The notes beneath the pieces are model-generated. The model was not told the origin of the DNA, ran no database searches, and saw only the letters and a list, made by a program, of their open reading frames with translations. 64,000 bases of DNA from NCBI GenBank assembly GCA_052327205.1, contig CM126209.1, positions 153,326,001-153,390,000 on the forward strand, given 5' to 3'. The translations under genes were made by a program, and so were the position numbers. Positions 1 to 64,000 of the stretch are shown here, one piece after another. This stretch comes from Somniosus microcephalus. Its lineage: Eukaryota. Within the stretch, counting starts at the first letter, position 1. The number at the start of each line of letters is the position of its first letter.

Positions 1-145
1 GACACTCCTTAAAACCTACCTGTTTGGTCAACTGCCTAATATCTCCTTATGTGGCTGGGTGTCTAATTTTGTTAACGCTCCTATGAAGCACCTTGGGATG
101 TTTTACTACATTAAAGGTGCTATATAAATGCACGGTGTTGGTGTT
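1..145 (+). mobile_element. 3' tail of an L2-type LINE or L2-tailed SINE (partial)
   Basis: Has the ctccttaaaacctacc...gctatataaatgca terminus seen again at the L2/SINE ends near 14700, 17700 and 57085. Confidence 0.6.
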
Positions 146-689
146 GTTTAGATGGGGTCTTGCATCACTTGGATTTAGTATGCTTAGAACTCCGGAGTTA
201 TGTTGGCACTTTCATGTCGATGGGAATCTATTTCAGGTGTGTCAATTTTTTTCAGAGGCTCAGTGATGCAGAAGTGTTAATATAATAGTCTTGGAATTGC
301 ATCATACAGCTGTGAAACAAGTCCAGTCTGTTGAGGGTCATTGCCAGATGCATGAATATACGTCTATTGCAGTGCTGGTAATGACTCTCTATGATGTTTC
401 TAGGATGACGGCGTCAATTTAAAAAAAATGTTAATTAGTGTTTCTGTAGCACAGTAAAATAAGTTGAAATTTTCTTTGAAATGTTAATTTGTCACTGATA
501 TCCAAGGTAGAAATACTGTATATCTGAATTTCCATAGATTTTCCTCCAAATTTAACATCTCAATTTTCTTCCCTGGCTGTTGCCGATTCATGATTTTGAA
601 GGAGGGTACAGTTCAATAGGTTCATAGTCATTGCACTGGCTCATACATGAAAAATCAATAGAATAGGGATAAGTATCGGATTCAGTTTG

Positions 690-768
690 AGGTCAAAAAA
701 TCTGCTATCAAACTGGCCGTACAGCATAGAGGATACGCGTGGCAGTGAGAGCAAGGCCTTTTTAGCTA
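690..768 (+). mobile_element. Old CR1 LINE fragment, left of a nested insertion
   Basis: Ends in gcaaggcctttttagctata, which resembles the CR1 ORF2 KxFYxY region and is continued by the + strand fragment after 2808. Confidence 0.4.
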
Positions 769-2808
769 TAGAAACATAGAAACATAGAAGATAGGAGCAG
801 GAGTAGGCCATTCGGCCCTTCGAGCCTGCTCCGCCATTCAATGAGATCATGGCTGATCATCCAAATTCAGTACCCTGTCCCTGCCTTCTCCCCATATCCC
901 TTGATCCCTTTAGCCTTAAGAAATATATCCAACTCTTTCTTGAATATATTTAATGAACTGGCCTCCACCGCCCTCTGTGGCAGAGAATTCCACAGGTTCA
1001 CCACTCTCTCGGTGAAGAAATTCCTCCTCATTTCAGTCCTAAATGGCCTACCCCTTATCCTTAGATTATGACCCCTGGTTCTGGACTCCCCGACCATCGG
1101 GAACATCCTTCCAGCATCTAGTCTGTCCAGGCCTGACAGAATTTTATAGGTTTCGATGAGATCCCCTCTCAATCTTCTAAACTCCAGTGAGTATAAGCCC
1201 AATCGACACAATCTCTCCTCATACGTCATTCCTGCCATCCCAGGTATCAGCCTGGTGAATCTTCGCTGCACTCCTTCCATGGCAAGTACATCCTTCCTCA
1301 GATAAGGCGACCAAAGCTGCACACAATACTCAAGGTGCGGTCTCACCAAGGCCCTGTACAACTGTAGCAAGACATCCTTGTTCCTGTACTTGAACCCGCT
1401 TGCTATGAAGGCCAACATACTATTTGCCTTCCTAACCACCTGCTGCACCTGCATGCTTACCTTCAATGACTGGTGCACAAGAACACCCAGGTCTTTTGCA
1501 CTTCCCCTTCTCCCAATCTATTGCCATTCAAATAATAATCTGCCTTCCTGTTTTTGCCACCAAAGTGGATAACCTCACATTTATCCACATTATAATGTAT
1601 TTGCCATGTTTCTGCCCAATCACCTAACCTGTTCAAATCATACTGGAGTTTCATGACCTCCTCCTCACAGCATACCCTCCCACCCAGCTTTGTGTTGTCT
1701 GCAAATTTGGAGATATTACATCCAATTCCCTCGTCCAGATCATTAATATATATTGTGAACAGCTGGGGTCCTAGGACCGATCCTTGCGGTACCCCACTAG
1801 TCACTGCCTGCCACTCGGAAAATGACCCATTTATTCCAACTCTTTGCTTTCTGTCCGCCAACCAGTTCTCTATCCAAGTCAATACCTTGCCCCCAATCCC
1901 ATGTGCCTTAATTTTGCACACTAATCTCTTATGCGGGACCTTATCGAAAGCCTTCTGAAAGTCCAAATACACCACATCCACTGGTTCTCCCTTATCTATT
2001 TTACCAGTTACATCCTCAAAAAATTCCAGTAGATTAGTCAAGCATGATTTACCTTTTGTAAATCCATGTTGACTTTGTCCGATCCTGTCACTGCTTTCCA
2101 AGTGCTCTGCTATTACATCTTTTATAATGAACTCTAGCATTTTCCCTACTACCGATGTCAGGCTTACCGGTCTATAATTCCCCGCTTTTTCTCTGCCACC
2201 TTTTTTGAATAGTCGGGAAACATTAGCTACCCTCCAATCCATGGGTACTGTTTCAGAGTCTATCGAGTTCTGGAAGATGACCAGCAATGCATCTACTATT
2301 TCTAGGACCACTTCCTTAAGTACCCTGGGATGTAGATTATCAGGCCCTGGGGATTTATCGGCCTTCAGTCCCATCAATTTTCCTAACACCATTTCCCTAC
2401 AAATACTGATTTCTTTCAGTTCCACCCTTTTATCAGCCCCTATGTTCCCCGGCATTTCTGGGAGGTTATTTATGTCCTCCTTTGTGAAGACAGAACCAAA
2501 ATATGTATTTAGTTGGTCTGCCATTTCTTTGTTCCCCATTATAAATTCCCCGATTCTGACTGCAAGGGACCTACGCTTGACTTCACCAATCTTTTTCACT
2601 TCACATATCTATAAAAGCTTTTACAGTCAGTTTTTATGTTTCCTGCAAGCTTACTCTCATATTCTATTTTCCCTTTCTTCATTAATCCCTTTTTCCTCCT
2701 TTGTTGAATCCGAAACTGCTCCCAATCCTCAGGATTATTGCTTTTTCTGGCCAATTTGTATGTCCTCTCCTTGGATCTTATGCTATCCCTAATTTCCCTT
2801 GTTAGCCA
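769..2808 (-). mobile_element. Young 5'-truncated CR1 LINE with a nearly intact reverse transcriptase
   Basis: ORFs 1463..2599 and 867..1478 give CR1 RT motifs (NYRPVSLTSVVGK, YLDFQKAFDKVPH, GVPQGSVLGP, FADNTKL, RPHLEYCVQLW). One frameshift near 1495. (GAAACATA)n tail at 769-786. Confidence 0.95.
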
Positions 2809-4000
2809 AGAGACAGAGAGCTATAGGGCCATTATGAGATTCTGCAGGCAGATTTCAGAGTTCCAAGATATAGTTGAGGTTTTAAATGGTTACTATGCAT
2901 CAGTCTTTACCACTGATGATAATGCTGAGTTACCAGTACTGTTACGTAGAAGTGATGCACTTTTACACATTCAATTTTAGCATGCAGAATTAGCAAATTG
3001 GTCTGCTGGCTCTGATCGTATTCATGCTAGGGAGCTAAAAGAAGTAAGGGTGGCTATGTTATGTCAGCCACTGACGCGTATATTTAGCAGCTCATTGAGA
3101 GCTGGGATTGTATGATGGACTGAAGTGAGACCTGTAATAAGGGCAGTAAGTCAGAAAAAAGCAAGCAAGCTATAGACCCATTAATTTAACTTCAGTTAGA
3201 GGCAAGTTGCTATAAAGTATTATTAGAGATGCACTGTATGATCACCTAGATGGAGCAGAGGTTATTAGGGAATCCCAATTTGGCTTCTGGAAAAGGAGGT
3301 CCTGTCTCTCCAACTTGATCACATTCTTTGAAGAGGTTACAAAATTCATGGACGATGGAAGTCTGATCGATCTTGTTTTTCAAAATGTCTTTGATAAAAT
3401 GCCACACAAGATTTCTAAGATTGTGTCTCATGGGATTAGCAGGCAGATTTTAGGTTGGATAACTAATTTGTTGCATTTGTGTAGGCTGAGAATAATTGTT
3501 AATGATAACAGCTTTGTGTGGTGGTTGGATCCTAGTGGAGTCCTGCAGAGATTTATGTTCGGCCTGGTGCTTTTCATCTTATTAATGATCTGAATGAAAG
3601 CATCGGGCAAACAGTCCACAGGTTTGCTGAAGATTAGTGAGTTGGGACTGTCGACAAAACAAATAGTCTGCAGGTGGATCTAGATACAATGGAGGAATGG
3701 GCCCACATGTGGCAGGTATCTTTCAGTGTAGGCAAGTGACGTTTAATGTTTTTGGGTCCAGTAATAAGTGGCATGTATATGTCCTGCAAGATTGCCTACC
3801 CAAGGCTGAGGGGTATAGAAACACTGAAGGTGTTGCAAAGCTGTAACAAAAGCAAAAGGAGTGTTCGTGTTTAGCTAGGATAATTCAATATAAAACTAGA
3901 AGTACAATGCTTACCTTATACAAGGCCATGGTTTGGTTATATCTAGAACACTGTGCCCAATTTTGGTTTCCTCACAAGATATTGTATGACTGGGAGAGAG
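2809..4000 (+). mobile_element. Old, degraded CR1 LINE RT fragment
   Basis: VLNGYYASVFT (ORF 2738..2980) and FFEEVTK...VFDKMPH...SGVLQ (ORF 3315..3593), with many stops. Right boundary approximate. Confidence 0.8.
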
Positions 4001-4912
4001 AGGCTTGATGGTTCATGTAGATTGTATCAAACTGGAATAAGACACGCTTGTTAGTCTTTCCATAACTTATACTTACTTTCCTAGCTTTCAAAATATAGTT
4101 TTCTAACATTAGGCTTATACAGTGTAGTGAATTGGTTTTGGTACAATATTGCACTTAAATCAATGTAGCATTAGCATTATGCCTCTTATATGTGATGCTC
4201 TTAATTCATCTATATGGGACATGCAGCCTCAGAACTATTTGCTCACTCAAATTATTCCTGAAACAAACTTAAGAGTTAAATTCAGTTGCATTTGAACCTG
4301 TTTTTTGTTGCATAAAGATTAAAATTAGGGGTTGTAGCTGTTTTATGTGGTTACAATTACCTGAATCACATTTAAACAGACCCACAGAATCTGAAGTGTT
4401 ATGCCTGTAACATTTACATTTAGGATTTTAGCTTTTTATCTCTATTTTACATCATGTCTTGGCCGTGATACCCACTTGTGCATTCACTTGCCTGTAATCT
4501 CCACCCCCTTCAGTTTAATGGACCAGCCAATCCTGTTGGTGAGCATTCAAGTGGCAAACCCTTACTCTAATGTCTTACTTGTTAAGATGACTGTTCGACA
4601 TTGCGCATTCTCAGCATGTATTGCAACGGAACAAGCTTGTTGTGGTGAAACTATTCTCCAGGGACAAGTGAGAACATTTTTGCAAGGACCAAGTGCAAAT
4701 TATTAGAATAGTAATGATTTACCTTTGACCTTCAATGTTCAGGCTGCTTAGATTTCTAAATTGGCAATTCATTGTTTTGTACTGTTATGTAGTTACATTC
4801 TTAATGATAATTGTAAAACTCTCTTAATGGTGCTTGAGTTTTGCTGTTGGATAACTGTATAACTGCATGTTGCTTGTGGTGTTTTGAGTTTTTGTGTGTT
4901 TTTTTTGCTCAG

Positions 4913-5181
4913 GATTTTATGCTTGCTGCATCTTCCATTCCGAAGTACTCGTTTGACTCCAGCATGCCATTGAATAAGACAGCAAGACCATTTGGTGTTA
5001 CAACTACGGAAAGTTCAAACTCAGGGACACCAATAAAGTCAGTGAGCTACAAACCTGTATCCCTATATACTCCACCTTCTGCTTTGCCTAGTATCACACC
5101 CGCATCCCAGACACAACTAAAATATGGTTCAACCACAGAAAAACACAGCTCAACTGCATCCACACTGCAGCATCCGAATGG
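4913..5181 (+). CDS. PDLIM7: PDLIM7 internal exon, 269 nt, phase 0 to 2 (DFMLAASSIPKYSFDSSMPLNKTARPFG...HPNG)
   Basis: Pyrimidine tract and cag acceptor at 4910-4912, GG|gtatgt donor. LNKTARPFG motif typical of the Enigma family. Confidence 0.9.
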
Positions 5182-6831
5182 GTATGTCAAAACATGCTTT
5201 CAAACCTCTCTACGAAATATAGTCCTAATTAACTGCAGCTTCAAAATTGTTGTGCTGGAGAGGAAGATCTACTGCTAAGTTACAATTTACTGAGTGATTT
5301 ATTCAAAAAAATTCAATTTCTAGGAAATGAGATATTATCTGCTCAGGCATTTCAGCTGATGGGCAGAGTTCTTTCGGTCAAGCTACGTGCTTCGTTACTA
5401 CTGGATGAAATGTTAAGTACAACCAACTGGAATTAAAAACCACAGTGATTTAGCACTAGATTTTCCTCTCAAACGAGCACTGCCTTTATGAAAGGGTCTG
5501 TAAAACTTTTATTTGCACTCAATGTATTAATTTAAATTGCATCAAAATGCCTTCTGCATGATGCATGGCTGTTCAAACTCTTCCTAGTTTTCCAAACAAG
5601 GGAAACAGTTTTTCAAACATCTTGAAAGCTGTGCCCTTTTATATGAACAAAATGGTTCACTGTTCACTGCCACATGAATGTAACTTCACAATTTGCTTTT
5701 GCTTGATTTCACATTCATTTACCAAAAGATTTTGGTAGTTTAATTCACCAACTGGTGGTGGTGTTCTGCTTGGAATATTTGCATTTCAGAATGATGCAGA
5801 AGTCTCCAATTGATTGAACTATTTACCTTGGGTAATTATGTGTAGTACTTTAAAACGATTTCTGCACAAAATGAATGATGCTCGTTTTCTAAATTGTATT
5901 TTATACTTGATTAGCCCAAGGTGTTCTGGGTTTCTGACATGCCCTAATTTCATTTAGATTGTTGCTTGTTGATTAAGTGCATGCAACAGTATGGCATGAG
6001 GGTACTGTGTATGAGCTGTGGACTGGCTGTAGTAACATAGTGCCAGGTTGTGACACTTCCTTTTTAAGAAATTATAAATGAGCTTACTGGTCAGGGTCAT
6101 ATTATACAAGTGTGCAGTATTGAGTGCCCACACAGGCCCATACTTGGAAAGGCATATATTTATCTCTGCCTATATTAGGTCTCTTGAATGCTTACCTATT
6201 GCTCCAGTTCGCAAGCCTTGATGCTAGTATTTGTCAGGAAGATGTATGAGTGTGTACGTCCACTGCTGATGCAGAATATTGTCCTCGTGTCACTGAAACT
6301 CTAACTCTGGTCCAATAATTTTGATCAATTTAAAAATAAGCTTGCAGCCTACAGACCCTCACTGAGACGCACATGCAGAACTAAAACAGATGAGTTAATT
6401 ACATGCTAATTGATTTCAGTGAGCTTTTGTTAACCCTGTGTGTACTGAAGAAAGTGTTCTTCAAAATACCAAACTGCAAGCTTTCTAATTTAAATGGAGA
6501 AACTTGGTAACATGAGGGGTGGAATTTGTATTCGGCGACAATGCATAAGTCAATGGGAAAGAAAATCAGCTATCGCCCATATTGCACGACCACCAAAGAC
6601 CAATTTCACCCTGTGATTTGTGGCTCTTTACTTACCTGAAAACAATTCTGTAACATTGCATATTGTATTTTTGGAGTTGCGAACGCATTCAATACTAATG
6701 GGATTAGGTCTCGGTACTGCTGATGTTTGTCGGTTTTAAAGTTACAGGAGGGTTACCTATGTTGTATTTTATTCTATAAAAATTGTCAATAAATGGAGTA
6801 TTGTAATGGTAGAAATATGATGAGGGATATT

Positions 6832-7580
6832 GGCCCGGAATTTGCAGTCAGCGGCGAAGGAACGGTGCTCGCCGCTTACCTCTAAGAAAGCTGCCCACAA
6901 CGATTTAGTGGGCTCTCTGGCGTTAATTTCTCCTATTCCAACGTGACTTTCAATCTGGCACCATCTATAGGGGATCTGTGGCACTCACCAACAGTGACGT
7001 CATCAAGCAGGCTGAGCAGCCAATCAGACTGAAGAATTCGCAGACAGCAAACCAGGAAGGAAAATGCATGGATTATATTTCACTTTTTAATCATTTTACA
7101 GAAACCAAATAAAGATTGGGATATACACATGGGATCAAGGTAGAAGCTGAAATATCATAAACTTTAAAAGAAAATAAAAATTAATTTTATCTTTTAAATA
7201 TCAGGGAATGACACTCCGCACGTATAAAATTAGTTTTCTAGTGCCAGAGAGGTTGTTCAGCAGTAATTATGACTTAGTACGCCATTAAAAAAACTCAGTT
7301 ACACTTCATTCAACAAGGCTTAACATTTTCAGTGGTATTTACAGGGAGACTAGTGCATAAAAAGTTGAAGTTCACATCAATTCACTGATTCTGTGTTGAT
7401 TGCATCTGCGAGGACTGCACCAGCATACCCTGTGGCGGAGCAGGGTATCACAGACAGCAACTTCTGGATTTCCACGTTTAACTGTTTATGTGCAGACGGC
7501 AGATCTGGCAGTCAGTTTTACACAGTAATGATGGCGAGCGCTGACCGTTTTGCTGTCGTTACAACAGCAAATTCCAGGCC
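6832..7580. mobile_element. Non-autonomous TIR element (PIF/Harbinger-like MITE)
   Basis: Terminal inverted repeats GGCCCGGAATTTGC / GCAAATTCCAGGCC, with further imperfect subterminal symmetry. Confidence 0.7.
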
Positions 7581-8483
7581 AATATGTGAGATTTTATTTC
7601 CACGACTGGCTGACCAAATAACACTTTTATGGTCTGTATGGCAAACTGCAATAAAAATTGTGTGTTGTGCCTCTCCATGCATTCTAATTCTTACAATTGC
7701 AGATTTTATTTTAGTTTGCTTTTTTTCTTCTCTTCTCTTTCTGCCCCTCCTTAAAAATGTCCTGGCATATGGCACTCCAGTAGAACATAAGTGAAAGTTG
7801 TTGGCATAAGGTGGTTGAGATTTTCTGTATTTTATTTGCATTGTGAAGTAAGACAACAGGTAGAAAAATTACACTTTTTTTTCCTCATTAATTATGATGC
7901 ACGGTCTGTGCGAAGGAGGGAGTTGCAGGGTGTACCTGCATGTGACTTTTTAATACGTAGTCAACAGACCTGTCTAATTAGTCAAGTGGTATCCCATGTC
8001 TGTTGTGCCTCAGGATGTTTATAAGCGCACTCTCTTTTGAATTCTGTACCATCTGTTAATCTTATGGGTAGAGAAGACAGTAAATGTTATGATAACTTTG
8101 CCACGCTTCTAGTGATGCAGGAAATGTGTACTTTTGTTTCATTGATCTTTCACTATTTTCACACATGTGGGACAATGCAAACCGATATGAAAAGGATGCT
8201 TGAAATTGAGTCGCAAACTACTAAACTGAAAACCTGAAGTGTAACGTAGCCTTTCAGTGAACCTGAAAGTTCGAATAATTCTGATATTAATTGGCTATTG
8301 AAAGAGTATTACGCTGGACTGTCTTCTCCAGTTTACAGATCCTTCTTCCATCAGTATCTACCTTTATCTCTGACATTTTTCATTTACACTCTCATTTTCT
8401 TTTTTGGCTCTCTTGGTAAGCTTTATCTGTTGGCAATATTTCATATTTAATTCACCTTGCATCTTTCTTTCTTTCTTCTTTAG

Positions 8484-8500
8484 GTGGATACTCTAATCAA
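8484..8500 (+). CDS. PDLIM7: PDLIM7 17-nt microexon (VDTLIK), phase 0 to 2
   Basis: Strong pyrimidine tract, tag|GTGGATACTCTAATCAA|gttagt. Same phases as the 269-nt exon. Same size and position as the VQTPDK microexon I recall from mammalian PDLIM7. Confidence 0.75.
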
Positions 8501-9262
8501 GTTAGTACTTTTCTGTCTTTGCATTTATTGATATGGGTGGCATGTTGTAATTCCTTCTAAAAAGAGGTCACAGACTTGAATAGTTCCTCAATCTTTATAT
8601 GTAGAAATACAAGAAATGAACTTAAAACACACATAACCGTTGCACCCTTGAGTAATAAACCTCAAAGCCATTAACAGTTGTATTCCAAAATATAAATGCC
8701 TGCAGCAATACAGTAAATATTGACACCTAGGATACTAATTTGTAGGTTTTATGTAGCAAAAGAGAGAGAGCATAAATATTTACTATTTCTTGAGAGAGCT
8801 TTTATTATACTGCACAAAGAATGCAATGCTTCCTTGTGTTTCTGTTTAACCCTCTGAGTACTGTACCAAGATGGTATTTTAATTGTGTTTATCAAATTCA
8901 CTGCCTTTCATATCAGTTTGCTGAGTGTTCACAAGGAAACATTTTAGATTTCAGTACAAATTAGAATACTGCATATAATTTATGTAGCTTTTAAAGAAAT
9001 GCAGTACTCAAAGGGTAATGTGTGTAGAAGTCTAAATGCACTGATTTAGGTTGACCCTAATCAAGCGGTCTCTCTGTTTGTCTCTCCGCTATACACTCAA
9101 AAGTTATAGAGCGTACCTACACGCATGTTATATCAAAAGAAAGCTTATCATTAGGGGAGTCTAATAGGCATATTTACTTTTTGGTCAGACAAAAATTGTT
9201 CGGACAGTATACAAAAAAGGTTCAAAAAACCGCAACATTCCATTTATTAGCTTTGAGTGATG

Positions 9263-9390
9263 TGATGGTTGACCAATCGTACAGGGGATTAACCTGATGG
9301 TTGACCAATCGGTGCGTCACGGGGGGGCGTTTCATTGCGTGTGTGGGCGGGCCTAATCCTGCTGAGCTGAGGTGAGTGGCCGCCATCTTG
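9263..9390 (+). promoter_or_regulatory. Promoter-like module inside the Helitron-like element
   Basis: Duplicated TGATGGTTGACCAATCG (CCAAT at 9273 and 9305), TGCGTCA at 9313-9319, GGGCGGG at 9345-9351, GAG|GTGAGT donor at 9372, YY1-type GCCGCCATCTTG at 9379-9390. Confidence 0.55.
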
Positions 9391-9590
9391 ATTCCTAACT
9401 ATTGATTTATTTTTCCCACTTTCTGTGTGTACCCCGTTAGGTTCTTTTCTTAAGTTGCCTTCTTAGCTATGGGGTGCTTAAAAACCTGAACTTTAATATT
9501 TAGGAATCTCTCTTTATTGTAGTGGATGCGCGGAGCCATGGCCTAGCAGCGCGGGAAGCCTGGGCCTCGAGTTCAGCGGATTCCCGGCGC

Positions 9591-9719
9591 GCCCGGAACC
9601 TGTCGAACCTGCTCAAGGCCGTTCATTTCCGCGACCACGTCACCGTCTTCGCCTCGGCCAACGGCATCGGGGTGACGGCCGAGGCCGCCAAAAGCGTCCA
9701 GGGGAACGCGTTCATCCAG
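9591..9719 (+). pseudogene. RAD1: Captured fragment of a RAD1 (9-1-1 checkpoint clamp) coding exon
   Basis: ARNLSNLLKAVHFRDHVTVFASANGIGVTAEAAKSVQGNAFIQ aligns without gaps to human RAD1 as I recall it (VRNLSTILKAIHFREHATCFATKNGIKVTVENAKCVQANAFIQ, 29/43 by hand). Followed directly by CAG|gt. No in-frame ATG and no other RAD1 exons seen. Confidence 0.85.
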
Positions 9720-9957
9720 GTGCCGAGGCCCGGGCCACGGGAGAGGAGAGGGGAGGGAGGGACAGAGTAAAGCAGGGAGAGACGGGGGAGGGAGAGAGAG
9801 AGGGTGAGAGAGGGAAAGAGTGACGGGGTGGGAGAGGGAGGGAGAGCTCGCCTTCTTCCTTCCTTCCTTCCTTTGCAGGGGTCCATCGGGCCAGGCCTGA
9901 GGCGCTCCTTCCCCCCCCCCCTCTCTCTCCAGGCTAATCCTGAACTAAATCCAGCAG

Positions 9958-10284
9958 TGTCTCTCTCTCTCTTTTCCCCCCCCACCCCCCGTCTCTCTCT
10001 TCTCCCCCCAGTCTCTCTCTCTCCCCCCCGCCTCTCTCTCTCTCTCTCTCTCTCGCTCTCTCTCCCCCCCAGTCTCTCTCTCTCGCTCTCTCTCCCCCCC
10101 AGTCTCNNNNNNNNNNNNNNNNNNNNNNNNNNNNNNNNNNNNNNNNNNNNNNNNNNNNNNNNNNNNNNNNNNNNNNNNNNNNNNNNNNNNNNNNNNNNNN
10201 NNNNNNNNNNNNNNNNNNNNNNNNNNNNNNNNNNNNNNNNNNNNNNNNNNNNNNNNNNNNNNNNNNNNNNNNNNNTCCCCCCCC

Positions 10285-10331
<47 letters not shown>

Positions 10332-10378
10332 CCCAGTCTCTCTCTCTCTTCCCCCCCCAGTCTCTCTCTCCCCCCCAG

Positions 10379-10432
<54 letters not shown>

Positions 10433-10469
10433 TTTTTCTCTCTCTCTCTCTCTTTTTCTCTCTCTCTTC
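9958..10469. repeat. (CT)n/(CTTT)n microsatellite with repeated ctctcccccccagt units, spanning an assembly gap (N 10107-10275)
   Basis: Directly visible. Confidence 0.95.
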
Positions 10470-10729
10470 CAAAAAACAACATCCCCTCAAAAAACCCTCT
10501 CCACCGCCGGGCACTCCAGCTAGTTATCTATGCATGGCAAGCTCGCTGCTTGGAATGGGCCTAGTGTTGGAATTTAGTCAAAGGAGTTACGAATATTTGT
10601 GTGTCATGAGCCCTTAAAAGTAACAAAGTAACTTTTAAAGCAGTGAGTGGCTGTATCTGGGGGAGGGGATGGGGGCTGGAGGCAGCTAAGTGTAGAAGTG
10701 GCTGGCAAAAAATAATTAAAGGCAAAACC

Positions 10730-10935
10730 TCATGGAGGCGGGGCACTGGGCAGAATGATGAAACAATGAAATCTCTCTCTTTGGCTGGTAAAGAGGAAGT
10801 ACTGCTGCATGAGGTGAATGCAAGGAGGATTACTTGTTTGGTACTCCAGGGCATCCAACCTTGACAGGAGATGGCAGCTAGAGTCAATGCTGTGACCACA
10901 CTTGCATGAGATGGAAGAAGATGGCATGACTTAAG
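10730..10935 (+). mobile_element. Degraded Myb/SANT-like ORF remnant, probably Harbinger-derived
   Basis: KEEVLLHEVNARR and, in another frame, QEMAARVNAV. Resembles the ORF at 53980..54180. Confidence 0.45.
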
Positions 10936-11029
10936 GAAGTTGCCACAACACTAATTTGCCTGTCAACCAGTTCCAGATTTTCTGCTGGCCCATGCCAAGC
11001 CCTGACACAACCTTGCAGCTGTTTCATTG

Positions 11030-11690
11030 CTCATCATCCACAGGCATGGAATAAGCTTCCATACGTATGTTGATGATCACAAACTCTAGCTCTCCTCCAT
11101 TTTCCTCAGTCCCACGACTGTGTCTGTGTCACTCGACAGTCTGATGTTCAGTTGTAGCTGAGTCATGTTTTCTCCAGTTGGAGAATGGAAGACTGAAGCC
11201 TTCATTTTTGGTCCCCAACAGGCAGTTCACTTCTTGCTTACTGATTTGTTTGCTCCGGCTGAACCAGACTTGGGAGTATTTTTCGCATATTGTTCAGTCC
11301 AGAACTGAAATTTAAACCCCATATGCTGTACATCACTGATGACTTATTTCCACCTTTTTTCAAACATCACCCCCCTCCAACCCTATTTCACTCCTCCTGC
11401 CATGAAAGTTCTTCTGTCTTCATCAGCCTTCAACTATTTCTGCAATGACCTTGCTAGCTTCCTAACCTCCACCTTCCACCAATTCCAACTCATCTGAAAC
11501 ACTGCTTGCCTATCTTCCCTAACCCACGTCGGCTTTCTGGTTCCCAACACAATTTTAAGAACTTTGTCTGCATCACCTTGCCCCACTCTACCCTAACTTT
11601 ACTGCTTTCACCAATCTTGCATCCCCTCCCATGCTCTCTGATCCTCTGACTCTTACCTTCTGTGTACCCCCCCCTGTCTCTCCCTTAACC
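11030..11690 (+). mobile_element. Degraded L2 LINE fragment
   Basis: IIHRHGISFHTYVDD corresponds to the L2 RT HGISFHMYADD motif. Followed by gaagactgaagcc. Confidence 0.65.
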
Positions 11691-13237
11691 ACATAATCAT
11701 TCAGACAGTTACCATCTTGGCTTCATCTGAATGTGTATCTGGGAGCCTGTATTATTTCCTTTTCTATCATTGAAAGGCTGAAAGAGCAGCTTGATATTAC
11801 TATCAGCAGCCTGGAACAAGGTAGCATCTCACACATCCTGTGAGCACCAAATGGTATGGTACATTGGAAATTGTGGCATTGTTGTGTCAGTGAGACGTTT
11901 GGATGCTGCTGCGGCTGTTTGGGTTAGATGATGAAGATGCTGATTGATGCATCAGCCACCTGTTTAATATGTATATTGCCTGCACATTGGCTGATACTGC
12001 AGTTGATCCCCATCTTAGCTTGATAGGTGGTAGAGAAAGAAAGGTTGAGCTAAGACATGACCTAGATTGCCACTGGAAGTGTCAGCCTTAAGTTTAAGGC
12101 TCTTGCTGGTGTCCTTGGAGCAGATGGTGCATCTCTGCAACTGGCTCTCTGCTAACCTGAAGGCTGTTACTTGAAGGCCATTGCCAGGTAGGTGAACTGG
12201 GGTCTACAAATATGGTTGGCATAATGATGGATTTGAGCGGTCTGGCTGTGGTCTCTGCAGATCTCCCTGGTATGCCTCCTTTCAAGTTGCATCACTTCAA
12301 CTGTAAAATACTGTATTTCGGATGCTTCAGAACCAACAGTCCTCATTAATTGTAGTTGACAGACTGAACTCCATCAGTTTGTACATTTTTTGTGCTCTCT
12401 CACTTCCTTTTTGTTCTGCTCAAGTCTTGTAAATGCTTCAGTTACAGTTGGATATTAAGCGGCTTAGCCAACAATATTATTTTAGGTTCCACATAAACAT
12501 TACAAACTTATGACAAAAAAAATTCCCCAAAGGAAAGTGTTATAAAAATGTTTTTTTTAATTCTAAAAATGTACTATAAATATAGCTAAAGACATCTGTC
12601 CTTTTTAAGAACTGGCACAAATTACACTTCCTTTAGGTCATTGCCATTTGAAAACAGTACACACAGCACAATGCCATCCTAAGTGGATGAAAAAAAAAAT
12701 CACGCTTTTCTTAATGTAAGTGCATTATAAATTTAGGATTTTTCTGCTCTGGTACATCCAGCCATGGTTACTGAAAGTCAGTCCACATGGTGTACAGGGC
12801 ATTGTCTGTAGAAAGTAAATTTGTTTGTAGTGTACAGGGAAGGCATTGAACCTCGGAGGTCAGGAAAGTAGTAATAATGTTGAAAGCACTGTAAATAAAA
12901 AGATTGATACCTCGAGTGGTAATGGAAGCTGCGGAATAATTAGTGTTATTTATCGCATTTAGTTTGAACAGCATTCCTTCATGTCATGAAAGCCTCTACA
13001 TTACAATAGGTCTGTCATGGCATAGTTCAAAAGCTTTGCAGCATTCAGTGTGTTTCTGGTAAATTTAAAGTAACTTCAGTCTAATAGAGGCAATATTTTT
13101 TACATTAGTGGGTTAAAAACAATGCCAATATTGAGTTTATTCTGCTCTGAACAAGATTTTTATAGCTTGCACGTTGCTCTTGCTAATAGATTATTAAATG
13201 TTCATGTATATTAAGAATGCTGCATTTTGAATGTAAC

Positions 13238-13527
13238 TTAGAATCATAGAATGGTTACAGCACAGAAGGCGGCCATTCGGCCCATCGAGCCTGTGCCAAC
13301 TCTCAGCTAGTCCCTCTTCCCCGCCCTTTCCCCATAGCCCTGCAAATTTTTTTCCTTCAGATATTTATCCAACTTCCTTTTGAAAGATAAGATTGAGCCT
13401 GCCTCCACCACCCTTTCAGACAGTGTATTCCAGATCTTAACCACTCGCTGCGTAAAAACGTTTTTTCTTATGCCGCCTTTGGTTCTTTTGCCAATCACCT
13501 TAAATCTGTGTCCTCTGGTTCTCGACT
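13238..13527 (-). mobile_element. CR1 LINE 3' fragment
   Basis: SRTRGHRFKV...FTQRVVKIWN.L and an (AGAATCAT) tail. Confidence 0.85.
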
Positions 13528-13529
13528 TG

Positions 13530-14705
13530 TCAGTTGCATTCTTTGCGATTGTGATCATAGTATTCTTCATTTCTCCTTGACCTCTCTACAGCATTTAACA
13601 GTCAACTATTCTATTCTCATCCATGGATCTCCTCTATGGCATTCCCCTCACTTGGTTCCAATCCTATTTGTCACATCCTGCAATGGTTCTTCTCCCACCT
13701 CCATGGTTACCTCAAGAATGCCCAAAGGTTTCATCTTGGCCTCCTTCTATTCTTTGTCTGCATGCTTGCCCTTAGCAATATTATTCATAGATCTGGGTCA
13801 GCTATCTTATTTAAGCCAACACAACGAAGCTTTACCTCTCCACTACCAATCTCAAGACTACAAACACCACTGTTGTCTGACTGCTTGTTCAATGTCATCA
13901 TGAATGACTTGGAGGTTTCTTCAATTTGATTCTGACAAGAGCAAAGCCATCTGTGGCAAGACTGAAGCCATCCTGTTCATCTCTCACCAAAACCCTGCAT
14001 GCTACCCCATGATTCTATTGCCTCCCCAACTGCTTACTCTGAACCCATCAATGTGAAAACTCAGTTTGACACTAGGCTGACTTTAAACCTGATTATTAGC
14101 AAGGTGTCTATTTCCACTTCAAGATTGGTCACATCTACTCTTCCCTCACCTCAACGCCACTGAAATTGTCATTCGCACCTTCTACTTCCTGGCTTGATGA
14201 CTTCAATACTTTGACTTTGTCCTGAGTTTCACCCTACGTAAACTTCAACTTGCCCATAAGTCTGCCACATTTTATCTCTCACTAACTTCAACTTGGCTGT
14301 CATACTTATCCTCCCCACCTCCATTTGACTTAAGTTTCTCTCAAAATCCTTATTTACAAATCCTTCTACCCTCTCAGCCCTTGTAACCTCTTCCATCTGA
14401 ATGTGCCAACATGTATCCTCCTCTGCATCTCTCCTCTTCCCCACGTCCCCTCCTTTTCTCCCTCCACCCCCCCCCCCCCCCCCAGGTCCATCTTCAGTGG
14501 CAGAATTTCCTTAGCCCTATTTTTTTGGAACTTTCTCCCTAAACTCCCATTTTGCTGCTACTTCACTCCTTCAAAACACTCACCTTTTGAACCATGTTTG
14601 GCCACTTTCCATGCCGCCTCTACTAATGTTGTGTCCATTTTTGCCTCCTTTGTTGATTGCATTTGGATGCTTTCTATATTGAAGGAGCTATATAAATGCT
14701 TGTTG
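13530..14705 (+). mobile_element. Degraded L2 LINE fragment
   Basis: LQWFFSHL-like segment, aagactgaagccatc and an L2-type 3' end (gctatataaatgc). Confidence 0.55.
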
Positions 14706-15444
14706 ATTTTAATGTGTAGTTGACTATTTGATGGGAGTTTGGCAATTTTCAAGCAAGCTAAGTTCCTGGAACAGCCAGCTCTGAAAATTCTGACTTTATG
14801 CTAGCTGTAGAGATGAGTTCATACTGCAATAGATGCATTGTCTGCTGTAGTGTGAAATGTAGCCAGTTAAAATAATTTAAAATTAACAACATTAAAAAAG
14901 CAACAATGAACAAGGTTTACACATCACTGCTGACATCTCGGTGACCCCTCAGTTTCCAAACATAAGTAAAATATCTTGCAAGAACTCAAACGATAGTACA
15001 TTTTTAGCCTGGTTGTCTGTAAACCTATTTGGTTTTTCTGTTTTGAAATACTAAAAAAAAGTTACTTTTTTCTTGTGTGTATGTTTTAAATTAATGATTG
15101 CAAGTCGTATATTTAGTTGCGAGTGCTCTATACCTTTCCATATATTCACAAATTAAAAATCTAATTTCCCAACGCTACTTGAAAATTGGCATTTAAAAAT
15201 GCGCATGTTGCATGCTGTGTTAGCACAGTTGCTGACAATTTAGTGAGCAGTTTTTTTTCCCTCTGTTTTCATCACAAAGCACTTGGCTGTTCTAAATAAT
15301 AGAAGTCTATGGACCTAGTTTTTTTATTGCTTCCTATATTTAGTTCACTTTCTATTAATTTGCTTTCCCTATTGCTTGTTTGCTGTGGTTTCTCATGTCT
15401 TGTAATTTACGCTAATCTTGATTTTTGTACTGTAATACACTCAG

Positions 15445-15528
15445 TGAAAATGAGGATAAATCTGAGCATCGTCCCAAGCTTAATGTTCTTCGAGATGAAG
15501 AAATGTTTTATGACCTTGGTGACTATAG
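15445..15528 (+). CDS. PDLIM7: Candidate 84-nt symmetric cassette exon of PDLIM7 (ENEDKSEHRPKLNVLRDEEMFYDLGDY)
   Basis: gctaat branch-like motif at 15411, tcag acceptor, AG|gtaagc donor. Open in the phase 2-2 frame required by the flanking exons. Confidence 0.55.
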
Positions 15529-16296
15529 GTAAGCAGAGCAAGCATGAAACCTGCGAGAGTCCTGAATATGACTGGCTTTAAATCTCCTTTTTTGTATGGT
15601 TTGCTCACTTTTTTTATATTTTTTTAGCCTCATATTTTTGTTTCCTTATTTTATCCTTTTCTTCTCTCCAAGTAGCTTTCAGCTAAGAAGTCACCATAAG
15701 TTACACCACTCTTCTTGTCGTGTGACAACCTGGAAAAAAAACTTTCAGTATATATTCAGCAACTAGAGTTGGCCATGCACGGAACTATAAAACTTCTTTT
15801 AGTTTAATGTGCACTCCGTACTGTACAAAAATATGATCTGATATTTTTTAGTATTGCACAGAAATATACCTCCAGCTCAAAGGAAGGTTTTTGCTATAAA
15901 TGTCTTCCTGGTCTGCATGACTGAATGGTGCATCAGTCTGATAAATTTATATATTGAGTCATCAAGGACACTGAATGTAGTTGTGACCATTTTGGTCCTT
16001 CAGCACCTATTTAGTGAGGTGAGATCAAGTAGCAGATGAAATTAATATGAACAGAGGCACACAATGTTGTAACATTACTCAATTGAAATGCATGGTGTTG
16101 TTATTTGCACCTTTTCACTTTCTCTTTGAGAAAGAAATCCTGAATATTATATTGTCAGACTAACTAACTTTTGAAAAGTTGATGAGTTTCTAAATGATAT
16201 GTGACCTTTTGGTAAAAACCATTTTTGAACATGTCTAATCTGATGAGACCCAGAAGATGCAGTATGTACTGTTTCAATCTCCCATAAAAGCTACTA

Positions 16297-16640
16297 CAGG
16301 TAGACTACCTTTTTATCCGAACTTCCGAAAACCGGAACCCTCTAAAAACCGAAGGTTTTTTCGTTCAGCGTAAGTCGTGCGCACGACATGACCAGAGTGG
16401 CGCACGACTTACGCTGAGCAGAGGGTCAGCGTAAGTCGTGTGCACGACCCCGGCCCCCGCCGACGACCACCCCCCCCCCCCCCCCACGCCGACCCCCCCC
16501 CGCCGACCCCCACCGCCGACCCCGATGACCCACCCCCGACAAATTTCCCAGTCTTATAAAATACCTTCCGAAATCCGATATTTTCCGAAAACCGAAACAC
16601 TGCTGGTCCCGAGGTTTTCGGATAAAGGATAGTCTACCTG
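16297..16640. mobile_element. Tc1/mariner-pogo-type MITE
   Basis: TIRs CAGGTAGACTACCTTTTTATCCGAA / TTCGGATAAAGGATAGTCTACCTG. TA on the left, TG on the right. Confidence 0.85.
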
Positions 16641-17283
16641 TGCCACGATTGGTAGTCATGTGCTTACTTTTGTATACATCGTTCTATTCTCTCCTGCTTC
16701 TCATATATTGGAATATAGAGCTCTAATGGCTCCCCTTCTCGTTTCCCACCAAACAAGCTCAGTGTAAAAGATTATGGTCCAGTTTTAAACTTTGAAATCA
16801 AATACCAAGTTTAAAAGGAGAGGTATTGCTATCAGCAGAAATAAGTTATTGGATTTTGTGAAAATAAGCCATAGAAAGGGAAAATGCTTTGGAGTAATAG
16901 TAGTGGTACTAAAGCTAAAGTGCATCATTGAGCTTGTGTGGAGAAATGTTTGGTTAATATCACCTGGCCTCTAGTTGGCTGGTCTGATATTTTCTTCTGG
17001 AATAGTTTACAGCTGATGCCTTTGTTTTTTGGAGGACATATGAATAGAAAATAATTTTACACACTTGTGAAGTCCTGTCTGTGTTGTCGTCTTTTTTTCC
17101 TGCAGTACTGACAAGATGGCTGGTGACTGATCATCTCTTTTGAGAGGCCAATTCTGTAACAGATCAAAATACATTATAGAATTTCAGATCCTCCTCCTAC
17201 ATGGTATTTGCTGATTGTAACCTTTCTGCCTTTGGCAGTAGTTGCAGTTAGAATACTTGGAGGATTTTTCTGATGGTTTTAGG

Positions 17284-17706
17284 TGTCAGCCTTGGCTCAG
17301 TGATGGCACTCTTGCCTCTGAATCAAAAGGTTCTGGGTTCAAGCCCCACTCCTGAGACTTGAACACACAATCTAGGCTGACACTATTGGCGGTGCTGTCT
17401 TTCAGATGCAATGTTAATTAATGCCCCATCTGCTCTATCGGGTGGAGCTGAAAGATCCCATAGCACTATTCGAAGAAGAGCATGGAAATTCTTCCGATGT
17501 CCTAGTCAACATTTATCCCTCAGCCAACCTCACTAAAAACAGATTATCTTGCCATTATCGCATTGCTGTTCTTGGGACCAAGCTGTGAAAAATGGCTGAC
17601 ACTTTTCCCTACCTTACAGCAGTGACTCACATCAAAAGTACTTTATTGGCTGTGAAGCATTTTGGGTTATCCTAAAGTCATAAAAGGCGCTATATAAATG
17701 CAAGTT
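17284..17706 (+). mobile_element. tRNA-derived SINE of the Deu type (SacSINE1-like)
   Basis: A-box tggctcagtg and B-box ggttcaagcc, central aaagatcccatagcactattcgaagaagagca region, L2-like tail gcgctatataaatgcaag. Confidence 0.8.
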
Positions 17707-17777
17707 CTTCCTTTCTCTTTTTCTTTCACACTCTCTTTTTCTTCTTTCTTTGAACACCTAACAAACACATAATTTAG

Positions 17778-17929
17778 GCATTCTACCAGGGTTGACCATC
17801 GTGTTATTATCCACAATGATGCCAGTAAGAAGCGACTGATGGAGAACACTGAGGATTGGCAGCCAAAAACAGGAACAACCCAGTCTCGCTCTTTCCGTAT
17901 CCTTGCTCAGCTGACGGGCACAGATTTCA
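17778..17929 (+). CDS. PDLIM7: PDLIM7 exon (...DASKKRLMENTEDWQPKTGTTQSRSFRILAQLTGTDF), phase 2 to 1
   Basis: Conserved QSRSFRILA motif and A|gtaagt donor. The acceptor could be 17778 or the in-frame 17790. Confidence 0.93.
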
Positions 17930-18199
17930 GTAAGTGCAGTGGCACCATTAACATCCAATGACATAACAAACTGCATGTTAAACGGACAGTTGATATTTTC
18001 TTGAAACATTAATACAAAGCTTCTCTTGCCTCTCTGACAAATGTAATGGCAAACTTCCACATTCATTCAACTGCTGAAGACCTACTGTATCACATGTTTT
18101 GTGAGGAAAATTTGTTTGATCTGATGTTTTAGGTGAAACATGTAATGCATTATTTAAGCATATGGACTGCAGAAAATCTTTAGCTTTGAAAAAGAGGGT

Positions 18200-18720
18200 T
18201 AGAAGAACCGCTTACATTTATATATCACCTTTAACATAGTAAATGATCCAAGGTACCACAGATCAGCAATGAATACCAAGGAATGATCCAGCCAATGACC
18301 AACATGTGATTGAAGAAATGGCTGACAGGGAGACTTTGAAGTGGGGTCGGAGATAGTTGAAGTGGATGGGTTTAGGAACAGAGTTTGAAAGTAGGGACAG
18401 GATGGCTGAAATCTCTGCCATTGATCAGGAGGGCAACGTGGAATACACAAGAGGCCACAGTCAGAATATCAAAGAGCATATGCTTGGAATTAGGTCTGGA
18501 GCAAGGTGCAGAGGTAGGGTGGAGTAAGGCCGTGGATGGAATGGAATTCAAGGCGGGAGTCAGTGGAGGTTGGTGAAGTGGGGGATGATGGGCAAGCAGG
18601 ACTTTGTGAAGGACATGCATGGGTAGCAGAAATTTGGAGGAGTTGGAGTTGCATGGGGTGGAGCTTAGGAAACTGCTGAGGCGGGCATTGGTACAGTTGA
18701 GGTTGGAGATAACGAGCATA
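18200..18720 (-). mobile_element. Degraded L2 LINE 3' fragment
   Basis: Reverse L2 tail (cttacatttatatatcacctttaac) and remnants of the L2 C-terminal region. Confidence 0.6.
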
Positions 18721-19557
18721 AAGCAATTGAGGGTATAAACTAGCAGCTGCAGTAACAGTTACAAAATAACTTAATTCAACTCAACCACCTATCAATAGCT
18801 TTAATGTGGAAGGTCAGTATTGTAGATTGAAAGATTGAGAAACGCCAAAACTTTTGGTGCTTCAGTTATTAGTAAGATTGTAAACTAATTTGTGCTTCTG
18901 AATAATCATTGTAATGAATGTACGTCGATAGTCACCTTTTGCTAGGGTAGAAATCTAAACAAAATAGAATTGCTGACTAAAAATTTCCTATTGAATATTG
19001 AAAAATAATGGTTTCTAGAATTGTGGCTAGAATTTAAGTTGGGAGCAGTTTATTTTTGCCAAATATTACTTCACTTTAGAACCTGAGAAATGGGCAAGTA
19101 TATAGTCATGGTTCCCTTTAATTCAGAAATGGGCCTTCACTGTGGGGTGTGGGAGTATTGCATGCAGATGTTTGCAGTGAGCAAATGCATAAGTTACACA
19201 ATCAACTAGGTTTCATGACCTATAAACTGGACTTGGGCTCTGGTGTAAACTCTCTTTGCTCCTGACTTGCATGAGAAAATACTTAGTTGACTTTCATTTT
19301 TTTTTAACCGTACTTACATGGAACTGAAATAAGAAGCCTACAGTAAGGATGTAAACAGTTTTTTTTCTTATATAAAACAGCAATTGTGATGGAAAAGCCA
19401 ACCTGTGAGCATGAAAACAAGAGATGGGTAGTCAGGTTTCAATGTGTTTATAACTAGTTAGAGGTAAAAATCAGAAAACAAAACCAGTGTATTTTTTGAT
19501 TTTGAAATGGTGCATGCTGTTAATTGAGCATCCCTTATTCTTTCCGATTAATTTCAG

Positions 19558-19594
19558 TGCGAGATCCAGATGATGAAGTTGTTAAAAGGGCAAG
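19558..19594 (+). CDS. PDLIM7: PDLIM7 37-nt exon (MRDPDDEVVKRA), phase 1 to 2
   Basis: ttcag acceptor, AG|gtaaga donor. Matches recalled human MQDPDEEHLKKS. Confidence 0.92.
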
Positions 19595-19785
19595 GTAAGA
19601 TGTGGAAAAGAGTGATGGCCAATCTTGCTATTACAGAAAATAAATGTCATTCAATTAAACATTAGGGATGGTTGATTTTAAGGGTGGCATATTCTAGGCC
19701 GTTGAACCCATTAAATTTTTTATATATTGTATTAAAAATCTTACACTTCCTGTTCACTTTTCCCATTATAAATTTCTATTTTTGT

Positions 19786-19925
19786 ATTTCTAGTGGAAAC
19801 TGTCTATGTAAGATTGTCACATTGTAATTGCACCCTCCTGCCTGTGGAGGCAATGCAGTGCCATGACTGGGAGGAGGGTGTAATTACATTGTGACAAGTT
19901 TACATCGATAGTTGCCATTATAAAT
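19786..19925. repeat. About 140-bp imperfect palindrome (foldback/MITE-like)
   Basis: Left arm ATTTCTAGTGGAAACTGTCTATGTAAGATTGTCACATTGTAATTGCACCCTCCT pairs with the right arm AGGAGGGTGTAATTACATTGTGACAAGTTTACATCGATAGTTGCCATTATAAAT. Confidence 0.85.
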
Positions 19926-21391
19926 GGAAATAAAGAAATAAGGACAAAATGTATAACTTTAAAATAGGGGCTAAATTATGTCTGCTTGCCAGTTCCAATT
20001 ATCCTCTGCTCTCTAATCTTGCTTCAACTTTAGACAACATATGGTCTTACCTTCCCATGTGGTTTGCCACCCCTAACTGACTGGTGGTATATTATAATTT
20101 ACATCTACTGGTTATAGTAACTAATGAGCATCACACTGATGTTTAAAAAGTTTTTAGTAAGTGAAGCCAAAAAGAAAAGTTTGACAGGTCACTTTACTAC
20201 TCCGTGTTATGTTTTGTGAAATGCATCTGGCCTTTCTTCAGATGGAATTTTACACTATCTTGAAAATCATCTGAGTGAGGATTATATTCATTGTTGGGTT
20301 TCAATCTCAAATATTGCTTTCGTAACTGAGCTATAGAATTTGAGCAGCTCTGTGATCCAAGCAAAGACAATATAGTAGAACCTGTCAAATATACACCGTA
20401 GCTTGAGCATAGGTGCTCTGACCTGAGTGCTAAGTTTCCTCTCTGCACTCCTTGTAGCAAAACTGTAAACTCATTCTTTATAAATAATTTTTCAATTTTG
20501 CAACAGGCAGCAAACAGAGGAATTCCTTTGCCTTTTTCCCATTTGATGACTCTTGCTTCTTAGTGAAGTATGAGTTTATTTCCCTTTTCTTTAAATGTAT
20601 TCTTTTGTAAGGATAAATGAAGCATTAATAACTTTTATTCATTTGAAGACTAGAAAAGCTTATTGAATGATATCCAGCAACAGGAGAGAAAAAGTAAGAC
20701 TGGAACTTTCAAATTTAGCATTGGCGTAAAATTGTCTAATCAGCTGTCCATTTTCCTTTTCATTGACTTCACTGCAAAGGAAAATCAGACCGGTGGTTAA
20801 TCTGATAGCGCCAGTTTTTTGTCCCAATTCAAGTTGAATTTTCCACCCTATTTGTGCAAATGTCTATAAATGAAACTTTTATAGAATAAATGTCTTGTTT
20901 AAAGTTGGCTTTCATATTTTTGTTCCTTACCTTGGTTAGTATCAGCAAAACCTGCTGAGTGACATATCCAAGGTTAAGGAGCCAAAAATACAAAGGAGAA
21001 GTTGTTGAATACGGTGCAGTGTTTATCAAGTGATATACAATTGAAGGCCAAAAGACATAGCTGAAACATTAGGTTGTTTAAGGGTCTCCCAATCATGGAA
21101 CAAACAAAGTAGGTCTGTAGTATTCTGAAAATGAATCAAAGTTTTGGAAAGCAATAATTGTTATATTTTTTGGAGTGCGGGGTGGGGGGTAGAAATTCAA
21201 CTCTCGGCTATCTGTTTGCACCTGAAAATCCAGCGGCTATGAGTTGAAAATGGGGAGCAGGTGTAACTCTGCTGTCAATGATACCCAAGGCTCATCTGAT
21301 GCCATATTCAGGTGGGCTTCCAAATGGGCAAACTGCCCGCCCACCCGAAATTGGCGTAAGCCTTCTTTACTATCCAAATTGGGTCCTATGC

Positions 21392-22300
21392 TGAAATAAC
21401 AACAGAAATTGCTGGAAAAACTCAGCAGGTCAGGCAACATCCGTGGAGAGAAATTTGAGTTGATGTTTCGGGTCGAAACCCTTCTTCAAAACTGGAAAGA
21501 AAAGAAAATAGATTGAAGGCAGGGCTGCGATCGAACAAAAGAAGTAAAAGAGACAATAAAAGGTATTCGAAACCAGACGAGATGGTAATAGGCCAGTGGA
21601 GACAAAAGACAGCTGAGATTAGGTGTAAAGTGTACTGGCAGGATAGGAGACAGCTGCCAGGTGGGAGAGAGAAACAAAAGGAAAGGGGAGGGGGGGTGAA
21701 GGAAGACCCAAAACCAAAGGGGTGGAAAAAATTACAAGTAAAAAAAGTAATAGGGGCCGAGGTTATGATCTGAAATTGTTGAACTCGATATTTAGTCCGG
21801 AAGGCTGCAAAGTGCCTAATCGGAAGATGAGGTGCTGTTCCTCGAGTTTACGTTGAGCTTCCATGGAACAATACAAGAGGCCAAGGACGGTGAGGTCCGA
21901 GTGGGAATGGAGCAGTGAATTAAAATGACAAGCGACTGGAAGCTCGGGGTCACCCTTACGGACTGAACGGAGGTGTTCCGCAAAGCAGTCCCCCAATCTG
22001 CGTTTGGTCTCCCCCTTGGGGAACATCTCCGTTCAGTCCGTGAGGGTGACCCCGAGCTTCCGGTCGCTTGTCATTATTACCATCTCGTCTGGTTTCGAAT
22101 ACCTTTTATTGTCTCTTTTACTTCTTTTGTTCGATTGCAGCCCTGCCTTCGATCTATTTTATTTTCTTTCCAGTTTTGAAGAAGGGTTTCGACCCGAAAC
22201 ATCAACTCAAATTTCTCTCCATGGATGTTGCCTGACCTGAGTTTTTCCAGCAATTTCTGTTGTTGTTTCGGATTTCCAGCATCTGCAGTATTTTGCTATG
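21392..22300. mobile_element. Penelope-like element fragment with inverted pseudo-LTR arrangement
   Basis: GIY-YIG remnant GETKRRLGDCFAEHLRSV...LQPSGLNIEF (ORF 21763..22026, minus). 21392-21590 is the reverse complement of about 22074-22270. Confidence 0.88.
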
Positions 22301-23008
22301 GATCCTATGCTGGTTGTAGGATACTGATGCAAAATTCAGATACAAATGAGCCGAGCCTGCGTCGCGCAAGCTTCATCCAGTTATGGCAGGTCTTCAGCGG
22401 CTTAACCAATAGTCCTTAAAGAGACTGCTGAAGACAGTTTTTAAAAAATGGCTGCAAAATTTTTCAAAATTATATTTTTGTGGAGCCAGAAATCTTACTT
22501 TCCTAACCTAAACTTCACCAATATGTTATATTGAGGTCATTCATATCAAGTGGATTTTTCTACTCTGGCTTAGTAATGACCCATTTCATAAGTCACTTTT
22601 TCTTCATGACATTAATTCTATTGGCTGCTTTAGTTGCAAGTGCAAGGTGTTTATCTGGTATCAGTAGAGGTACTTTCCAGATTTGTCTGAGCTGCTTGTC
22701 TCTAGCTGTAAAATAAATGTCATCACTTACATGAGTTTAACATCTTTACCTTGTTGCATAGTCCAACATTCTATTTGTAAAATAAAATTGCTTTAAAGTT
22801 TCTTTAAAATAGTCTCTTAAGTGGTACAAAGGTACACCTGCATCAAACAATCCTGAGCTTATTCCTAGAAGTCTGGTACCTGTGGCAATGCAGGATTAAT
22901 ATTGAAGACTAGGCTTTGTGAGAAATATTGAGGCTTTTTCTTAACTTTCTAAGTCTGTCATTTTACTCTTTTTTTTATCTTCTCATCTTCCTCTCTTATC
23001 CTCCACAG

Positions 23009-23105
23009 AGAAAAGTTTATCACCGAACTGCAGAGCCCACGCTATACGAGATTGCGTGACTGGCATCATGAAAGATCTGCTCACACTCTCAATATAAAAA
23101 CTTGA
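23009..23105 (+). CDS. PDLIM7: PDLIM7 alternative terminal exon of the short LIM-less isoform (EKFITELQSPRYTRLRDWHHERSAHTLNIKT*)
   Basis: Long pyrimidine tract and cag acceptor, in phase with the 37-nt exon, TGA at 23103-23105. Matches recalled human EKYVLELQSPRYTRLRDWHHQRSAHVLNVQS. Confidence 0.92.
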
Positions 23106-23757
23106 ACTGGAATAGAGTACAATTGTCAATAGTTTGCAATCTCTTGAATCCTTTATATCTAGACATCATTTCTGTACTAAACATCATTTCTGTACTGAAC
23201 ATCTCATTTCTCTTTTAGTCCTGAGCTTTCTTTTGCTCTCCCTTAAAGTTTCAGATATATATGCACTGTAATACATTGTTGCAATATCTGTTATACATAA
23301 AATATAAAAGACTGGATTGTTTTGGAGATTTCAACTTGTTAATCAGCATGTTTTTGGTTAAAAATTCAGTTAGTACAAAACATAATACAGTACACATAAT
23401 AATGGAACAGTTGAGCATGATTTGAGTTGAACAAAATATTGCTGGAACTTAGTAAGCTACAGTTGAGTAATGCATACATTTTCTTTTGGTTGCAAATGTG
23501 AGGTCTAGACGCAGGAGCACATGAATCAAATCAACCTGGTTAAATTTAGCCTGAAGCTTTTCACCTGACGAGAGAATCTTTAATGGTTGGTCCTGAGTTG
23601 TGGGACCATAGAACATCATTGGACAGAGCTTCACACTGACTGCGAGTTTAATGGTTGTAGAACTGGGGACCGGGAAGCTATTGCATATGTTTGTAACATA
23701 GCATTGATGCACTGTATACAAATATATATATACTGGTTTGTTTTGAGAAAATATTTT

Positions 23758-23763
23758 AATAAA
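23758..23763 (+). terminator. Candidate polyadenylation signal for the short isoform
   Basis: First AATAAA I noticed downstream of the 23105 stop. Usage is not shown. Confidence 0.35.
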
Positions 23764-26309
23764 GGTTCTTGAATTAAGTGCTTCTCCATGTTGATTTCCA
23801 CATAAATCTATCATTTTGTTGGAATATTTGAGTTTGGATATCCAATTCTACTAAAAGTAGAGATGAATTGTGAAACTTTGGAGGGCAAAAGCTGTGTGCC
23901 CATACTTATTTGATACATTCCTCGTGCAAAGGTACAACTGAATATATTAACCATACAATCACAAGCACAGGTTTGATGAAGACCAGAGGAGAAGTTGCTG
24001 ACGTTGGAAATCCTGCTCCAAATGCTAGGCTTTTTTACTATTTAGAACTGAGACTACTGTTGAGACTGAATAGAGCGATGACTCTGATGGACAAACTGAT
24101 TTCTTTATGCAGAGTGACACACCGTAAGCTTTTCTATGGTCATCCACATATTTAATTCTTTATATACTTTTTAACTATTACTCAGAAGTAAGTGGAACCT
24201 TTTTAAAGAAGGAAATGAAGTATCAAAATGATAAACGTTTCAACATTAGACGTGTTTCCACTTTCTCTTGATCAAACACTGCAGTGCTAAATGATGAGAA
24301 CAAATGTAATGGTCTCTGAATCGGCAGTTTAATTATTCATAGAATAGTTGTTGTTGAACTCTTTTTTCTGGCTCTACATAGTGTGCCACTGGATGCAGTA
24401 GTTTCATCTGGGGTTGCTCACTCTGGTTGGATGTATTCCTGGACCTTTGATAATGTGACATTTGATCACGTTTTGCCCACCGTTTGCATCTGTATCACAT
24501 TTGAGGAGGTTCTGACAATGGGTTATTTTTAAGTTCCTCCTATTGAAGACTATAACTGAAACCTTGCCTCTCTCACCTTCACTCCATGCTCACTTTTTTA
24601 TTTCATAGTGTTGTTTTGACAGTCACCAAAGCCAATGCCCTGGAAACCAGCTTCTGTCAGAGTCAAGTATACATTTAAAGACCTTTTATTTCATAGATAT
24701 AGCTAGACAATATGGAAGCCTGACCTGTTCTGCTGAATTTTAAAACACAAAATTAAGTCTTCCAGTCACTTTCATGCCCCAGAAGTGCCCCAGTTGATCA
24801 GTGCACATTAATTACAGGTGAGTGGGGGCGGGAGAGGGAAAGGCCAGGAGTCAATGCAGTTTAACAGCAGTGCGAGCTCATGACAAAGATGCACCTGCCA
24901 CCTTAAAACTAGCTTAATATCTTGAATTCACACCACACTAGAACGGCTGACCTTCCGCGGCTGGTGGGCACCGCAGGGAATGGAATGCATAGTGGACACA
25001 GGAACAATACTATAATTTAATTCATTAAGTTTCCTTTGGTTTTATTTATAATTTGGAGTTTATTGTTTGTGACCCTTTAAAAAGGGAGCACTTTTATCAT
25101 TGATTTTGATTGGTAACCGGGGTCGTCCTCATCAACCAATCAGAAGAGTAGAATAGTTGGGTCTGAAATAACTGCTACTCGCTTAGTAACAAATCTTTTG
25201 TAACTAAGTGATCATGTTTGTTTTTGTTAATCTGTGACTAACTTTAAAGTGCTGCACAAAAGAATAACCCTTAATTCAGCACCAATGACTACTGACATTT
25301 AGCCTGCACAAAAGAGCAATCAGTAAGTGATTGCAGGGCTAGAAACAGACCCTGTTGATTGTACTGGAGCGTAGTTTCAGTCACATGACCAGTGGGTACT
25401 ACTGTGCGTCTCGGGCTAAGTACACTTTTTTCCATATACATTTGTAAGCTGTCTAATTCACTTCATTTGAATTGTCACAGCCAACAAATGTTGCAATATT
25501 AATGATATTCATGCTGAATTGAATCTGGCTATTTGGTATTCTTTTCTAATTATGAGAGAGTTAATTCTAGATCTGGTTTGGGTGAGGTTCCAAAACCTAA
25601 CTACTCGATATTTTAATTTTGGCACAATGTTCGAGTGGTTATATTATTCAGAGAGATTTTTTTGCTAGCTATCCCAGGTTCCCATCTGTCAAAAACAGTG
25701 CATATAAATGTTAATATTTTACCTTTCATCATTTTTCATGTATTTTTGTGAAAGATTGTGCTGAATATTGTACAGCAGTTTCATAAGTACTTTCATTGTG
25801 TGGAACTGATTTACATCATCTTATTTGAAGTAAATTTAAGATCGGAGAGGTATGAATTATCTTTCTGAAAGTTCTTGGTTTCAATTTGAATAAACCAAAA
25901 AGGATTGCTAGCTACTTAGACATACAAGCGATACAGAATTGCCATATGCATTTTTGTCATATCAATAACCTGGAGCATGTGGTTGAACGAAATTCAATTT
26001 ATTACCATGTAACCAATTGCTTCATAAATGCTTGAATTTAAAATGCAGTTTTTGTAACGTTCATGTACATCTAATAGTTCTACAATTTAGATCTGTATAT
26101 ATCCTGAATCTAATCTAGCTGCTAGTTTGTTGGATATCTTCAGTCTTAATTTTAACACTTCTGCCCAGCGTGAACGCTGCAGGCTGATAGTTAAAATGGT
26201 GGTGGGGGGGGGAGGGGATTTGTTCCTGGTCAATATTTTAACTGCACAGAAAACTAGTTCAGAAGAGCAACCTGACTCCAGCAGGTGGAGGCCTACTTGT
26301 CATACGAAA

Positions 26310-29300
26310 GGATCAACCCACTGATATCATTGGCACCTCACTGCAATTTAAATGGCATAAAGGGCACAGAATGTACTCTAGGTGGGGGACTTCACTATCC
26401 TTCACCAAGAGTGACTCGGTAGCACCACCACTGACCGAGCTGGCCGAGTCCTGAAGGACATAGCTGCCAGACTGAGCCTGCGGCAGATGGTGAGTGAAGC
26501 AACATGAGGGGAAAAACCTACTTGCCCTCGTCCTCACCAATCCACTTGTCACAGATGCATCTGTCCATGACAACATTGATAGAAGTGACCACCGCACAGT
26601 CCTTGTGGAGACCAAGTCCTGCCTTCACACTGAGGACACCCTCCATCGTGTTGTGTGCACTACCACCATGCTAAATGGGATAGATTCAGAACAGATCTAG
26701 CAGCTCAAAACTGGACATCCATGAGGTGCTGTGGGCCATCAGCAGCAGCAGCAGAATTGTATTCTACCACAATCTCTAACTTCATGGCCCGGCATTAACC
26801 TCACTCTACCATTACCATCAAGCCAGGGGACTGATGTAAGCCCCCAAAGTGTGGACTAAGTGATATACAAAGTCGACTACACTGGCTTGTTGTAAGAAAG
26901 ACAGACCCAATAATTGAAGTAAAAACGGTTTATTCAGGCCTGGGGAGCTATGGCTCTTGCGTCCCAACACAAGGCTCCAACTCCACCGAATCTCTTGAGG
27001 TTTACACAGTTATACACATATTCCGAGACCTCCTACTCCAGAGGTCCAATCGATTTAAAAGTCTATACGTTAATCACTAACTAGGTGTGTCTAACTTCTA
27101 CAAGGTAACCAATAACATAAGTTTCACTTTTCACTGCAGGGGCCTGTGGACCCTCTGATTTCTTGGAAATGAGTCATCAGGTCATGTGATTTCTGAGAAA
27201 CGAGTCCCTCTCTCTCTTGACCACTACTAAGTTTCGTTTTTCCACAAAAGGGTTATGTCAGTGTCTCTTTTTGTAAGTTTCATCTCTCTAAACTGGTATG
27301 GTCATTTCTGCAATTAAACATACGAATAATTAGTACATTTCATCTTTAAACATTTTGCTGCGCAATTGCGTTCTACTAAACGTGCCCTGTTACGCTCATT
27401 TTTAAATCTTACTTCAGGACAAACCCTGGTTCAATGAGGAGTGCAGAAGAGCATGCCAGGAGCAGCACCAGGCGTACCTAAAAATGGTGCCAACCTGGGG
27501 AAGCTGCAACTTAGGACTACATACATGTTAAATAGCAGAAGCAGCATGCTTATAGACATGGCTAAGAGATTCACGATCAACAGATCAGATCAAAGCTCTG
27601 CAGTCCTGCCACATCCAGTCGTGAATGGTGGTGGACAATTAAACAACTAATGGAGGAGCAGGCTTCATGAATATCCCCATGCTCAATGATGGCGGAGCCC
27701 AGCACGCAAGTGCAAAAGACAAGGCTGAAGCGTTTACAGCCAGAAGTGCTGAGTGGATGATCCATATCCTCCTGAGGTCCCCACCATCAAAGAAGCCAGT
27801 CTTCAGCCAATTCAATTCACTTCACTTCACGTGGTATCAAGCAACAGCTGAGCGCACGGGATACAGCAAAGGCTATGGACCCTGACAACACCCCGGCTGC
27901 CATGCTGAAGACTTGTGCTCCAAAATTAGCCGTGCCTCTAGCCAAGCTGTTGCAGTATAGCTACAACACTGGCATCTATCCGACAATGTGGAAAACTGCC
28001 CAGGTATGTCCTGTGCACAAAAAGCAGGACAAATCCAATCCAGCCAATTACTGCCCCATCAGTCTACTCTCAATCATCAGGAAAGTGATGGAAGGTGTCG
28101 TCGACAGCGCTATCAAGCGGCACTTACTCACCAATAACCTGCTCACCGATGCTCGGTTTGGGTTCCGCCAGGACCACTTGGCTCCAGACCTCGTTACAGC
28201 CTTGGTCCAAACATAGAAAAAGAGGTGAGGTGAGAGTGACTGCCCTTGACATCACAGCAGCATTTGACCGAGTGTGGCATCAAGGAGCCCTAGTGAAATT
28301 GAAGTCAATGGGAATCGGGGAAAACTCTGCACTGGCTGGAGTCGTACCTAGCACAAACGAAGGTGGTTGTGGTTGTTGGAGGTCAATCATCTCAGCCGCA
28401 GGACATCACTGCAGGACATCCTCAGGACAGTGTCCTAGGCCTAACCATCTTCAGCTGCTTTATCAATGACCTTCCCTCCATCATAAGGTCAGAAGTGGGG
28501 ATGTTCGCTGATGATTGCATAGTGTTCAGTTCCATTCGCAACTCCTCAGATAATGAAGCAGTCCATGCCCGCATGCAGCAAGACCTGGACAACATTCAGG
28601 CTTGGGCTGATAAGTGGTGAGTAATATTTGTGTCAGACCAGTGCCAGGCAATGAGTATCTCCATGAAGCGAGAGTCTAACCACCATCCCTTGACATTCAA
28701 TGGCATTACCATCACCAAATCCTGCACCATCAACATCCTGGGGGGTCACCATTGGCCTGAAACTTAACTGGACCAGCCACATAAATACTGTGGCCATAAG
28801 AGCAGGTCAGAGGCTAGGTATTCTGTGGCGAGTGTCTCACCCCCTGACTCCCCAAAAGCCTTTCCACCATCTACAAGGCACAAGTCAGGAGTGTGATGGA
28901 ATACTATCCACTTGCCTGGATGAGTGCAGCTCCAACAACACTCAAGAAGCTCGACACCATCCAGGACAAAGCAGCCCGCTTGATTGGCACCCCATCCACC
29001 ACCTTAAACATTCCACCACTGGTGCGCCGTGGCTGCAGTGTGTAGCATCTACAAGATGCACTGCAGCAATGTGCCAAGGCTTCTTTGACAGCACCTCCCA
29101 AACCCACGATCTCTACCATTTAGAGGGACAAGGGCAGCAGGCGCATGGGAACACCATCAACTGCAAGTTCCCCTTCAAGTTACACACCATCCTGACTTGG
29201 AAGTGTATCGCTGTTCCTTCATCGTCGCTGGGTCAAAATTCTGGAACTCCCTCCCTAACAGCACTGTGGGAGTACCTTCACCACACGGACTGCAGCGGTT

Positions 29301-29410
29301 CAAGAAGGCGCTCACCGCCAGTTTCTCGAGGGCAATTAGGGATGGGCAACAAATGCTGGCCTTGCCAGCGAAGCCCACATTCCAGGAATGAATAAAGTAA
29401 AAAAAAAAAG
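26310..29410 (+). mobile_element. CR1-clade LINE, degraded, interrupted by a solo LTR
   Basis: Endonuclease RSDHRTV. RT motifs KQDKSNPANYCPISLLS, ALDITAAFDRVWH, MFADDC. 3' end gaatgaataaa plus A-run. Confidence 0.88.
26832..27416 (-). mobile_element. Solo LTR, 585 bp (ERV1-like or Gypsy)
   Basis: TG...CA ends with inverted termini TGATGTAAG / CTTACTTCA. Exact 4-bp TSD GGAC (26828-26831 and 27417-27420). AATAAA on the minus strand at 26929-26934. Confidence 0.85.
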
Positions 29411-29639
29411 GAGGTCTGCCCAACTTGAAACCTGCCAGTGAAATCTCTTTACTGCTCATTAACCATTTATTTATGCTATATAAATGGGGTGCACAGCTTC
29501 AGCACAGTGGGTTATTGGATCATCTCTGTCTCGCTTACCAGGTAGAGTCTCCAGCTTCCAGATTACTACTTGCATATGTTTTTTGCCTTACCTTACCTCA
29601 AACATTTCTCTCATCATGGGTGCTATTATTGCCAGTCTT

Positions 29640-31100
29640 TTCTGGATGGAGGAAGTTAGTTAGAGAAACAGCAGCTACCTCGGGAGCCTCGGGGAGCAGC
29701 GCCTCTCGGAAGACACTTTGTGAGGGTGGCTGATTGTAGGAGGCCATACCCACCACACAGGATGTACAGGCCCAGAGTAACTTTGCTGGACCTAGCTGAG
29801 GAGCAGTATCTCTGGAGGCTTTGCTTCACCAGGCAGGGTGCATCAGACCTCTGCAACCTCCTGTAAGGAAATCTGCTGCCAGCTGGAGCAGGAAGCCATC
29901 CTTCGCCAATGACTCAGTCACCACCGCCCTCAACTTGTTCATTACTGGCACTTTCCAGTTTGCTGCAGTGACTGTCACCTGCATCTCCCAGTCTGCAGCA
30001 ATTAGCTGCATTAAGTCCCCTTCACCAGTGATAACCAATACACCACCTTCTCCATTGATCTCGGTAGTCAGCAGAAGAGAGCTCGGGAATTTGTAGTAGT
30101 CGCTGGCTTCCCCTGCATGCAAGGCGTTATTCACTGCACACATGTTGCCATCAGCACATCACATCACAAGCCAGCAGCATTCCTCAATAGAAAATGCTAG
30201 CAATCCATTACTGTGCAGCTAGTGTCTGACCACAGAAGCAGAATCAAACCAGTTTGTAAACTGCCAGCTGTGACAACGCATGTATACTGAGACACTCTTT
30301 CATCCTCTCGGTATTTCGCCCTCCCAGGGAAGTGGCAGGATGACTGCTGGGTGACGAGAGTTAACCCCTATAGACATGGCTCCCAGCACATCCCACACTT
30401 TTCCCCCTTCCCCCCCCCTCCCCCACTCTTGGGATGAGGAAAACTAGGCAGTAGACAAGGAAGTAGCAGAAGAAGGAGGGCCACCTGAACACCTTGCAGC
30501 CAGACTTGTGAGGAATAAGCTAATTGTTCAGCGATTCCGATGACCTCATTCCCACGCCTTCAAAACTTAAGCAGAGGGGCTCTGTATAACAGTTCTTGTT
30601 ACATCCATCACCAAACCCCTAATCCTACATTAAACAACATTTAAGAAACTGCTACTAAACCACACTGCAGATAAAGTACCAATGTGATTCCGGTGACTCA
30701 TTTTGTCAAACATCATAATTGTCTTCCATTCATCTCTTACCCAAATGTCAACCCATGGTGTCTTTCATATAAGAAAGTTTCCTAACTCTACTACTCCTGC
30801 GAGGTGCATCCCTAATGGCTTCAAAAAATGCAGGTGGAAGGCTACTGTTCCTCATGTTAGACCCCTTGATGTTCATGGCCAGTGACTTCTAGGTGCTCAA
30901 GGCTGTGAGGGCCCACCTGCAGACTGCTGCACCTCGGCTGCTGCCAGGGCAGTTTGACACAGTTGAGTTCCTGGCACCATGGTGGCTGTTGATTGAAGGG
31001 GTGGAAAGGGAATGGACATGCTGAGAGAAAGCAACAAATACTGCTCACACTGTGTCTCTGCCACTCCCTGGGGTCTCATCACTTCCACTGATCTACAGGA
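29640..31100 (+). mobile_element. Highly degraded Harbinger-like transposase region
   Basis: Fragments such as VTTALNLFITGTFQ...CISQSAAISCI resemble HARBI1-type N-terminal segments. Boundaries uncertain. Confidence 0.5.
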
Positions 31101-32136
31101 GAGCAGAGTGCAAAAGCTGAATGACTCTTTGAAAGATGTAGAATGGCAATAAGATGCTGGACATTAGCAGGTGGCAGTCTCCAGAATACAGCTTGAAATC
31201 CTTTGCTGAGGTGAGTAAAGGATTACAGGTAATATGCAGACACTCTGCTCAGATAAGCTGCTAGCCTTGCCTTCCCTGATGCTCATGGCTCTGCCTTGGC
31301 TATTAAACTCCAGGGCTTCTTTCTTTGATTAAGTGAGGGCTATAATGTTGGGACTCTACAGCCTTTTAAGTATTCCTGCTCGGACACTAATGAGAATGTT
31401 GCTGCTGATTTTTTTTTTTGGTCTCGATCCCAAATATGACTGCATTAGTTATGGTTGACGATTGAGCTCTGTGTTATGAGCTGACTCTCTGTACTATTTA
31501 AGCTGAAAGATGGTGGGTGGTGTGGTGGGGGAGTGAAGTTTAGATTTTTTTAAAACTGCAGCATTGATTGGCATTTACATAACCTTGATTGGACAAACTG
31601 CCAACCCAGCGTTGGCCGATTTCCTGCACAAAAGATGTAGGAAATTTGGGCATAGCCCAAGAATGCGTGAAATTCACTTGCACCCATTCTTGCACTATAC
31701 CTGAATTTCCTTGATCTTTTGCACCTGTTGTATGAAAGCTTCGCCCAGGTCTCTGCTGCTCACCAGCATTGTCCTGTCCCCCATCCTAAAGAGCGTACAG
31801 TGCAAATGTCCTGCATTTACACAGGTTCAGAACGGGTGTAAATTTGCACCTGAAACTTTAGGCGCACAGGCTTCCTATGAATTTATCCTTCAGAGATTGG
31901 CAAATGCAATCCAAGTCCTGGAATTCACATGGTCTCATTTTATAAGGACTTGATGCAATATTATTGATCAGTTAGTTATAGAAAAAGAAGGTATTGCAAC
32001 TTAAACTTTCATAGAATTAGCAATAACAATGTTTTATAATTTCAATATAGATGGCAATTCTGTTTCAACAGAACCTCCTATAAACTGTGTCTTTGTTCCC
32101 TTGATTGTTCAACTTGATCGCTGGGATGATAGTTAA

Positions 32137-32460
32137 TCACAGAATCATAGAGCACAGAAGGAGGCCATTCAGCCCATTGTGCCTGGGCCGACTCTTTCAA
32201 AGGGAAATTGGATAGCTCTTTCAAAGTTATTATTGAATCTGCTTCTACCACCCTTTCAGGCAGTGCATTCCAGATCCTAACTCTCTGCATAAAAAGATTT
32301 CTCCTCTTCTCACCTCTGATTCCTTTGCCAATTACCTTAAATCTGCCACAGGAAACAGTTTCTCCTTATTTACTCTATCAAAACCCTTCATGATTTTGAA
32401 CATCACCTATTAAATCTCCCCTTAACATTCTCTGCTCTAAGGAGAACAACCCCAGCTTCT
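32137..32460 (-). mobile_element. CR1 LINE 3' fragment
   Basis: QRVRIWNALPERVVEADS and an agaatcatag tail. Confidence 0.8.
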
Positions 32461-33267
32461 AAATCCTGCAATCCCCATCAGTAATATGAAGGAAAATTGC
32501 ATGGTACCTTTTTACATACATACATACATATATATAAAGAAAGCAACCCTGATTTCAAAACTTTCCCTTTCAAAGTTGCAATCAATAATTAGACTCTGAT
32601 TGTGTAAAGCATGGATTTGGGATGAAATTAGAGCCTATTATTTCAAGATGGGAATTTGGCTGCTAACAGATTAAAGAATCTTCTAAAATATGCAGCTCCA
32701 ACTAATTAAATTCCGATTTTAAAAAAAAAATTAAATTTTTTTTTTTTGTCATTCATATCGCAGCCTTTAAGAGATTTAAATCTGGAAGTTTAAAGTAGTC
32801 AAATGTGATTTGATTCAAACTTCATTAGAATAGTTGATTAAAGTTATGTTAGATTAATTGATATTTATTTCCTCTGTTCCATATGAAAATTATTTTATCA
32901 GGTATTTGCTGTAATTAAAATTCAAACCTCATCCCATACATCTGCTTCATCATTGCCAAATGAATTGAAGAGAAAAAAAGATTGCATTTAGAGTGGAGAG
33001 AAGCACAGGTTTTAAAAGAAATTTGAGAAACAGCATTGTCCAAAATCAGGAGTATTCTTTAATCTTCAGTGTTGTATTAGACTTTTTTTTTTTTTTTAAG
33101 TGTTCCACGCATAATCACTTGGGACCTAAATGTCACAACATTGATTCAAAGTGTGGCTGATTCTAAATTTTATAAGAAGCTAAAGTAAAGGAGTACAATT
33201 ATGAAGGAATAATTATGCTACCTAGTTCGCATGCCAAAGCTTCCAAAGAAGCTGTTACTTGTAGTAC

Positions 33268-35121
33268 TACATCAAAGTACTCATCAAGGACAGAGAAGCA
33301 GTCCATGCCCGCTGGAAGGAGCACTTCGAAGATCTCCTTAACCGCGACTCTGTCTTCGATGTGAGTGTCCTCAACTCCATCCCACAGCATGATACCCGCC
33401 ACCATCTCAGCACAACCCCAGCCCGGCTGAGGTTGACAAGGCCATCCAACAACTGAAGAACAACAACGCCTCTGGAGCAGATGGAATCCCCGCCGAGGCA
33501 CTAAAGCATGGCAGAGCAGCACTACTGGCGCGAATTCATGAACTAATTTCTCTTATCTGGAAGGAAGAGAGCATGCCAGGGGATCTGAGACGCCGTGATT
33601 GTGACCATCTTCAAGAAAGGTGACAAGTCTGATTTGCGGTAATACAGAGGAGTTTCCCTGCTGTCTGCCACAGGGAAAGTCATTGCAAGAATCCTCCTCA
33701 ATCGCCTCCTCCCAGTGGCCGAAGAGTTCCTCCCAGAGTCGCAATGCGGATTCCGCCCACTAAGGGGCACAATGGACATGATCCTCACCGCACGTCAATT
33801 ATAAGAGAAATGCAGGGAATAGCACCAACTGCTGTACATGGCCTTCTTTGATCTCACAAAGGCCTTCGACACTGTCAACCATGAGGGAGTATGGAGTGTC
33901 CTCCTCAAATTTGGCTGCCGTACGAACCGGAGTCAAACAAGGCTGCGTCATCGCACCAACGATCTTCTCAATCTTCCTTGCTGCAATGCTCCATCTCACC
34001 CTCAGTAAGCTCCCCACTGGAGTGGAGCTAATTTACAGAACAAACAGGAAACTGTTCAACCTCCGTCGCCTCCAGTCCAGATCCAAGGTCGTCCCATCCT
34101 CTGTCGTCGAATTACAGTATGCAGACGACGTTTGTGTCTGCGCTCACTTGGAGGCCGAACTCCAAACCATCATCAACACCTTCACTGAAGTGTACGAGAG
34201 CATAGGCCTTGCACTAAACATCCGTAAGACAAAGGTCCTCTACCAACCTGCCCCCGCCACACAGTACTGCCCCCCCCCCCCCCCCCGATTATCAAAATCC
34301 ACGACAAGGCCTTGGACAATGTGGAACACTTTCCATACCTCGGGAGCTTACTGTCGACAAGGGCAGACGTCGACGATGAAGTCCAACACTGCCTTCAGTG
34401 TGCCAGTGCAACTTTCAGTCGCCTGAGGAAGAGAGTGTTTGAAGACCAGGACCTCAAACCCGGCACTAAGCTCATGGTCTACAGAGCAGCAGTGATACCT
34501 GCCCTGCTGTATGCCTCCGAGACATGGACCACGTACAGCAGGTACCTCAAAGCGCTGGAGAGGCACCACCAACGCTGCCTCCGCAAGATCTTGCAAATCC
34601 ATTGGCAGGATAGGCGCACCAACGTCGGTGTTCTTGCTCCAGCCAACATCCCCAGCATCAAAGCTTTGACCACACTCAAGCAGCTCCGATGGACGGGTCA
34701 CATTGTCCGCATGCCCAATAAGTGACTCCCAAAACAAGCACTCTACTCGGAGCTCTGGCATGGCAAGAGAGCCCCAGGTGGGCAGAGGAAACGCTTCAAG
34801 GACACCCTCAAAGCCTCCTTCAAAAAGTGTAACATCCCCATCGACACCTGGGAATCCCTGGCCCAAGACCGCACAAAGTGGAGGAGAAGCATCCGGGAAG
34901 GCGCCGAACACCTCGAGTCTCTTCGCCAGGAGCAAGCGGAAGCCAAGCGCAAAGAGCGCACATCAACCCAAGCACCCCACCCACCCGTCCATTCAACCAC
35001 TGTCTGCCCCACCTGTGACAGAAACTGTAGGTCCCGCATTGGACTCATCAGTCACTGCGAACTCATTTTTAATGTGGAAGCAAGTCATCCTCGGTTCCGA
35101 GGAACTGCCTAAGAAGAAGAG
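33268..35121 (+). mobile_element. RTE-clade LINE, 5'-truncated and degraded
   Basis: TGVKQGCVIAPTIFSIF, LQYADD, VEHFPYLGS, LLYASETWT, QLRWTGHIVRM. (AAG)n tail after ggaactgcct. Confidence 0.92.
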
Positions 35122-37450
35122 AGATTCACCATCCCTTGTGGAGTTTTTGTAGGAGGTTGTGGATTGTGGAGGGGGTGGATGTAGTTGTTAAGTAGTTTAT
35201 CAGATTAACAGCTCCAGTAAGAATGCAAATGGTGTTTTAGTAAAGTCAATCCCAGACAACAAAACATGAAATTAATTATCTGGAGTTCAACATAAAGATC
35301 ATGAAAAAAACATACATCAATATAGCTATTGACTCAAACAAAATTCAATTCTAAAAAATACATAAATGCATATATAACTTTTTATTGTAAATAAACATAT
35401 CCAAAATCATTTAATTTAAGCTAAATATCTCTGTAGAAAATTAGCAGCCTTGCTTTTATTCTTACCAAATGCTTTTTTAGCACATGTTTAGTTTGGATTT
35501 TTATATGCTGCTATAAAACTTGATGTAGTTTGGCATTTAATATTTTAGAAATTAAATTAATGAAGGGGACAGTATTATATAAAACTATTTTAAATTTATA
35601 TACCTTGGATTACAAAGAAGGTATATAAATTGAAATACATCATACAGAATAGAAATATTATATGATTATAAATGCATATTTTCTTATGTTTATATTTAAT
35701 TAAGTGAATATTTGTTTATACTTTTCATTAGAACATTGGCTTCCGATGGGAGATTAGTAACTGTGAATTTGAAACGAGAAATTAGGACTTGGATATCCCA
35801 GTGTGTTGTCTTGTCTACTATTTAATTAAAATGCCAACAATTTATTGGTAATTAATTAGATGAGGCACAACAAAGGTAAACACAAGGATGGATTATTGTA
35901 TGTTCCGCAAATACAACTATCCCTGACCGTTAAACCCTGAACTTTTACACAGTTCAAACTTAATCGTATCACCTTGAATTGCTTCTTTCTACAATGTTAT
36001 TAATTCATTAATATACAATATTACGTAATGAGTTGAGTACTTCCAAAATAAGATTTCAGTGAGAGTCGCAATAGTGTTGAAACCATCTGATGGAACCAAA
36101 GGGCATTTCTTTGTTGCATTTAAATCACACTTTTTTTTTTATTGCTCTGGCGTAGTCTAATGAAGCATATAGGAAATTTCACTGTAAATTGGCATTGGCG
36201 AAGTCTGCATACAGACAGGTGTGAATTTGGGCATAACTTCCCAATACAATGCCGCAGCAAATTCTACCTCATTAATGTCAGGAAATGGGACTGAATTATA
36301 TTTGCAGGATATAGAAGACAGATGGTGTTTAGATGCATTGTTGGCAAGAGAACATAAGTTACAAAGGAACACAAAGTTAGAGCTGTGTCTGTTGTAGATA
36401 ACCGTAATAGTACATTTCATTAGCTGTTACACCAAGAAAAGGTTTACTGTCCAGGTGGCTGTATTTCTGTAGATTTGTTTGGCCACTGTGCAGTCCTCTG
36501 TGCATATAATTGCTTGCTGTGGTTCTTTTAATATGATCCTCTGCTACATTATCACAAATTCTAGATAATTTAAGTGGCTTTTTTGTTTGCTAGGGAGAAA
36601 GGAGTGACTGGAGATGGAAAAAGGAATTGTTACATTAATACTGAAAAAGTACATGATGTCGCTACCAATGATCCTGCATTGTTGTGGGCTTTATTTAGTT
36701 TTAATGTTCAAATGAAAAATAAACCATGGATTGCAGATGAAGCATTACATAGAAACTGAAATTTTCATTTTCAATCTCTCCAGTAACTTGGATAAATGTA
36801 CTGCCTTGTGTGGTACTCGCATACAAAAGTAGTTACAGATGTGTTCCTGGTTTGTGCTAAGTCAGCTCATTTCAGCCAGATTGGCAGGAGATGTGCCGCT
36901 ATTTATTTCAGCTGCCTGGGTTTGTGGAGAGGAAGAATTACCTAGGATGCCTGCTCCTGATGGCTGTTTACCACCACATCGCTGCCAGCAATCCAGTCTG
37001 TAACCCAGTATGAGATCGTGCCTTCCGGAGATAAGGAAGCAAAATTGGCCCAAAAAAATCGCATTATTGGATTTGTGTGTGTTTTTGGTAATATGAATAG
37101 TCAGTTTTATTGCATTTTAGCTCTCTTAAACCTGACTTGATTTACCTTCCTTGGTTTTTGGGTTTTATTATTTCTTTATTTTCAGATTGCTTTCTCATCA
37201 ACTCTGTTATGAACCTGCTCTTCTTTCATTAAAACACTAAGAATTCCCTATCGCCTTCTGTTAACACTGGCTCTCTTGGTGATTCTTTTTTCCTGTTCTA
37301 GTCGTAATTGAGGTAAAGTATTCATATATTGTGTTGTTCAAATCAGCCTTGTGCCAAATTTATTCAAGTACTGGGGATCTAAAAAGAACAAAATGTATAT
37401 ATTTTTTATATATATTATAAGAAGTAAATGAGTCACGAGCTAAAGATGCC

Positions 37451-37481
37451 GAGTTCCGAGGGACTGCCTAAGAAGAAGAAA
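37451..37481 (+). mobile_element. Very short RTE 3' stub
   Basis: gttccgagggactgcctaagaagaagaa is nearly identical to the RTE end at about 35094-35120. Confidence 0.6.
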
Positions 37482-38354
37482 GATGTAATAATTAAATATA
37501 ATTTCTGGGGAAAAATGATCAGACTTTGGAAATATTGTAGCTTTTATTTAACTGCTTTACTTTTTGTATTAGTATTGCTACTTTGTGGTTTAGACTACAT
37601 TTTTAAATGCATTTGTAGCTTTATTTCTCTTTTTTTGCTCATTTATTCTCTCGTGTACGCTCCTGCTCTCTCATGGGCTATCTTTGTGTCTGTTGCTCTC
37701 CCTTTCTCTTTGTCTGTATTTCGCAGGCTACCTTTCTTTGTTTCCATTTTCTTTCTCACAGTCTTTTTTTCCTCTTGCTCCCTTTGTTTCACTCTTGTCT
37801 GCTCTCTCTCACTTCCCTTTTCTCTTGCATCCTCCCCTTCGCTCATGCATGCACTTGTTTGTTTTCTTAATTTTATTTCCTGAGAAAAGGAAAAAAAAAA
37901 GATTTTCGGGACAAATTGAATGTGTATGGATTCTGCCTATATCCGAATAATATAGCTACAATGTAATGGTAACCATTTTTCAGCAGATTTTTGTTATGGA
38001 TTGGGCATTTTTGACTTAAGACACTCTTAATGGTTGTGTTTTTATAGATTACTGACGATTTTTCCAGGATTTTGCTAAGTAAAGGAAACTCCCATTCATC
38101 TAGCATTGCACAGTTTTTACACCTTAAATTATGCAACTTAGTTCTACCACAGTAATCCACTGACTTACTGATGCATGTTCATCTAAATTGATATATTGGT
38201 TGCACATGATTTTCTTCACCTCTGAGGAAGTTTACTGTCACTGCTAAGGTGATGCTATGTCTTCGAGCTTAAGTTTGTGTGTATGTTCTTCGGCCAAAAT
38301 AATTATGGATTGCAGTATTGAGTGATGAGCACTGTTTTATTTTTGTCATTTTAG

Positions 38355-38434
38355 CCCTGAGACAGGTGCTGCAGGGAGTCCATTTGACTTGGCTTCTGCT
38401 ATTGAGCCCACCTCTCAGTCTTATGAAGATCCAG
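38355..38434 (+). CDS. PDLIM7: PDLIM7 long-isoform exon, 80 nt (SPETGAAGSPFDLASAIEPTSQSYEDP), phase 2 to 1
   Basis: ttttag acceptor and CAG|gtaatc donor. Open frame, and it supplies exactly the phase change needed between the 37-nt exon and the 43894 exon. Little recognisable homology. Confidence 0.75.
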
Positions 38435-38725
38435 GTAATCGTGACATTTGAGCTCCTCTTGTTTATTTTTCCACTGGCTAATAGACTCCCAAGTCAATTC
38501 TATAGCTTTCCCAAAATGATACAAAATCACAATATATCACAACTTGTCAGGTTTTTTTTAAAAAAAAAGCTTATCACCATGAAGTATTACTAAGTGTGAA
38601 CCAAACATTAATTTCTTTGGTAGAGAAAATATGTATTTGCCAATCTATTGCAGCATTAGTTTATGTTTGTGTCAAAAATGGTCTTGTGTAAACTTGCATG
38701 CAGATGTAGACACCCCAAAGAGTTT

Positions 38726-39195
38726 AAATAAAAACGGAAAATGCTGGAAATACGCAACAGGTCAGGCAGCATCTGTGAAGAGAGAAACAGTTAACATTTC
38801 AGGTCATTGACCTTTCAACAAAACTGGGAAAAGTTAGAGATGTAACAGGTTTTAAGCAAATACAGAGGCCAGGAAAGGGTGGGGGGGGGAGGGGAGGAAA
38901 GAACAGAAGGGAAGGTTTGTGATAGGGTGGAAGACGGGAGTGATTAAATTACAAAAGGGATGATGGTGCGAGCAACAGGGAGTGGGAATGGGAAAAGCAA
39001 AGAAACAAAAGATAGAGCTAGAGGAGCTGTAAATGGCAAACAGCAGAATCATTACCAGCACCTGCTGTCCAAAAAACAGGAGCAGTGTTGAGTCCAGAAG
39101 GTTGTAAAGTGCCTAATTGAAAGATGAGGTGTTGTTCCTCAAACTTCTGTTGAGCTTCATTAGAACAGTGTAGGAGGCTGAGGTCAAAGTGGGAA
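38726..39195 (-). mobile_element. Penelope-like element fragment
   Basis: EEQHLIFQLGTLQPSGLN, and a terminal region similar to 21392-21500. Confidence 0.8.
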
Positions 39196-39727
39196 AGTTG
39201 ATCCTTTCTTAGTCTTGAAGTCCCCTTGCTGACCAAGTAGTTTGCAGTCACAAAGTGATGGACAGTTTTTGGGACCAACCATTAACTTAGGCATTTGTGA
39301 CAAATGACATGTCCTTGGCTATTGTCATATCTGAAAATCTAAAAACTTGGCAAAAACAATATACAGCTGAAAAGAAAATCCTTTAACATTTTTCACAGTT
39401 TCAAAATTTATTAGCTCTTTGTACAGTAAAAATATAAATAATGCACAACTGTACTGCAAAAGCTTTGAATATAGTTACTTTATATGCAGCTGCCTTGTTA
39501 ATTATTTTCTCATCAGCTATAGAAGTTGGCTTGTTTATCTTCTCAGCAGTTCCAGTCAGACAACCTCTCTTCGAAGACTGTTGGTTTAACTTTCTGATTT
39601 GAACGGTGCAGGCGATTCATTGGAAATCTGTGCCCCTATACTTGATGTTTCTGAGAAACTGTGCCCAAGACTAACAATTACTTTTTTGTTAATACCATTC
39701 ACCAGAGATCAGCTAGGTTGCACACCA

Positions 39728-39911
39728 GGATAGAATGGTTACAGCACAGGAGGAGGCCTTTCAGCCCATCAAGCCCATGCCGGCTCTCTGCAAGAGCACT
39801 TCAGCTAGGCCCACTCCCCTGCCCTTTCCCCGTAGCCCTGCAGTTTTTTTTTCCTTCAGGTACTTATCCAATTCCCTTTTGAAAGCCACGATTAAGTCTG
39901 CCTCCACCAGG
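39728..39911 (-). mobile_element. CR1 LINE 3' fragment
   Basis: VEADLIVAFKRELDKYLK. Same family as 13238-13527. Confidence 0.8.
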
Positions 39912-40489
39912 TTCTCCTGCCTTCTCCAAAAAATAGAAAACGCCACACGGATCAATAGGTACAGGCAAAAACTATGATTTATTTACAAATAGAGTAATAC
40001 ATAGAAGCAGTGAGACCCTGCAAATTGCTTAAAGTACAATACTTAAACAACAGAAAATCACTCGACAAAAATATAAAATAATCCTTCCTTCCAAAAGACA
40101 TCTCTTCCACAGGGTGATAAACAACTGCCTGAATAGTCTTCTGTCCATCGCCACTATGTAAAGTTGTGCGTGATTGATGTAAATGAACAATCCAGAGTTT
40201 GGAATATGAAAGAACAGAAGCTGAGTAAACCACTGTAATATGTTGCCGTTGGGCAGTTTTCAAGTGGCAGCCATACCTTTCGAAGCACAGGCAGCGTGAG
40301 AGCACGATAGAGCTTGCACCTTGAAGTGAAGGATATTAGTCTTAATTGAAATATTTCTCTCTTAATGGTTCAGCCATCACAGTAATTGAATTCAACCATC
40401 CCCCAGGCCGTTGACATTTAAAAACAGCCAGTTCTTGTCGTCCAGCAAATTTTGACTTAATTAGCTTCTCAGCGGGAGTGTTGATAGAA

Positions 40490-42400
40490 GATGAACATGG
40501 GAACAGGAGTAGGCCATTCAGTGAGATCATGGCTGATCCGTATTGTAACTCTAGCCACCTGTCTTGGCTCCATATCTCTTAGATTTTTGCTGGACAAAGG
40601 TATTATCAATTTCAGATTTAAGATTATTCATTTGAGCTGGCATCTACTGCTTTTTGTGGGAGAGAGTTCCACACTACTACCAGGCTCTCTGTGAAATAGT
40701 TTCCTAATTTCTCTCCTGAATGGCCTGGTCCTGACTTTAAGATTATGTCCCCTTGTCCTAGACTCCCCCACCAGTGGAAAATGTTTCTTTCTATCTACCC
40801 TATCAATTTCTTTCAAAATCCTAAAAAACCTCAATTAAAGTCACCCCCTTACCTTCTATATTCCAGGTAATACAAGCCTAGTATATGTAATCTCTCCTCA
40901 TAATTTAACCCTTGGAGCCCTGGTGACATTCTGGTGAATCTTCTGCACTCCTTCCAAGGCCAATATATCCTTCCTAAGGTGTGGTGCCCAGAACTGTACA
41001 CAGTACTCCAGATGTAGTCTAACCAGGCCTTTGTGTAGCTGCAGCAGAACTTCCTCCCCTTTATATTCTAGCCCTCTAGTTATAAAGGCTAACATTCCAT
41101 TAGCCGTTTTGATTATTTTTGTACCTGTCCACTACATTTTAGTGTTCTGTGTAGATGGAATGGACACCTAAATCTCTTTGGACCTCTGCTGTTCCTAACT
41201 TTTCACCATTTACAAAAAAATACTTGGATCTATACTTTTTTGGTTCAAAATGGATGACCTCACACTTGCCTTTTAAATCCATCTGCCATAGTTTTGCCCA
41301 CTCAGTTAATCTATCAATGCCTTTTTGTAATTTTAGGCTCTCGTCTACACTACTTCCAATGCCACCAGTCTTTGTGTCATCAGCAAACTTGGATATATGG
41401 CCCTTTATTGTGTTATTAAGAAGGACTTAGATATATTTCTTAAGGCTAAAGGGATCAAGGGATAAGGGGAGAAAGCAGGGACAGGGTACTGAATTTGGAT
41501 GATCAGCCATGATCTCATTAAATGGCGGAACAGGCTCGAGGGGCCGAATGGCCTACTCCTGCTCCTATCTTCTATGTTTCTATCTAAGTCATTAATAAAG
41601 ATAGTGAACAGTTGAGGCCCCATCAGATCCTTGTGGGCATGTAGACAACTTCCATTACAGTTTTATGTCCTCTCTTATTCCTTCATTCTAACCATAGAGT
41701 CGTCACTGATTGTTTTCCCTTACCTATACCCTCGCTTACTAATGTTTTAATAGTATCTTTAATCAATAAGGCTACCCCTCTTCTTCCAGTTTCCCTATCC
41801 TTTCTAAAGACCTGATAACGTGGAATATTAAACTCCCAATCATGACTCGCTTGCAGCCATGTCTCAGTAATGGCCACCCTGCCTTGCCCTCGAAGCTCTA
41901 TTTGAGCCTTTAATTCATTCAATGTATTTCTTGTATGCCATGCGTTGGTATACAAAGCTCTTATTTGGGCAAGAGACCCTAACCTGTCCTTCTGTCCTGA
42001 TGCTGTCTTACTCACACTCTTTAACTTAACACGTTTCTTATTTGTCACTCCTACTGTTATTTAATTATTTTAGTATTCACTTCACCCGGAGTATCTATAT
42101 CGCTGTTTGTGACCTGAACTCTGCTCTTATACTTTTTTTCAATCTGTCCCATGAAATGGAGCTCCTCCTTCCCACACCGCTCCTTTAGCCATGTGTTCAC
42201 CCTCCTGATCTGTTTGTTCCCAAATGCCAATTAGCATGTGGCGGGGGTAATAATCCTAAGATTATCATCCTTGAGGTCCTGCTTTTTAATTTAGCTCCTA
42301 ACTCCTGATACTCCCTTTGCTTCCCTATGTCATTGGTCCCCAACATGAACCATGACCACTGGATCTTCCCTCCCCACACCCACCCCTGATGCATCGCCTG
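40490..42400 (-). mobile_element. Internally deleted CR1 LINE (ORF1 esterase, endonuclease and RT remnants)
   Basis: LGTNDIG (ORF 42197..42403), ALYTNA...AITETWL (ORF 41683..42048), RLHLEYCVQFWAP, ESRTRGHNL. Confidence 0.85.
41418..41583 (+). mobile_element. Short young CR1 3' end nested in the older CR1
   Basis: Nearly identical to the reverse complement of about 775-940. Confidence 0.9.
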
Positions 42401-43893
42401 CACTGCTAGTCCTAGTTTTTATTAATTTATTTACTTGTTGTTAGTAATTTAATTCTAGATACAATAAAATTACTTTAGTAGATGAATTTAGCTTGATTTC
42501 AGATTAATTTGCAATTAATTAGTTTGTTTTTTATTTTAGTATCCCCTTAACTCCTATTTATTATATATGTATGTCAGATTTTTATTTAATGTAATTCAGT
42601 TCCCTTTAATGTTGGTATCCTCTCCTTAATTAATTTAAATTTTATCTCCTTGGATCTAATTGATTACTCCGATTATTTATATATTTACTTATTTACTTGC
42701 CCATTATGTAAATTACTTGGCACCTCCTCCCCCCCCCCCCCCCCCCATTGCACCTAATTCCCATCTTTACTCTGTTTAGCAGCTTACCTCTGTTAAGTGA
42801 TTCACTCAGCTCTGTGCTTTTGCAGAAACACACTAGTTACAACTGGTCAGTCAACTTCCAGCCACAATAATTAACACCTAGTCAGGGACCCACTTACAGT
42901 TAACTGCCACTAACTTGCAGTTTTTTAAAGTTTGAAAATGAAGTTAAATTTCAGTTTGATAACCACGCACTTTCTGTACTACTTGCCCACTGCTTACCAG
43001 TGAATTGCCACACTCTCCAAATTTCCATCTTCACTCTGTTTAGCCACTCACTGCTGCTGCTGAGAAGAGAATCTAGCCAAGACTGATTTTTCCACTACCA
43101 CAGTCTGTGAAATTGGTTAAGTGTATTAGTTCCTTGCTAAAGAAATCATGAATTCCCTTAGAGACACAGCTGACTATTCGGTTTTCAAATTATGTTTGAA
43201 CTGTCTATCTAAAGTCAAATAAAATTATAATACAAAAATCTCCTTATTTTGTCACTTTTTAAATGAAGGTTTGGTGCCCAAAAACCTCACATCTCTCCTC
43301 GCCTCTTCTCACCTTGAATATGAGAAACAAGGGTGCTTCGTTTTTCTTAATTCCTCTGTAGTAACCGTGGAAACAATACCTTCCTGGGGACTCCTCCAAA
43401 GACCTTTCTGACACAGAAAGGATCCAATGCCTGAGGAGCTTTGATGTCCTGTCTGGGCTTGATTTACTTATTCAAAGGGGCAGATTAATCAAAGTTTAAC
43501 ACCTTCAGAATCTTCAGTTGCTGTGAGTTGAAATAATTATGGACAATAACACATGGTGAAATGGGGGATCGCTTGTATGAGGTGAATGGCTGGCAAGTCA
43601 TTGCTCTTAGTGAAATCCTAAAGACACGATTGTAACTTGTTCTATTTGATGTGTCGATCTCACCAATAATAGGTGAACAATAATTTAGTTTGTTGAGATA
43701 TATTCCACTGGTTAAGTAACCACAGCTTAGGCCAGAGGTAGAAAAGGTAATGAAAGATTGCATTTGAGCAAAATGTATATATCACTAGAATGCAATCCCA
43801 TACGAAGGTACAACTTGAAAACGACAGGAAAAATGGTATCTAATTCATGAAAGTGTTACATTATTATTTATTTATTTTGGGGTTTTTTTTCAG

Positions 43894-44137
43894 GAAAAAC
43901 TGTCCCAAGAACTGCTCCAGTTCCTTCGGCTCCAAGTTGCAGACCACCTTGGGTGGTTGATGATTCCTTTGCAGAGAAGTATGCACCAAACAAAACTACT
44001 ACCATAATGACTAAATTCACTCAGCCTGCTCAGCCAACTCCTCAGCAAAATCGAAACTCTATTGTCCAGGCAGCACAGCAGGCACCTGACGGGACGAACA
44101 GGACTCCAGTGTGTGCCCACTGTAACAAGGTTATCAA
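43894..44137 (+). CDS. PDLIM7: PDLIM7 exon, 244 nt (RPPWVVDDSFAEKYAPNKT...RTPVCAHCNKVI), start of LIM1
   Basis: T-tract and cag acceptor, AA|gtgagt donor. Matches recalled RPPWAVDPAFAERYAPDKT. Confidence 0.95.
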
Positions 44138-47100
44138 GTGAGTAAGGAATGCAGATAAGAGTAATTGTTCATGTTTTGTTATGTACTGTTGGATCATGTA
44201 AAAAGACTGCTTTCGCATTGCAAATTTACATTTATTATGAATGTATTTTCCTAATTATCAATTGTGACAGGTCAGTTATTATACTCCACTAGCTGATCTC
44301 CTGTGAGGTTGCTCATGGTAAGTCAGTAAATATGATAACTCGCTTACCTATCTGTCTTTGTATTACTGTTTTTGTGTTTCCCCTCTTCTGTGTCAGTATT
44401 TCTTCCTCTTTCTCTCTCATTGCTGCTTCTTTCCCCTTAACTCTTCACTTTTCTCTGTGGTCTCTCTCTCTCTCCCTTTTTTTTCTTTCCTCTCCTGCTG
44501 AATTCAGCAGTAAAATATTTTCTTCAATGAAATAACAGCACCACAATTCTTTAAACATATTCTGTTAAATGGTAGGCAAAATGATTTTGCTTCCGGCTTT
44601 ATCAAAATACAACGTGTATAGGTCAGCAATAAGATTATTTAATTCTATTTTATTTGAATTGGATGAGAAACCTGTGCAGGTAACCTTTTGGGTCCCGGTT
44701 TCATGATGAGGAAATATGGGGTTAAACTAGCCCAGACTCCCCTGCTTGTTCAGAACAGAGTGTCGGTTTGGCTCATATTTACAACGGCTTCCCCCAAGTT
44801 AAATAGACAATAGGCACAGGAAAAGCTTGGCCAGAGAACTTAGCCTGTATCACCCTTGGATGGGGATTAGAAAACTTTGTGGGGCTGCAGATAATGGCTA
44901 AGAGGGAGGTTGTGGTGCAAGCAGCTTTGGAGAAATAGATCAGTGGCACACCAGAGGCATGGATAATGCCATTGCAGCAATGCTTCTTTGTCCCTCTAAG
45001 TGCGTTGCTTGCTTTCTTGAGTTTTAGTGATGTTCAAAATAAAAACATTTTAACTGATATTTTTCTCTGAAATTACTCTTTTGGGGTCCAATTTTTTCCA
45101 CATTTTTTTTTCTTTACACTGAAAATAAAACCTGCAAAAGGGTTTTTAATTTGGCCATAACTTTTTAATGACCATTACCCAAAAGCAATTGCATCCTCCC
45201 CTCCCCCCCCACCCCCACCCCCCTCCCCCCCAACAACATGTTTCTTCTTCTTTCAAAAACTCCGTCGTCAAAGTTTGCATCTTATAGATCACTGCTTGGA
45301 ATGCAACCATTGATTTTAATAATTATATTTCTGTGGCCAGATACTGCTTGATCATTAGCTGAATGCAAACCCTGTCTTTGCAAGCAGGCTACAGAATTGC
45401 TCTGAGCAACATTGGTGCCCATGTGGGTGCCATTTTGTATATCCTACACTCGAAGTCCAGCACTTGGTGAAATCTTTGACCTGAAAGTTCTTTGAATGGT
45501 GTACCATAAAGATATGCCAAATTTATACCGATCTTGCTGTTAGGAATTTACGCACACAAAAATCCTGAGAATCTCATTAACGAACGGAAATCAGTGTAAA
45601 CATTCAGGGCCTGGGGAAAGTGCGAATGCGCCATTTATGTCCCTCTTTATCATACTGATCATGAAAATTAAAGTTTGAAGATATCAAATCATCATTCATG
45701 CACATTGAGCACAGCGGTCTAGAGTTTCCTCTAGGTTGCGTTGGTTTTTCTAGCACAATTCACCCGAAATCGGCCAAACCAGCGCAAAAGATCGAGGAAT
45801 TTCAAGTGCAATTTGCGTCCAGCGCAAATCGTGTTTCTGCGATCTTTGATGCTGGTTTAAAAAACATCACCCTGGAAACTGGCCCTGACCACAAAACTGG
45901 CCACACCCCCAAATCGAATTAATCACCATGGTGAGTCCCTGCTACTTGTGCCCATTTGTGGACCTTCGAGGAGACTCTTAAAATTAAGCATTTTTTTAAG
46001 AGAAGGGCACTAATAGGCACATTTTAAAAAGCTTTTGCATATTAAATATTTAATTTACTAAGAAACTGACTACGGTACACCAATGAAACTAATAAATAGT
46101 TCTGTATAGTTTGTTTAAAGTCATTTTCGGTTATTTAAAATTGGGTTACTCACTTGGGTGGTGGACTAGACAGTCGACCATTTTCAGCTGTATTAATAAA
46201 ACTGCACCAGGTTAACACTCTTAAATATATCAAGGAATATTTTTTAATGGAAAAAAATAATTGCGTTCTAAAACGCTGTCCGGTTGCGCTGGTTCATAGA
46301 TTTTTTACATTTGCGATTAAGCAAATGAGTTTGAACGGAAACTTGAAGCATAAAATTCTTTCAGAAAACTAGAGCAATTTGTGCTTGGATTGTTAATTGC
46401 GCCCAAAGCGGAAGCCCTACCCCAGCATGTTTAAGAAAATAGAACTGTGCAAGCTAATCTCTTTCTACATTAACAAATTCTGATGTGATAAAAAAGCATT
46501 CAAATATATAGAAAATGTAGTGCATGTCTCCTGTGAGGTGAATTTTTTTTTTTGAATAGCTTATAACTCGCTATAAAACACTGGAAATTACTTTGGGCCC
46601 TGCTAAGTCTAAAAGTTTGGACAGAAATTTATGCCAGTTCAGAACAGGCATAACTGCAGGAAACTTGCGTTCTCTGGTCTTTTGCATGAGGGCGGAGCTA
46701 TGTTTATGAACTAAGTGCTGTTTTAGTTGGCGTAACTCAGGAGTGGTGCAAATGTCAAGGAAACTTGCGTTTTGCGAAGTTGCGTCGTAAAACTGACACA
46801 AGTCACTTGCGCATGTTTTCTCGGAAAAAAACAGGCACAACTCCGCAATTGCGCTGGAAATTGAGGAAATCTGGGACTTCAAATCCAGTTCAGCTGATAC
46901 CTTCATTACTTCCCATGTGGAAAGGAGGTATTAGACATGAAAAACAGTGGGGATCATTTTGACTTTGTGTAAGATGGGTGATGGCAAATTGATAGCCCGT
47001 TTTACAAATCTTGTGATTTTTTAAATTTCCATTGACTTCAATGGGACATTATTAAAATTTAACATTTTAACAGCCAACAGAACAACACTCTACCTTTTTA

Positions 47101-48940
47101 ATAAATCTACTTAGGTAGGCCAGACTCCAAGATTGCTAATGTGCCTACTTCAACTGTGCAAAGAGTGTGCCATGGGTGGTCCCTTGTCTGCAGTTGGGAA
47201 TCCAGGAAAGGGACACATTTAAATATTTACTGAATGGTAATACCAGCAGCATGGCCCCATTTTTACTCCAAAAAATTTAAGTTCCTGATTTTTCACCTTA
47301 TCTCCCGCTTCCTGCAAAGCTCGCTACTGCTGGTGGAGCCTTGGAACATTTACCCCTTGGAGATTGCATTGACCACTCAAACTTCTGACGTAATAAGATT
47401 AGAAATAATTACTAATTTGTCAAACTAATCTGGAAAAATGTGTACAGCTGCCAGCCATGTCATTTGTAGACATGGTGCTCTTAAGGAGGTTCAGATGGAA
47501 TTGCTTAATTGAAAAGACATTTTCAGTTTAATTAAGCTTTTTAATTTCTATGTTTAATGAAATTGGTTTTTTAAATTGGATTTATGTACTTTTAAAATCA
47601 CAGCAATCAATTGTCTTTTGATATGTAGATATACTAAATGAGGAGATTTAAGTAATGCAAATAAATTAGTGTTTTAAGATGATTACTTAAATAACCTGTT
47701 TATGCACACGGTAATAATAGAATAAAGCAAATTGGCTGCATTATTACCAATCTAGCTTGAACTGATGGAGGTAATACCACGTGTTCTTCAAATAAACACA
47801 GAACTCAATTTTTCACAGATAATAAAACTTATGGCTATGTTTTCATGGGGGAACAGATTTCCTTTTTGAATGATTGATTAATAATCACAATTATGAAATT
47901 ACAATATAAAAAAGTTTTGTAAACCCTGAAAGTTGCACTGCTAGTTGCTGCAGAATTGGTTTTTAATGTATTTGATATCTGCTAAACATTTTTTTTTAAA
48001 CACCGTTTATTCTGTAGTTTTAACCTGCAAGATCAATATGTGGTTTGTATATCATTGCCGACCTCCATGCTTCTGGCCCGAGCATCCATAAATCATAGAA
48101 ACTAAACCTAGGGATGAAGAATGGCAGACAGGCCTGAGTACATGAGCCAGGCTTTCCTGAGCTTGGCTTCTTCTGGGGTCTGCTGAGTACAGAATGCAAA
48201 ATGTTAAAGGAATTTATAACATTGCAAAATAGAACAGCTGTGTAGCACTGAAGATTTAAAAATAGTCACAGTGCGTGTAGGAAATTTTCAGTTCCACTAC
48301 TGAAGGTGATAGCAGTGTGTCAGGAGCTTGGGTATTTAATATCTCAGATAATAGCGTGAAAAGGTCGACTGTTTCAGTCAGTACATTTTAATAAAGCCGT
48401 AGCATCATTCTGGAGGGCATTAGAGTCAGTAAGGACCCCAAAATTGTAATTATTAGTCCAAGCAGAGCCTGTTTAACTCCAATATAGACAAATTGTGTGG
48501 TGATTTGAAAAATGTTTTGATTTGAAAAGAGTTCAGATTCGTTTCTTGTAACATTATTGATTTCTTTTAATGCATTTCCAAAAAAAAACTGTTTCTCAAT
48601 TTGGCATTGATCAGTAATTGATACTCCTTACTAGTAAATGTCGTTGCAGTGGATATGTATCGTAGTAACATAAACATCTCACCGATTTGCTCTACAAACT
48701 TTTGTCATTTAATTAAAATATTGTAATATCATAGAACTATAGATCACAAAAATTTACAGCATAGAAGGAGGCCATCATGATTAGAGCTGTGATGAAGTGA
48801 GGATTAAAAGTTTCAAGGTTTAGTTGTGGTGGGGTGAACTCATTAAAGAAAAAGATCACAGTCATGTGATTGAGATTTGGCTGCAAGAGCAGCTGAGAAA
48901 TGACTGGTGACAACCAGCTAAAATGCTAATTTTATTGTCA

Positions 48941-49192
48941 GCTTGCCAACTATGGTTGCCTGTATTCCAGGAGGATTCATCACATGACCTCCCTCCCACC
49001 TCCACCAGCCTTGCCCAGTTGACCAGCTGCATTATCCCATTTTCTAACTAAAGTATTCAAAGCAAATGAAAAGGCGCACCATTTTATTTAATGCCCCTGT
49101 GATTTTTCTCCTGGATTGCTCGCAGCAATGTCCAGGAGATTAATCTTCAATTCCTGAAGACTCCGGGACAACCCTGGAGGGTTGGCAACTCT
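48941..49192. mobile_element. Old MITE-like element
   Basis: Inverted ends ttgccaac / gttggcaac. A related left end occurs near 24410. Confidence 0.35.
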
Positions 49193-50413
49193 GCTGATTC
49201 TGTTACATTAATGCGATCATGAATGGAATTCCATTTTAGGTAGACCATATTCCATTTCATATACCGATTAAAAATAGGTAGAAATGGTGAGTGGACCCTT
49301 TGTAAAAATGTGTTTGCATTTTCCCTTGGTATTGTCAACATGGGCTTGGATTAATTTTATCGACGTTTAAATTCCGAATGCATTTCATAGGTGGTTTCAA
49401 AAATGCAATGCAATTAGCTGCAACTTCAGTGAATTCACACCATGAAAAGTGTACAAATGCAAGATCAAACCTGAATAATTAAAATTCTAAATTAAGCTTA
49501 ACACAAATTTTCAAAGCCCAGCAAAATAATGCAGGAATATGATCTCCACTTGGTCATCAGATTCTGCACCATGTGAAGGTGTCATACCAGATGTGGAGCA
49601 GAAAAGAGAGGAATGAGTCATCCAGGGTCTTGTTTCAATAACTAGCCATAAGCAACACCAGGGAATTTGAACAGCCTGTGTTACCTTTTGTCAGCATGCG
49701 TACACAATGTGAGGAGAGAAAATAGGGCTAACATCAGAATGACTGAGTAGGATCATTAAAGCACACACACACATTCAATAATCAAGTATTATTTCTGCAT
49801 GAATTCCTTCAAAATATAATGTGTGAAGGAATACTGAATTATGAAAAAGAAAAGGTGCTACCACAGTAAGGAGAGATGGTGGTTCTAAATATTGGCTATA
49901 AATTGTCCAGCAACTATACAGATTTACACCAGACTGACTTCAATTATGTAAATAGTGTTTAAATCTGCACAAGCTAAACAAGTTTACATATATGTGCCTT
50001 GTGTACATCTTTGTGAATGACACTGGTTTTGTGTCCATTGCTCCACATTTTTTCCATTCTATGGATTACATTTTTGTACACGATTATTCAATGGTAATGC
50101 AATAATGTACGTTTAACTGAGATTTTTATTTTTATGGAACGAAGAAGCAAGGCACCTTGCAATCTCCCACTATAATTCATTGATTTTTTTTTTCTCAGGT
50201 CCTCAAAGTAGTAATCCTCTCTTTCCCTCCTTCTTCCCTCCTTCCTGCAATCTCCTGGTCTTTTAAAACCCAGGCAGTACGTTCGTTCATTATTTTCTGG
50301 TTTTCTTGCTGCCTTTCTTGCTCTTTTCAGCCTTGTTCATGTCCTAAACAACGGGCCTTGGCTCTTAGCTGTGGTTTCTCAACTTAACCAGAGCAAAATG
50401 TTGAACTGTTAAT

Positions 50414-51167
50414 GGCCCAGAAATTCGGGTCGGGGGCTTCCCGCGGGTGCAAGCCCCCGACCTACACTTGCATATCGCGCTGACATTTGAAGACTGGGCC
50501 TGCTTGGATTTCTGGTCTGTGGCCCGGTTCAGCTCCCAGCGCGCTGTGCGTGCGTGATCCAGTGGCGTACTTAGTGCGATGAGCCGGCTGGGATCACGTG
50601 AGCACTGGGCAACCAATGGGAGTTTACAAAAGTCCATTCATGAGTTAGACATAAGACCTGTCAAACTCATGAAAAGTACGGGTGCCCAAAACACTACTTA
50701 AACTATAAATAAAAGTTTAAAAAACATTCCAATAATTAAATTAACTATTAATAACTTAAGAAACTAATTTAAACAATTATTCAAATTACTGCCAAAAAAT
50801 TTTTTTCAATACATCGGGTCCAAAAATACACTTACCTTACTGTAAATTCTTTAAAAATAATAAACCTGTGGAAAAAAATTTCTAACTTTAATTATTAGAC
50901 CACTTACCTTATAAAACGAAGTCCTTACATCTGCTTTTTACATTCGTAAAAAGTGGAGGTCTTCACGCACAGACAAACCTGTGGAAAAAAACAAAGTTCA
51001 ACGTGTACGCGCTGCCTCAAACGTCGCTAGGGAACCGCCTCTTAACCCCTTGGTTCAGAGGAGAGGAAATGCCGGTTTGCTGCGCATGCTGAAATCCGGC
51101 ACTTCCAACAGGCCCACGCGTGAGTACCCCGTCCGTACTCGCGCGTTGGGACCGGAATTACTGGGCC
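50414..51167. mobile_element. PIF/Harbinger-like MITE
   Basis: TIRs GGCCCAGAAATTC / GAATTACTGGGCC with a 3-bp TSD AAT on both sides. Confidence 0.8.
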
Positions 51168-52566
51168 AATATATATTTTTACTGTTGTCACTAAACTAAT
51201 TCACTGTCTAAAAAGCCTCAGTCAAAAGATGGTGAAATAGTTGACTAAAGTGGTTTCAGTTGTGTTTGACTTAACTCGGTATATATGTAGCAATCCAATA
51301 ACAGGAAACCTGCTTTATGAGCATTTGAGATCTACATAGGTAGAGAACTCTGATTTTTATCTGAGAGTTTATCACAGAGAAAAGATAACAGCCAGCGAGG
51401 GAAAAGGAAGCAGAGAAAGAACAGGTGAGCTAAAGGTGGCCAAGATTTAAAGCAATGTACATGTCTTATTTTTTGATCCATTCGATACAAAGCTCCTGGA
51501 GTAAGGAGGAAGGTCTCTGTTTATGACACGTCTCTTCTAATTTCTGCTATGCCAATGTAAACCTGAATTGCCTCTCTCCATTCACGTGCATTTTGCTGGC
51601 TGCACTGTTCCTCCTTTGTTTTTCCCTTGTGCCCTTCTTTCCTGTCTCCTTCCCTTCCTGTTGCCTAGTCACGCCACCTCCTCTTTTCTCCCCTCGTGGC
51701 TAATTTGCCTCCCCCAAGCCATCACTTCTCCTTTACCTTCCTACTCCCCTATCTCCATTCAAGGCTTGAATCCCTCTTGGATATTCCAACAACTACCCCC
51801 TGTGGCGCTCTCAACATTCTCCATCAAGGCACCTGTCGCTGCCTCCTTACGAGCAGCAACGCCAACTGCTCCATCCTCCTCCTCTCACCAGTGTTCCTGC
51901 CCAGCACACCTGCTGGGGGATGACCTTGCCAACTTTCTTCCTATCCTGCTGACCCCGTTCACCATTGCTGCCTTGGACTTGACCAGCAGACCAAAATCAC
52001 TGCCCCTCTCTGCATTTCCCTCCAGAATATCCAAACATTTGCAAACAAGGCCCTCGTCATCCATGACCTTATTGTGGATGATTCCATTGTTGACCTGGCT
52101 CACACGTGGCAATATTTTGTCCCTTACTGAAGCCTCACCACTGGCTAAACTTTCCACCACCTGCCCTGTTTAAATCCCCATGATGGCAGTGTAGTCTTTA
52201 TCATCAAATGACATCTTCGCTTCCCCCTCCTACTTCTCTGGTTTTATCTCCTCCTTCAAGCACCTCACTATTGTTACAATCTGTCCTTTAAAATCCTCTT
52301 TGTCTACTGCCCCTGCAAACATCATCCCAGTTTGACACCGAGATATCCTCCCTCTGCACTGAGTGACTATGCATTCTTAGTGATTTCAATCTTTATCTCC
52401 GTTCCCCTTTCCTTCTTTCCTCTGAATTCAGTTGATGTTCTCCACTCCCTAAACTGCTCCCTCCAAGATAAATTCTCCAACCCATAATCACATCTAGCCT
52501 TCGATCCTGCCATCTACCATGGTCTTGCTACTCCCAATGTTTCTACCACAGGCCATCTCAGACTAC

Positions 52567-54435
52567 GGGGTCAATTTTCTGGCTGCCATCGGGCGGTTTT
52601 TCAGGCGGCCAGGGGCCGAAAATTGGCGAAAAAGCGGGTCGGGCCCCCCCCCCCCCCCCCCGCCTGATTCCCCGCCCCGTCCAACTTTCGGACCGCCGTT
52701 TCCCCGCGACCCACTTCAGTCCCGGCCGCCGCTGGCGGGACTGGTCGTCAGCACACTAATTACCAATTATCAGCTTGTTGAGGTAGTTATTCCGGGGCCA
52801 TTGCAACTTTGGGGCTTTCCCCACATCAAACCCGCCTGCAGGGAACCTCGCTGCTGAGACCTGGCGTGAAGCTTGCCGGCTTGCTAGCTGTCAGCTGCAG
52901 GTTAATCGGAGAAGCTGCGATTTAAAGGGACAGCACTTGTATGTTGAAGGACCTTGTTGCAGTTTTGGGGCTACTTCTTCAAGGCTTAGGCACAGCTGTG
53001 GAAGGTTGGAGCCTCACACACTTCTCCAATGCGATCTCCTGGGAAGCCCCTCTCGCCACCCTCACTCAGCGCTTCCTCAGCGGAGGCACCTACGAGAAGC
53101 ATGGGACACCTTTTTTTCCTTCCCTTCTTGCCATTAGAGGATCTCCAGCAGCAGAGGCGGCAGCCGCAGAAACAGGAACAGCAGGATCAGCAACAGGAGC
53201 ACCAGGCTGCTGCTCACTCACCTGAAGCTGCACAGGCCAGAAGGGGCCAGCGCTTGGAAGTGGCTTGAGAGCACCTTGCTGTGCTTTAGGGGGGACCTGT
53301 TTCTGCACTGGCAGTCCTACTCAGAAGGACTTCCATGAAGGTTTGGTTTCTCTGTTCAACAGATGGCCAACGCTCCTCAAGAGATGTCATTCGCTTATGA
53401 GCACTCACCATGTTTTCCGTACCCTGGTGAGTTATCTCCTCCATGGAGGTTGCCAACCTTTCCATGGTGATGCGTTCATGCACCAATGACTCCACAAAGG
53501 CTCTGCTCATGGTCACTATGGACTCCTCCATTGGCTACACACTCGCAGCGACCCTGGAGACAAAACCTGCCAGAGACTCCTGCATCTGTGCATGGAGATC
53601 CATCACCTCTTCTCTTGCAGATGGACCCAGAGGCAGAGGGTCGACATGCAGCGCAGCTGAGCTGAGCTGGCAGAATCCAGCGCCCTCCGACGAGGACTCT
53701 CCACTGCTGTTCCTGTCTCCAGAATCTGCTGAGGCTCACTTGTGAGCTGTGAAACACCAGGTGACAACACTACTCTATGTCCCAAAGGTCCCCCGAGGTG
53801 TGAGTGTCTGCACTGGTGCTGGGTGTGCTGACGCTGTGCCCTCAGAGGTTGGAGCTTCCTCTGAGGAATCTGGCTGCACAGCCTCTTCCTCCTCCACAGT
53901 GAGGACGGGGGCTCTGGATGGTACTGTGGGGGAGTAAAGGAAGGAGTTAGAGATGTAATGCCAAGGTTCTTCTGGTGACTCACAGTGAGTTGGCATCTGC
54001 TGACACCTGCATCCATGCGGCATTGGTCTCAGTGGGAGTCCTCTTCCTCTCTGACCTAGGGAAGAGGAACTCCCTGTGGGCCCTAACCCCATCCAATAAT
54101 GCCTGCAGTGAAGCCTCGTTGAATTTGGAGGCAGCTCGGGGACTGGCACTGGCCACAGCTGCTGCAGGCTCCTCTGCCATCCTGTATGGTTTGTTTGGAA
54201 GCCTTCAGAGGATGCAGTGCTTGCTATGGACCTTGAAAGCACCATGAATGATGACATCATAATGTGGGGATTTCTGACTCGAATTGGACAATTAGCAAGG
54301 CTTCCCACATGCTGGGAATTAATTGGCCACTTGAGGGAAAATTGCGTGGAGCTGGCTGACACTTTTTTATGTGTGTCAGAAACCCCACATTTGGGGAAAC
54401 CCGACCATTTCCCACACAAGCCGAAAATCGGGGCC
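52567..54435 (-). mobile_element. Harbinger-type DNA transposon derivative with a Myb/SANT-like ORF remnant
   Basis: Imperfect TIRs GGGGTCAATTTTC / GAAAATCGGGGCC and 3-bp TSD TAC. ORF 53980..54180 gives RAASKFNEASLQALLDGVRAHREFLF...AAWMQV. Confidence 0.8.
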
Positions 54436-55821
54436 TACTTCCTTGTATCCCTCATTGCCCTGTCCCCTTCCAACTTCTCTTTCTTTTGTGTTCATGCCTG
54501 AAAGAAACTCTCCTCTAAATCATTTACAACTGCACTTTTCTAAATCTCAACTGCCTAACCTTTGTCACTCCATTAGCCACAGTATTTCTGCAGTCAACAG
54601 TCTGATTATCACTCCTTCATGTCCACTTTTGATGCCATTTTCCCCAGTCAGGGTGAATCCCGCTGCCCCCCCCCCCCCCACCACTGGTACGGCCTCCATT
54701 TCTATCCCTCAAGTTCCTGGGGTGCAGACTTGTGCGTATCTGGAACACAGTTGGTTTTGCCATCTATCACCACATGAAGTGCTATCAGACTTTGGTTCCT
54801 CTGCCAAAGGTGTCAATATTTCATGCTCATCCTGGAGAGCAAAGATAACCCATGGCATTTTTTCCTCCACTTCCAACTCTCTCAAGTCTCTCTCCCCTTC
54901 CTCACCTAAAACACAAGTGTGAGGAGCTCATTGACTCGAGCACTAAGATTGAGACCATCCATTCAACAGTCTTTGCTGCTTTTCCTCTCGCCCCCCCCCC
55001 CCCGCCCTTGCTCACCAAGCCAAACTTCCCCCCTGCCGCAGCCCTGAACCTATATCTTTCTCCAGTTTCCCTATCTCTCCTCATACCAATTTCAAATTCA
55101 TCGTATCTTTCTTATTGGCTTGACTCCCTTTTCACTAAACTCCTGACTGCCCAACTTCCCTTCCTGGCCCTCATTCTAGCTAATATTTTAATTGGTTTCC
55201 TCTTCTTGGGTACTGTGCCTCTCACTTTCAAAACCATCACCGTAACCCCTTTTCAAAAAAGTAACCTCATCCTATCTGTCGGTGCAAACTACCACCACAT
55301 CTCCAACCTCCCTCTCCTAAGTTCTTGAGCATTGTTGTTGCCTCCTAAATCATTGGTCATCTTTCTTGCAATCCTGTGTTTGGATCTCTCCAGTCTGGTT
55401 TCCATCCCTGCTACAGCACTAAAATGGCCCTGACTAAAGTCACAAATGACACCCACTGTAACTGTGACAGTGGTGCATTATCCCTCTCACCTCTTTGCAG
55501 CCTTTGTCATGGACGATTATACCAACCTCCTCCAATGCCTTTCCTCCATTATCTAGCTCTGTAGGATTGCTCTCGCTTGGTTCCACTCTTACCTATCTGA
55601 TCGTAGCCAAAGCACCTGCAGCAATAGCTTCTCTTCCCGCTCCTGCACCATTACCTCTGGAATCACTCAAATCTATCCTTTCCCCCTCCTTCCTCATCTA
55701 CATGCTGCCCCTTGGTGATATCATGCAGAGACATGGCATCAGCTTCCACATGTACGCTGACGACACCCAATTCTACTCCCCAATACCTCTCTCACCTCGA
55801 AGACTGCTTGTCGAACATACA

Positions 55822-56310
55822 AGGCTGAATTTTAGCACACAAAAACAGATGGGTTGGGTTCAGGTCAGATATTTAAATTTAAAAAATCTGGACCCCAACC
55901 CAACCCGCCTCCAACCTGCCCAGTTCCGGGTTTTATGGAGGTGGGACAAGGGACGGGCAGTCAACCTGCTCCCAGGTGATGGGTTGGCAATTTAAATATT
56001 TTAATGAGGTTGGCAGCCTCTGATTTCACTTGCTTTACAGGATTAACTGTGGCTGGCTGGGTTTCCCAGGCTTCGGGAAACCAGGCAGCTAAAGTGAGGG
56101 AGGACAGCTTCGGGGAGAAGCTATGTGCCTTCACAGCACTGCTTGTGGGCCTAGGAGGACCAGGAGCCGCTGCCCCATGAGACCCCCATCCCGTACAAAG
56201 GTCGGGGATTGGACTCCCCTCGGGGATCAGAGACCCGCCCATCCCCCACCTTAAAACTCCCCAACATGCCCCTGCTGCTTACATAAATCACCCCTGTTAA
56301 TATCCAGGCC
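55822..56310. mobile_element. Harbinger-like MITE nested in the L2
   Basis: Imperfect ends AGGCTGAATTTTA / TAATATCCAGGCC and 3-bp TSD ACA. L2 sequence resumes afterwards. Confidence 0.6.
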
Positions 56311-57655
56311 ACAATCTCCTTCAATAAAACATTGGGAAGACTGAAGCCATCATCTTCAGCTCTCGCCACAAACTCCGTACCCTCATTACTGATTCCAAAC
56401 ATCTTTGTGGCCGTTGTCTCAGGACGAACCAGAATGTTTGTTTATAATCTTGACATCCTATTCCACACTGCCTAAGCTTCCAACCTCATGTATTCCCCAT
56501 TACAAAGACCTCCATCTCGGTAACATCATCCGCTTGCGCCCCTGCCTCAACCCATCTTCTGCTGAAACCCTCATACATTCCTTTGTGACTTCCAGACTTG
56601 ACTATTTGAATGAATGCTCTCCTAGCTGGCCGCCCATTCTGCGCTCTCTTAAAAACTTAAGCTCAACCAAAACTCTGTTGACCAAATCTTGTCCTGCAAG
56701 TCCCGTTTGCCCATCACCCCTATCCTGCTGACCTACTCCTCAAATTTAAAATTCTCATCCCTATCCTTGTTACTTCCTTCAACTCTAACCTCCTTCCTCC
56801 CCCCCCCCCCCCTTACAGTTCTCGATTCCTCTGACTGGCGTTTTGTGTATACCTTGCACCCCCCCTCCCTTTACATCACCAACGGTGGCTGTGCCTTCAG
56901 TCACCTAGGCCTCACTCTGAAATTTCATTGCTAAACCCCTCCGCCTTTCCACTTCCATCTCCTCCTTTTAAGACCCTCCTTAAAACCCACCTCTTTGACC
57001 AAACTTTTAGTCACCTTTCCTAATATGTCCTTTGTCTCAGCATCCATTTTTGTCTGATTACGCCTCAACGAAGGCCCAATATAAATGCAAGTTGTTATCA
57101 TAATTTCTAAAAGTTGAATTAATTTGTTTAATTGGTGAAGTATTTCTTTTTTTTTCATCCAGTTGTGATGACCATAAGTTTTGGGAGAGAGGGTTCTTTG
57201 CCATTTCCCAGATCATCACTTGAGGGGGAGAAAGGTGGTCTTCAAAGCCTCATTCTTTCATCTGTTTGGCATTCTATTTTTGAAATTGGCTAGGACACTT
57301 GATGTGTTAAAATATGTAAAAGCGGAAAAATTGATTTTGTCCTGGGATGTTACCCTATAAAGGTAGATATATCTGTGGCACTAAGATGTACTTATCTGCC
57401 TTAACACAAACAGCCAAGGGACAGATATGTGACTCGCAAATATCTCTTCAGTTGTACAGCTGTGTAAATTTATACAACTGACTTAATAATGCTTGGGTAT
57501 ATGAACAAATCAGCTTAATGACTGCAGCAGAAAAATCTGTTTTATAAATGTGAACTTTTCTCTATACAGAAGGGGTGCTGTTGTCATCATACCACACCAG
57601 TTAGAAAAATCAAGATTAACATTGCCTGATGTTTGACTTTGCTCCTTTTGTTTAG

Positions 57656-57836
57656 AGGTCGCTATCTTGTAGCTTTGGGCCGTTCTTGGCATCCTGAAGA
57701 GTTTACTTGCAATCAGTGCAAAATGACCTTGACTGAGGGAGGATTCTTTGAGGAACAGGGCTCTGTGTTCTGTGGAAAATGCTATGAAAACAAGCATGCT
57801 CCCAATTGTGCCAAATGCAAACAGAAGATTATAGGC
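57656..57836 (+). CDS. PDLIM7: PDLIM7 LIM1/LIM2 exon, 181 nt
   Basis: [21 protein letters not shown]...[23 protein letters not shown]. tttag acceptor, gtgagt donor, phase 2 to 0. Confidence 0.97.
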
Positions 57837-57949
57837 GTGAGTAATATTGTACATTTGTAGCTTTAAATACATAAATGATTTGTATAAAGAAAGCCAATTT
57901 GTGAACCAAAAAATATATGCATAGCCTTTAAAATATTCATCAGAAGCGC

Positions 57950-58335
57950 TTTCTCTGGAGTTTAGAAGAATGAGATGTCTTGACAGGGTAGCTGCTGGGA
58001 GGATATTTCCCCTGGCTGGGGAGTCTAGAACCAGGGGCCACAGTCTCAGAATAAGGGGTCGGCCATTTAGGACTGAGAGGAGGAGGAGAAATTTCTTCAC
58101 TCAGAGGGTGGTGAATCTTTGGAATTCTCTACCCCAGAGGGCTGCGGATGCTCAGTCGTTGAGTATATTCAAGACAGAAACCGATACATTTTTGGATATT
58201 AAGGGAATCAATGGATATGGGGGTAGTGCAGGAAAGTGAAGTTGAGGTAGAAGATCAGCCATGATCTTATTGAATGGCGGGGCAGGCTCGAGGGGCCGAA
58301 TGGCCTACTCCTGCTCCTATTTCTTATGTTCTTAT
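57950..58335 (+). mobile_element. CR1 LINE 3' fragment
   Basis: ESRTRGHSLRIRGRPFRTE...FTQRVVNLWNSLPQ and a (TTCTTATG) tail. Confidence 0.9.
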
Positions 58336-58373
58336 TTAAGTGGAAAGCCAGGTAGATGGATCCAAGTCTATTA

Positions 58374-58719
58374 CAGGTTGGACCCCGGTAATCCGGCACC
58401 CTCGGGACCAGGCCGGTGCCGGACCATTGAAAATTCCGAACCACTGAATGTGTCGAAAGTCACCACAAACACCGCCACCACCTGCTCCTCCTCTTCCTGC
58501 TGCTGCCCTCCCTGTGCCGCCCACGGGCTGCTCGGGCTCCATCGCTCCGCCGAGCCGTCGGTGATTCTGCGCGGTCCAGGCGCTGATCCTGACCCGGTGG
58601 CGGTCCCGGGACCCGAGCCGGACCCATCCCAGGGAGGGAATGTGACAGCAGGACCTTCCTCGCGCCAGACCACTGAAGGTGCCGGACCGTCGGGTGCCGG
58701 ATTACCGGGGTTCAACCTG
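58374..58719. mobile_element. Tc1/mariner-pogo-type MITE with captured host sequence (Pack-TIR-like)
   Basis: 28-bp TIRs CAGGTTG(G/A)ACCCCGGTAATCCGGCACCC with one mismatch. TA on both sides (58372-58373 and 58720-58721). Confidence 0.9.
58449..58655 (-). pseudogene. DENND11: Captured fragment resembling the first coding exon of DENND11 (LCHN/KIAA1147)
   Basis: Open minus-strand frame ending QQQEEEEQVVAVFVVTFDT matches the recalled DENND11 motif EEDQVVAVFVVTFDPRSGN. Preceded by low-complexity G/S/P-rich sequence. The match is short. Confidence 0.7.
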
Positions 58720-59601
58720 TATCATGTTTGTTCATTCTCTTAATAGAAGGTTGAATACGCACAGAAGAGTAGCTCTTCTAGATTGAGAATGAGAAACTTT
58801 AAATTGAAAACAAGATATAGGCAAGTTCACCTGGTAATTATCAAATTTAAAAGAATAAACAGTGATGCAATCAATGAACTGTAGATCCGTAGTGTCATTG
58901 ATTTTTGTCTGCTGCAGTAAATGTTGACTAAACAGCAAAATATTGCAATGAAAGGGGTCTTTGTAGCCCAGTAGGTTCTCTATCATTTCACATCTGAGAC
59001 ATCCATCCTTTACTGCTTGGAGAGTCTTTGGTTTGACTGCATGAGTCGTATGTGGAAAAGGGTTTGGGGAATGTCGATCAAACTTCTATTAGGAACAGCG
59101 AAGCAAGAATAGTTTCTATGGGGAAAATACCACACTAATGTCATGGGGCAAATGTACATTGGAAGGACAGAGAAAAAAGAGCTTTACTTTGTACCTGGCT
59201 CAAGCTATACATGGCCTGGGAGTGCTTAATGTCTAAAATAGGAAATTACTTAATTCACCATTACTAACAACCCTCACCTTTTTTGACCTTACAAAAGTCA
59301 AAAGGCAAATGTGGAGCTGTGGTATAAATTTTCACAGTGGCCTAACATAGCCATATTTAATCATTATCATCAAACATGGCTGTACTTGAACTTAGTTTAC
59401 CCCAAAGTGGTGTCAAGAGGCCCACTGCTAATAGATTTTGTTAGATATCTAGATTATTTATCCTAGCCATGTCTAAACAAATATAGTCATTGAATTACTT
59501 GAAGTTAGCTTGTGTGCTAAATTGGCTGAAAAACAAAAAATATATATTTTTCAAAGTGTGAGTTTTCTCTCTCAAAACTAACTTGCATTTCCTGTTTATA
59601 G

Positions 59602-59722
59602 GAAATTATGCATGCCTTGAAGCAGACATGGCATGTTAAGTGCTTTAATTGTGCTGCATGTAAAACCCCCATCCGCAACAAAGCATTTTACATGGAGGAA
59701 GGTCAACCCTACTGTGAGAAAG
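59602..59722 (+). CDS. PDLIM7: PDLIM7 LIM2 exon, 121 nt
   Basis: [40 protein letters not shown]. tag acceptor, G|gtaata donor, phase 0 to 1. Confidence 0.97.
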
Positions 59723-61131
59723 GTAATAGATTATGTACTACAGAAGAATTTGAGAATACTGTCTGGTAAACATGTGCTTGGTCAAAGTTGTATTCGTCAT
59801 CCTTAAGACTAAAGTAACTTTTTGCACAAAAATCAAATGTGTAACTCAATACAGTACATTAATTTAAAAACATTTATTCGCAGACCATTTTAAATGAAGT
59901 TATGGATCTAAACATTCTTGCATATTCATAATATTAAAATTCATTTTGGTAGTATACAGTAACAACTATTTAGAAACTCTGGCAACCAATGTAACATTTA
60001 TACTGTCATCTCATCATTTGTTACAAATCCAATCTAGCCAGCTACCCTTTGAACATGAAGACAAATGGTCTAAAGGCAGTAATGTTTTTCTAAGTCTAAA
60101 ACATGAAGAATAGCAGCAATATACGGTTTAAATGACTGAAAACTCATCTACACAGTAGCATTGTGTCTTTCTAGTCAGAAAAGAATAATTTAGCATGTAA
60201 CCACAAAAGTTCAAAGGCTTGGCTATAAAGTTAATATTACTTGCTCAAAGAAATAATTTGTGGTGAAAGTTTTTTATATTAACAAATCTTTTATATTAGC
60301 ACTGATGGTGAATCAAAAGATTTGCGGTTTTATAACAATAGGAGTGTTTATGCATTTAGGGGATAACCTCACAGCCATTCATTTACAGTGACTGAATAAG
60401 TCATTTTTACTTAAGTGGTAGTCTGAGACATTTTAATGGTGCTTTTGGGCACTGGATTCCATAACTCTGTCCACTTATTCTATGAAAACAGTAAATGAGA
60501 TTTTTTAATATTTATTTATAAAATGTTTGGAGAATATCATTATAAAGGTTGACATTAAAATGTTACAGGAGCTATGCAAGATTTTTAATACATAGATATG
60601 TTTTGTCTTTAAGGAGAAAAAAAATTGAATTTTTATTTTGGGCAGAGTTTTATGTTTGAGCATGTATGACACCAGTTATTGTTACTTGCATGAATATGAA
60701 ATTAAATGGAAAAAGTATGTAACCCTTTTTCAAGAAAAGAAAATCTACATAAATTATCTTCACTATATATGCAAAGGTCCAGAGTTTTGTGTGTTCATCT
60801 GCTTTCCTTTCCTTTTTTCTTCCTATTTTGCCAATTCTGATATTCCTCAGTGGGATGCTATATCTGTCTGACCTTTAGTTAATCAAAAATTCTATTGCAA
60901 CATTTTTGTGTTCTCTTAAAATATGATCCTGGCAAACCTTTTGGCAAATTTGCAAGAGAATCTAAATTCAGAGTTCCCACCTTTTCGATTTGTGGTTGGT
61001 TTTAATTAGGACTGTCTCAGATAATTGGGTTGGATGGACTCCGTGGGGGGTGAGATTATTCTTGGGAGGTAACGCAGAATGGGAGATAGGTAATTGGTAG
61101 TCCATTTTACACTCAATCTGATTTTCTTTTC

Positions 61132-61540
61132 CACTGAAGTCATTATTGAATCTGCTTCTACCACCCTTTTGAATAATACATTCATCCCAACTCATTGAGT
61201 AAAACAATTTCTCCTCATCTCCCCTCTTTTTTTTGCTAATTACCTTAAATCTGTGTCCTCTGATTATTGACCCTCCTGCCAGTGGAAATGATTTCTCCTT
61301 ATTTACTCTCTCAAAACCCCTCGATGATTAATAACACCTCTATTAAATCTCCCTTAACCTCCCTTCTCTGCTCCAAGGAGAACAATCCCAGCTTCTCTAG
61401 TCTCTCCACATAACTCAAGTTTATTATCCCTGATACCACTCCAGTATCCTTCTGCACCCTTTCCAAGGCCTTGCTTCCTTCCTTCCTAAAGTGTGGTGCC
61501 CGGAACCGGACACAATACTCCAACTGAGACCTAAACAGTG
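61132..61540 (-). mobile_element. CR1 LINE fragment
   Basis: EYCVRFRAPHFRK...SYVERLEKLGLFSLEQRR. Confidence 0.85.
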
Positions 61541-61656
61541 ATTTATTAAATGAATAAATGAATAATTATAAAAATGTATCTATAACATTAAAGTCTCTGT
61601 AGTGCACTGTAAAAGTAAATCCAAAACTACATTTTCAATTTATGCAATCTTATTAG

Positions 61657-61772
61657 ACTATGAGAAAATGTTTGGCACTAAATGCCATGGTTGTGACTTC
61701 AAGATCGATGCTGGTGATAGATTTCTTGAAGCTCTAGGGTACAGCTGGCATGACACCTGTTTTGTATGTGCA
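61657..61772 (+). CDS. PDLIM7: PDLIM7 LIM3 exon, 116 nt
   Basis: [39 protein letters not shown], which is diagnostic for PDLIM7 over PDLIM5/LDB3 as I recall them. ttag acceptor, gtgagt donor. Confidence 0.97.
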
Positions 61773-63475
61773 GTGAGTATTAACCTTTTTTTTCTATTCT
61801 CCATCTACTGACCTATTACAGTAGCAATGTAATACATTGACAACTTTACATGTCTCTTATAAGATAAACTTTTAGGAAGATGAAGAACGGAGAGCAATTA
61901 AAGGCCTACTTGATTCAAGAGGCAGCCGTGGTGTAATTGGCAAAGGAGTATTAAAAGATTTTTGTTTTACGTGTGTCAAGATGGCACTTTCTTTTGAAAA
62001 TGGCCACCGCTGAATTTGATGTGTAAGAATGGCCCCTTGAATGCAATTTAAAAACCTTGACTATGTATGTTGGTTATGAATATGACTTAAATGAAGTATT
62101 TTTGTCTAGTTTTAGTTTGGTACCAATCCTTTAATTCAGTCACAATACATAAGCAGTTCAATAAACAGCTACATTCAATACTCCTGTTCCAGCTGCACCA
62201 AAATAAATGTTCCAAAATAAAAGTACTTGCTTTGATCGGCAAGAAGATGGTTTGAGGGAAGGATCCAACCCACCTTTGAACAAAATCATACTGTGCAATT
62301 TACTTAGTTTCTGTAACTAACTGACAATTACTTTTGAATTCAATGGCAGTTTTTCAAATCTATAAATGTTAGTTAAGTATTTTAAGAGCATAGGCTACTC
62401 AAATCATAGGGGTGGAAATTCAGCATTGCTGCACCCATTTTAAGGGTATAAAATGAGCATAACAATGGGAAGGCCCGCTCCCAATTTGCGCATGCATCCG
62501 GGCCACTGCAAAGTTCATCAGGGCTTTTTTTAGTTAGGTGGCCCTGGCAGTGGCTGAAACGAATGCAGGCTTCATTTCAATATGACTATGAGGGCCCACC
62601 GCCACTTTCTGGACCCATCCACGATGGGCCTGCTCTGCTCAGTATTACATGGTCTGCAAGCAGCCTAACCGGCAGCCGCCACCAGAAATACAAGTTTTTT
62701 TTTCATTCTTACCTTGATTTGGAGCTTGGAGGAGCAAGAGTGTTCCTTCTGGCTCCAGAACACTACTGTGGACCGCTGACGGCCTTCCTCCAGTTCTTGT
62801 TCTCCTTTCCTCCCCGCCCCCCCACCTGCCAAACCTTCCAAGGACTTGCTTGAGGGCCACTTCCATGAGGCAAGCAGCTGAAATTCCATCCGGCCACATG
62901 GGCGAGCTACCTCTGGAGGTGCAATAGGCGCTGATAGCTCGCACCGATTATAACAAGGATTAATTTAAGATTGTCCTCGGGCCTCCTATTTCAGTTAGGT
63001 GGCCAAAAATAAGCCATGACTATTTTATCTTTATTTTAAACATCTGATGGGATTCTTTAGTAAAGAGGTTGTAGGTTCAAACCCCAGTCTCCATCAGCCA
63101 TCTTACTTTATGTTGACCATTGTGACCAATGATGTAGCAACAAAATCCTAAGAACACCCCCCCCCCCCCCCCCCCCCCCACACACACACTACTTTGGTTC
63201 TTAAGCATATTATGAGATTATAAATTGTAACATTAGTTTTGATTTAGATCTAGTGTGTATGAAACACAATGCAACTTAAGTTATTTCACATGAACCCTAA
63301 ACTAAACCAGTTTGGAACTCAAGAACTTAAAGGACAAATAGCAAACAATTTTGCTTTTTTTTTTGAAAAATAGAAAACTTTGGCTTTTTGTTTTCATAAT
63401 TTACAGCTTGCTTGATGTGCATTAGCTGTTCTATTATGACATTTTATTATAATGAAATATTATTTCTGGATATTT

Positions 63476-63985
63476 AGAATCTTACAACACAGAAGGAGGC
63501 AATTCGGCCCATCATACCTGTGCCGGCTCTTTGAAAGAGCTGTCCAATTTAGTCCCACACCCCAACTTTCTCCCCATAACCCTGCACATTAGTCATCTTC
63601 AAATACATGTCCAATTGCCTTTTGAAAGTTCCTATGGAATTTGATTTCCCCACCCTATCGGGTAGTACGTTCCAGATCATAACAACCCTCTGTGTGGGGA
63701 AAAAAACATTCTCCTCCTTTTCCCTCTAGTTCTTTTGACAATTATTTTAAATCTATGATCATTGGTTATTGACCCATTTGTCAGAGGAAACAGTTTCTCC
63801 CTACTTGCTCTATCAAAACCCCTCATGATTTTGAATACCTCCATGACGTCTCCCCATAAATTTCAGTGCTCTAAGGAGACCGATCCCAGCTTCTCCAATC
63901 TATCCACATAACTGAAGTCCATCATCCTGGTAAACCTCCTCTGTACCCTATCCAAGGTCTTGACATTCTTCTTAAAGTGAGGGTG
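63476..63985 (-). mobile_element. CR1 LINE 3' fragment
   Basis: acacagaaggaggcaattcggcccatc 3' end and downstream CR1 sequence like 13238 and 32137. Confidence 0.8.
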
Positions 63986-64000
63986 GAGACTGCACAGGAG

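Follow-up and report, generated by a model that had tools for sequence, protein, structure and literature searches.

Host first coding exons amplified by a Helitron family and a Tigger-type family in the shark Somniosus microcephalus

INTRODUCTION

In one 64-kb window of the Somniosus microcephalus genome (the whole stretch of 64,000 nucleotides analyzed here), a rolling-circle and a cut-and-paste transposon each hold a GC-rich coding fragment of a host gene, which raises the question of whether transposons in this shark preferentially take up the 5' ends of genes and, if so, at which step the preference arises. Earlier work on bats, Xenopus, and rice, and on multicopy Pack-TIRs, has already described capture biased toward 5' ends and GC-rich DNA (PMC4224331, PMC12001565, PMC5861414, PMC8277862). 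Our literature search, which lay outside subscription journals and Repbase, found no paper combining cartilaginous fish, Helitron, DNA transposon, and gene fragment; it returned only general reviews for gene capture by shark Helitrons and nothing relevant for a captured exon in a shark Tigger, and the word "shark" is absent from the main text of Tan et al. 2021 (PMC8277862).

RESULTS AND DISCUSSION

A nonautonomous Helitron carries the first coding exon of RAD1

The Helitron (positions 9061 to 10523, plus strand; 10107 to 10275 are N) has a shorter 5' end than its siblings. It starts with TC after an A and terminates with CTAG before a T, with no target duplication, and thus it displays, as its siblings do, the end signature of Helitron1 (5' TC, 3' CTRR, between A and T). 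Two sequences were folded for a subterminal hairpin: the window copy is not more stably folded than its shuffled versions (z 0.94), and one sibling has a short stem of -4.1 kcal/mol (z -0.54). The 3' end has 4,575 exact matches genome-wide, and head-to-tail Helitron arrays are common. Among 407 Helitron_like_N candidates for the Rep/helicase partner, eight loci were fetched, and six of these have the ends of the window Helitron. Comparison with transposase-coding elements (L286/287 and L290/291) identifies positions 10470 to 10500 (plus strand) as what is left of the transposase start codon and the codons after it; a deletion joins this relic to the 3' terminal 30 nt, and the ATG is mutated in the window copy.

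Upstream of this relic lies the RAD1 cargo (9528 to 9758, plus strand; Pfam Rad1, E 6e-10), which consists of 64 nt from upstream of the ATG, the remainder of the first coding exon, the splice donor at 9720, and the start of the intron. A 66-nt deletion has removed the ATG and the first 22 codons, leaving a piece with neither the start codon nor the promoter of its parent. There is a single RAD1 parent exon (G000:C40:6.883 Mb), to which the cargo is 89% identical over 64 nt and 93% identical over 168 nt, and about 1,000 candidate Helitron copies carry the cargo. RAD1 and non-RAD1 Helitron subfamilies share sequence on either side of the cargo, and the junction shows only 1 nt of microhomology.

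The RAD1 piece adjoins 23 nt (9506 to 9528, plus strand) from intron 1 of a second gene, which lies on C19 and is here called the C19 gene. This relic is identical at 23 of 23 positions to L429, differs by one gap from the parent (L452), and matches the version found in a sister Helitron subfamily, so that an earlier cargo was followed by a later one in serial capture. About 1,000 Helitrons contain the first coding exon of the C19 gene in full, with its donor and about 130 nt of intron; the parent encodes an uncharacterized conserved protein of 340 to 400 aa. For five further GC-rich Helitron modules (586, 429, 2220, 115, and 224 candidates), the top 30 loci of each included no parent, so that these modules are only putatively of host origin; a protein search with one of them gave no match. 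A Pfam search of 107 Helitron interior frames gave one weak hit (E 0.034), a result that says little, because the proven C19 exon likewise has no Pfam hit. AT-rich segments also occur inside the Helitrons.

The promoter-like DNA belongs to the Helitron backbone

A block at about 9245 to 9395 (plus strand) contains what we take to be two CCAAT boxes, a GC-box-like motif, and a YY1-like site, together with a donor-like GT at 9372. Its derivation from the RAD1 promoter was considered and rejected, as the block has no match within 30 kb around RAD1 and occurs in 47 of the 49 family members sampled with a visible 5' end. It is also found in five of six fetched transposase-coding loci of this family, upstream of the transposase frame, and is missing from the sixth. 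The initial annotation was thus right that one element has promoter-like DNA, but this DNA is not the promoter of RAD1.

A Tigger-type element carries DENND11 and, in some copies, OSTM1

The second element (58374 to 58719, minus strand) is of the nonautonomous Tigger/pogo type, with inverted ends of about 30 nt and TA duplications at 58372 to 58373 and 58720 to 58721. TA flanks both ends in 29 of 30 loci, among which 28 flanks are distinct. The partner transposase contains DDE_1 (E 4e-43) and HTH_Tnp_Tc5 (E 3e-12) domains; the name Tigger, which we presume to be appropriate, rests on these domains and on the similarity of the ends to Tigger rather than on a tree. Two unrelated DNA transposon types are therefore present in the window, as initially described.

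The DENND11 piece (58450 to 58662, minus strand) covers most of exon 1 and has no promoter, ATG, or splice donor of its parent. The parent exon (C16; L073:293-523) begins with ATG, ends at GT, and lies about 11 kb upstream of the exons encoding the DENND11 domain, on the same strand; 211 of 213 aligned bases are identical, plus two gaps. Roughly 150 copies of the element carry this piece. In 10 copies, exon 1 of OSTM1 (Pfam OSTMP1, E 1.7e-6; parent L203) has been added within the DENND11-carrying element, again with neither promoter nor ATG.

Of 249 listed Tigger ends, the first 100 were resolved into the 79 elements that form our sample, 10 of these elements being assigned by coordinate matching. 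DENND11 was carried by 30, DENND11 with OSTM1 by 3, and a nongenic filler by 4; plain deletion forms accounted for 34 (2 of them interrupted by other insertions), and transposase sequence was present in 8. The filler, with about 24 carriers, has a GC content of 0.47, and its nearest nonelement matches are 81 to 84% alike. Cargo takes the place of the element's interior, with apparent microhomology of 4 nt and 3 nt at the DENND11 junctions and of 4, 3, and 2 nt over the family. Since at most 18 unexplained bases lie between the paired arms of 69 reexamined elements, and the elements with unpaired arms were resolved separately, the sample holds no hidden cargo type. This third Tigger cargo at first looked as if it came from two exons on C23 with 9.7 kb between them; the locus is instead a copy of the element into which an LTR-type sequence has inserted, and RNA-mediated capture was therefore rejected.

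Traced cargoes come mostly from CpG-island first coding exons

The GC-rich fragments initially described as RAD1-like and DENND11-like are indeed pieces of first coding exons whose single-copy, CpG-island parents could be located. The RAD1 and DENND11 parent exons have a GC content of 0.64 to 0.69 and a CpG observed/expected ratio of 0.84 to 1.06 (0.36 for the window). The single-copy parents lie on other chromosomes, and the sequence retrieved around the four of them (RAD1, DENND11, OSTM1, and the C19 gene) contained no element ends. At least four host genes have contributed a first coding exon, each of which now exists in ten to about a thousand copies.

Of the five cargoes traced, four are first coding exons from CpG islands and the fifth is a nongenic repeat, in a set for which the initial annotation had chosen two (RAD1 and DENND11) and in which coding pieces are traced best; among the three cargoes traced independently, the proportion is two of three (OSTM1 and the C19 gene). 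First exons account for 76 of 78 RAD1 matches and for all but 4 of 117 scored matches to the C19 gene, those 4 being downstream exons at one locus, and no amplified internal coding exon was found for the three genes searched. CpG-island-like sequence makes up 42 of 78 distinct Helitron interior tiles, nested transposons included, versus 60 of 1,737 background tiles. The proposed bias toward CpG-island 5' ends is partly supported, in these two families, by the independent cargoes and by the tiles; one cargo in five is nongenic, and five modules had no parent among their top 30 loci.

Two cases in a single window do not argue for widespread capture, because each case is one old capture amplified many times. 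With about 1,000, 4,575, and 150 copies assumed and random placement, about 1.5 windows of 64 kb with both element types are expected genome-wide by chance, and about 7 if any family member counts; the colocation was accordingly discarded as evidence.

Copies lose CpG sites rapidly and evolve neutrally

CpG transitions in the copies are 7.9, 7.7, 11.2, and 5.3 times as frequent as non-CpG transitions, in copies that were the best BLAST matches rather than a random draw. Synonymous counts fit the neutral expectation (P 0.31 to 0.70); raw pN/pS values of 0.31 to 0.95 had suggested selection on the cargo, a signal that disappears once CpG rates are allowed for. With CpG lost 5 to 11 times faster than other sites and no selection, the copies look silenced, and their substitution pattern suggests that they are likely methylated. 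The parents have lost 4 CpG sites versus 13 expected (P 0.003), and their CpG islands may therefore be open in the germline.

The Helitron transposase frame is transcribed, on one strand. In two RNA runs (tissue unspecified, 24 to 31% of each read), the listing, which covered the best-supported loose ends, included no GT..AG splice joint from the Helitron donor or to the acceptor-like site before the transposase ATG; no run was listed as containing the Helitron element itself. Dispersal of promoter and exon modules, as initially proposed, has occurred physically, but no host promoter was traced, decay is of the methylation type, coding change is neutral, and the RNA shows no splice joint.

How the cargo was acquired

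We consider it probable that both families take up host first coding exons through template-switch gap repair with a preference for CpG islands, the loaded elements then being amplified, methylated, and decayed. A first coding exon would likely have been copied into an element by template switching while an internal gap was repaired, and the switch likely prefers CpG islands unmethylated in the germline, which would place the bias at acquisition rather than at amplification or detection. Cargo-bearing elements would then have multiplied by ordinary transposition, and their copies would likely have been methylated and left to decay. Because the cargo lies inside the elements, in the Helitrons upstream of the transposase start codon, template-switch gap filling is favored; alternatively, a transient element, since lost, may have resided beside the parent exon.

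Unbiased capture followed by better transposition of elements with GC-rich or promoter-like 5' pieces seems unlikely to us. It would agree with the higher copy numbers reported where bat Helitrons have acquired 5' pieces (Thomas et al. 2014, PMC4224331), with the promoter-like block in nearly all sampled Helitrons and the transcription of the frame downstream of it, and with the excess of DENND11 carriers over filler carriers (33 versus 4 of 79). However, neither promoter nor ATG comes with the DENND11 and OSTM1 pieces, plain deletion forms are equally common (34 of 79), OSTM1 carriers are fewer than filler carriers, and the first-exon bias is present by event, not just by copy. That GC-rich first coding exons are simply easier to see and trace, AT-rich captures passing as backbone, is quite improbable: two of the four gene cases did come from the initial annotation, tracing relied on protein matches, five modules have no mapped parent, and AT-rich interior pieces exist, yet the Tigger sample hides no cargo type, two of its three events are first exons, and internal coding exons, although as easily detected, were not amplified for the genes searched.

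We regard as very improbable that Helitron cargo arose by 3'-end bypass (read-through) from an element in a CpG island, followed by recombination. Helraiser, for which this was shown, inserts 6.9-fold more in CpG islands and transduces downstream DNA (PMC4778049), and head-to-tail arrays are common here; the cargo, however, precedes the relic of the transposase start, the elements retain their original 3' end, the parents have no Helitron ends nearby, and the Tigger cases would be left unexplained.

A bolder version of template-switch acquisition appears doubtful. The 5' untranslated intron of the Helitron transposase would be a cargo bay into which host first exons are serially swapped through template switching at CpG islands open in the germline, a host promoter block acquired early would drive the transposase and have let the lineage take over, the same repair route would feed unrelated cut-and-paste families, and first-exon capture would be a genome-wide property of cartilaginous fishes.

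Comparison with known systems

The process is known; what is new is the animal group, a shark, and the unusually high copy number for a cut-and-paste family. Like HelibatN3 and other 5'-capturing Helitrons of Myotis (PMC4224331; Grabundzija et al. 2016, PMC4778049), for which an excess of 5' gene ends is reported, the Helitrons here captured 5' UTR, first exon, donor, and intron start at the DNA level, with about a thousand copies and serial capture. HelibatN3 has the NUBPL promoter and drives chimeric transcripts, whereas here RAD1 contributed neither promoter nor ATG, the promoter-like block does not derive from that gene, and chimeric splicing was not observed. The hosts also differ, a cartilaginous fish here and a bat there. 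In Heli1Xen1 of Xenopus laevis, 17 of 19 captured coding fragments are similarly from 5' ends, but there are 64 insertions in all versus about 1,000 candidate copies per cargo here; the authors of that study call the reason for the 5'-end preference of DNA transposons, and its mechanism, unresolved (PMC12001565).

The Tigger-type family resembles multicopy Pack-TIRs such as Pack-hAT-N8_XT (PMC8277862) in its apparent short microhomology, in carrying 5' pieces of genes that tend to be GC-rich, in its distinct target sites, and in having element-free parents on other chromosomes, the fetched flanks of L073 and L203 having no element arms. Four multicopy cases were reported in 100 reference genomes, with 3 to 5 copies in the examples, compared with roughly 150 here, and unlike those cases, a second first exon (OSTM1) was added in a later step. 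Rice Pack-MULEs likewise duplicate GC-rich, low-methylation, broadly expressed gene regions preferentially, a preference for which open chromatin has been suggested as the reason (Zhao et al. 2018, PMC5861414), but they are plant elements of the Mutator superfamily with thousands of independent events, whereas here few traced events were highly amplified.

With a host exon spread to more than a hundred sites, this vertebrate cut-and-paste element surpasses the multicopy Pack-TIRs published so far. Because the genome still contains two unrelated young families together with their parents, their empty and transposase-coding forms, and serial intermediates, biases of acquisition, amplification, and detection can be told apart computationally. 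For RAD1, DENND11, OSTM1, and other genes, the thousands of first-exon copies will also complicate annotation, the mapping of reads, and the calling of CpG islands.

Host gene context

The window contains LIM-domain exons of a PDLIM5-like gene (57630 to 61808, plus strand; exons at about 57657 to 57800, 59605 to 59721, and from 61683), and both elements lie upstream of or between these exons. The DENND11 piece in the Tigger-type element is antisense to the PDLIM5-like gene.

A probable capture bias in two transposon families

The stretch under study, G000:C8:153,326,001-153,390,000, lies in an assembly (G000) of 6.45 Gb. Its host gene appears to be PDLIM5-like, judging by LIM-domain exons on the + strand at 57.6 to 61.8 kb. 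Both elements described in the initial annotation are real and carry first-exon pieces of host genes, the Helitron (9061-10523) from RAD1 and the Tigger-type element (58374-58719) from DENND11. Their co-occurrence in one window, which had been taken as a pointer to widespread capture, is expected by chance. The proposed bias toward 5', CpG-island ends fared better: by event, four of five traced cargoes (captured pieces) are CpG-island first coding exons, as are two of the three found independently of that annotation. By our own estimate, first exons occupy well under 1% of a genome this size, yet they supply four of five cargoes, so that the bias is probably real, although the sample comprises five events in two families.

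Organization of the Helitron family

The window Helitron starts with TC after A and ends with CTAG before T. Its 23-nt 3' end has 4,575 exact occurrences genome-wide; siblings share this end, have a slightly longer 5' end, and occur in head-to-tail arrays. Folding of two sequences gave no 3' hairpin in the window copy and a weak one in a sibling. Coding elements comprise, in order, the 5' end, a promoter-like block (about 9245-9395 in the window copy), a donor-like site, variable GC-rich pieces, a pyrimidine tract, an acceptor-like AG, and the transposase ATG, and non-autonomous copies, including the window's, have a deletion from just past this ATG to the last 30 nt. Every Helitron cargo seen lies upstream of the transposase start, from which we infer that internal filling fits better than 3' read-through.

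The promoter-like block is present in 47 of 49 sampled Helitrons with a visible 5' end and in five of six fetched transposase-coding loci with matching ends; in the sixth (L300/301), which lacks it, the 5' end reaches the frame in about 370 nt. The block was either gained early or lost in the L300/301 lineage. The 30 kb compared around the RAD1 parent (the single-copy gene from which the cargo derives) held no match to it.

Two RNA runs of unspecified tissue were used; a DNA run of the same organism matches the window's flank. Over the Helitron 5' part, family reads fall on both strands, with no splice joint among those listed, and over the transposase frame they fall mainly on one strand. Helitron transposase reads, at L287:1250-1950, are strongly one-stranded in both runs, and open transposase frames reach about 1,900 codons (the longest includes N), suggesting that the family may still be active.

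Cargoes of the Helitrons

The RAD1 piece matches Pfam Rad1 (E 6e-10) and human RAD1 in PDB (E 3e-13), and a Pfam search places its parent on contig C40. The 1,026 candidates, of which only 40 were scored, are not an exact copy count. Seventy-six of 78 RAD1 matches are first coding exon, and two later exons occur at the parent only. From the first coding exon the cargo has lost 66 nt comprising the ATG and 22 codons; what remains of that exon is flanked by 64 nt from upstream of the ATG and, on the other side, by the donor and the beginning of the intron. RAD1 was therefore captured at the DNA level. Few Helitrons carry it: among 49 elements sampled by position in which the 5' end was visible (81 ends examined), it was present in 2. 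Most RAD1-carrying siblings (L032-L060) have, just after the RAD1 piece, a tandem duplicate of the exon's final 109 nt plus donor, which the window Helitron lacks. In the parent, the first coding exon of RAD1 is followed by an intron (L082/L084; G000:C40:6.874-6.883 Mb) that consists of several kilobases of GC- and CpG-rich repeat and whose start aligns at about 76% with a purine-rich tract in the RAD1-carrying Helitrons. This raises the possibility that simple repeats may guide template switching.

A second cargo, a 470-nt piece with 1,047 candidates, encodes the N-terminus of a conserved protein of 340-400 aa. Of 12 homologues of the exon, 11 bear shark, ray, or skate names and one is unnamed, which makes the source of the window likely a cartilaginous fish. 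The piece is 91-92% identical to its parent on contig C19 and extends from a short part of the 5' UTR through the entire first coding exon and its donor to about 130 nt into the intron. Among 117 scored matches to this gene, only 4 are to downstream exons, and these occur solely at the parent locus. In the window, a 23-nt relic of the C19-gene intron (9506-9528), an exact match to the Helitron-borne form, adjoins the RAD1 piece, so RAD1 likely replaced, or was added to, an earlier cargo.

Five further GC-rich modules (GC 0.58-0.69; CpG o/e 0.71-1.13) gave no parent among the top 30 loci each. CpG-island-like 100-nt tiles made up 42 of 78 distinct interior tiles from 42 sampled elements versus 60 of 1,737 in background, the former overstating host capture since nested transposons are included. 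One of the five modules (L141:654-861), with a donor-like end, has 2,220 candidates, exceeding every traced cargo. At window 50415-51168 lies a short element whose ends are inverted and whose arms are CpG-rich; elements of similar appearance are nested in several Helitrons (L175, L189, L191), and at L097 a Helitron of this family sits within a Tigger-type element.

Tigger-type cargoes

TA duplications flank the Tigger-type element in 29 of 30 loci, and its partner transposase has DDE_1 and HTH_Tnp_Tc5 domains. The family numbers about 330-430 (333 arm matches; 425 candidates). The interior is identical to DENND11 exon 1 on contig C16 at 211 of 213 aligned bases. This exon is so named because it lies 11 kb upstream of Pfam DENND11 exons and resembles the human DENND11 N-terminus. 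Among 79 elements (identified from the first 100 of the 249 ends listed, 10 of them assigned by coordinates), 30 carried DENND11, 3 DENND11 plus OSTM1, and 4 non-genic filler; the remainder were 34 plain deletion forms and 8 with transposase sequence. Extrapolation gives roughly 150 DENND11 carriers. The OSTM1 cargo (10 copies), which derives from a CpG island on contig C9, consists of the end of exon 1 and what appears to be the donor, followed by a short stretch of intron. For the filler, with GC 0.47 and about 24 copies, a few loci outside the elements are 81-84% alike, and by eye these resemble an old LINE. Cargo junctions, read off alignments, show microhomology of 4, 3, and 2 nt.

CpG decay and comparison with known captures

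In the parent exons CpG o/e remains close to 1. They have lost 4 CpG sites, whereas decay as fast as that of the copies would have removed 13 (P 0.003), a retention consistent, at the sequence level, with an unmethylated germline state. In cargo copies, CpG loss is 5-11 times faster than at other C and G sites, and coding changes fit neutrality.

The captures here belong to an already known kind. In published reports, Helitron capture shows a 5' excess in bats (PMC4224331) and Xenopus (PMC12001565), Helraiser has a preference for CpG islands and can read on past its own 3' end (PMC4778049), open chromatin is put forward for Pack-MULEs (PMC5861414), and multicopy Pack-TIRs show microhomology and high GC but are rare and low-copy (PMC8277862). 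Our literature search on Helitron and DNA-transposon gene capture found no shark study. Two features stand out: the Tigger-type family combines many copies with serial capture, and the Helitrons carry their cargo in front of the transposase start. In addition, this genome allows the cause of the 5' bias to be tested.

The window also holds a second, distinct Tigger-like short element (16297-16641); between its inverted ends the sequence is GC-rich and repetitive, and no gene cargo was recognised there by eye. At 21393-22269 lies an inverted repeat whose arms, each about 200 nt long, are 98% complementary and which contains a smaller inverted repeat of 60 nt.

Follow-up and report, generated by a model that had tools for sequence, protein, structure and literature searches.

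A RAD1 exon fragment inside an intron of PDLIM7

The window, by which we mean the whole 64-kb stretch of DNA that was analysed, contains the gene PDLIM7. All 22 protein matches to this host gene were PDLIM7 or PDZ-domain proteins of cartilaginous fishes, and tblastn with named shark PDLIM7 proteins placed ten exons in order on the + strand, from 4913 to 61775 (Table 1). The host gene is closest to that of Pristiophorus among the 10 species compared (325 of 335 residues identical; 317 in the next species), though the two differ, so that the host is probably a squalomorph shark. The intron directly after the exon at 4913-5181 holds the insert that we describe here.

Table 1. The insert, its parts and the exons of PDLIM7, in window coordinates.
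Feature	Position	Strand	Basis or remark
Helitron-like insert (putative, non-autonomous) of 1463 nt that lies between A and T; boundaries inferred	9061..10523	+	termini, CpG
AT-rich, CpG-retaining 5' segment that starts with TC, candidate left terminal sequence	9061..9260	+	CpG, base composition
Promoter-like stretch and putative short non-coding exon	9263..9371	+	repeat, motif positions, splice donor
Intron-like DNA, 151 nt, with pyrimidine tract and AG acceptor	9372..9522	+	sequence, inference
GC-rich 5' part of putative exon, without in-frame ATG	9523..9590	+	in-register test
RAD1 first coding exon, codons 23-65, native donor at its end	9591..9719	+	Pfam, PDB, protein comparison
Intron-like DNA after the donor, GA-rich, then CT-rich	9720..9960	+	sequence
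(TC)n and C-run satellite	9961..10465	+	contains 169-N gap 10107-10275
Candidate right terminal sequence, with an A-rich stretch, then GCCGGG and, after a spacer of 7 nt, GCTAG before T	10466..10523	+	tail motif, no hairpin
Coding exon of PDLIM7 that precedes the insert; phase 2 at its end	4913..5181	+	protein matches, exon map
Next PDLIM7 (alternative) exon	15440..15529	+	tblastn with named shark PDLIM7 proteins
Further PDLIM7 exons, in order	17778, 19560, 23007, 38355, 43890, 57657, 59602, 61656	+	tblastn

A sequence-only reading of this DNA had noted 43 RAD1-like codons at 9591-9719 (+), had expected RAD1 to be their best match and had described homology that halts exactly at CAG/gt. All three points hold. 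The 43 stop-free codons match the Pfam Rad1 family above its curated cut-off (E 4.8e-9), and PDB RAD1 chains align to their translation up to residue 66. A protein search with the fragment yielded 6 of 18 candidates, all of them shark or ray Rad1-domain proteins with 88-95% identity. Compared with 18 named chondrichthyan (shark and ray) RAD1 proteins, 37-41 of the 43 residues are identical, the closest being the sawshark Pristiophorus japonicus (41/43), to whose exon the fragment is identical in at most 127 of 129 nt (a best-codon estimate). The homology stops at 9719/9720, and this exon edge is native, as six other shark gene models begin or switch their N-terminus at exactly the next residue. 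The block thus represents codons 23-65 of shark RAD1 and ends at the native splice donor. In several of the shark RAD1 models (P0012, P0016, P0021 and P0023) this exon is missing.

The RAD1 piece is ectopic, inside an intron of an intact PDLIM7. This follows from the intact PDLIM7 exons around it, from the lack of any other RAD1 exon in the 64-kb window (best other tblastn E 0.054), and from the placement of RAD1 and PDLIM7, which do not share a chromosome-scale contig in any of the 10 species that can be compared (both genes on contigs larger than 50 Mb). Four taxa with one gene on a small scaffold, Heptranchias, Cetorhinus, Mustelus and S. torazame, are left out of this comparison; Mobula, from a shared record, also agrees. 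The insert shows none of what marks RAD1 at its native locus, be it a start codon, a complete first coding exon, the exons that follow or the native neighbourhood.

The element had been read as carrying a captured RAD1 exon. A RAD1 coding exon with its donor is indeed there, but it is not whole: its first 22 codons are absent or unrecognisable. RAD1 likeness begins abruptly at codon 23, the reading frame is closed upstream by an in-frame stop at 9501, and no in-frame ATG precedes the fragment (the ATGs at 9526 and 9538 are out of frame). Codons 14-22 encode nine residues that are conserved in 18/18 named proteins and are beyond recognition here: 10 of 27 nt agree, less than the mean of the shuffles. 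One private change has placed Gly where all 18 named proteins have Arg. As the start codon and the conserved codons 14-22 are missing, the RAD1 piece is a dead, non-functional fragment; its first strand-forming codons are gone as well. If 9523-9719 were spliced into the PDLIM7 transcript, either of the two downstream exons tried would be read out of frame. Read in register upstream of 9591, codons 1-22 agree in 35 of 66 nt (715/5000 shuffles as good) and the first 13 codons, a split picked post hoc, in 25 of 39 nt (53/5000 shuffles). The likeness of codons 1-13 was reached by 18-53 of 5000 shuffles for four shark proteins and by 441 for a skate, and gapped back-translation of RAD1 N-termini against 9500-9597 was not significant (115-174 of 200 shuffles as good). 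This faint likeness may be a decayed remnant.

The RAD1 block keeps 17 CpG and has a GC3 of 0.93, which, together with its near-identity to the sawshark exon, suggests that it is recent or unmethylated. Its distance from the Pristiophorus protein is similar to that between the two PDLIM7 proteins, as would be expected of a recent, endogenous fragment.

A public Pristiophorus model named 1,5-anhydro-D-fructose reductase (P0004) is a chimera of a RAD1 exon and an aldo-keto reductase, probably by annotation fusion. We considered it as a second dispersed copy and rejected it. The reductase ortholog lies on the same contig as RAD1 in three of five comparable species (Carcharodon, Amblyraja and Rhinoraja; not in two Scyliorhinus), and the Amblyraja accessions are near-adjacent (XP_032891510.1 and XP_032891513.1). 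Therefore, P0004 is most likely the native RAD1 exon fused to its neighbour in the gene model. RAD1 and the AKR1B1-like gene are separated onto two chromosomes in each of the Scyliorhinus species (P0007 and P0011 versus P0126 and P0138); the two genes share a chromosome in the white shark and two skates, and a rearrangement near RAD1 in catsharks is possible.

Boundaries and layout of the insert

The insert begins with a TC that follows an A (9060/9061) and ends with a CTAG that precedes a T (10520-10523/10524), as had been read from the letters alone. The absence of a target-site duplication was likewise borne out: no direct match between 8700-9600 and 9720-11000 is longer than 10 nt, and none of the longest lies at the insert ends. 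A 10-nt direct repeat at 9022 and 10690 was rejected as a duplication site, since by our estimate about one such match is expected by chance.

Ten A/TC sites lie in 8700-9600, and the choice of 9061 rests on the rise in CpG. There is 1 CpG in the 500 nt before the insert start, against 15 in the 460 nt after it, and 3 in the 500 nt after the insert end. At the TC itself, the count of CpG climbs from 1 per 500 nt to 6 within 200 AT-rich nt and the observed/expected ratio from 0.08 to 0.90, a value that 20 of 775 AT-rich 200-nt segments reach. The best CpG change point falls at 9062-9066 and is not significant alone (128/1000 permutations).

Within the insert, a perfect 17-nt direct repeat in 9263-9371 holds both of what we take to be CCAAT boxes, and the same stretch has a presumed GC box. 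The consensus splice donor at 9371/9372 is one of only three AG/GTRAGT sites on the + strand of the window, and a motif at 9379, presumably YY1-like, occurs once in the window. This layout of promoter, short exon, intron and acceptor looks like the 5' end of a housekeeping gene, from which it may derive. Beyond the RAD1 donor, the linker peptide of P0004, used as a proxy for the native RAD1 intron, was matched to 9720-9960 equally well in 23 of 100 shuffles, which is not significant. The 169-N gap that had been placed inside the element is confirmed as the only N run in the window. It separates the RAD1 piece from the 3' tail, and the satellite unit occurs twice before it, four times after it and nowhere else in the window.

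No RepHel transposase ORF was found in the 1463-nt insert (nine reading frames scanned, no Pfam match above the cut-off). The 11 matches from an Rfam scan all lie on the microsatellite, with scores well short of the gathering thresholds, and a bacterial promoter scan, a method not applicable here, gave nothing.

A Helitron as the probable carrier

We favour a Helitron as the carrier of the RAD1 piece. The main evidence is the 3' tail. GCCGGG, a spacer of 2-8 nt and GCTAG before T occur together once in the window (10506-10524; 0.01 expected) and in 0 of 5000 local shuffles (107/5000 for the loosest version), figures that are optimistic in that the pattern was set after seeing the window and its spacer range admits the insert's own 7-nt spacer. 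The CTAG at 10520 also has the highest upstream GC among the 61 sites in the window where CTAG precedes T. The bare termini, on the other hand, are near chance: an A/TC within 600 nt upstream and a CTAG/T within 900 nt downstream bracket 478 of 1246 test positions (38%).

The earlier call of a Helitron-like element therefore stands in part. The tail is like published Helitron tails, but there is no hairpin and the 5' end is not TA-rich, with A or T at 8 of the 16 bases after the TC. The 3' hairpin, which had been described as incomplete, is wholly absent: the minimum free energy is -0.7 kcal/mol, a fold at least as good is reached by 150 and 176 of 200 shuffles (z +0.7 and +1.1), and its strength ranks 351 among the 477 sites where CTRR precedes T. 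Because the hairpin test failed, we file the insert as Helitron-like only and not as a member of Helitron1 (HLE1). It does share with Helitron1 a 5' TC after A, a 3' CTRR before T, the lack of a target-site duplication and the lack of terminal inverted repeats (the 15 longest inverted matches between the left and right zones are all microsatellite).

Neither insert end has a second copy within the 64-kb window, and no repeat copy of the flanks in the window could serve as an empty site. Protein collections held no second dispersed copy of the RAD1 fragment. A HMMER scan of a 50% representative protein library gave 55 matches, none above 71% identity, and so no shark-like chimeric copy in that library. 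Plasmid blastn and a pattern scan of prokaryote genomes gave no match and are uninformative on eukaryotic copy number. By motif, no named Helitron family matched in published supplementary sequences (including PMC4224331 and PMC12001565).

Comparison with known Helitrons

Bat Helitrons show a preference for cargo made up of a promoter, first exon and first intron, and 5' gene ends dominate the captures (PMC4224331). A close parallel is HelibatN3 with related Myotis elements. These, too, are short and non-coding, carry a promoter-like stretch together with a first coding exon and the beginning of an intron, and have TC...CTAG ends between A and T (PMC4224331). Unlike the shark insert, with no hairpin and one known copy, they possess a hairpin, occur in up to thousands of copies and have empty sites that were verified. 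Their cargo and host also differ, and four supplement files of PMC4224331 contain no RAD1 match.

Heli1Xen1 of Xenopus laevis is a vertebrate Helitron1 with CDS fragments mostly from 5' gene ends (17 of 19) and with low copy numbers (PMC12001565). It has its own TA-rich left end and a hairpin, both missing from the shark insert, and neither the window motifs nor rad1 were found in five of its supplement files (PMC12001565).

The 3' tail has its closest counterpart in silkworm. In BmHel-3a, -3b, -4 and -11, the element closes with GCCGGG and, after a short spacer, GCTAG in front of a T; an A-rich stretch precedes the tail in some families, whereas BmHel-13 and -14 are given without this tail (PMC3789558). 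The spacer in these families is 3 nt (range 2-5 nt) against 7 nt here, so that the likeness is a motif resemblance and not family identity. Unlike the shark insert, the BmHel families have a left hairpin arm and TA-rich 5' ends (PMC3789558).

The sequence-only reading knew of no such capture in cartilaginous fishes. For gene capture by Helitrons, searches of the open-access literature yielded no report in this group; Helitrons themselves have already been reported from it. They are listed for elephant shark, thorny skate, stingray and white shark (Helitron-1_CM, Helitron-1/2_AmRa, and HLE1 in Hypanus sabinus (1651) and Carcharodon (1); PMC11417382) and are reported from the whale shark (PMC8455134), with no cargo described in the parts of these accounts that we cover. 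PMC10468316 mentions Helitrons only in a reference. HLE1 transposases occur in four of eight chondrichthyan genomes (PMC11417382), which makes a mobiliser for the insert plausible.

Alternative origins

The strongest alternative is a one-off DNA-level duplication of a RAD1 5' fragment, by break repair or template switching. The termini would then be fortuitous, or part of a separate small Helitron remnant that adjoins or surrounds the fragment and never carried RAD1. The frequency of bracketing termini, the missing hairpin and the single copy in the window are all compatible with this, as are the unstable satellite and the gap between the RAD1 piece and the tail, and a near-palindrome (9571-9608) straddles the 5' breakpoint of the RAD1 piece. 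What it leaves unexplained is a rare Helitron-type tail that lies 800 nt downstream and points the same way, and CpG-rich yet AT-rich DNA that starts from a TC 530 nt upstream. We regard this origin as possible, at clearly lower odds than capture by a Helitron. An inverted near-copy of the 3' tail motif (9573-9588, -) lies inside this weak palindrome, at the RAD1 breakpoint. The two could mark a template switch; the tail echo was reached in 75-126 of 5000 local shuffles by motif and in 513 of 3000 by alignment, and we do not count it as evidence.

An assembly artefact would have joined the native GC-rich RAD1 first exon into the PDLIM7 intron. The sole gap of the window does lie in the insert, and the RAD1 first exon, missing from several shark models, seems hard to assemble. 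There is, however, no gap between the PDLIM7 exon at 4913-5181 and the RAD1 piece, the same satellite unit flanks the gap on both sides and the order of the PDLIM7 exons is intact. Moreover, the fragment is unlike a working exon, without a start and without nine residues present in 18/18 proteins, and with Gly for Arg. This makes an artefact very unlikely.

We give just as little credence to a different carrier, be it a Helentron (HLE2) or a cut-and-paste transposon of the Pack-MULE or hAT type that had picked up DNA. Young TA-flanked inverted-repeat elements do occur in the window, but the insert has only microsatellite inverted matches and no duplication at its ends, and its junction is A/T where T/T is given for HLE2 (PMC11417382). 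As there are no inverted repeats and no T/T site, both types are excluded at the insert ends given here.

Least credible, on a par with a different carrier, is LINE retrocopying of an unspliced or prematurely ended RAD1 transcript: reverse-transcriptase remnants of LINEs are abundant in the window and repair-gene retrogenes have been reported in the Greenland shark (10.1101/2024.09.09.611499), but the insert has no exon-exon junction, poly(A) or target-site duplication, and promoter-like DNA precedes the putative first exon.

Capture by a Helitron would have copied DNA, as had been proposed from the retained donor and the intron-like flank. Copying at the DNA level is favoured because the donor is kept, the next RAD1 exon and poly(A) are absent and the ends lack a duplication. 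A retrocopy would run on into the next exon of RAD1, whereas here the donor gives way to low-complexity, intron-like DNA. Among the features of processed pseudogenes, neither joined exons, a poly(A) tail nor a target-site duplication was found, and there is no A or T run of 8 or more that could be a poly(A) trace.

Proposed history of the insert

In the account that we prefer, to which we assign a probability of roughly 0.6, a non-autonomous rolling-circle (Helitron1-like) element would have captured, as DNA, part of the CpG-island 5' end of the host's RAD1. The cargo would comprise the 3' two thirds of the first coding exon, the donor and probably intron DNA. A second captured stretch, holding the promoter, short exon and intron, would have come from RAD1 or from another housekeeping gene. 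In a squalomorph shark, a copy of the element, mobilised in trans by a RepHel transposase, would then have entered an intron of PDLIM7 between A and T. Loss of the hairpin raises read-through capture by the Helitron Helraiser (PMC4778049), and here it would either have favoured such capture or have left the copy dead.

What lies in the PDLIM7 intron is a real, ectopic and dead RAD1 exon fragment, and it is probably the cargo of a Helitron. The mechanism is known from bats and frogs; the lineage is that of the cartilaginous fishes, and the insert is a single copy with imperfect ends. If confirmed, it would add cartilaginous fishes to the bats and frogs in which Helitrons capture gene fragments with a bias for 5' ends. 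Published accounts describe the genomes of cartilaginous fishes as dominated by LINEs and poor in DNA transposons (PMC5381603, PMC6817897). The insert also means that partial copies of repair genes in squalomorph sharks can arise at the DNA level and be dead. Such copies bear on claims that link duplications of repair genes to shark longevity; a Greenland shark preprint ascribes repair-gene duplicates to retrotransposition, and its main text does not name RAD1 (10.1101/2024.09.09.611499).

A bolder extension, which we consider unlikely, is that a squalomorph Helitron family has amplified DNA with the CCAAT/GC-box housekeeping promoter and RAD1 first exon to many sites, and that its copies, among them the present one, which lies in sense orientation within PDLIM7 and has kept its CpGs, act as unmethylated alternative promoters or splice cassettes. 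If true, Helitrons would be seen for the first time, within the reach of searches of open-access papers, to shuffle promoters and exons in cartilaginous fishes, and this would be a source of false or partial duplicates of DNA-repair genes in shark longevity genomics.

Other elements in the window

The window holds several further elements. A CpG-rich MITE-like insert at 16296-16641 has terminal inverted repeats of ~25 nt, an internal palindrome and a C-rich minisatellite, and by its resemblance we take it to be of Tc1/pogo type. A second MITE-like insert (58372-58721) is TA-flanked and has 30-nt inverted repeats that are 97% identical; its GC-rich, CpG-rich interior might be captured DNA. At 21393-22269 lies an inverted duplication with 198-nt arms at 96% identity and an inner inverted pair of 60 nt, possibly a Penelope-like element, with related pieces at 38726-39195. 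Reading frames like LINE reverse transcriptases are found at 867-2608 (-), 27776-29395 and 33782-35112, which we assume from their resemblance to be of CR1/L2/RTE type, and copies of LINE 3' ends lie at 776-946, 41414-41583 and 57979-58330.

Follow-up and report, generated by a model that had tools for sequence, protein, structure and literature searches.

For the 346-bp element at 58374..58719 of the window (the whole DNA stretch of 64,000 nucleotides that was analysed), we favor, with a probability of roughly 80%, the reading that it is a non-autonomous Tigger/pogo transposon containing a piece of DENND11 exon 1, which was likely acquired by microhomology-guided template switching, has likely been spread to about 200 sites by the transposase of its parent and is likely without function.

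The near-perfect 28-bp TIRs and the TA duplication, already described in the earlier note, were recovered with one mismatch (27/28 matches) and TA on both sides (Table 1). Together with the flanking TA, the TIRs form 30-nt arms which are 97% complementary. TA target duplication and short TIRs are those of Tigger/pogo (Tc1/mariner) elements, and a length of about 325-380 bp, about 200 copies, the lack of a start codon before the cargo, TIRs with TSD and a partner family make the element a MITE. The interior is CpG-rich, as had been noted, with a GC content of 71-73% and 10-12 CpG per 100 nt, compared to 0-3 CpG per 100-nt bin in the surroundings (56001-58400, 58701-61000). On the minus strand, a frame of 114 aa is open from TIR to TIR (58718-58377); it includes the peptide motif from which DENND11 had been suggested and contains no Met upstream of the cargo. 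The frame had been described as ending at this motif, but only the homology to DENND11 stops there, while the frame continues for 27 residues through the left end of the element. Similarly, cargo was found in the proposed span 58449-58655, but its real edge lies at 58662/58663. A Pfam scan of the two long frames of the element yielded 0 families. Relative to the family consensus, the window copy carries two deletions of 15 and 6 nt.

Table 1. Features of the element and of the surrounding PDLIM7 gene (positions in the window)
Feature	Position	Strand	Basis
PDLIM7 LIM-domain exon upstream of element, 5' edge approximate	57657..57836	+	Pfam LIM; 93-98% identity to shark/ray PDLIM7
PDLIM7 intron with element	57837..59601	+	GT at 57837; flanking exons consecutive in tblastn with P0039
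TA target-site duplication, left copy	58372..58373	.	single TA at empty site in organism C
Left TIR, 28 bp, 3' end of parent Tigger/pogo	58374..58401	+	same as end of 2394-bp parent L145
Left subterminal part of parent	58402..58448	+	parent's end matched in register up to junction
DENND11 coding exon 1 fragment (cargo)	58449..58663	-	homology to native exon
Right subterminal part, 5' end of parent	58664..58691	+	parent match
Right TIR, 28 bp	58692..58719	-	pairs with left TIR
TA target-site duplication, right copy	58720..58721	.	sequence; empty site in organism C
Next PDLIM7 LIM-domain exon, 3' edge approximate	59602..59721	+	Pfam; tblastn
Further PDLIM7 LIM exon	from 61656	+	Pfam LIM

The search with the interior led to C16:52397293-52397521 (minus strand), 11 kb upstream of three exons of the DENND11 gene matched by Pfam PF09804 (C16:52375475-52385923, minus strand). 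Downstream of this native exon 1, which is CpG-rich and has its ATG and GT donor 268 nt apart, eight further DENND11 exons were found. In the gene, the captured stretch has a length of 233 bp and extends from 28 nt downstream of the ATG to 7 nt upstream of the GT donor; it comprises about codons 10-87 of 89, without start codon or splice donor. Between the window copy and the native exon there are 211 identities in 231 positions, with 2 substitutions and 18 gap positions (E 3e-94, 50-kb locus), values that exclude a chance match. Hence, the proposal that the interior is a DENND11 exon fragment was borne out by recovery of the native first exon, and the match reaches well beyond a chance short peptide. 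Between the consensus derived from 75 copies and the native exon there are 0 substitutions in 232 nt, the one difference being an extra 3-nt repeat unit. On the protein level, the 89-aa product of exon 1 matched 13 proteins, all of them named DENND11; the exon is conserved, and the motif is invariant in all seven aligned shark/ray DENND11 proteins. This motif, which the earlier note took for the beginning of the DENN domain, precedes the Pfam DENND11 model, whose first match is exon 2, and the native exon 1 itself gave no Pfam match. Since this applies to the frames of the element as well, the identity of the cargo rests on DNA and protein homology. A GC- and CpG-rich, tandem-like stretch of about 3 kb directly follows exon 1 in DENND11 intron 1 (L049:about 2000-5200).

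The ends of the element belong to a larger transposon. Full-length parents of 2.3-2.4 kb (e.g. L145 with 2394 bp, and L144) have the same ends, of which the Pack form keeps about 80 bp on one side and about 60 bp on the other. L144 encodes CENP-B_N, HTH_Tnp_Tc5 and DDE_1, and the best named transposase matches were 'jerky homolog' and 'TIGD2-like' (75-80% identity). The capture of a gene fragment by a TA-target TIR element, as proposed in the earlier note, is thus supported, with DENND11 exon 1 between the two ends of one parent. An intact parent transposase was not found among 150 scored matches, of which 12 were 88-100% identical; the longest frame has 462 aa and ends at a stop. Nor did a simple cargo-free junction pattern give any match; the parent has 2.25 kb at that place. 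Coelacanth and lobster proteins share 78-80% identity with the transposase, and in other species annotated proteins (P0135, P0147, P0169) join such a transposase to host domains (GTF2I-like, TBC1D4-like, TOM1L2), combinations that are either real fusions or annotation artefacts. There is also another Tigger/pogo family with different TIRs and an identity of about 60% over the DDE region (e.g. L248:481-3538, L249:644-2957), in which many copies have an open frame of 605 aa and equal scores. It looks very young and is possibly active. Cross-mobilisation by this intact family is not supported, as the TIRs have only the first few bases in common.

A search with the exact 27-nt end motif revealed 117 matches in the genome. 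Among the 100 matches listed, 87 were classified by a script, while the other 13 were assigned to DENND11 by coordinates. The script-classified matches comprised 46 elements with DENND11, five with DENND11 and OSTM1, 20 parents or plain deletion derivatives, 11 elements of type C, four of type D and one consisting of ends only. In total, 64 of the 100 listed matches carry DENND11, as against 21 cargo-free forms, an excess which under neutrality can be explained only as chance founder success.

With a 29-nt cargo motif (up to 2 mismatches), 202 genome matches including the gene were obtained, while the reversed control gave 0. Given the decay of the motif, this number is a lower bound, and a few pairs in it are segmental or assembly duplicates with common flanks (e.g. 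L002/L003, L024/L025). The size of the family, like the parent transposon and the second captured gene, had escaped the earlier note. Among the fetched loci, 105 full-length matches were reduced to 75 with distinct flanks, a set that is not random since best-hit and exact-motif searches favor little-decayed copies. TA was present at both ends in 68 of these 75 copies. The family consensus measures 371 bp including both TA, and the copies diverge from it by a median of 3.0% (range 1.1-6.4%). The closest pair is 2.3% apart, and the copies form a star-like tree that contains two end variants and in which no founder copy stands out. These TIR-end variants form clades of 27 and 48 copies; some copies have one of each, which points to conversion of ends or to recombination among the copies. 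The rate of change is 3.3 times higher at CpG sites than elsewhere; of 409 changes at CpG sites, 384 are transitions, the pattern that methylated DNA would be expected to show. A coding function of the cargo was considered and rejected, as distinct alleles give an N/S ratio of 0.88, which becomes 0.93 when CpG sites are left out. A frame of at least 100 aa is kept in 56 of the 75 copies and the length modulo 3 in 50, but these frames were not taken as a sign of selection because the observed indels occur within repeats of 3 and 6 nt. The copies thus decay neutrally with CpG loss.

Comparison with relatives allowed the capture to be placed in time. In organism C (run X4), a contig joins the right flank to the left flank through a single TA, which is the empty site that the earlier note had suggested looking for. 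Cargo was found on one contig each in organisms C and D (X9), with 14-15 differences, and in organism C the loose ends of this contig continue as the native gene. Contigs of relatives show presence and not absence; nevertheless, the single cargo contigs in C and D together with the empty site in C indicate that the capture took place after the split from both. Organism D probably lacks this insertion, too, since its right-flank contig continues with 41 letters unlike the element. In organism B (X2), many cargo contigs were detected; its right-flank contig begins inside the TIR with 24 letters, short of the bridging threshold. The family is the product of a burst that followed the split from C and D and has since ended. 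The capture had been called recent, which is correct in relation to this split, but less so in view of a closest pair that already differs by 2.3% and of the star-like tree. Element ends without this cargo reach very high depth in organism D, while none were seen in organism C. Organism C has more words in common with the window than D (0.35 vs 0.29), and yet it is D that possesses the ends. This patchy presence across relatives may be due to horizontal transfer or loss.

DENND11 was not the only sequence taken up. At least four separate captures were seen, two of them from GC-rich first exons on other contigs. The OSTM1 gene is located on C9, and there are six dispersed matches to its first exon (Pfam PF09777). 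Five census copies carry 160 bp of the OSTM1 exon 1 region with 92-97.5% identity to the native locus, and an alignment showed that L088 and L147 contain the same insert. It is situated at the left junction, where it takes the place of the final 8 nt of the DENND11 piece and shows a 2-nt microhomology; its other side is joined via an end motif of the element that has been duplicated locally. Junctions with local duplications are typical of template switching. As the right DENND11 junction is unchanged and 8 nt of the piece were trimmed, OSTM1 came second. In the type C subfamily (e.g. the L060 element, C1:442227948-442228302; more than 20 near-full copies), the ends enclose 137 bp that were found once without element ends (C7:277404595; L234:1996-2132), joined to two parts of a very common repeat. 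By eye, no gene was recognised in 16 short frames of this 137-bp source. Type D elements (about 20 copies; L116:190-528, C13:182762172) enclose part of an older repeat between the same ends, and RNA reads of this type were present in run X22.

The junctions of the DENND11 piece with the parent exhibit microhomologies of 3 nt and 4 nt, which in the window copy lie at 58449-58451 and 58660-58663 and contain one private substitution each; both are short. A sum of at least 7 was reached by 0.38% of 100,000 random junction pairs, a chance test that used one present-day parent copy, from which the parent at capture may differ. On this basis, the element probably arose when a break in the parent or in a short derivative was repaired from an unlinked GC-rich first exon, the DENND11 piece being pasted in by microhomology-guided template switching during DNA repair. 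The product would have kept the 80-bp and 60-bp ends needed in cis, would have been copied in one burst while the transposase of the parent was active, and its copies would have become methylated afterwards. Repair of an excision gap, repair of an internal break and fork switching cannot be told apart.

A more far-reaching interpretation is that the family acts as a serial exon-capturing vehicle of the plant Pack-MULE type, in which the CpG-island first exons of two genes helped the cargo form to spread more widely than its cargo-free siblings and 200 copies feed antisense or piRNA pressure on DENND11 and OSTM1. We regard it as unlikely; if true, such a transposon-host conflict would be undescribed for vertebrate cut-and-paste elements in the literature searched.

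Any regulatory role has to be considered separately for the window copy and for the family. Six PDLIM7 exons were ordered across the window by tblastn with a shark/ray PDLIM7 protein as query, and the matched homologues mark the genome as that of a shark. The LIM exons lie on the plus strand and the cargo on the minus strand; hence the cargo is antisense to its host gene, exactly as the earlier note had stated. A special meaning of this position is not supported; the copy is one of about 200 dispersed ones. Of the proposed TIR-closed RNA loop, the TIR stem does close in the fold, but the GC-rich cargo also folds on itself. The PDLIM7 copy is one ordinary intronic insertion, and antisense regulation from it is unsupported. 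Just left of the element, at about 57970-58335, the window contains a very high-copy repeat with a short tandem tail that resembles the 3' terminus of a shark LINE or SINE.

Two RNA runs of organism B, X21 and X22, were searched to 24% and 31%, respectively. Neither contained reads on 58736-58900, the right flank of the window copy, which is weak evidence; in X21 the PDLIM7 exons also had zero depth, and this may reflect the tissue or the read filter. Reads crossing the junction between end and cargo were present in both runs. In X21, six such reads were found on one strand and two on the other, while in X22 it was 36 versus one, with 14 start places. Of the X22 reads, 18 carry a flank that maps once in the genome (C12:121996280), at the cargo-bearing copy C12:121996294. 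The latter is thus transcribed with a strong strand bias, and the family is not wholly silent. By the usual stranded convention, for a library whose polarity is uncalibrated, the X22 RNA is probably antisense to DENND11. The transcribed copy (L227/L231) sits between LTR retrotransposons, one of which, 0.7-5 kb to the right, has an open frame of 1271 aa with protease, RT, RNase H and integrase. In the search for its host gene, 125 of 319 frames of at least 62 aa in 60 kb were scanned, and only retrotransposon domains were found. It is conceivable that, with the same origin of the element, antisense or small RNAs of transcribed copies lower DENND11 (and OSTM1), with or without a contribution of the PDLIM7 copy. 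The strand ratio in X22 and the reads from the flank of a single cargo-bearing copy agree with this idea, as do the copies themselves, which are still about 97% like the mRNA; for Pack-TIRs, sense/antisense regulation has been raised as a possibility (PMC8277862). On the other hand, the polarity of the library is uncalibrated, the window copy's flank gave no reads in either run, and the low read depth and the location among LTR retrotransposons with no host gene found fit read-through. Moreover, the copies decay neutrally, and the native exon has kept all 24 CpGs of the captured stretch, while the copies lost theirs; there is thus no sign of methylation spreading, although coding constraint on the exon weakens this point. 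On these data, a regulatory role stays conceivable for the family, though not for the PDLIM7 copy, but we consider it quite unlikely.

With respect to the capture itself, the template could have been RNA (mRNA or nascent) copied into a broken element instead of DNA. The DENND11 piece is purely exonic and both gene pieces are in the sense of the transposase frame. Being wholly inside one exon, the piece cannot by itself distinguish between a DNA and an RNA template, and two of two pieces in one orientation are expected one time in two. Neither an exon-exon junction nor poly(A) was found, and another filler is apparently single-copy DNA without a recognised gene. More telling is the OSTM1 piece, which extends about 36 nt past the best phase-0 donor and so probably includes intron; this donor, derived from sequence and frame, fits a candidate exon 2 in phase. 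For the OSTM1 piece, a DNA template is accordingly suggested by the sequence, and we judge copying of the DENND11 piece from RNA to be very unlikely.

Composite transposition, for which two flanking elements would have carried off the intervening DNA, has been described for plant Pack-TYPE elements (PMC8903248), and bypass of an element end is likewise a described route (PMC8277862). Both are, however, difficult to reconcile with the locus. Neither ends nor remnants of the element were detected in the 50 kb of the DENND11 locus examined, where the cargo alone matches. The arms correspond to the two opposite ends of one parent, left and right, both of them cut within the subterminal part, and the junctions show microhomology without inner TA or inner TIR. 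Furthermore, elements landing in the coding exon would have disrupted a conserved gene. Composite transposition or transduction is therefore largely refuted and highly improbable. That the direction was the reverse and the first exon was built from the transposon is practically negligible: consensus and exon are identical at all 232 compared sites, but sharks and rays have conserved the protein of the exon, in organisms C and D the exon is present as a single contig and there is no cargo-bearing family, and the parent transposon has no such sequence.

By structural definition, the shark family is a Pack-TIR. The internal non-TE sequence falls within the range of 100-5000 bp. At thresholds of at least 90% identity and 80-120% length, a parental copy exists (213 vs 231 nt, 2 substitutions), and no element was found to flank it in the 50 kb of the locus examined. 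Both arms are the two termini of one TIR element (L145/L144). The cargo is not an intronless retroduplicate, as it has no exon-exon junction and lies inside exon 1, and the 75 copies with distinct flanks occupy unlinked sites with their own TSDs. What animal Pack-TIRs and this family have in common is about 200-300 bp of host sequence between the ends of one TIR element, an unlinked source without element ends, breakpoint microhomology, distinct TSDs and GC-rich cargo (PMC8277862). TcMariner elements, including a Pack-Tigger1 case, are among those surveyed (PMC8277862). In that survey of 100 animal genomes, gene capture by TIR elements was mostly single-copy and independent of transposition; microhomology at the breakpoints occurred in 67.6% of cases, and GC-rich cargo was reported for the multicopy ones (PMC8277862). 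There were four multicopy cases (1.4%), with main-text examples of 3-5 copies compared to about 200 here, and a serial capture of two genes, as in the shark, does not appear in the main text as examined, nor does the word 'shark' occur in it (PMC8277862). The survey pipeline requires a unique top hit for the cargo (PMC8277862). For the window copy, at least 14 sibling copies outscore the native exon; the family would thus likely be missed by this pipeline, which is a matter of the detection filter and not of biology.

Plant Pack-TYPE elements (Pack-Mariner, Pack-MULE) are also non-autonomous TIR elements with gene fragments, those of Mariner type having a TA TSD (PMC8903248). Cargo assembled from several loci, as in 19% of rice Pack-Mariners, its stepwise extension and clusters of more than 100 elements in maize hAT and PIF are described in the portion of this work considered here, where Pack-Mariners, unlike the shark family, are mostly low copy (PMC8903248). 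The same source proposes capture via mobilised neighbouring insertions, a model which the shark junctions do not fit (PMC8903248). The Helitrons of vesper bats resemble the family in being vertebrate elements with a bias for 5' ends or first exons, higher copy numbers and serial capture of a second gene (PMC4224331). They differ, according to the sections of that paper used, in their rolling-circle mode and other capture mechanism, in the lack of TIRs and TA duplication, and in a total of thousands of copies (PMC4224331). The TA target, the short TIRs, the combination of CENP-B_N, HTH_Tnp_Tc5 and DDE_1 and the plain deletion derivatives correspond to Tigger/pogo (Jerky/TIGD2-like) transposons and their MITEs; unlike in usual Tigger/pogo MITEs, the commonest derivative here has a host coding exon instead of transposon sequence inside. 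In the literature searched, which covered few subscription papers, no report on a captured-gene Tigger MITE or on such a shark family was found. Most likely, the family is an unusually amplified, serially capturing form of the known Pack-TIR kind and a neutral passenger of the genome.

The family displays plant-like behaviour in a vertebrate, with about 200 copies of an exon piece, a second gene taken up afterwards and at least two further fillers between these ends. Given the unique-hit filter of the survey as it is described there, the rarity of multicopy families may be partly a detection effect (PMC8277862). With the source, the parent, the junctions, the sequence of events and outgroups established, a clean case for the capture mechanism is available. 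In this lineage, the copies will complicate the mapping of reads to DENND11 and OSTM1 as well as the annotation of both genes. At the same time, the family lends itself to testing whether small RNAs from scattered exon copies act back on their source gene.
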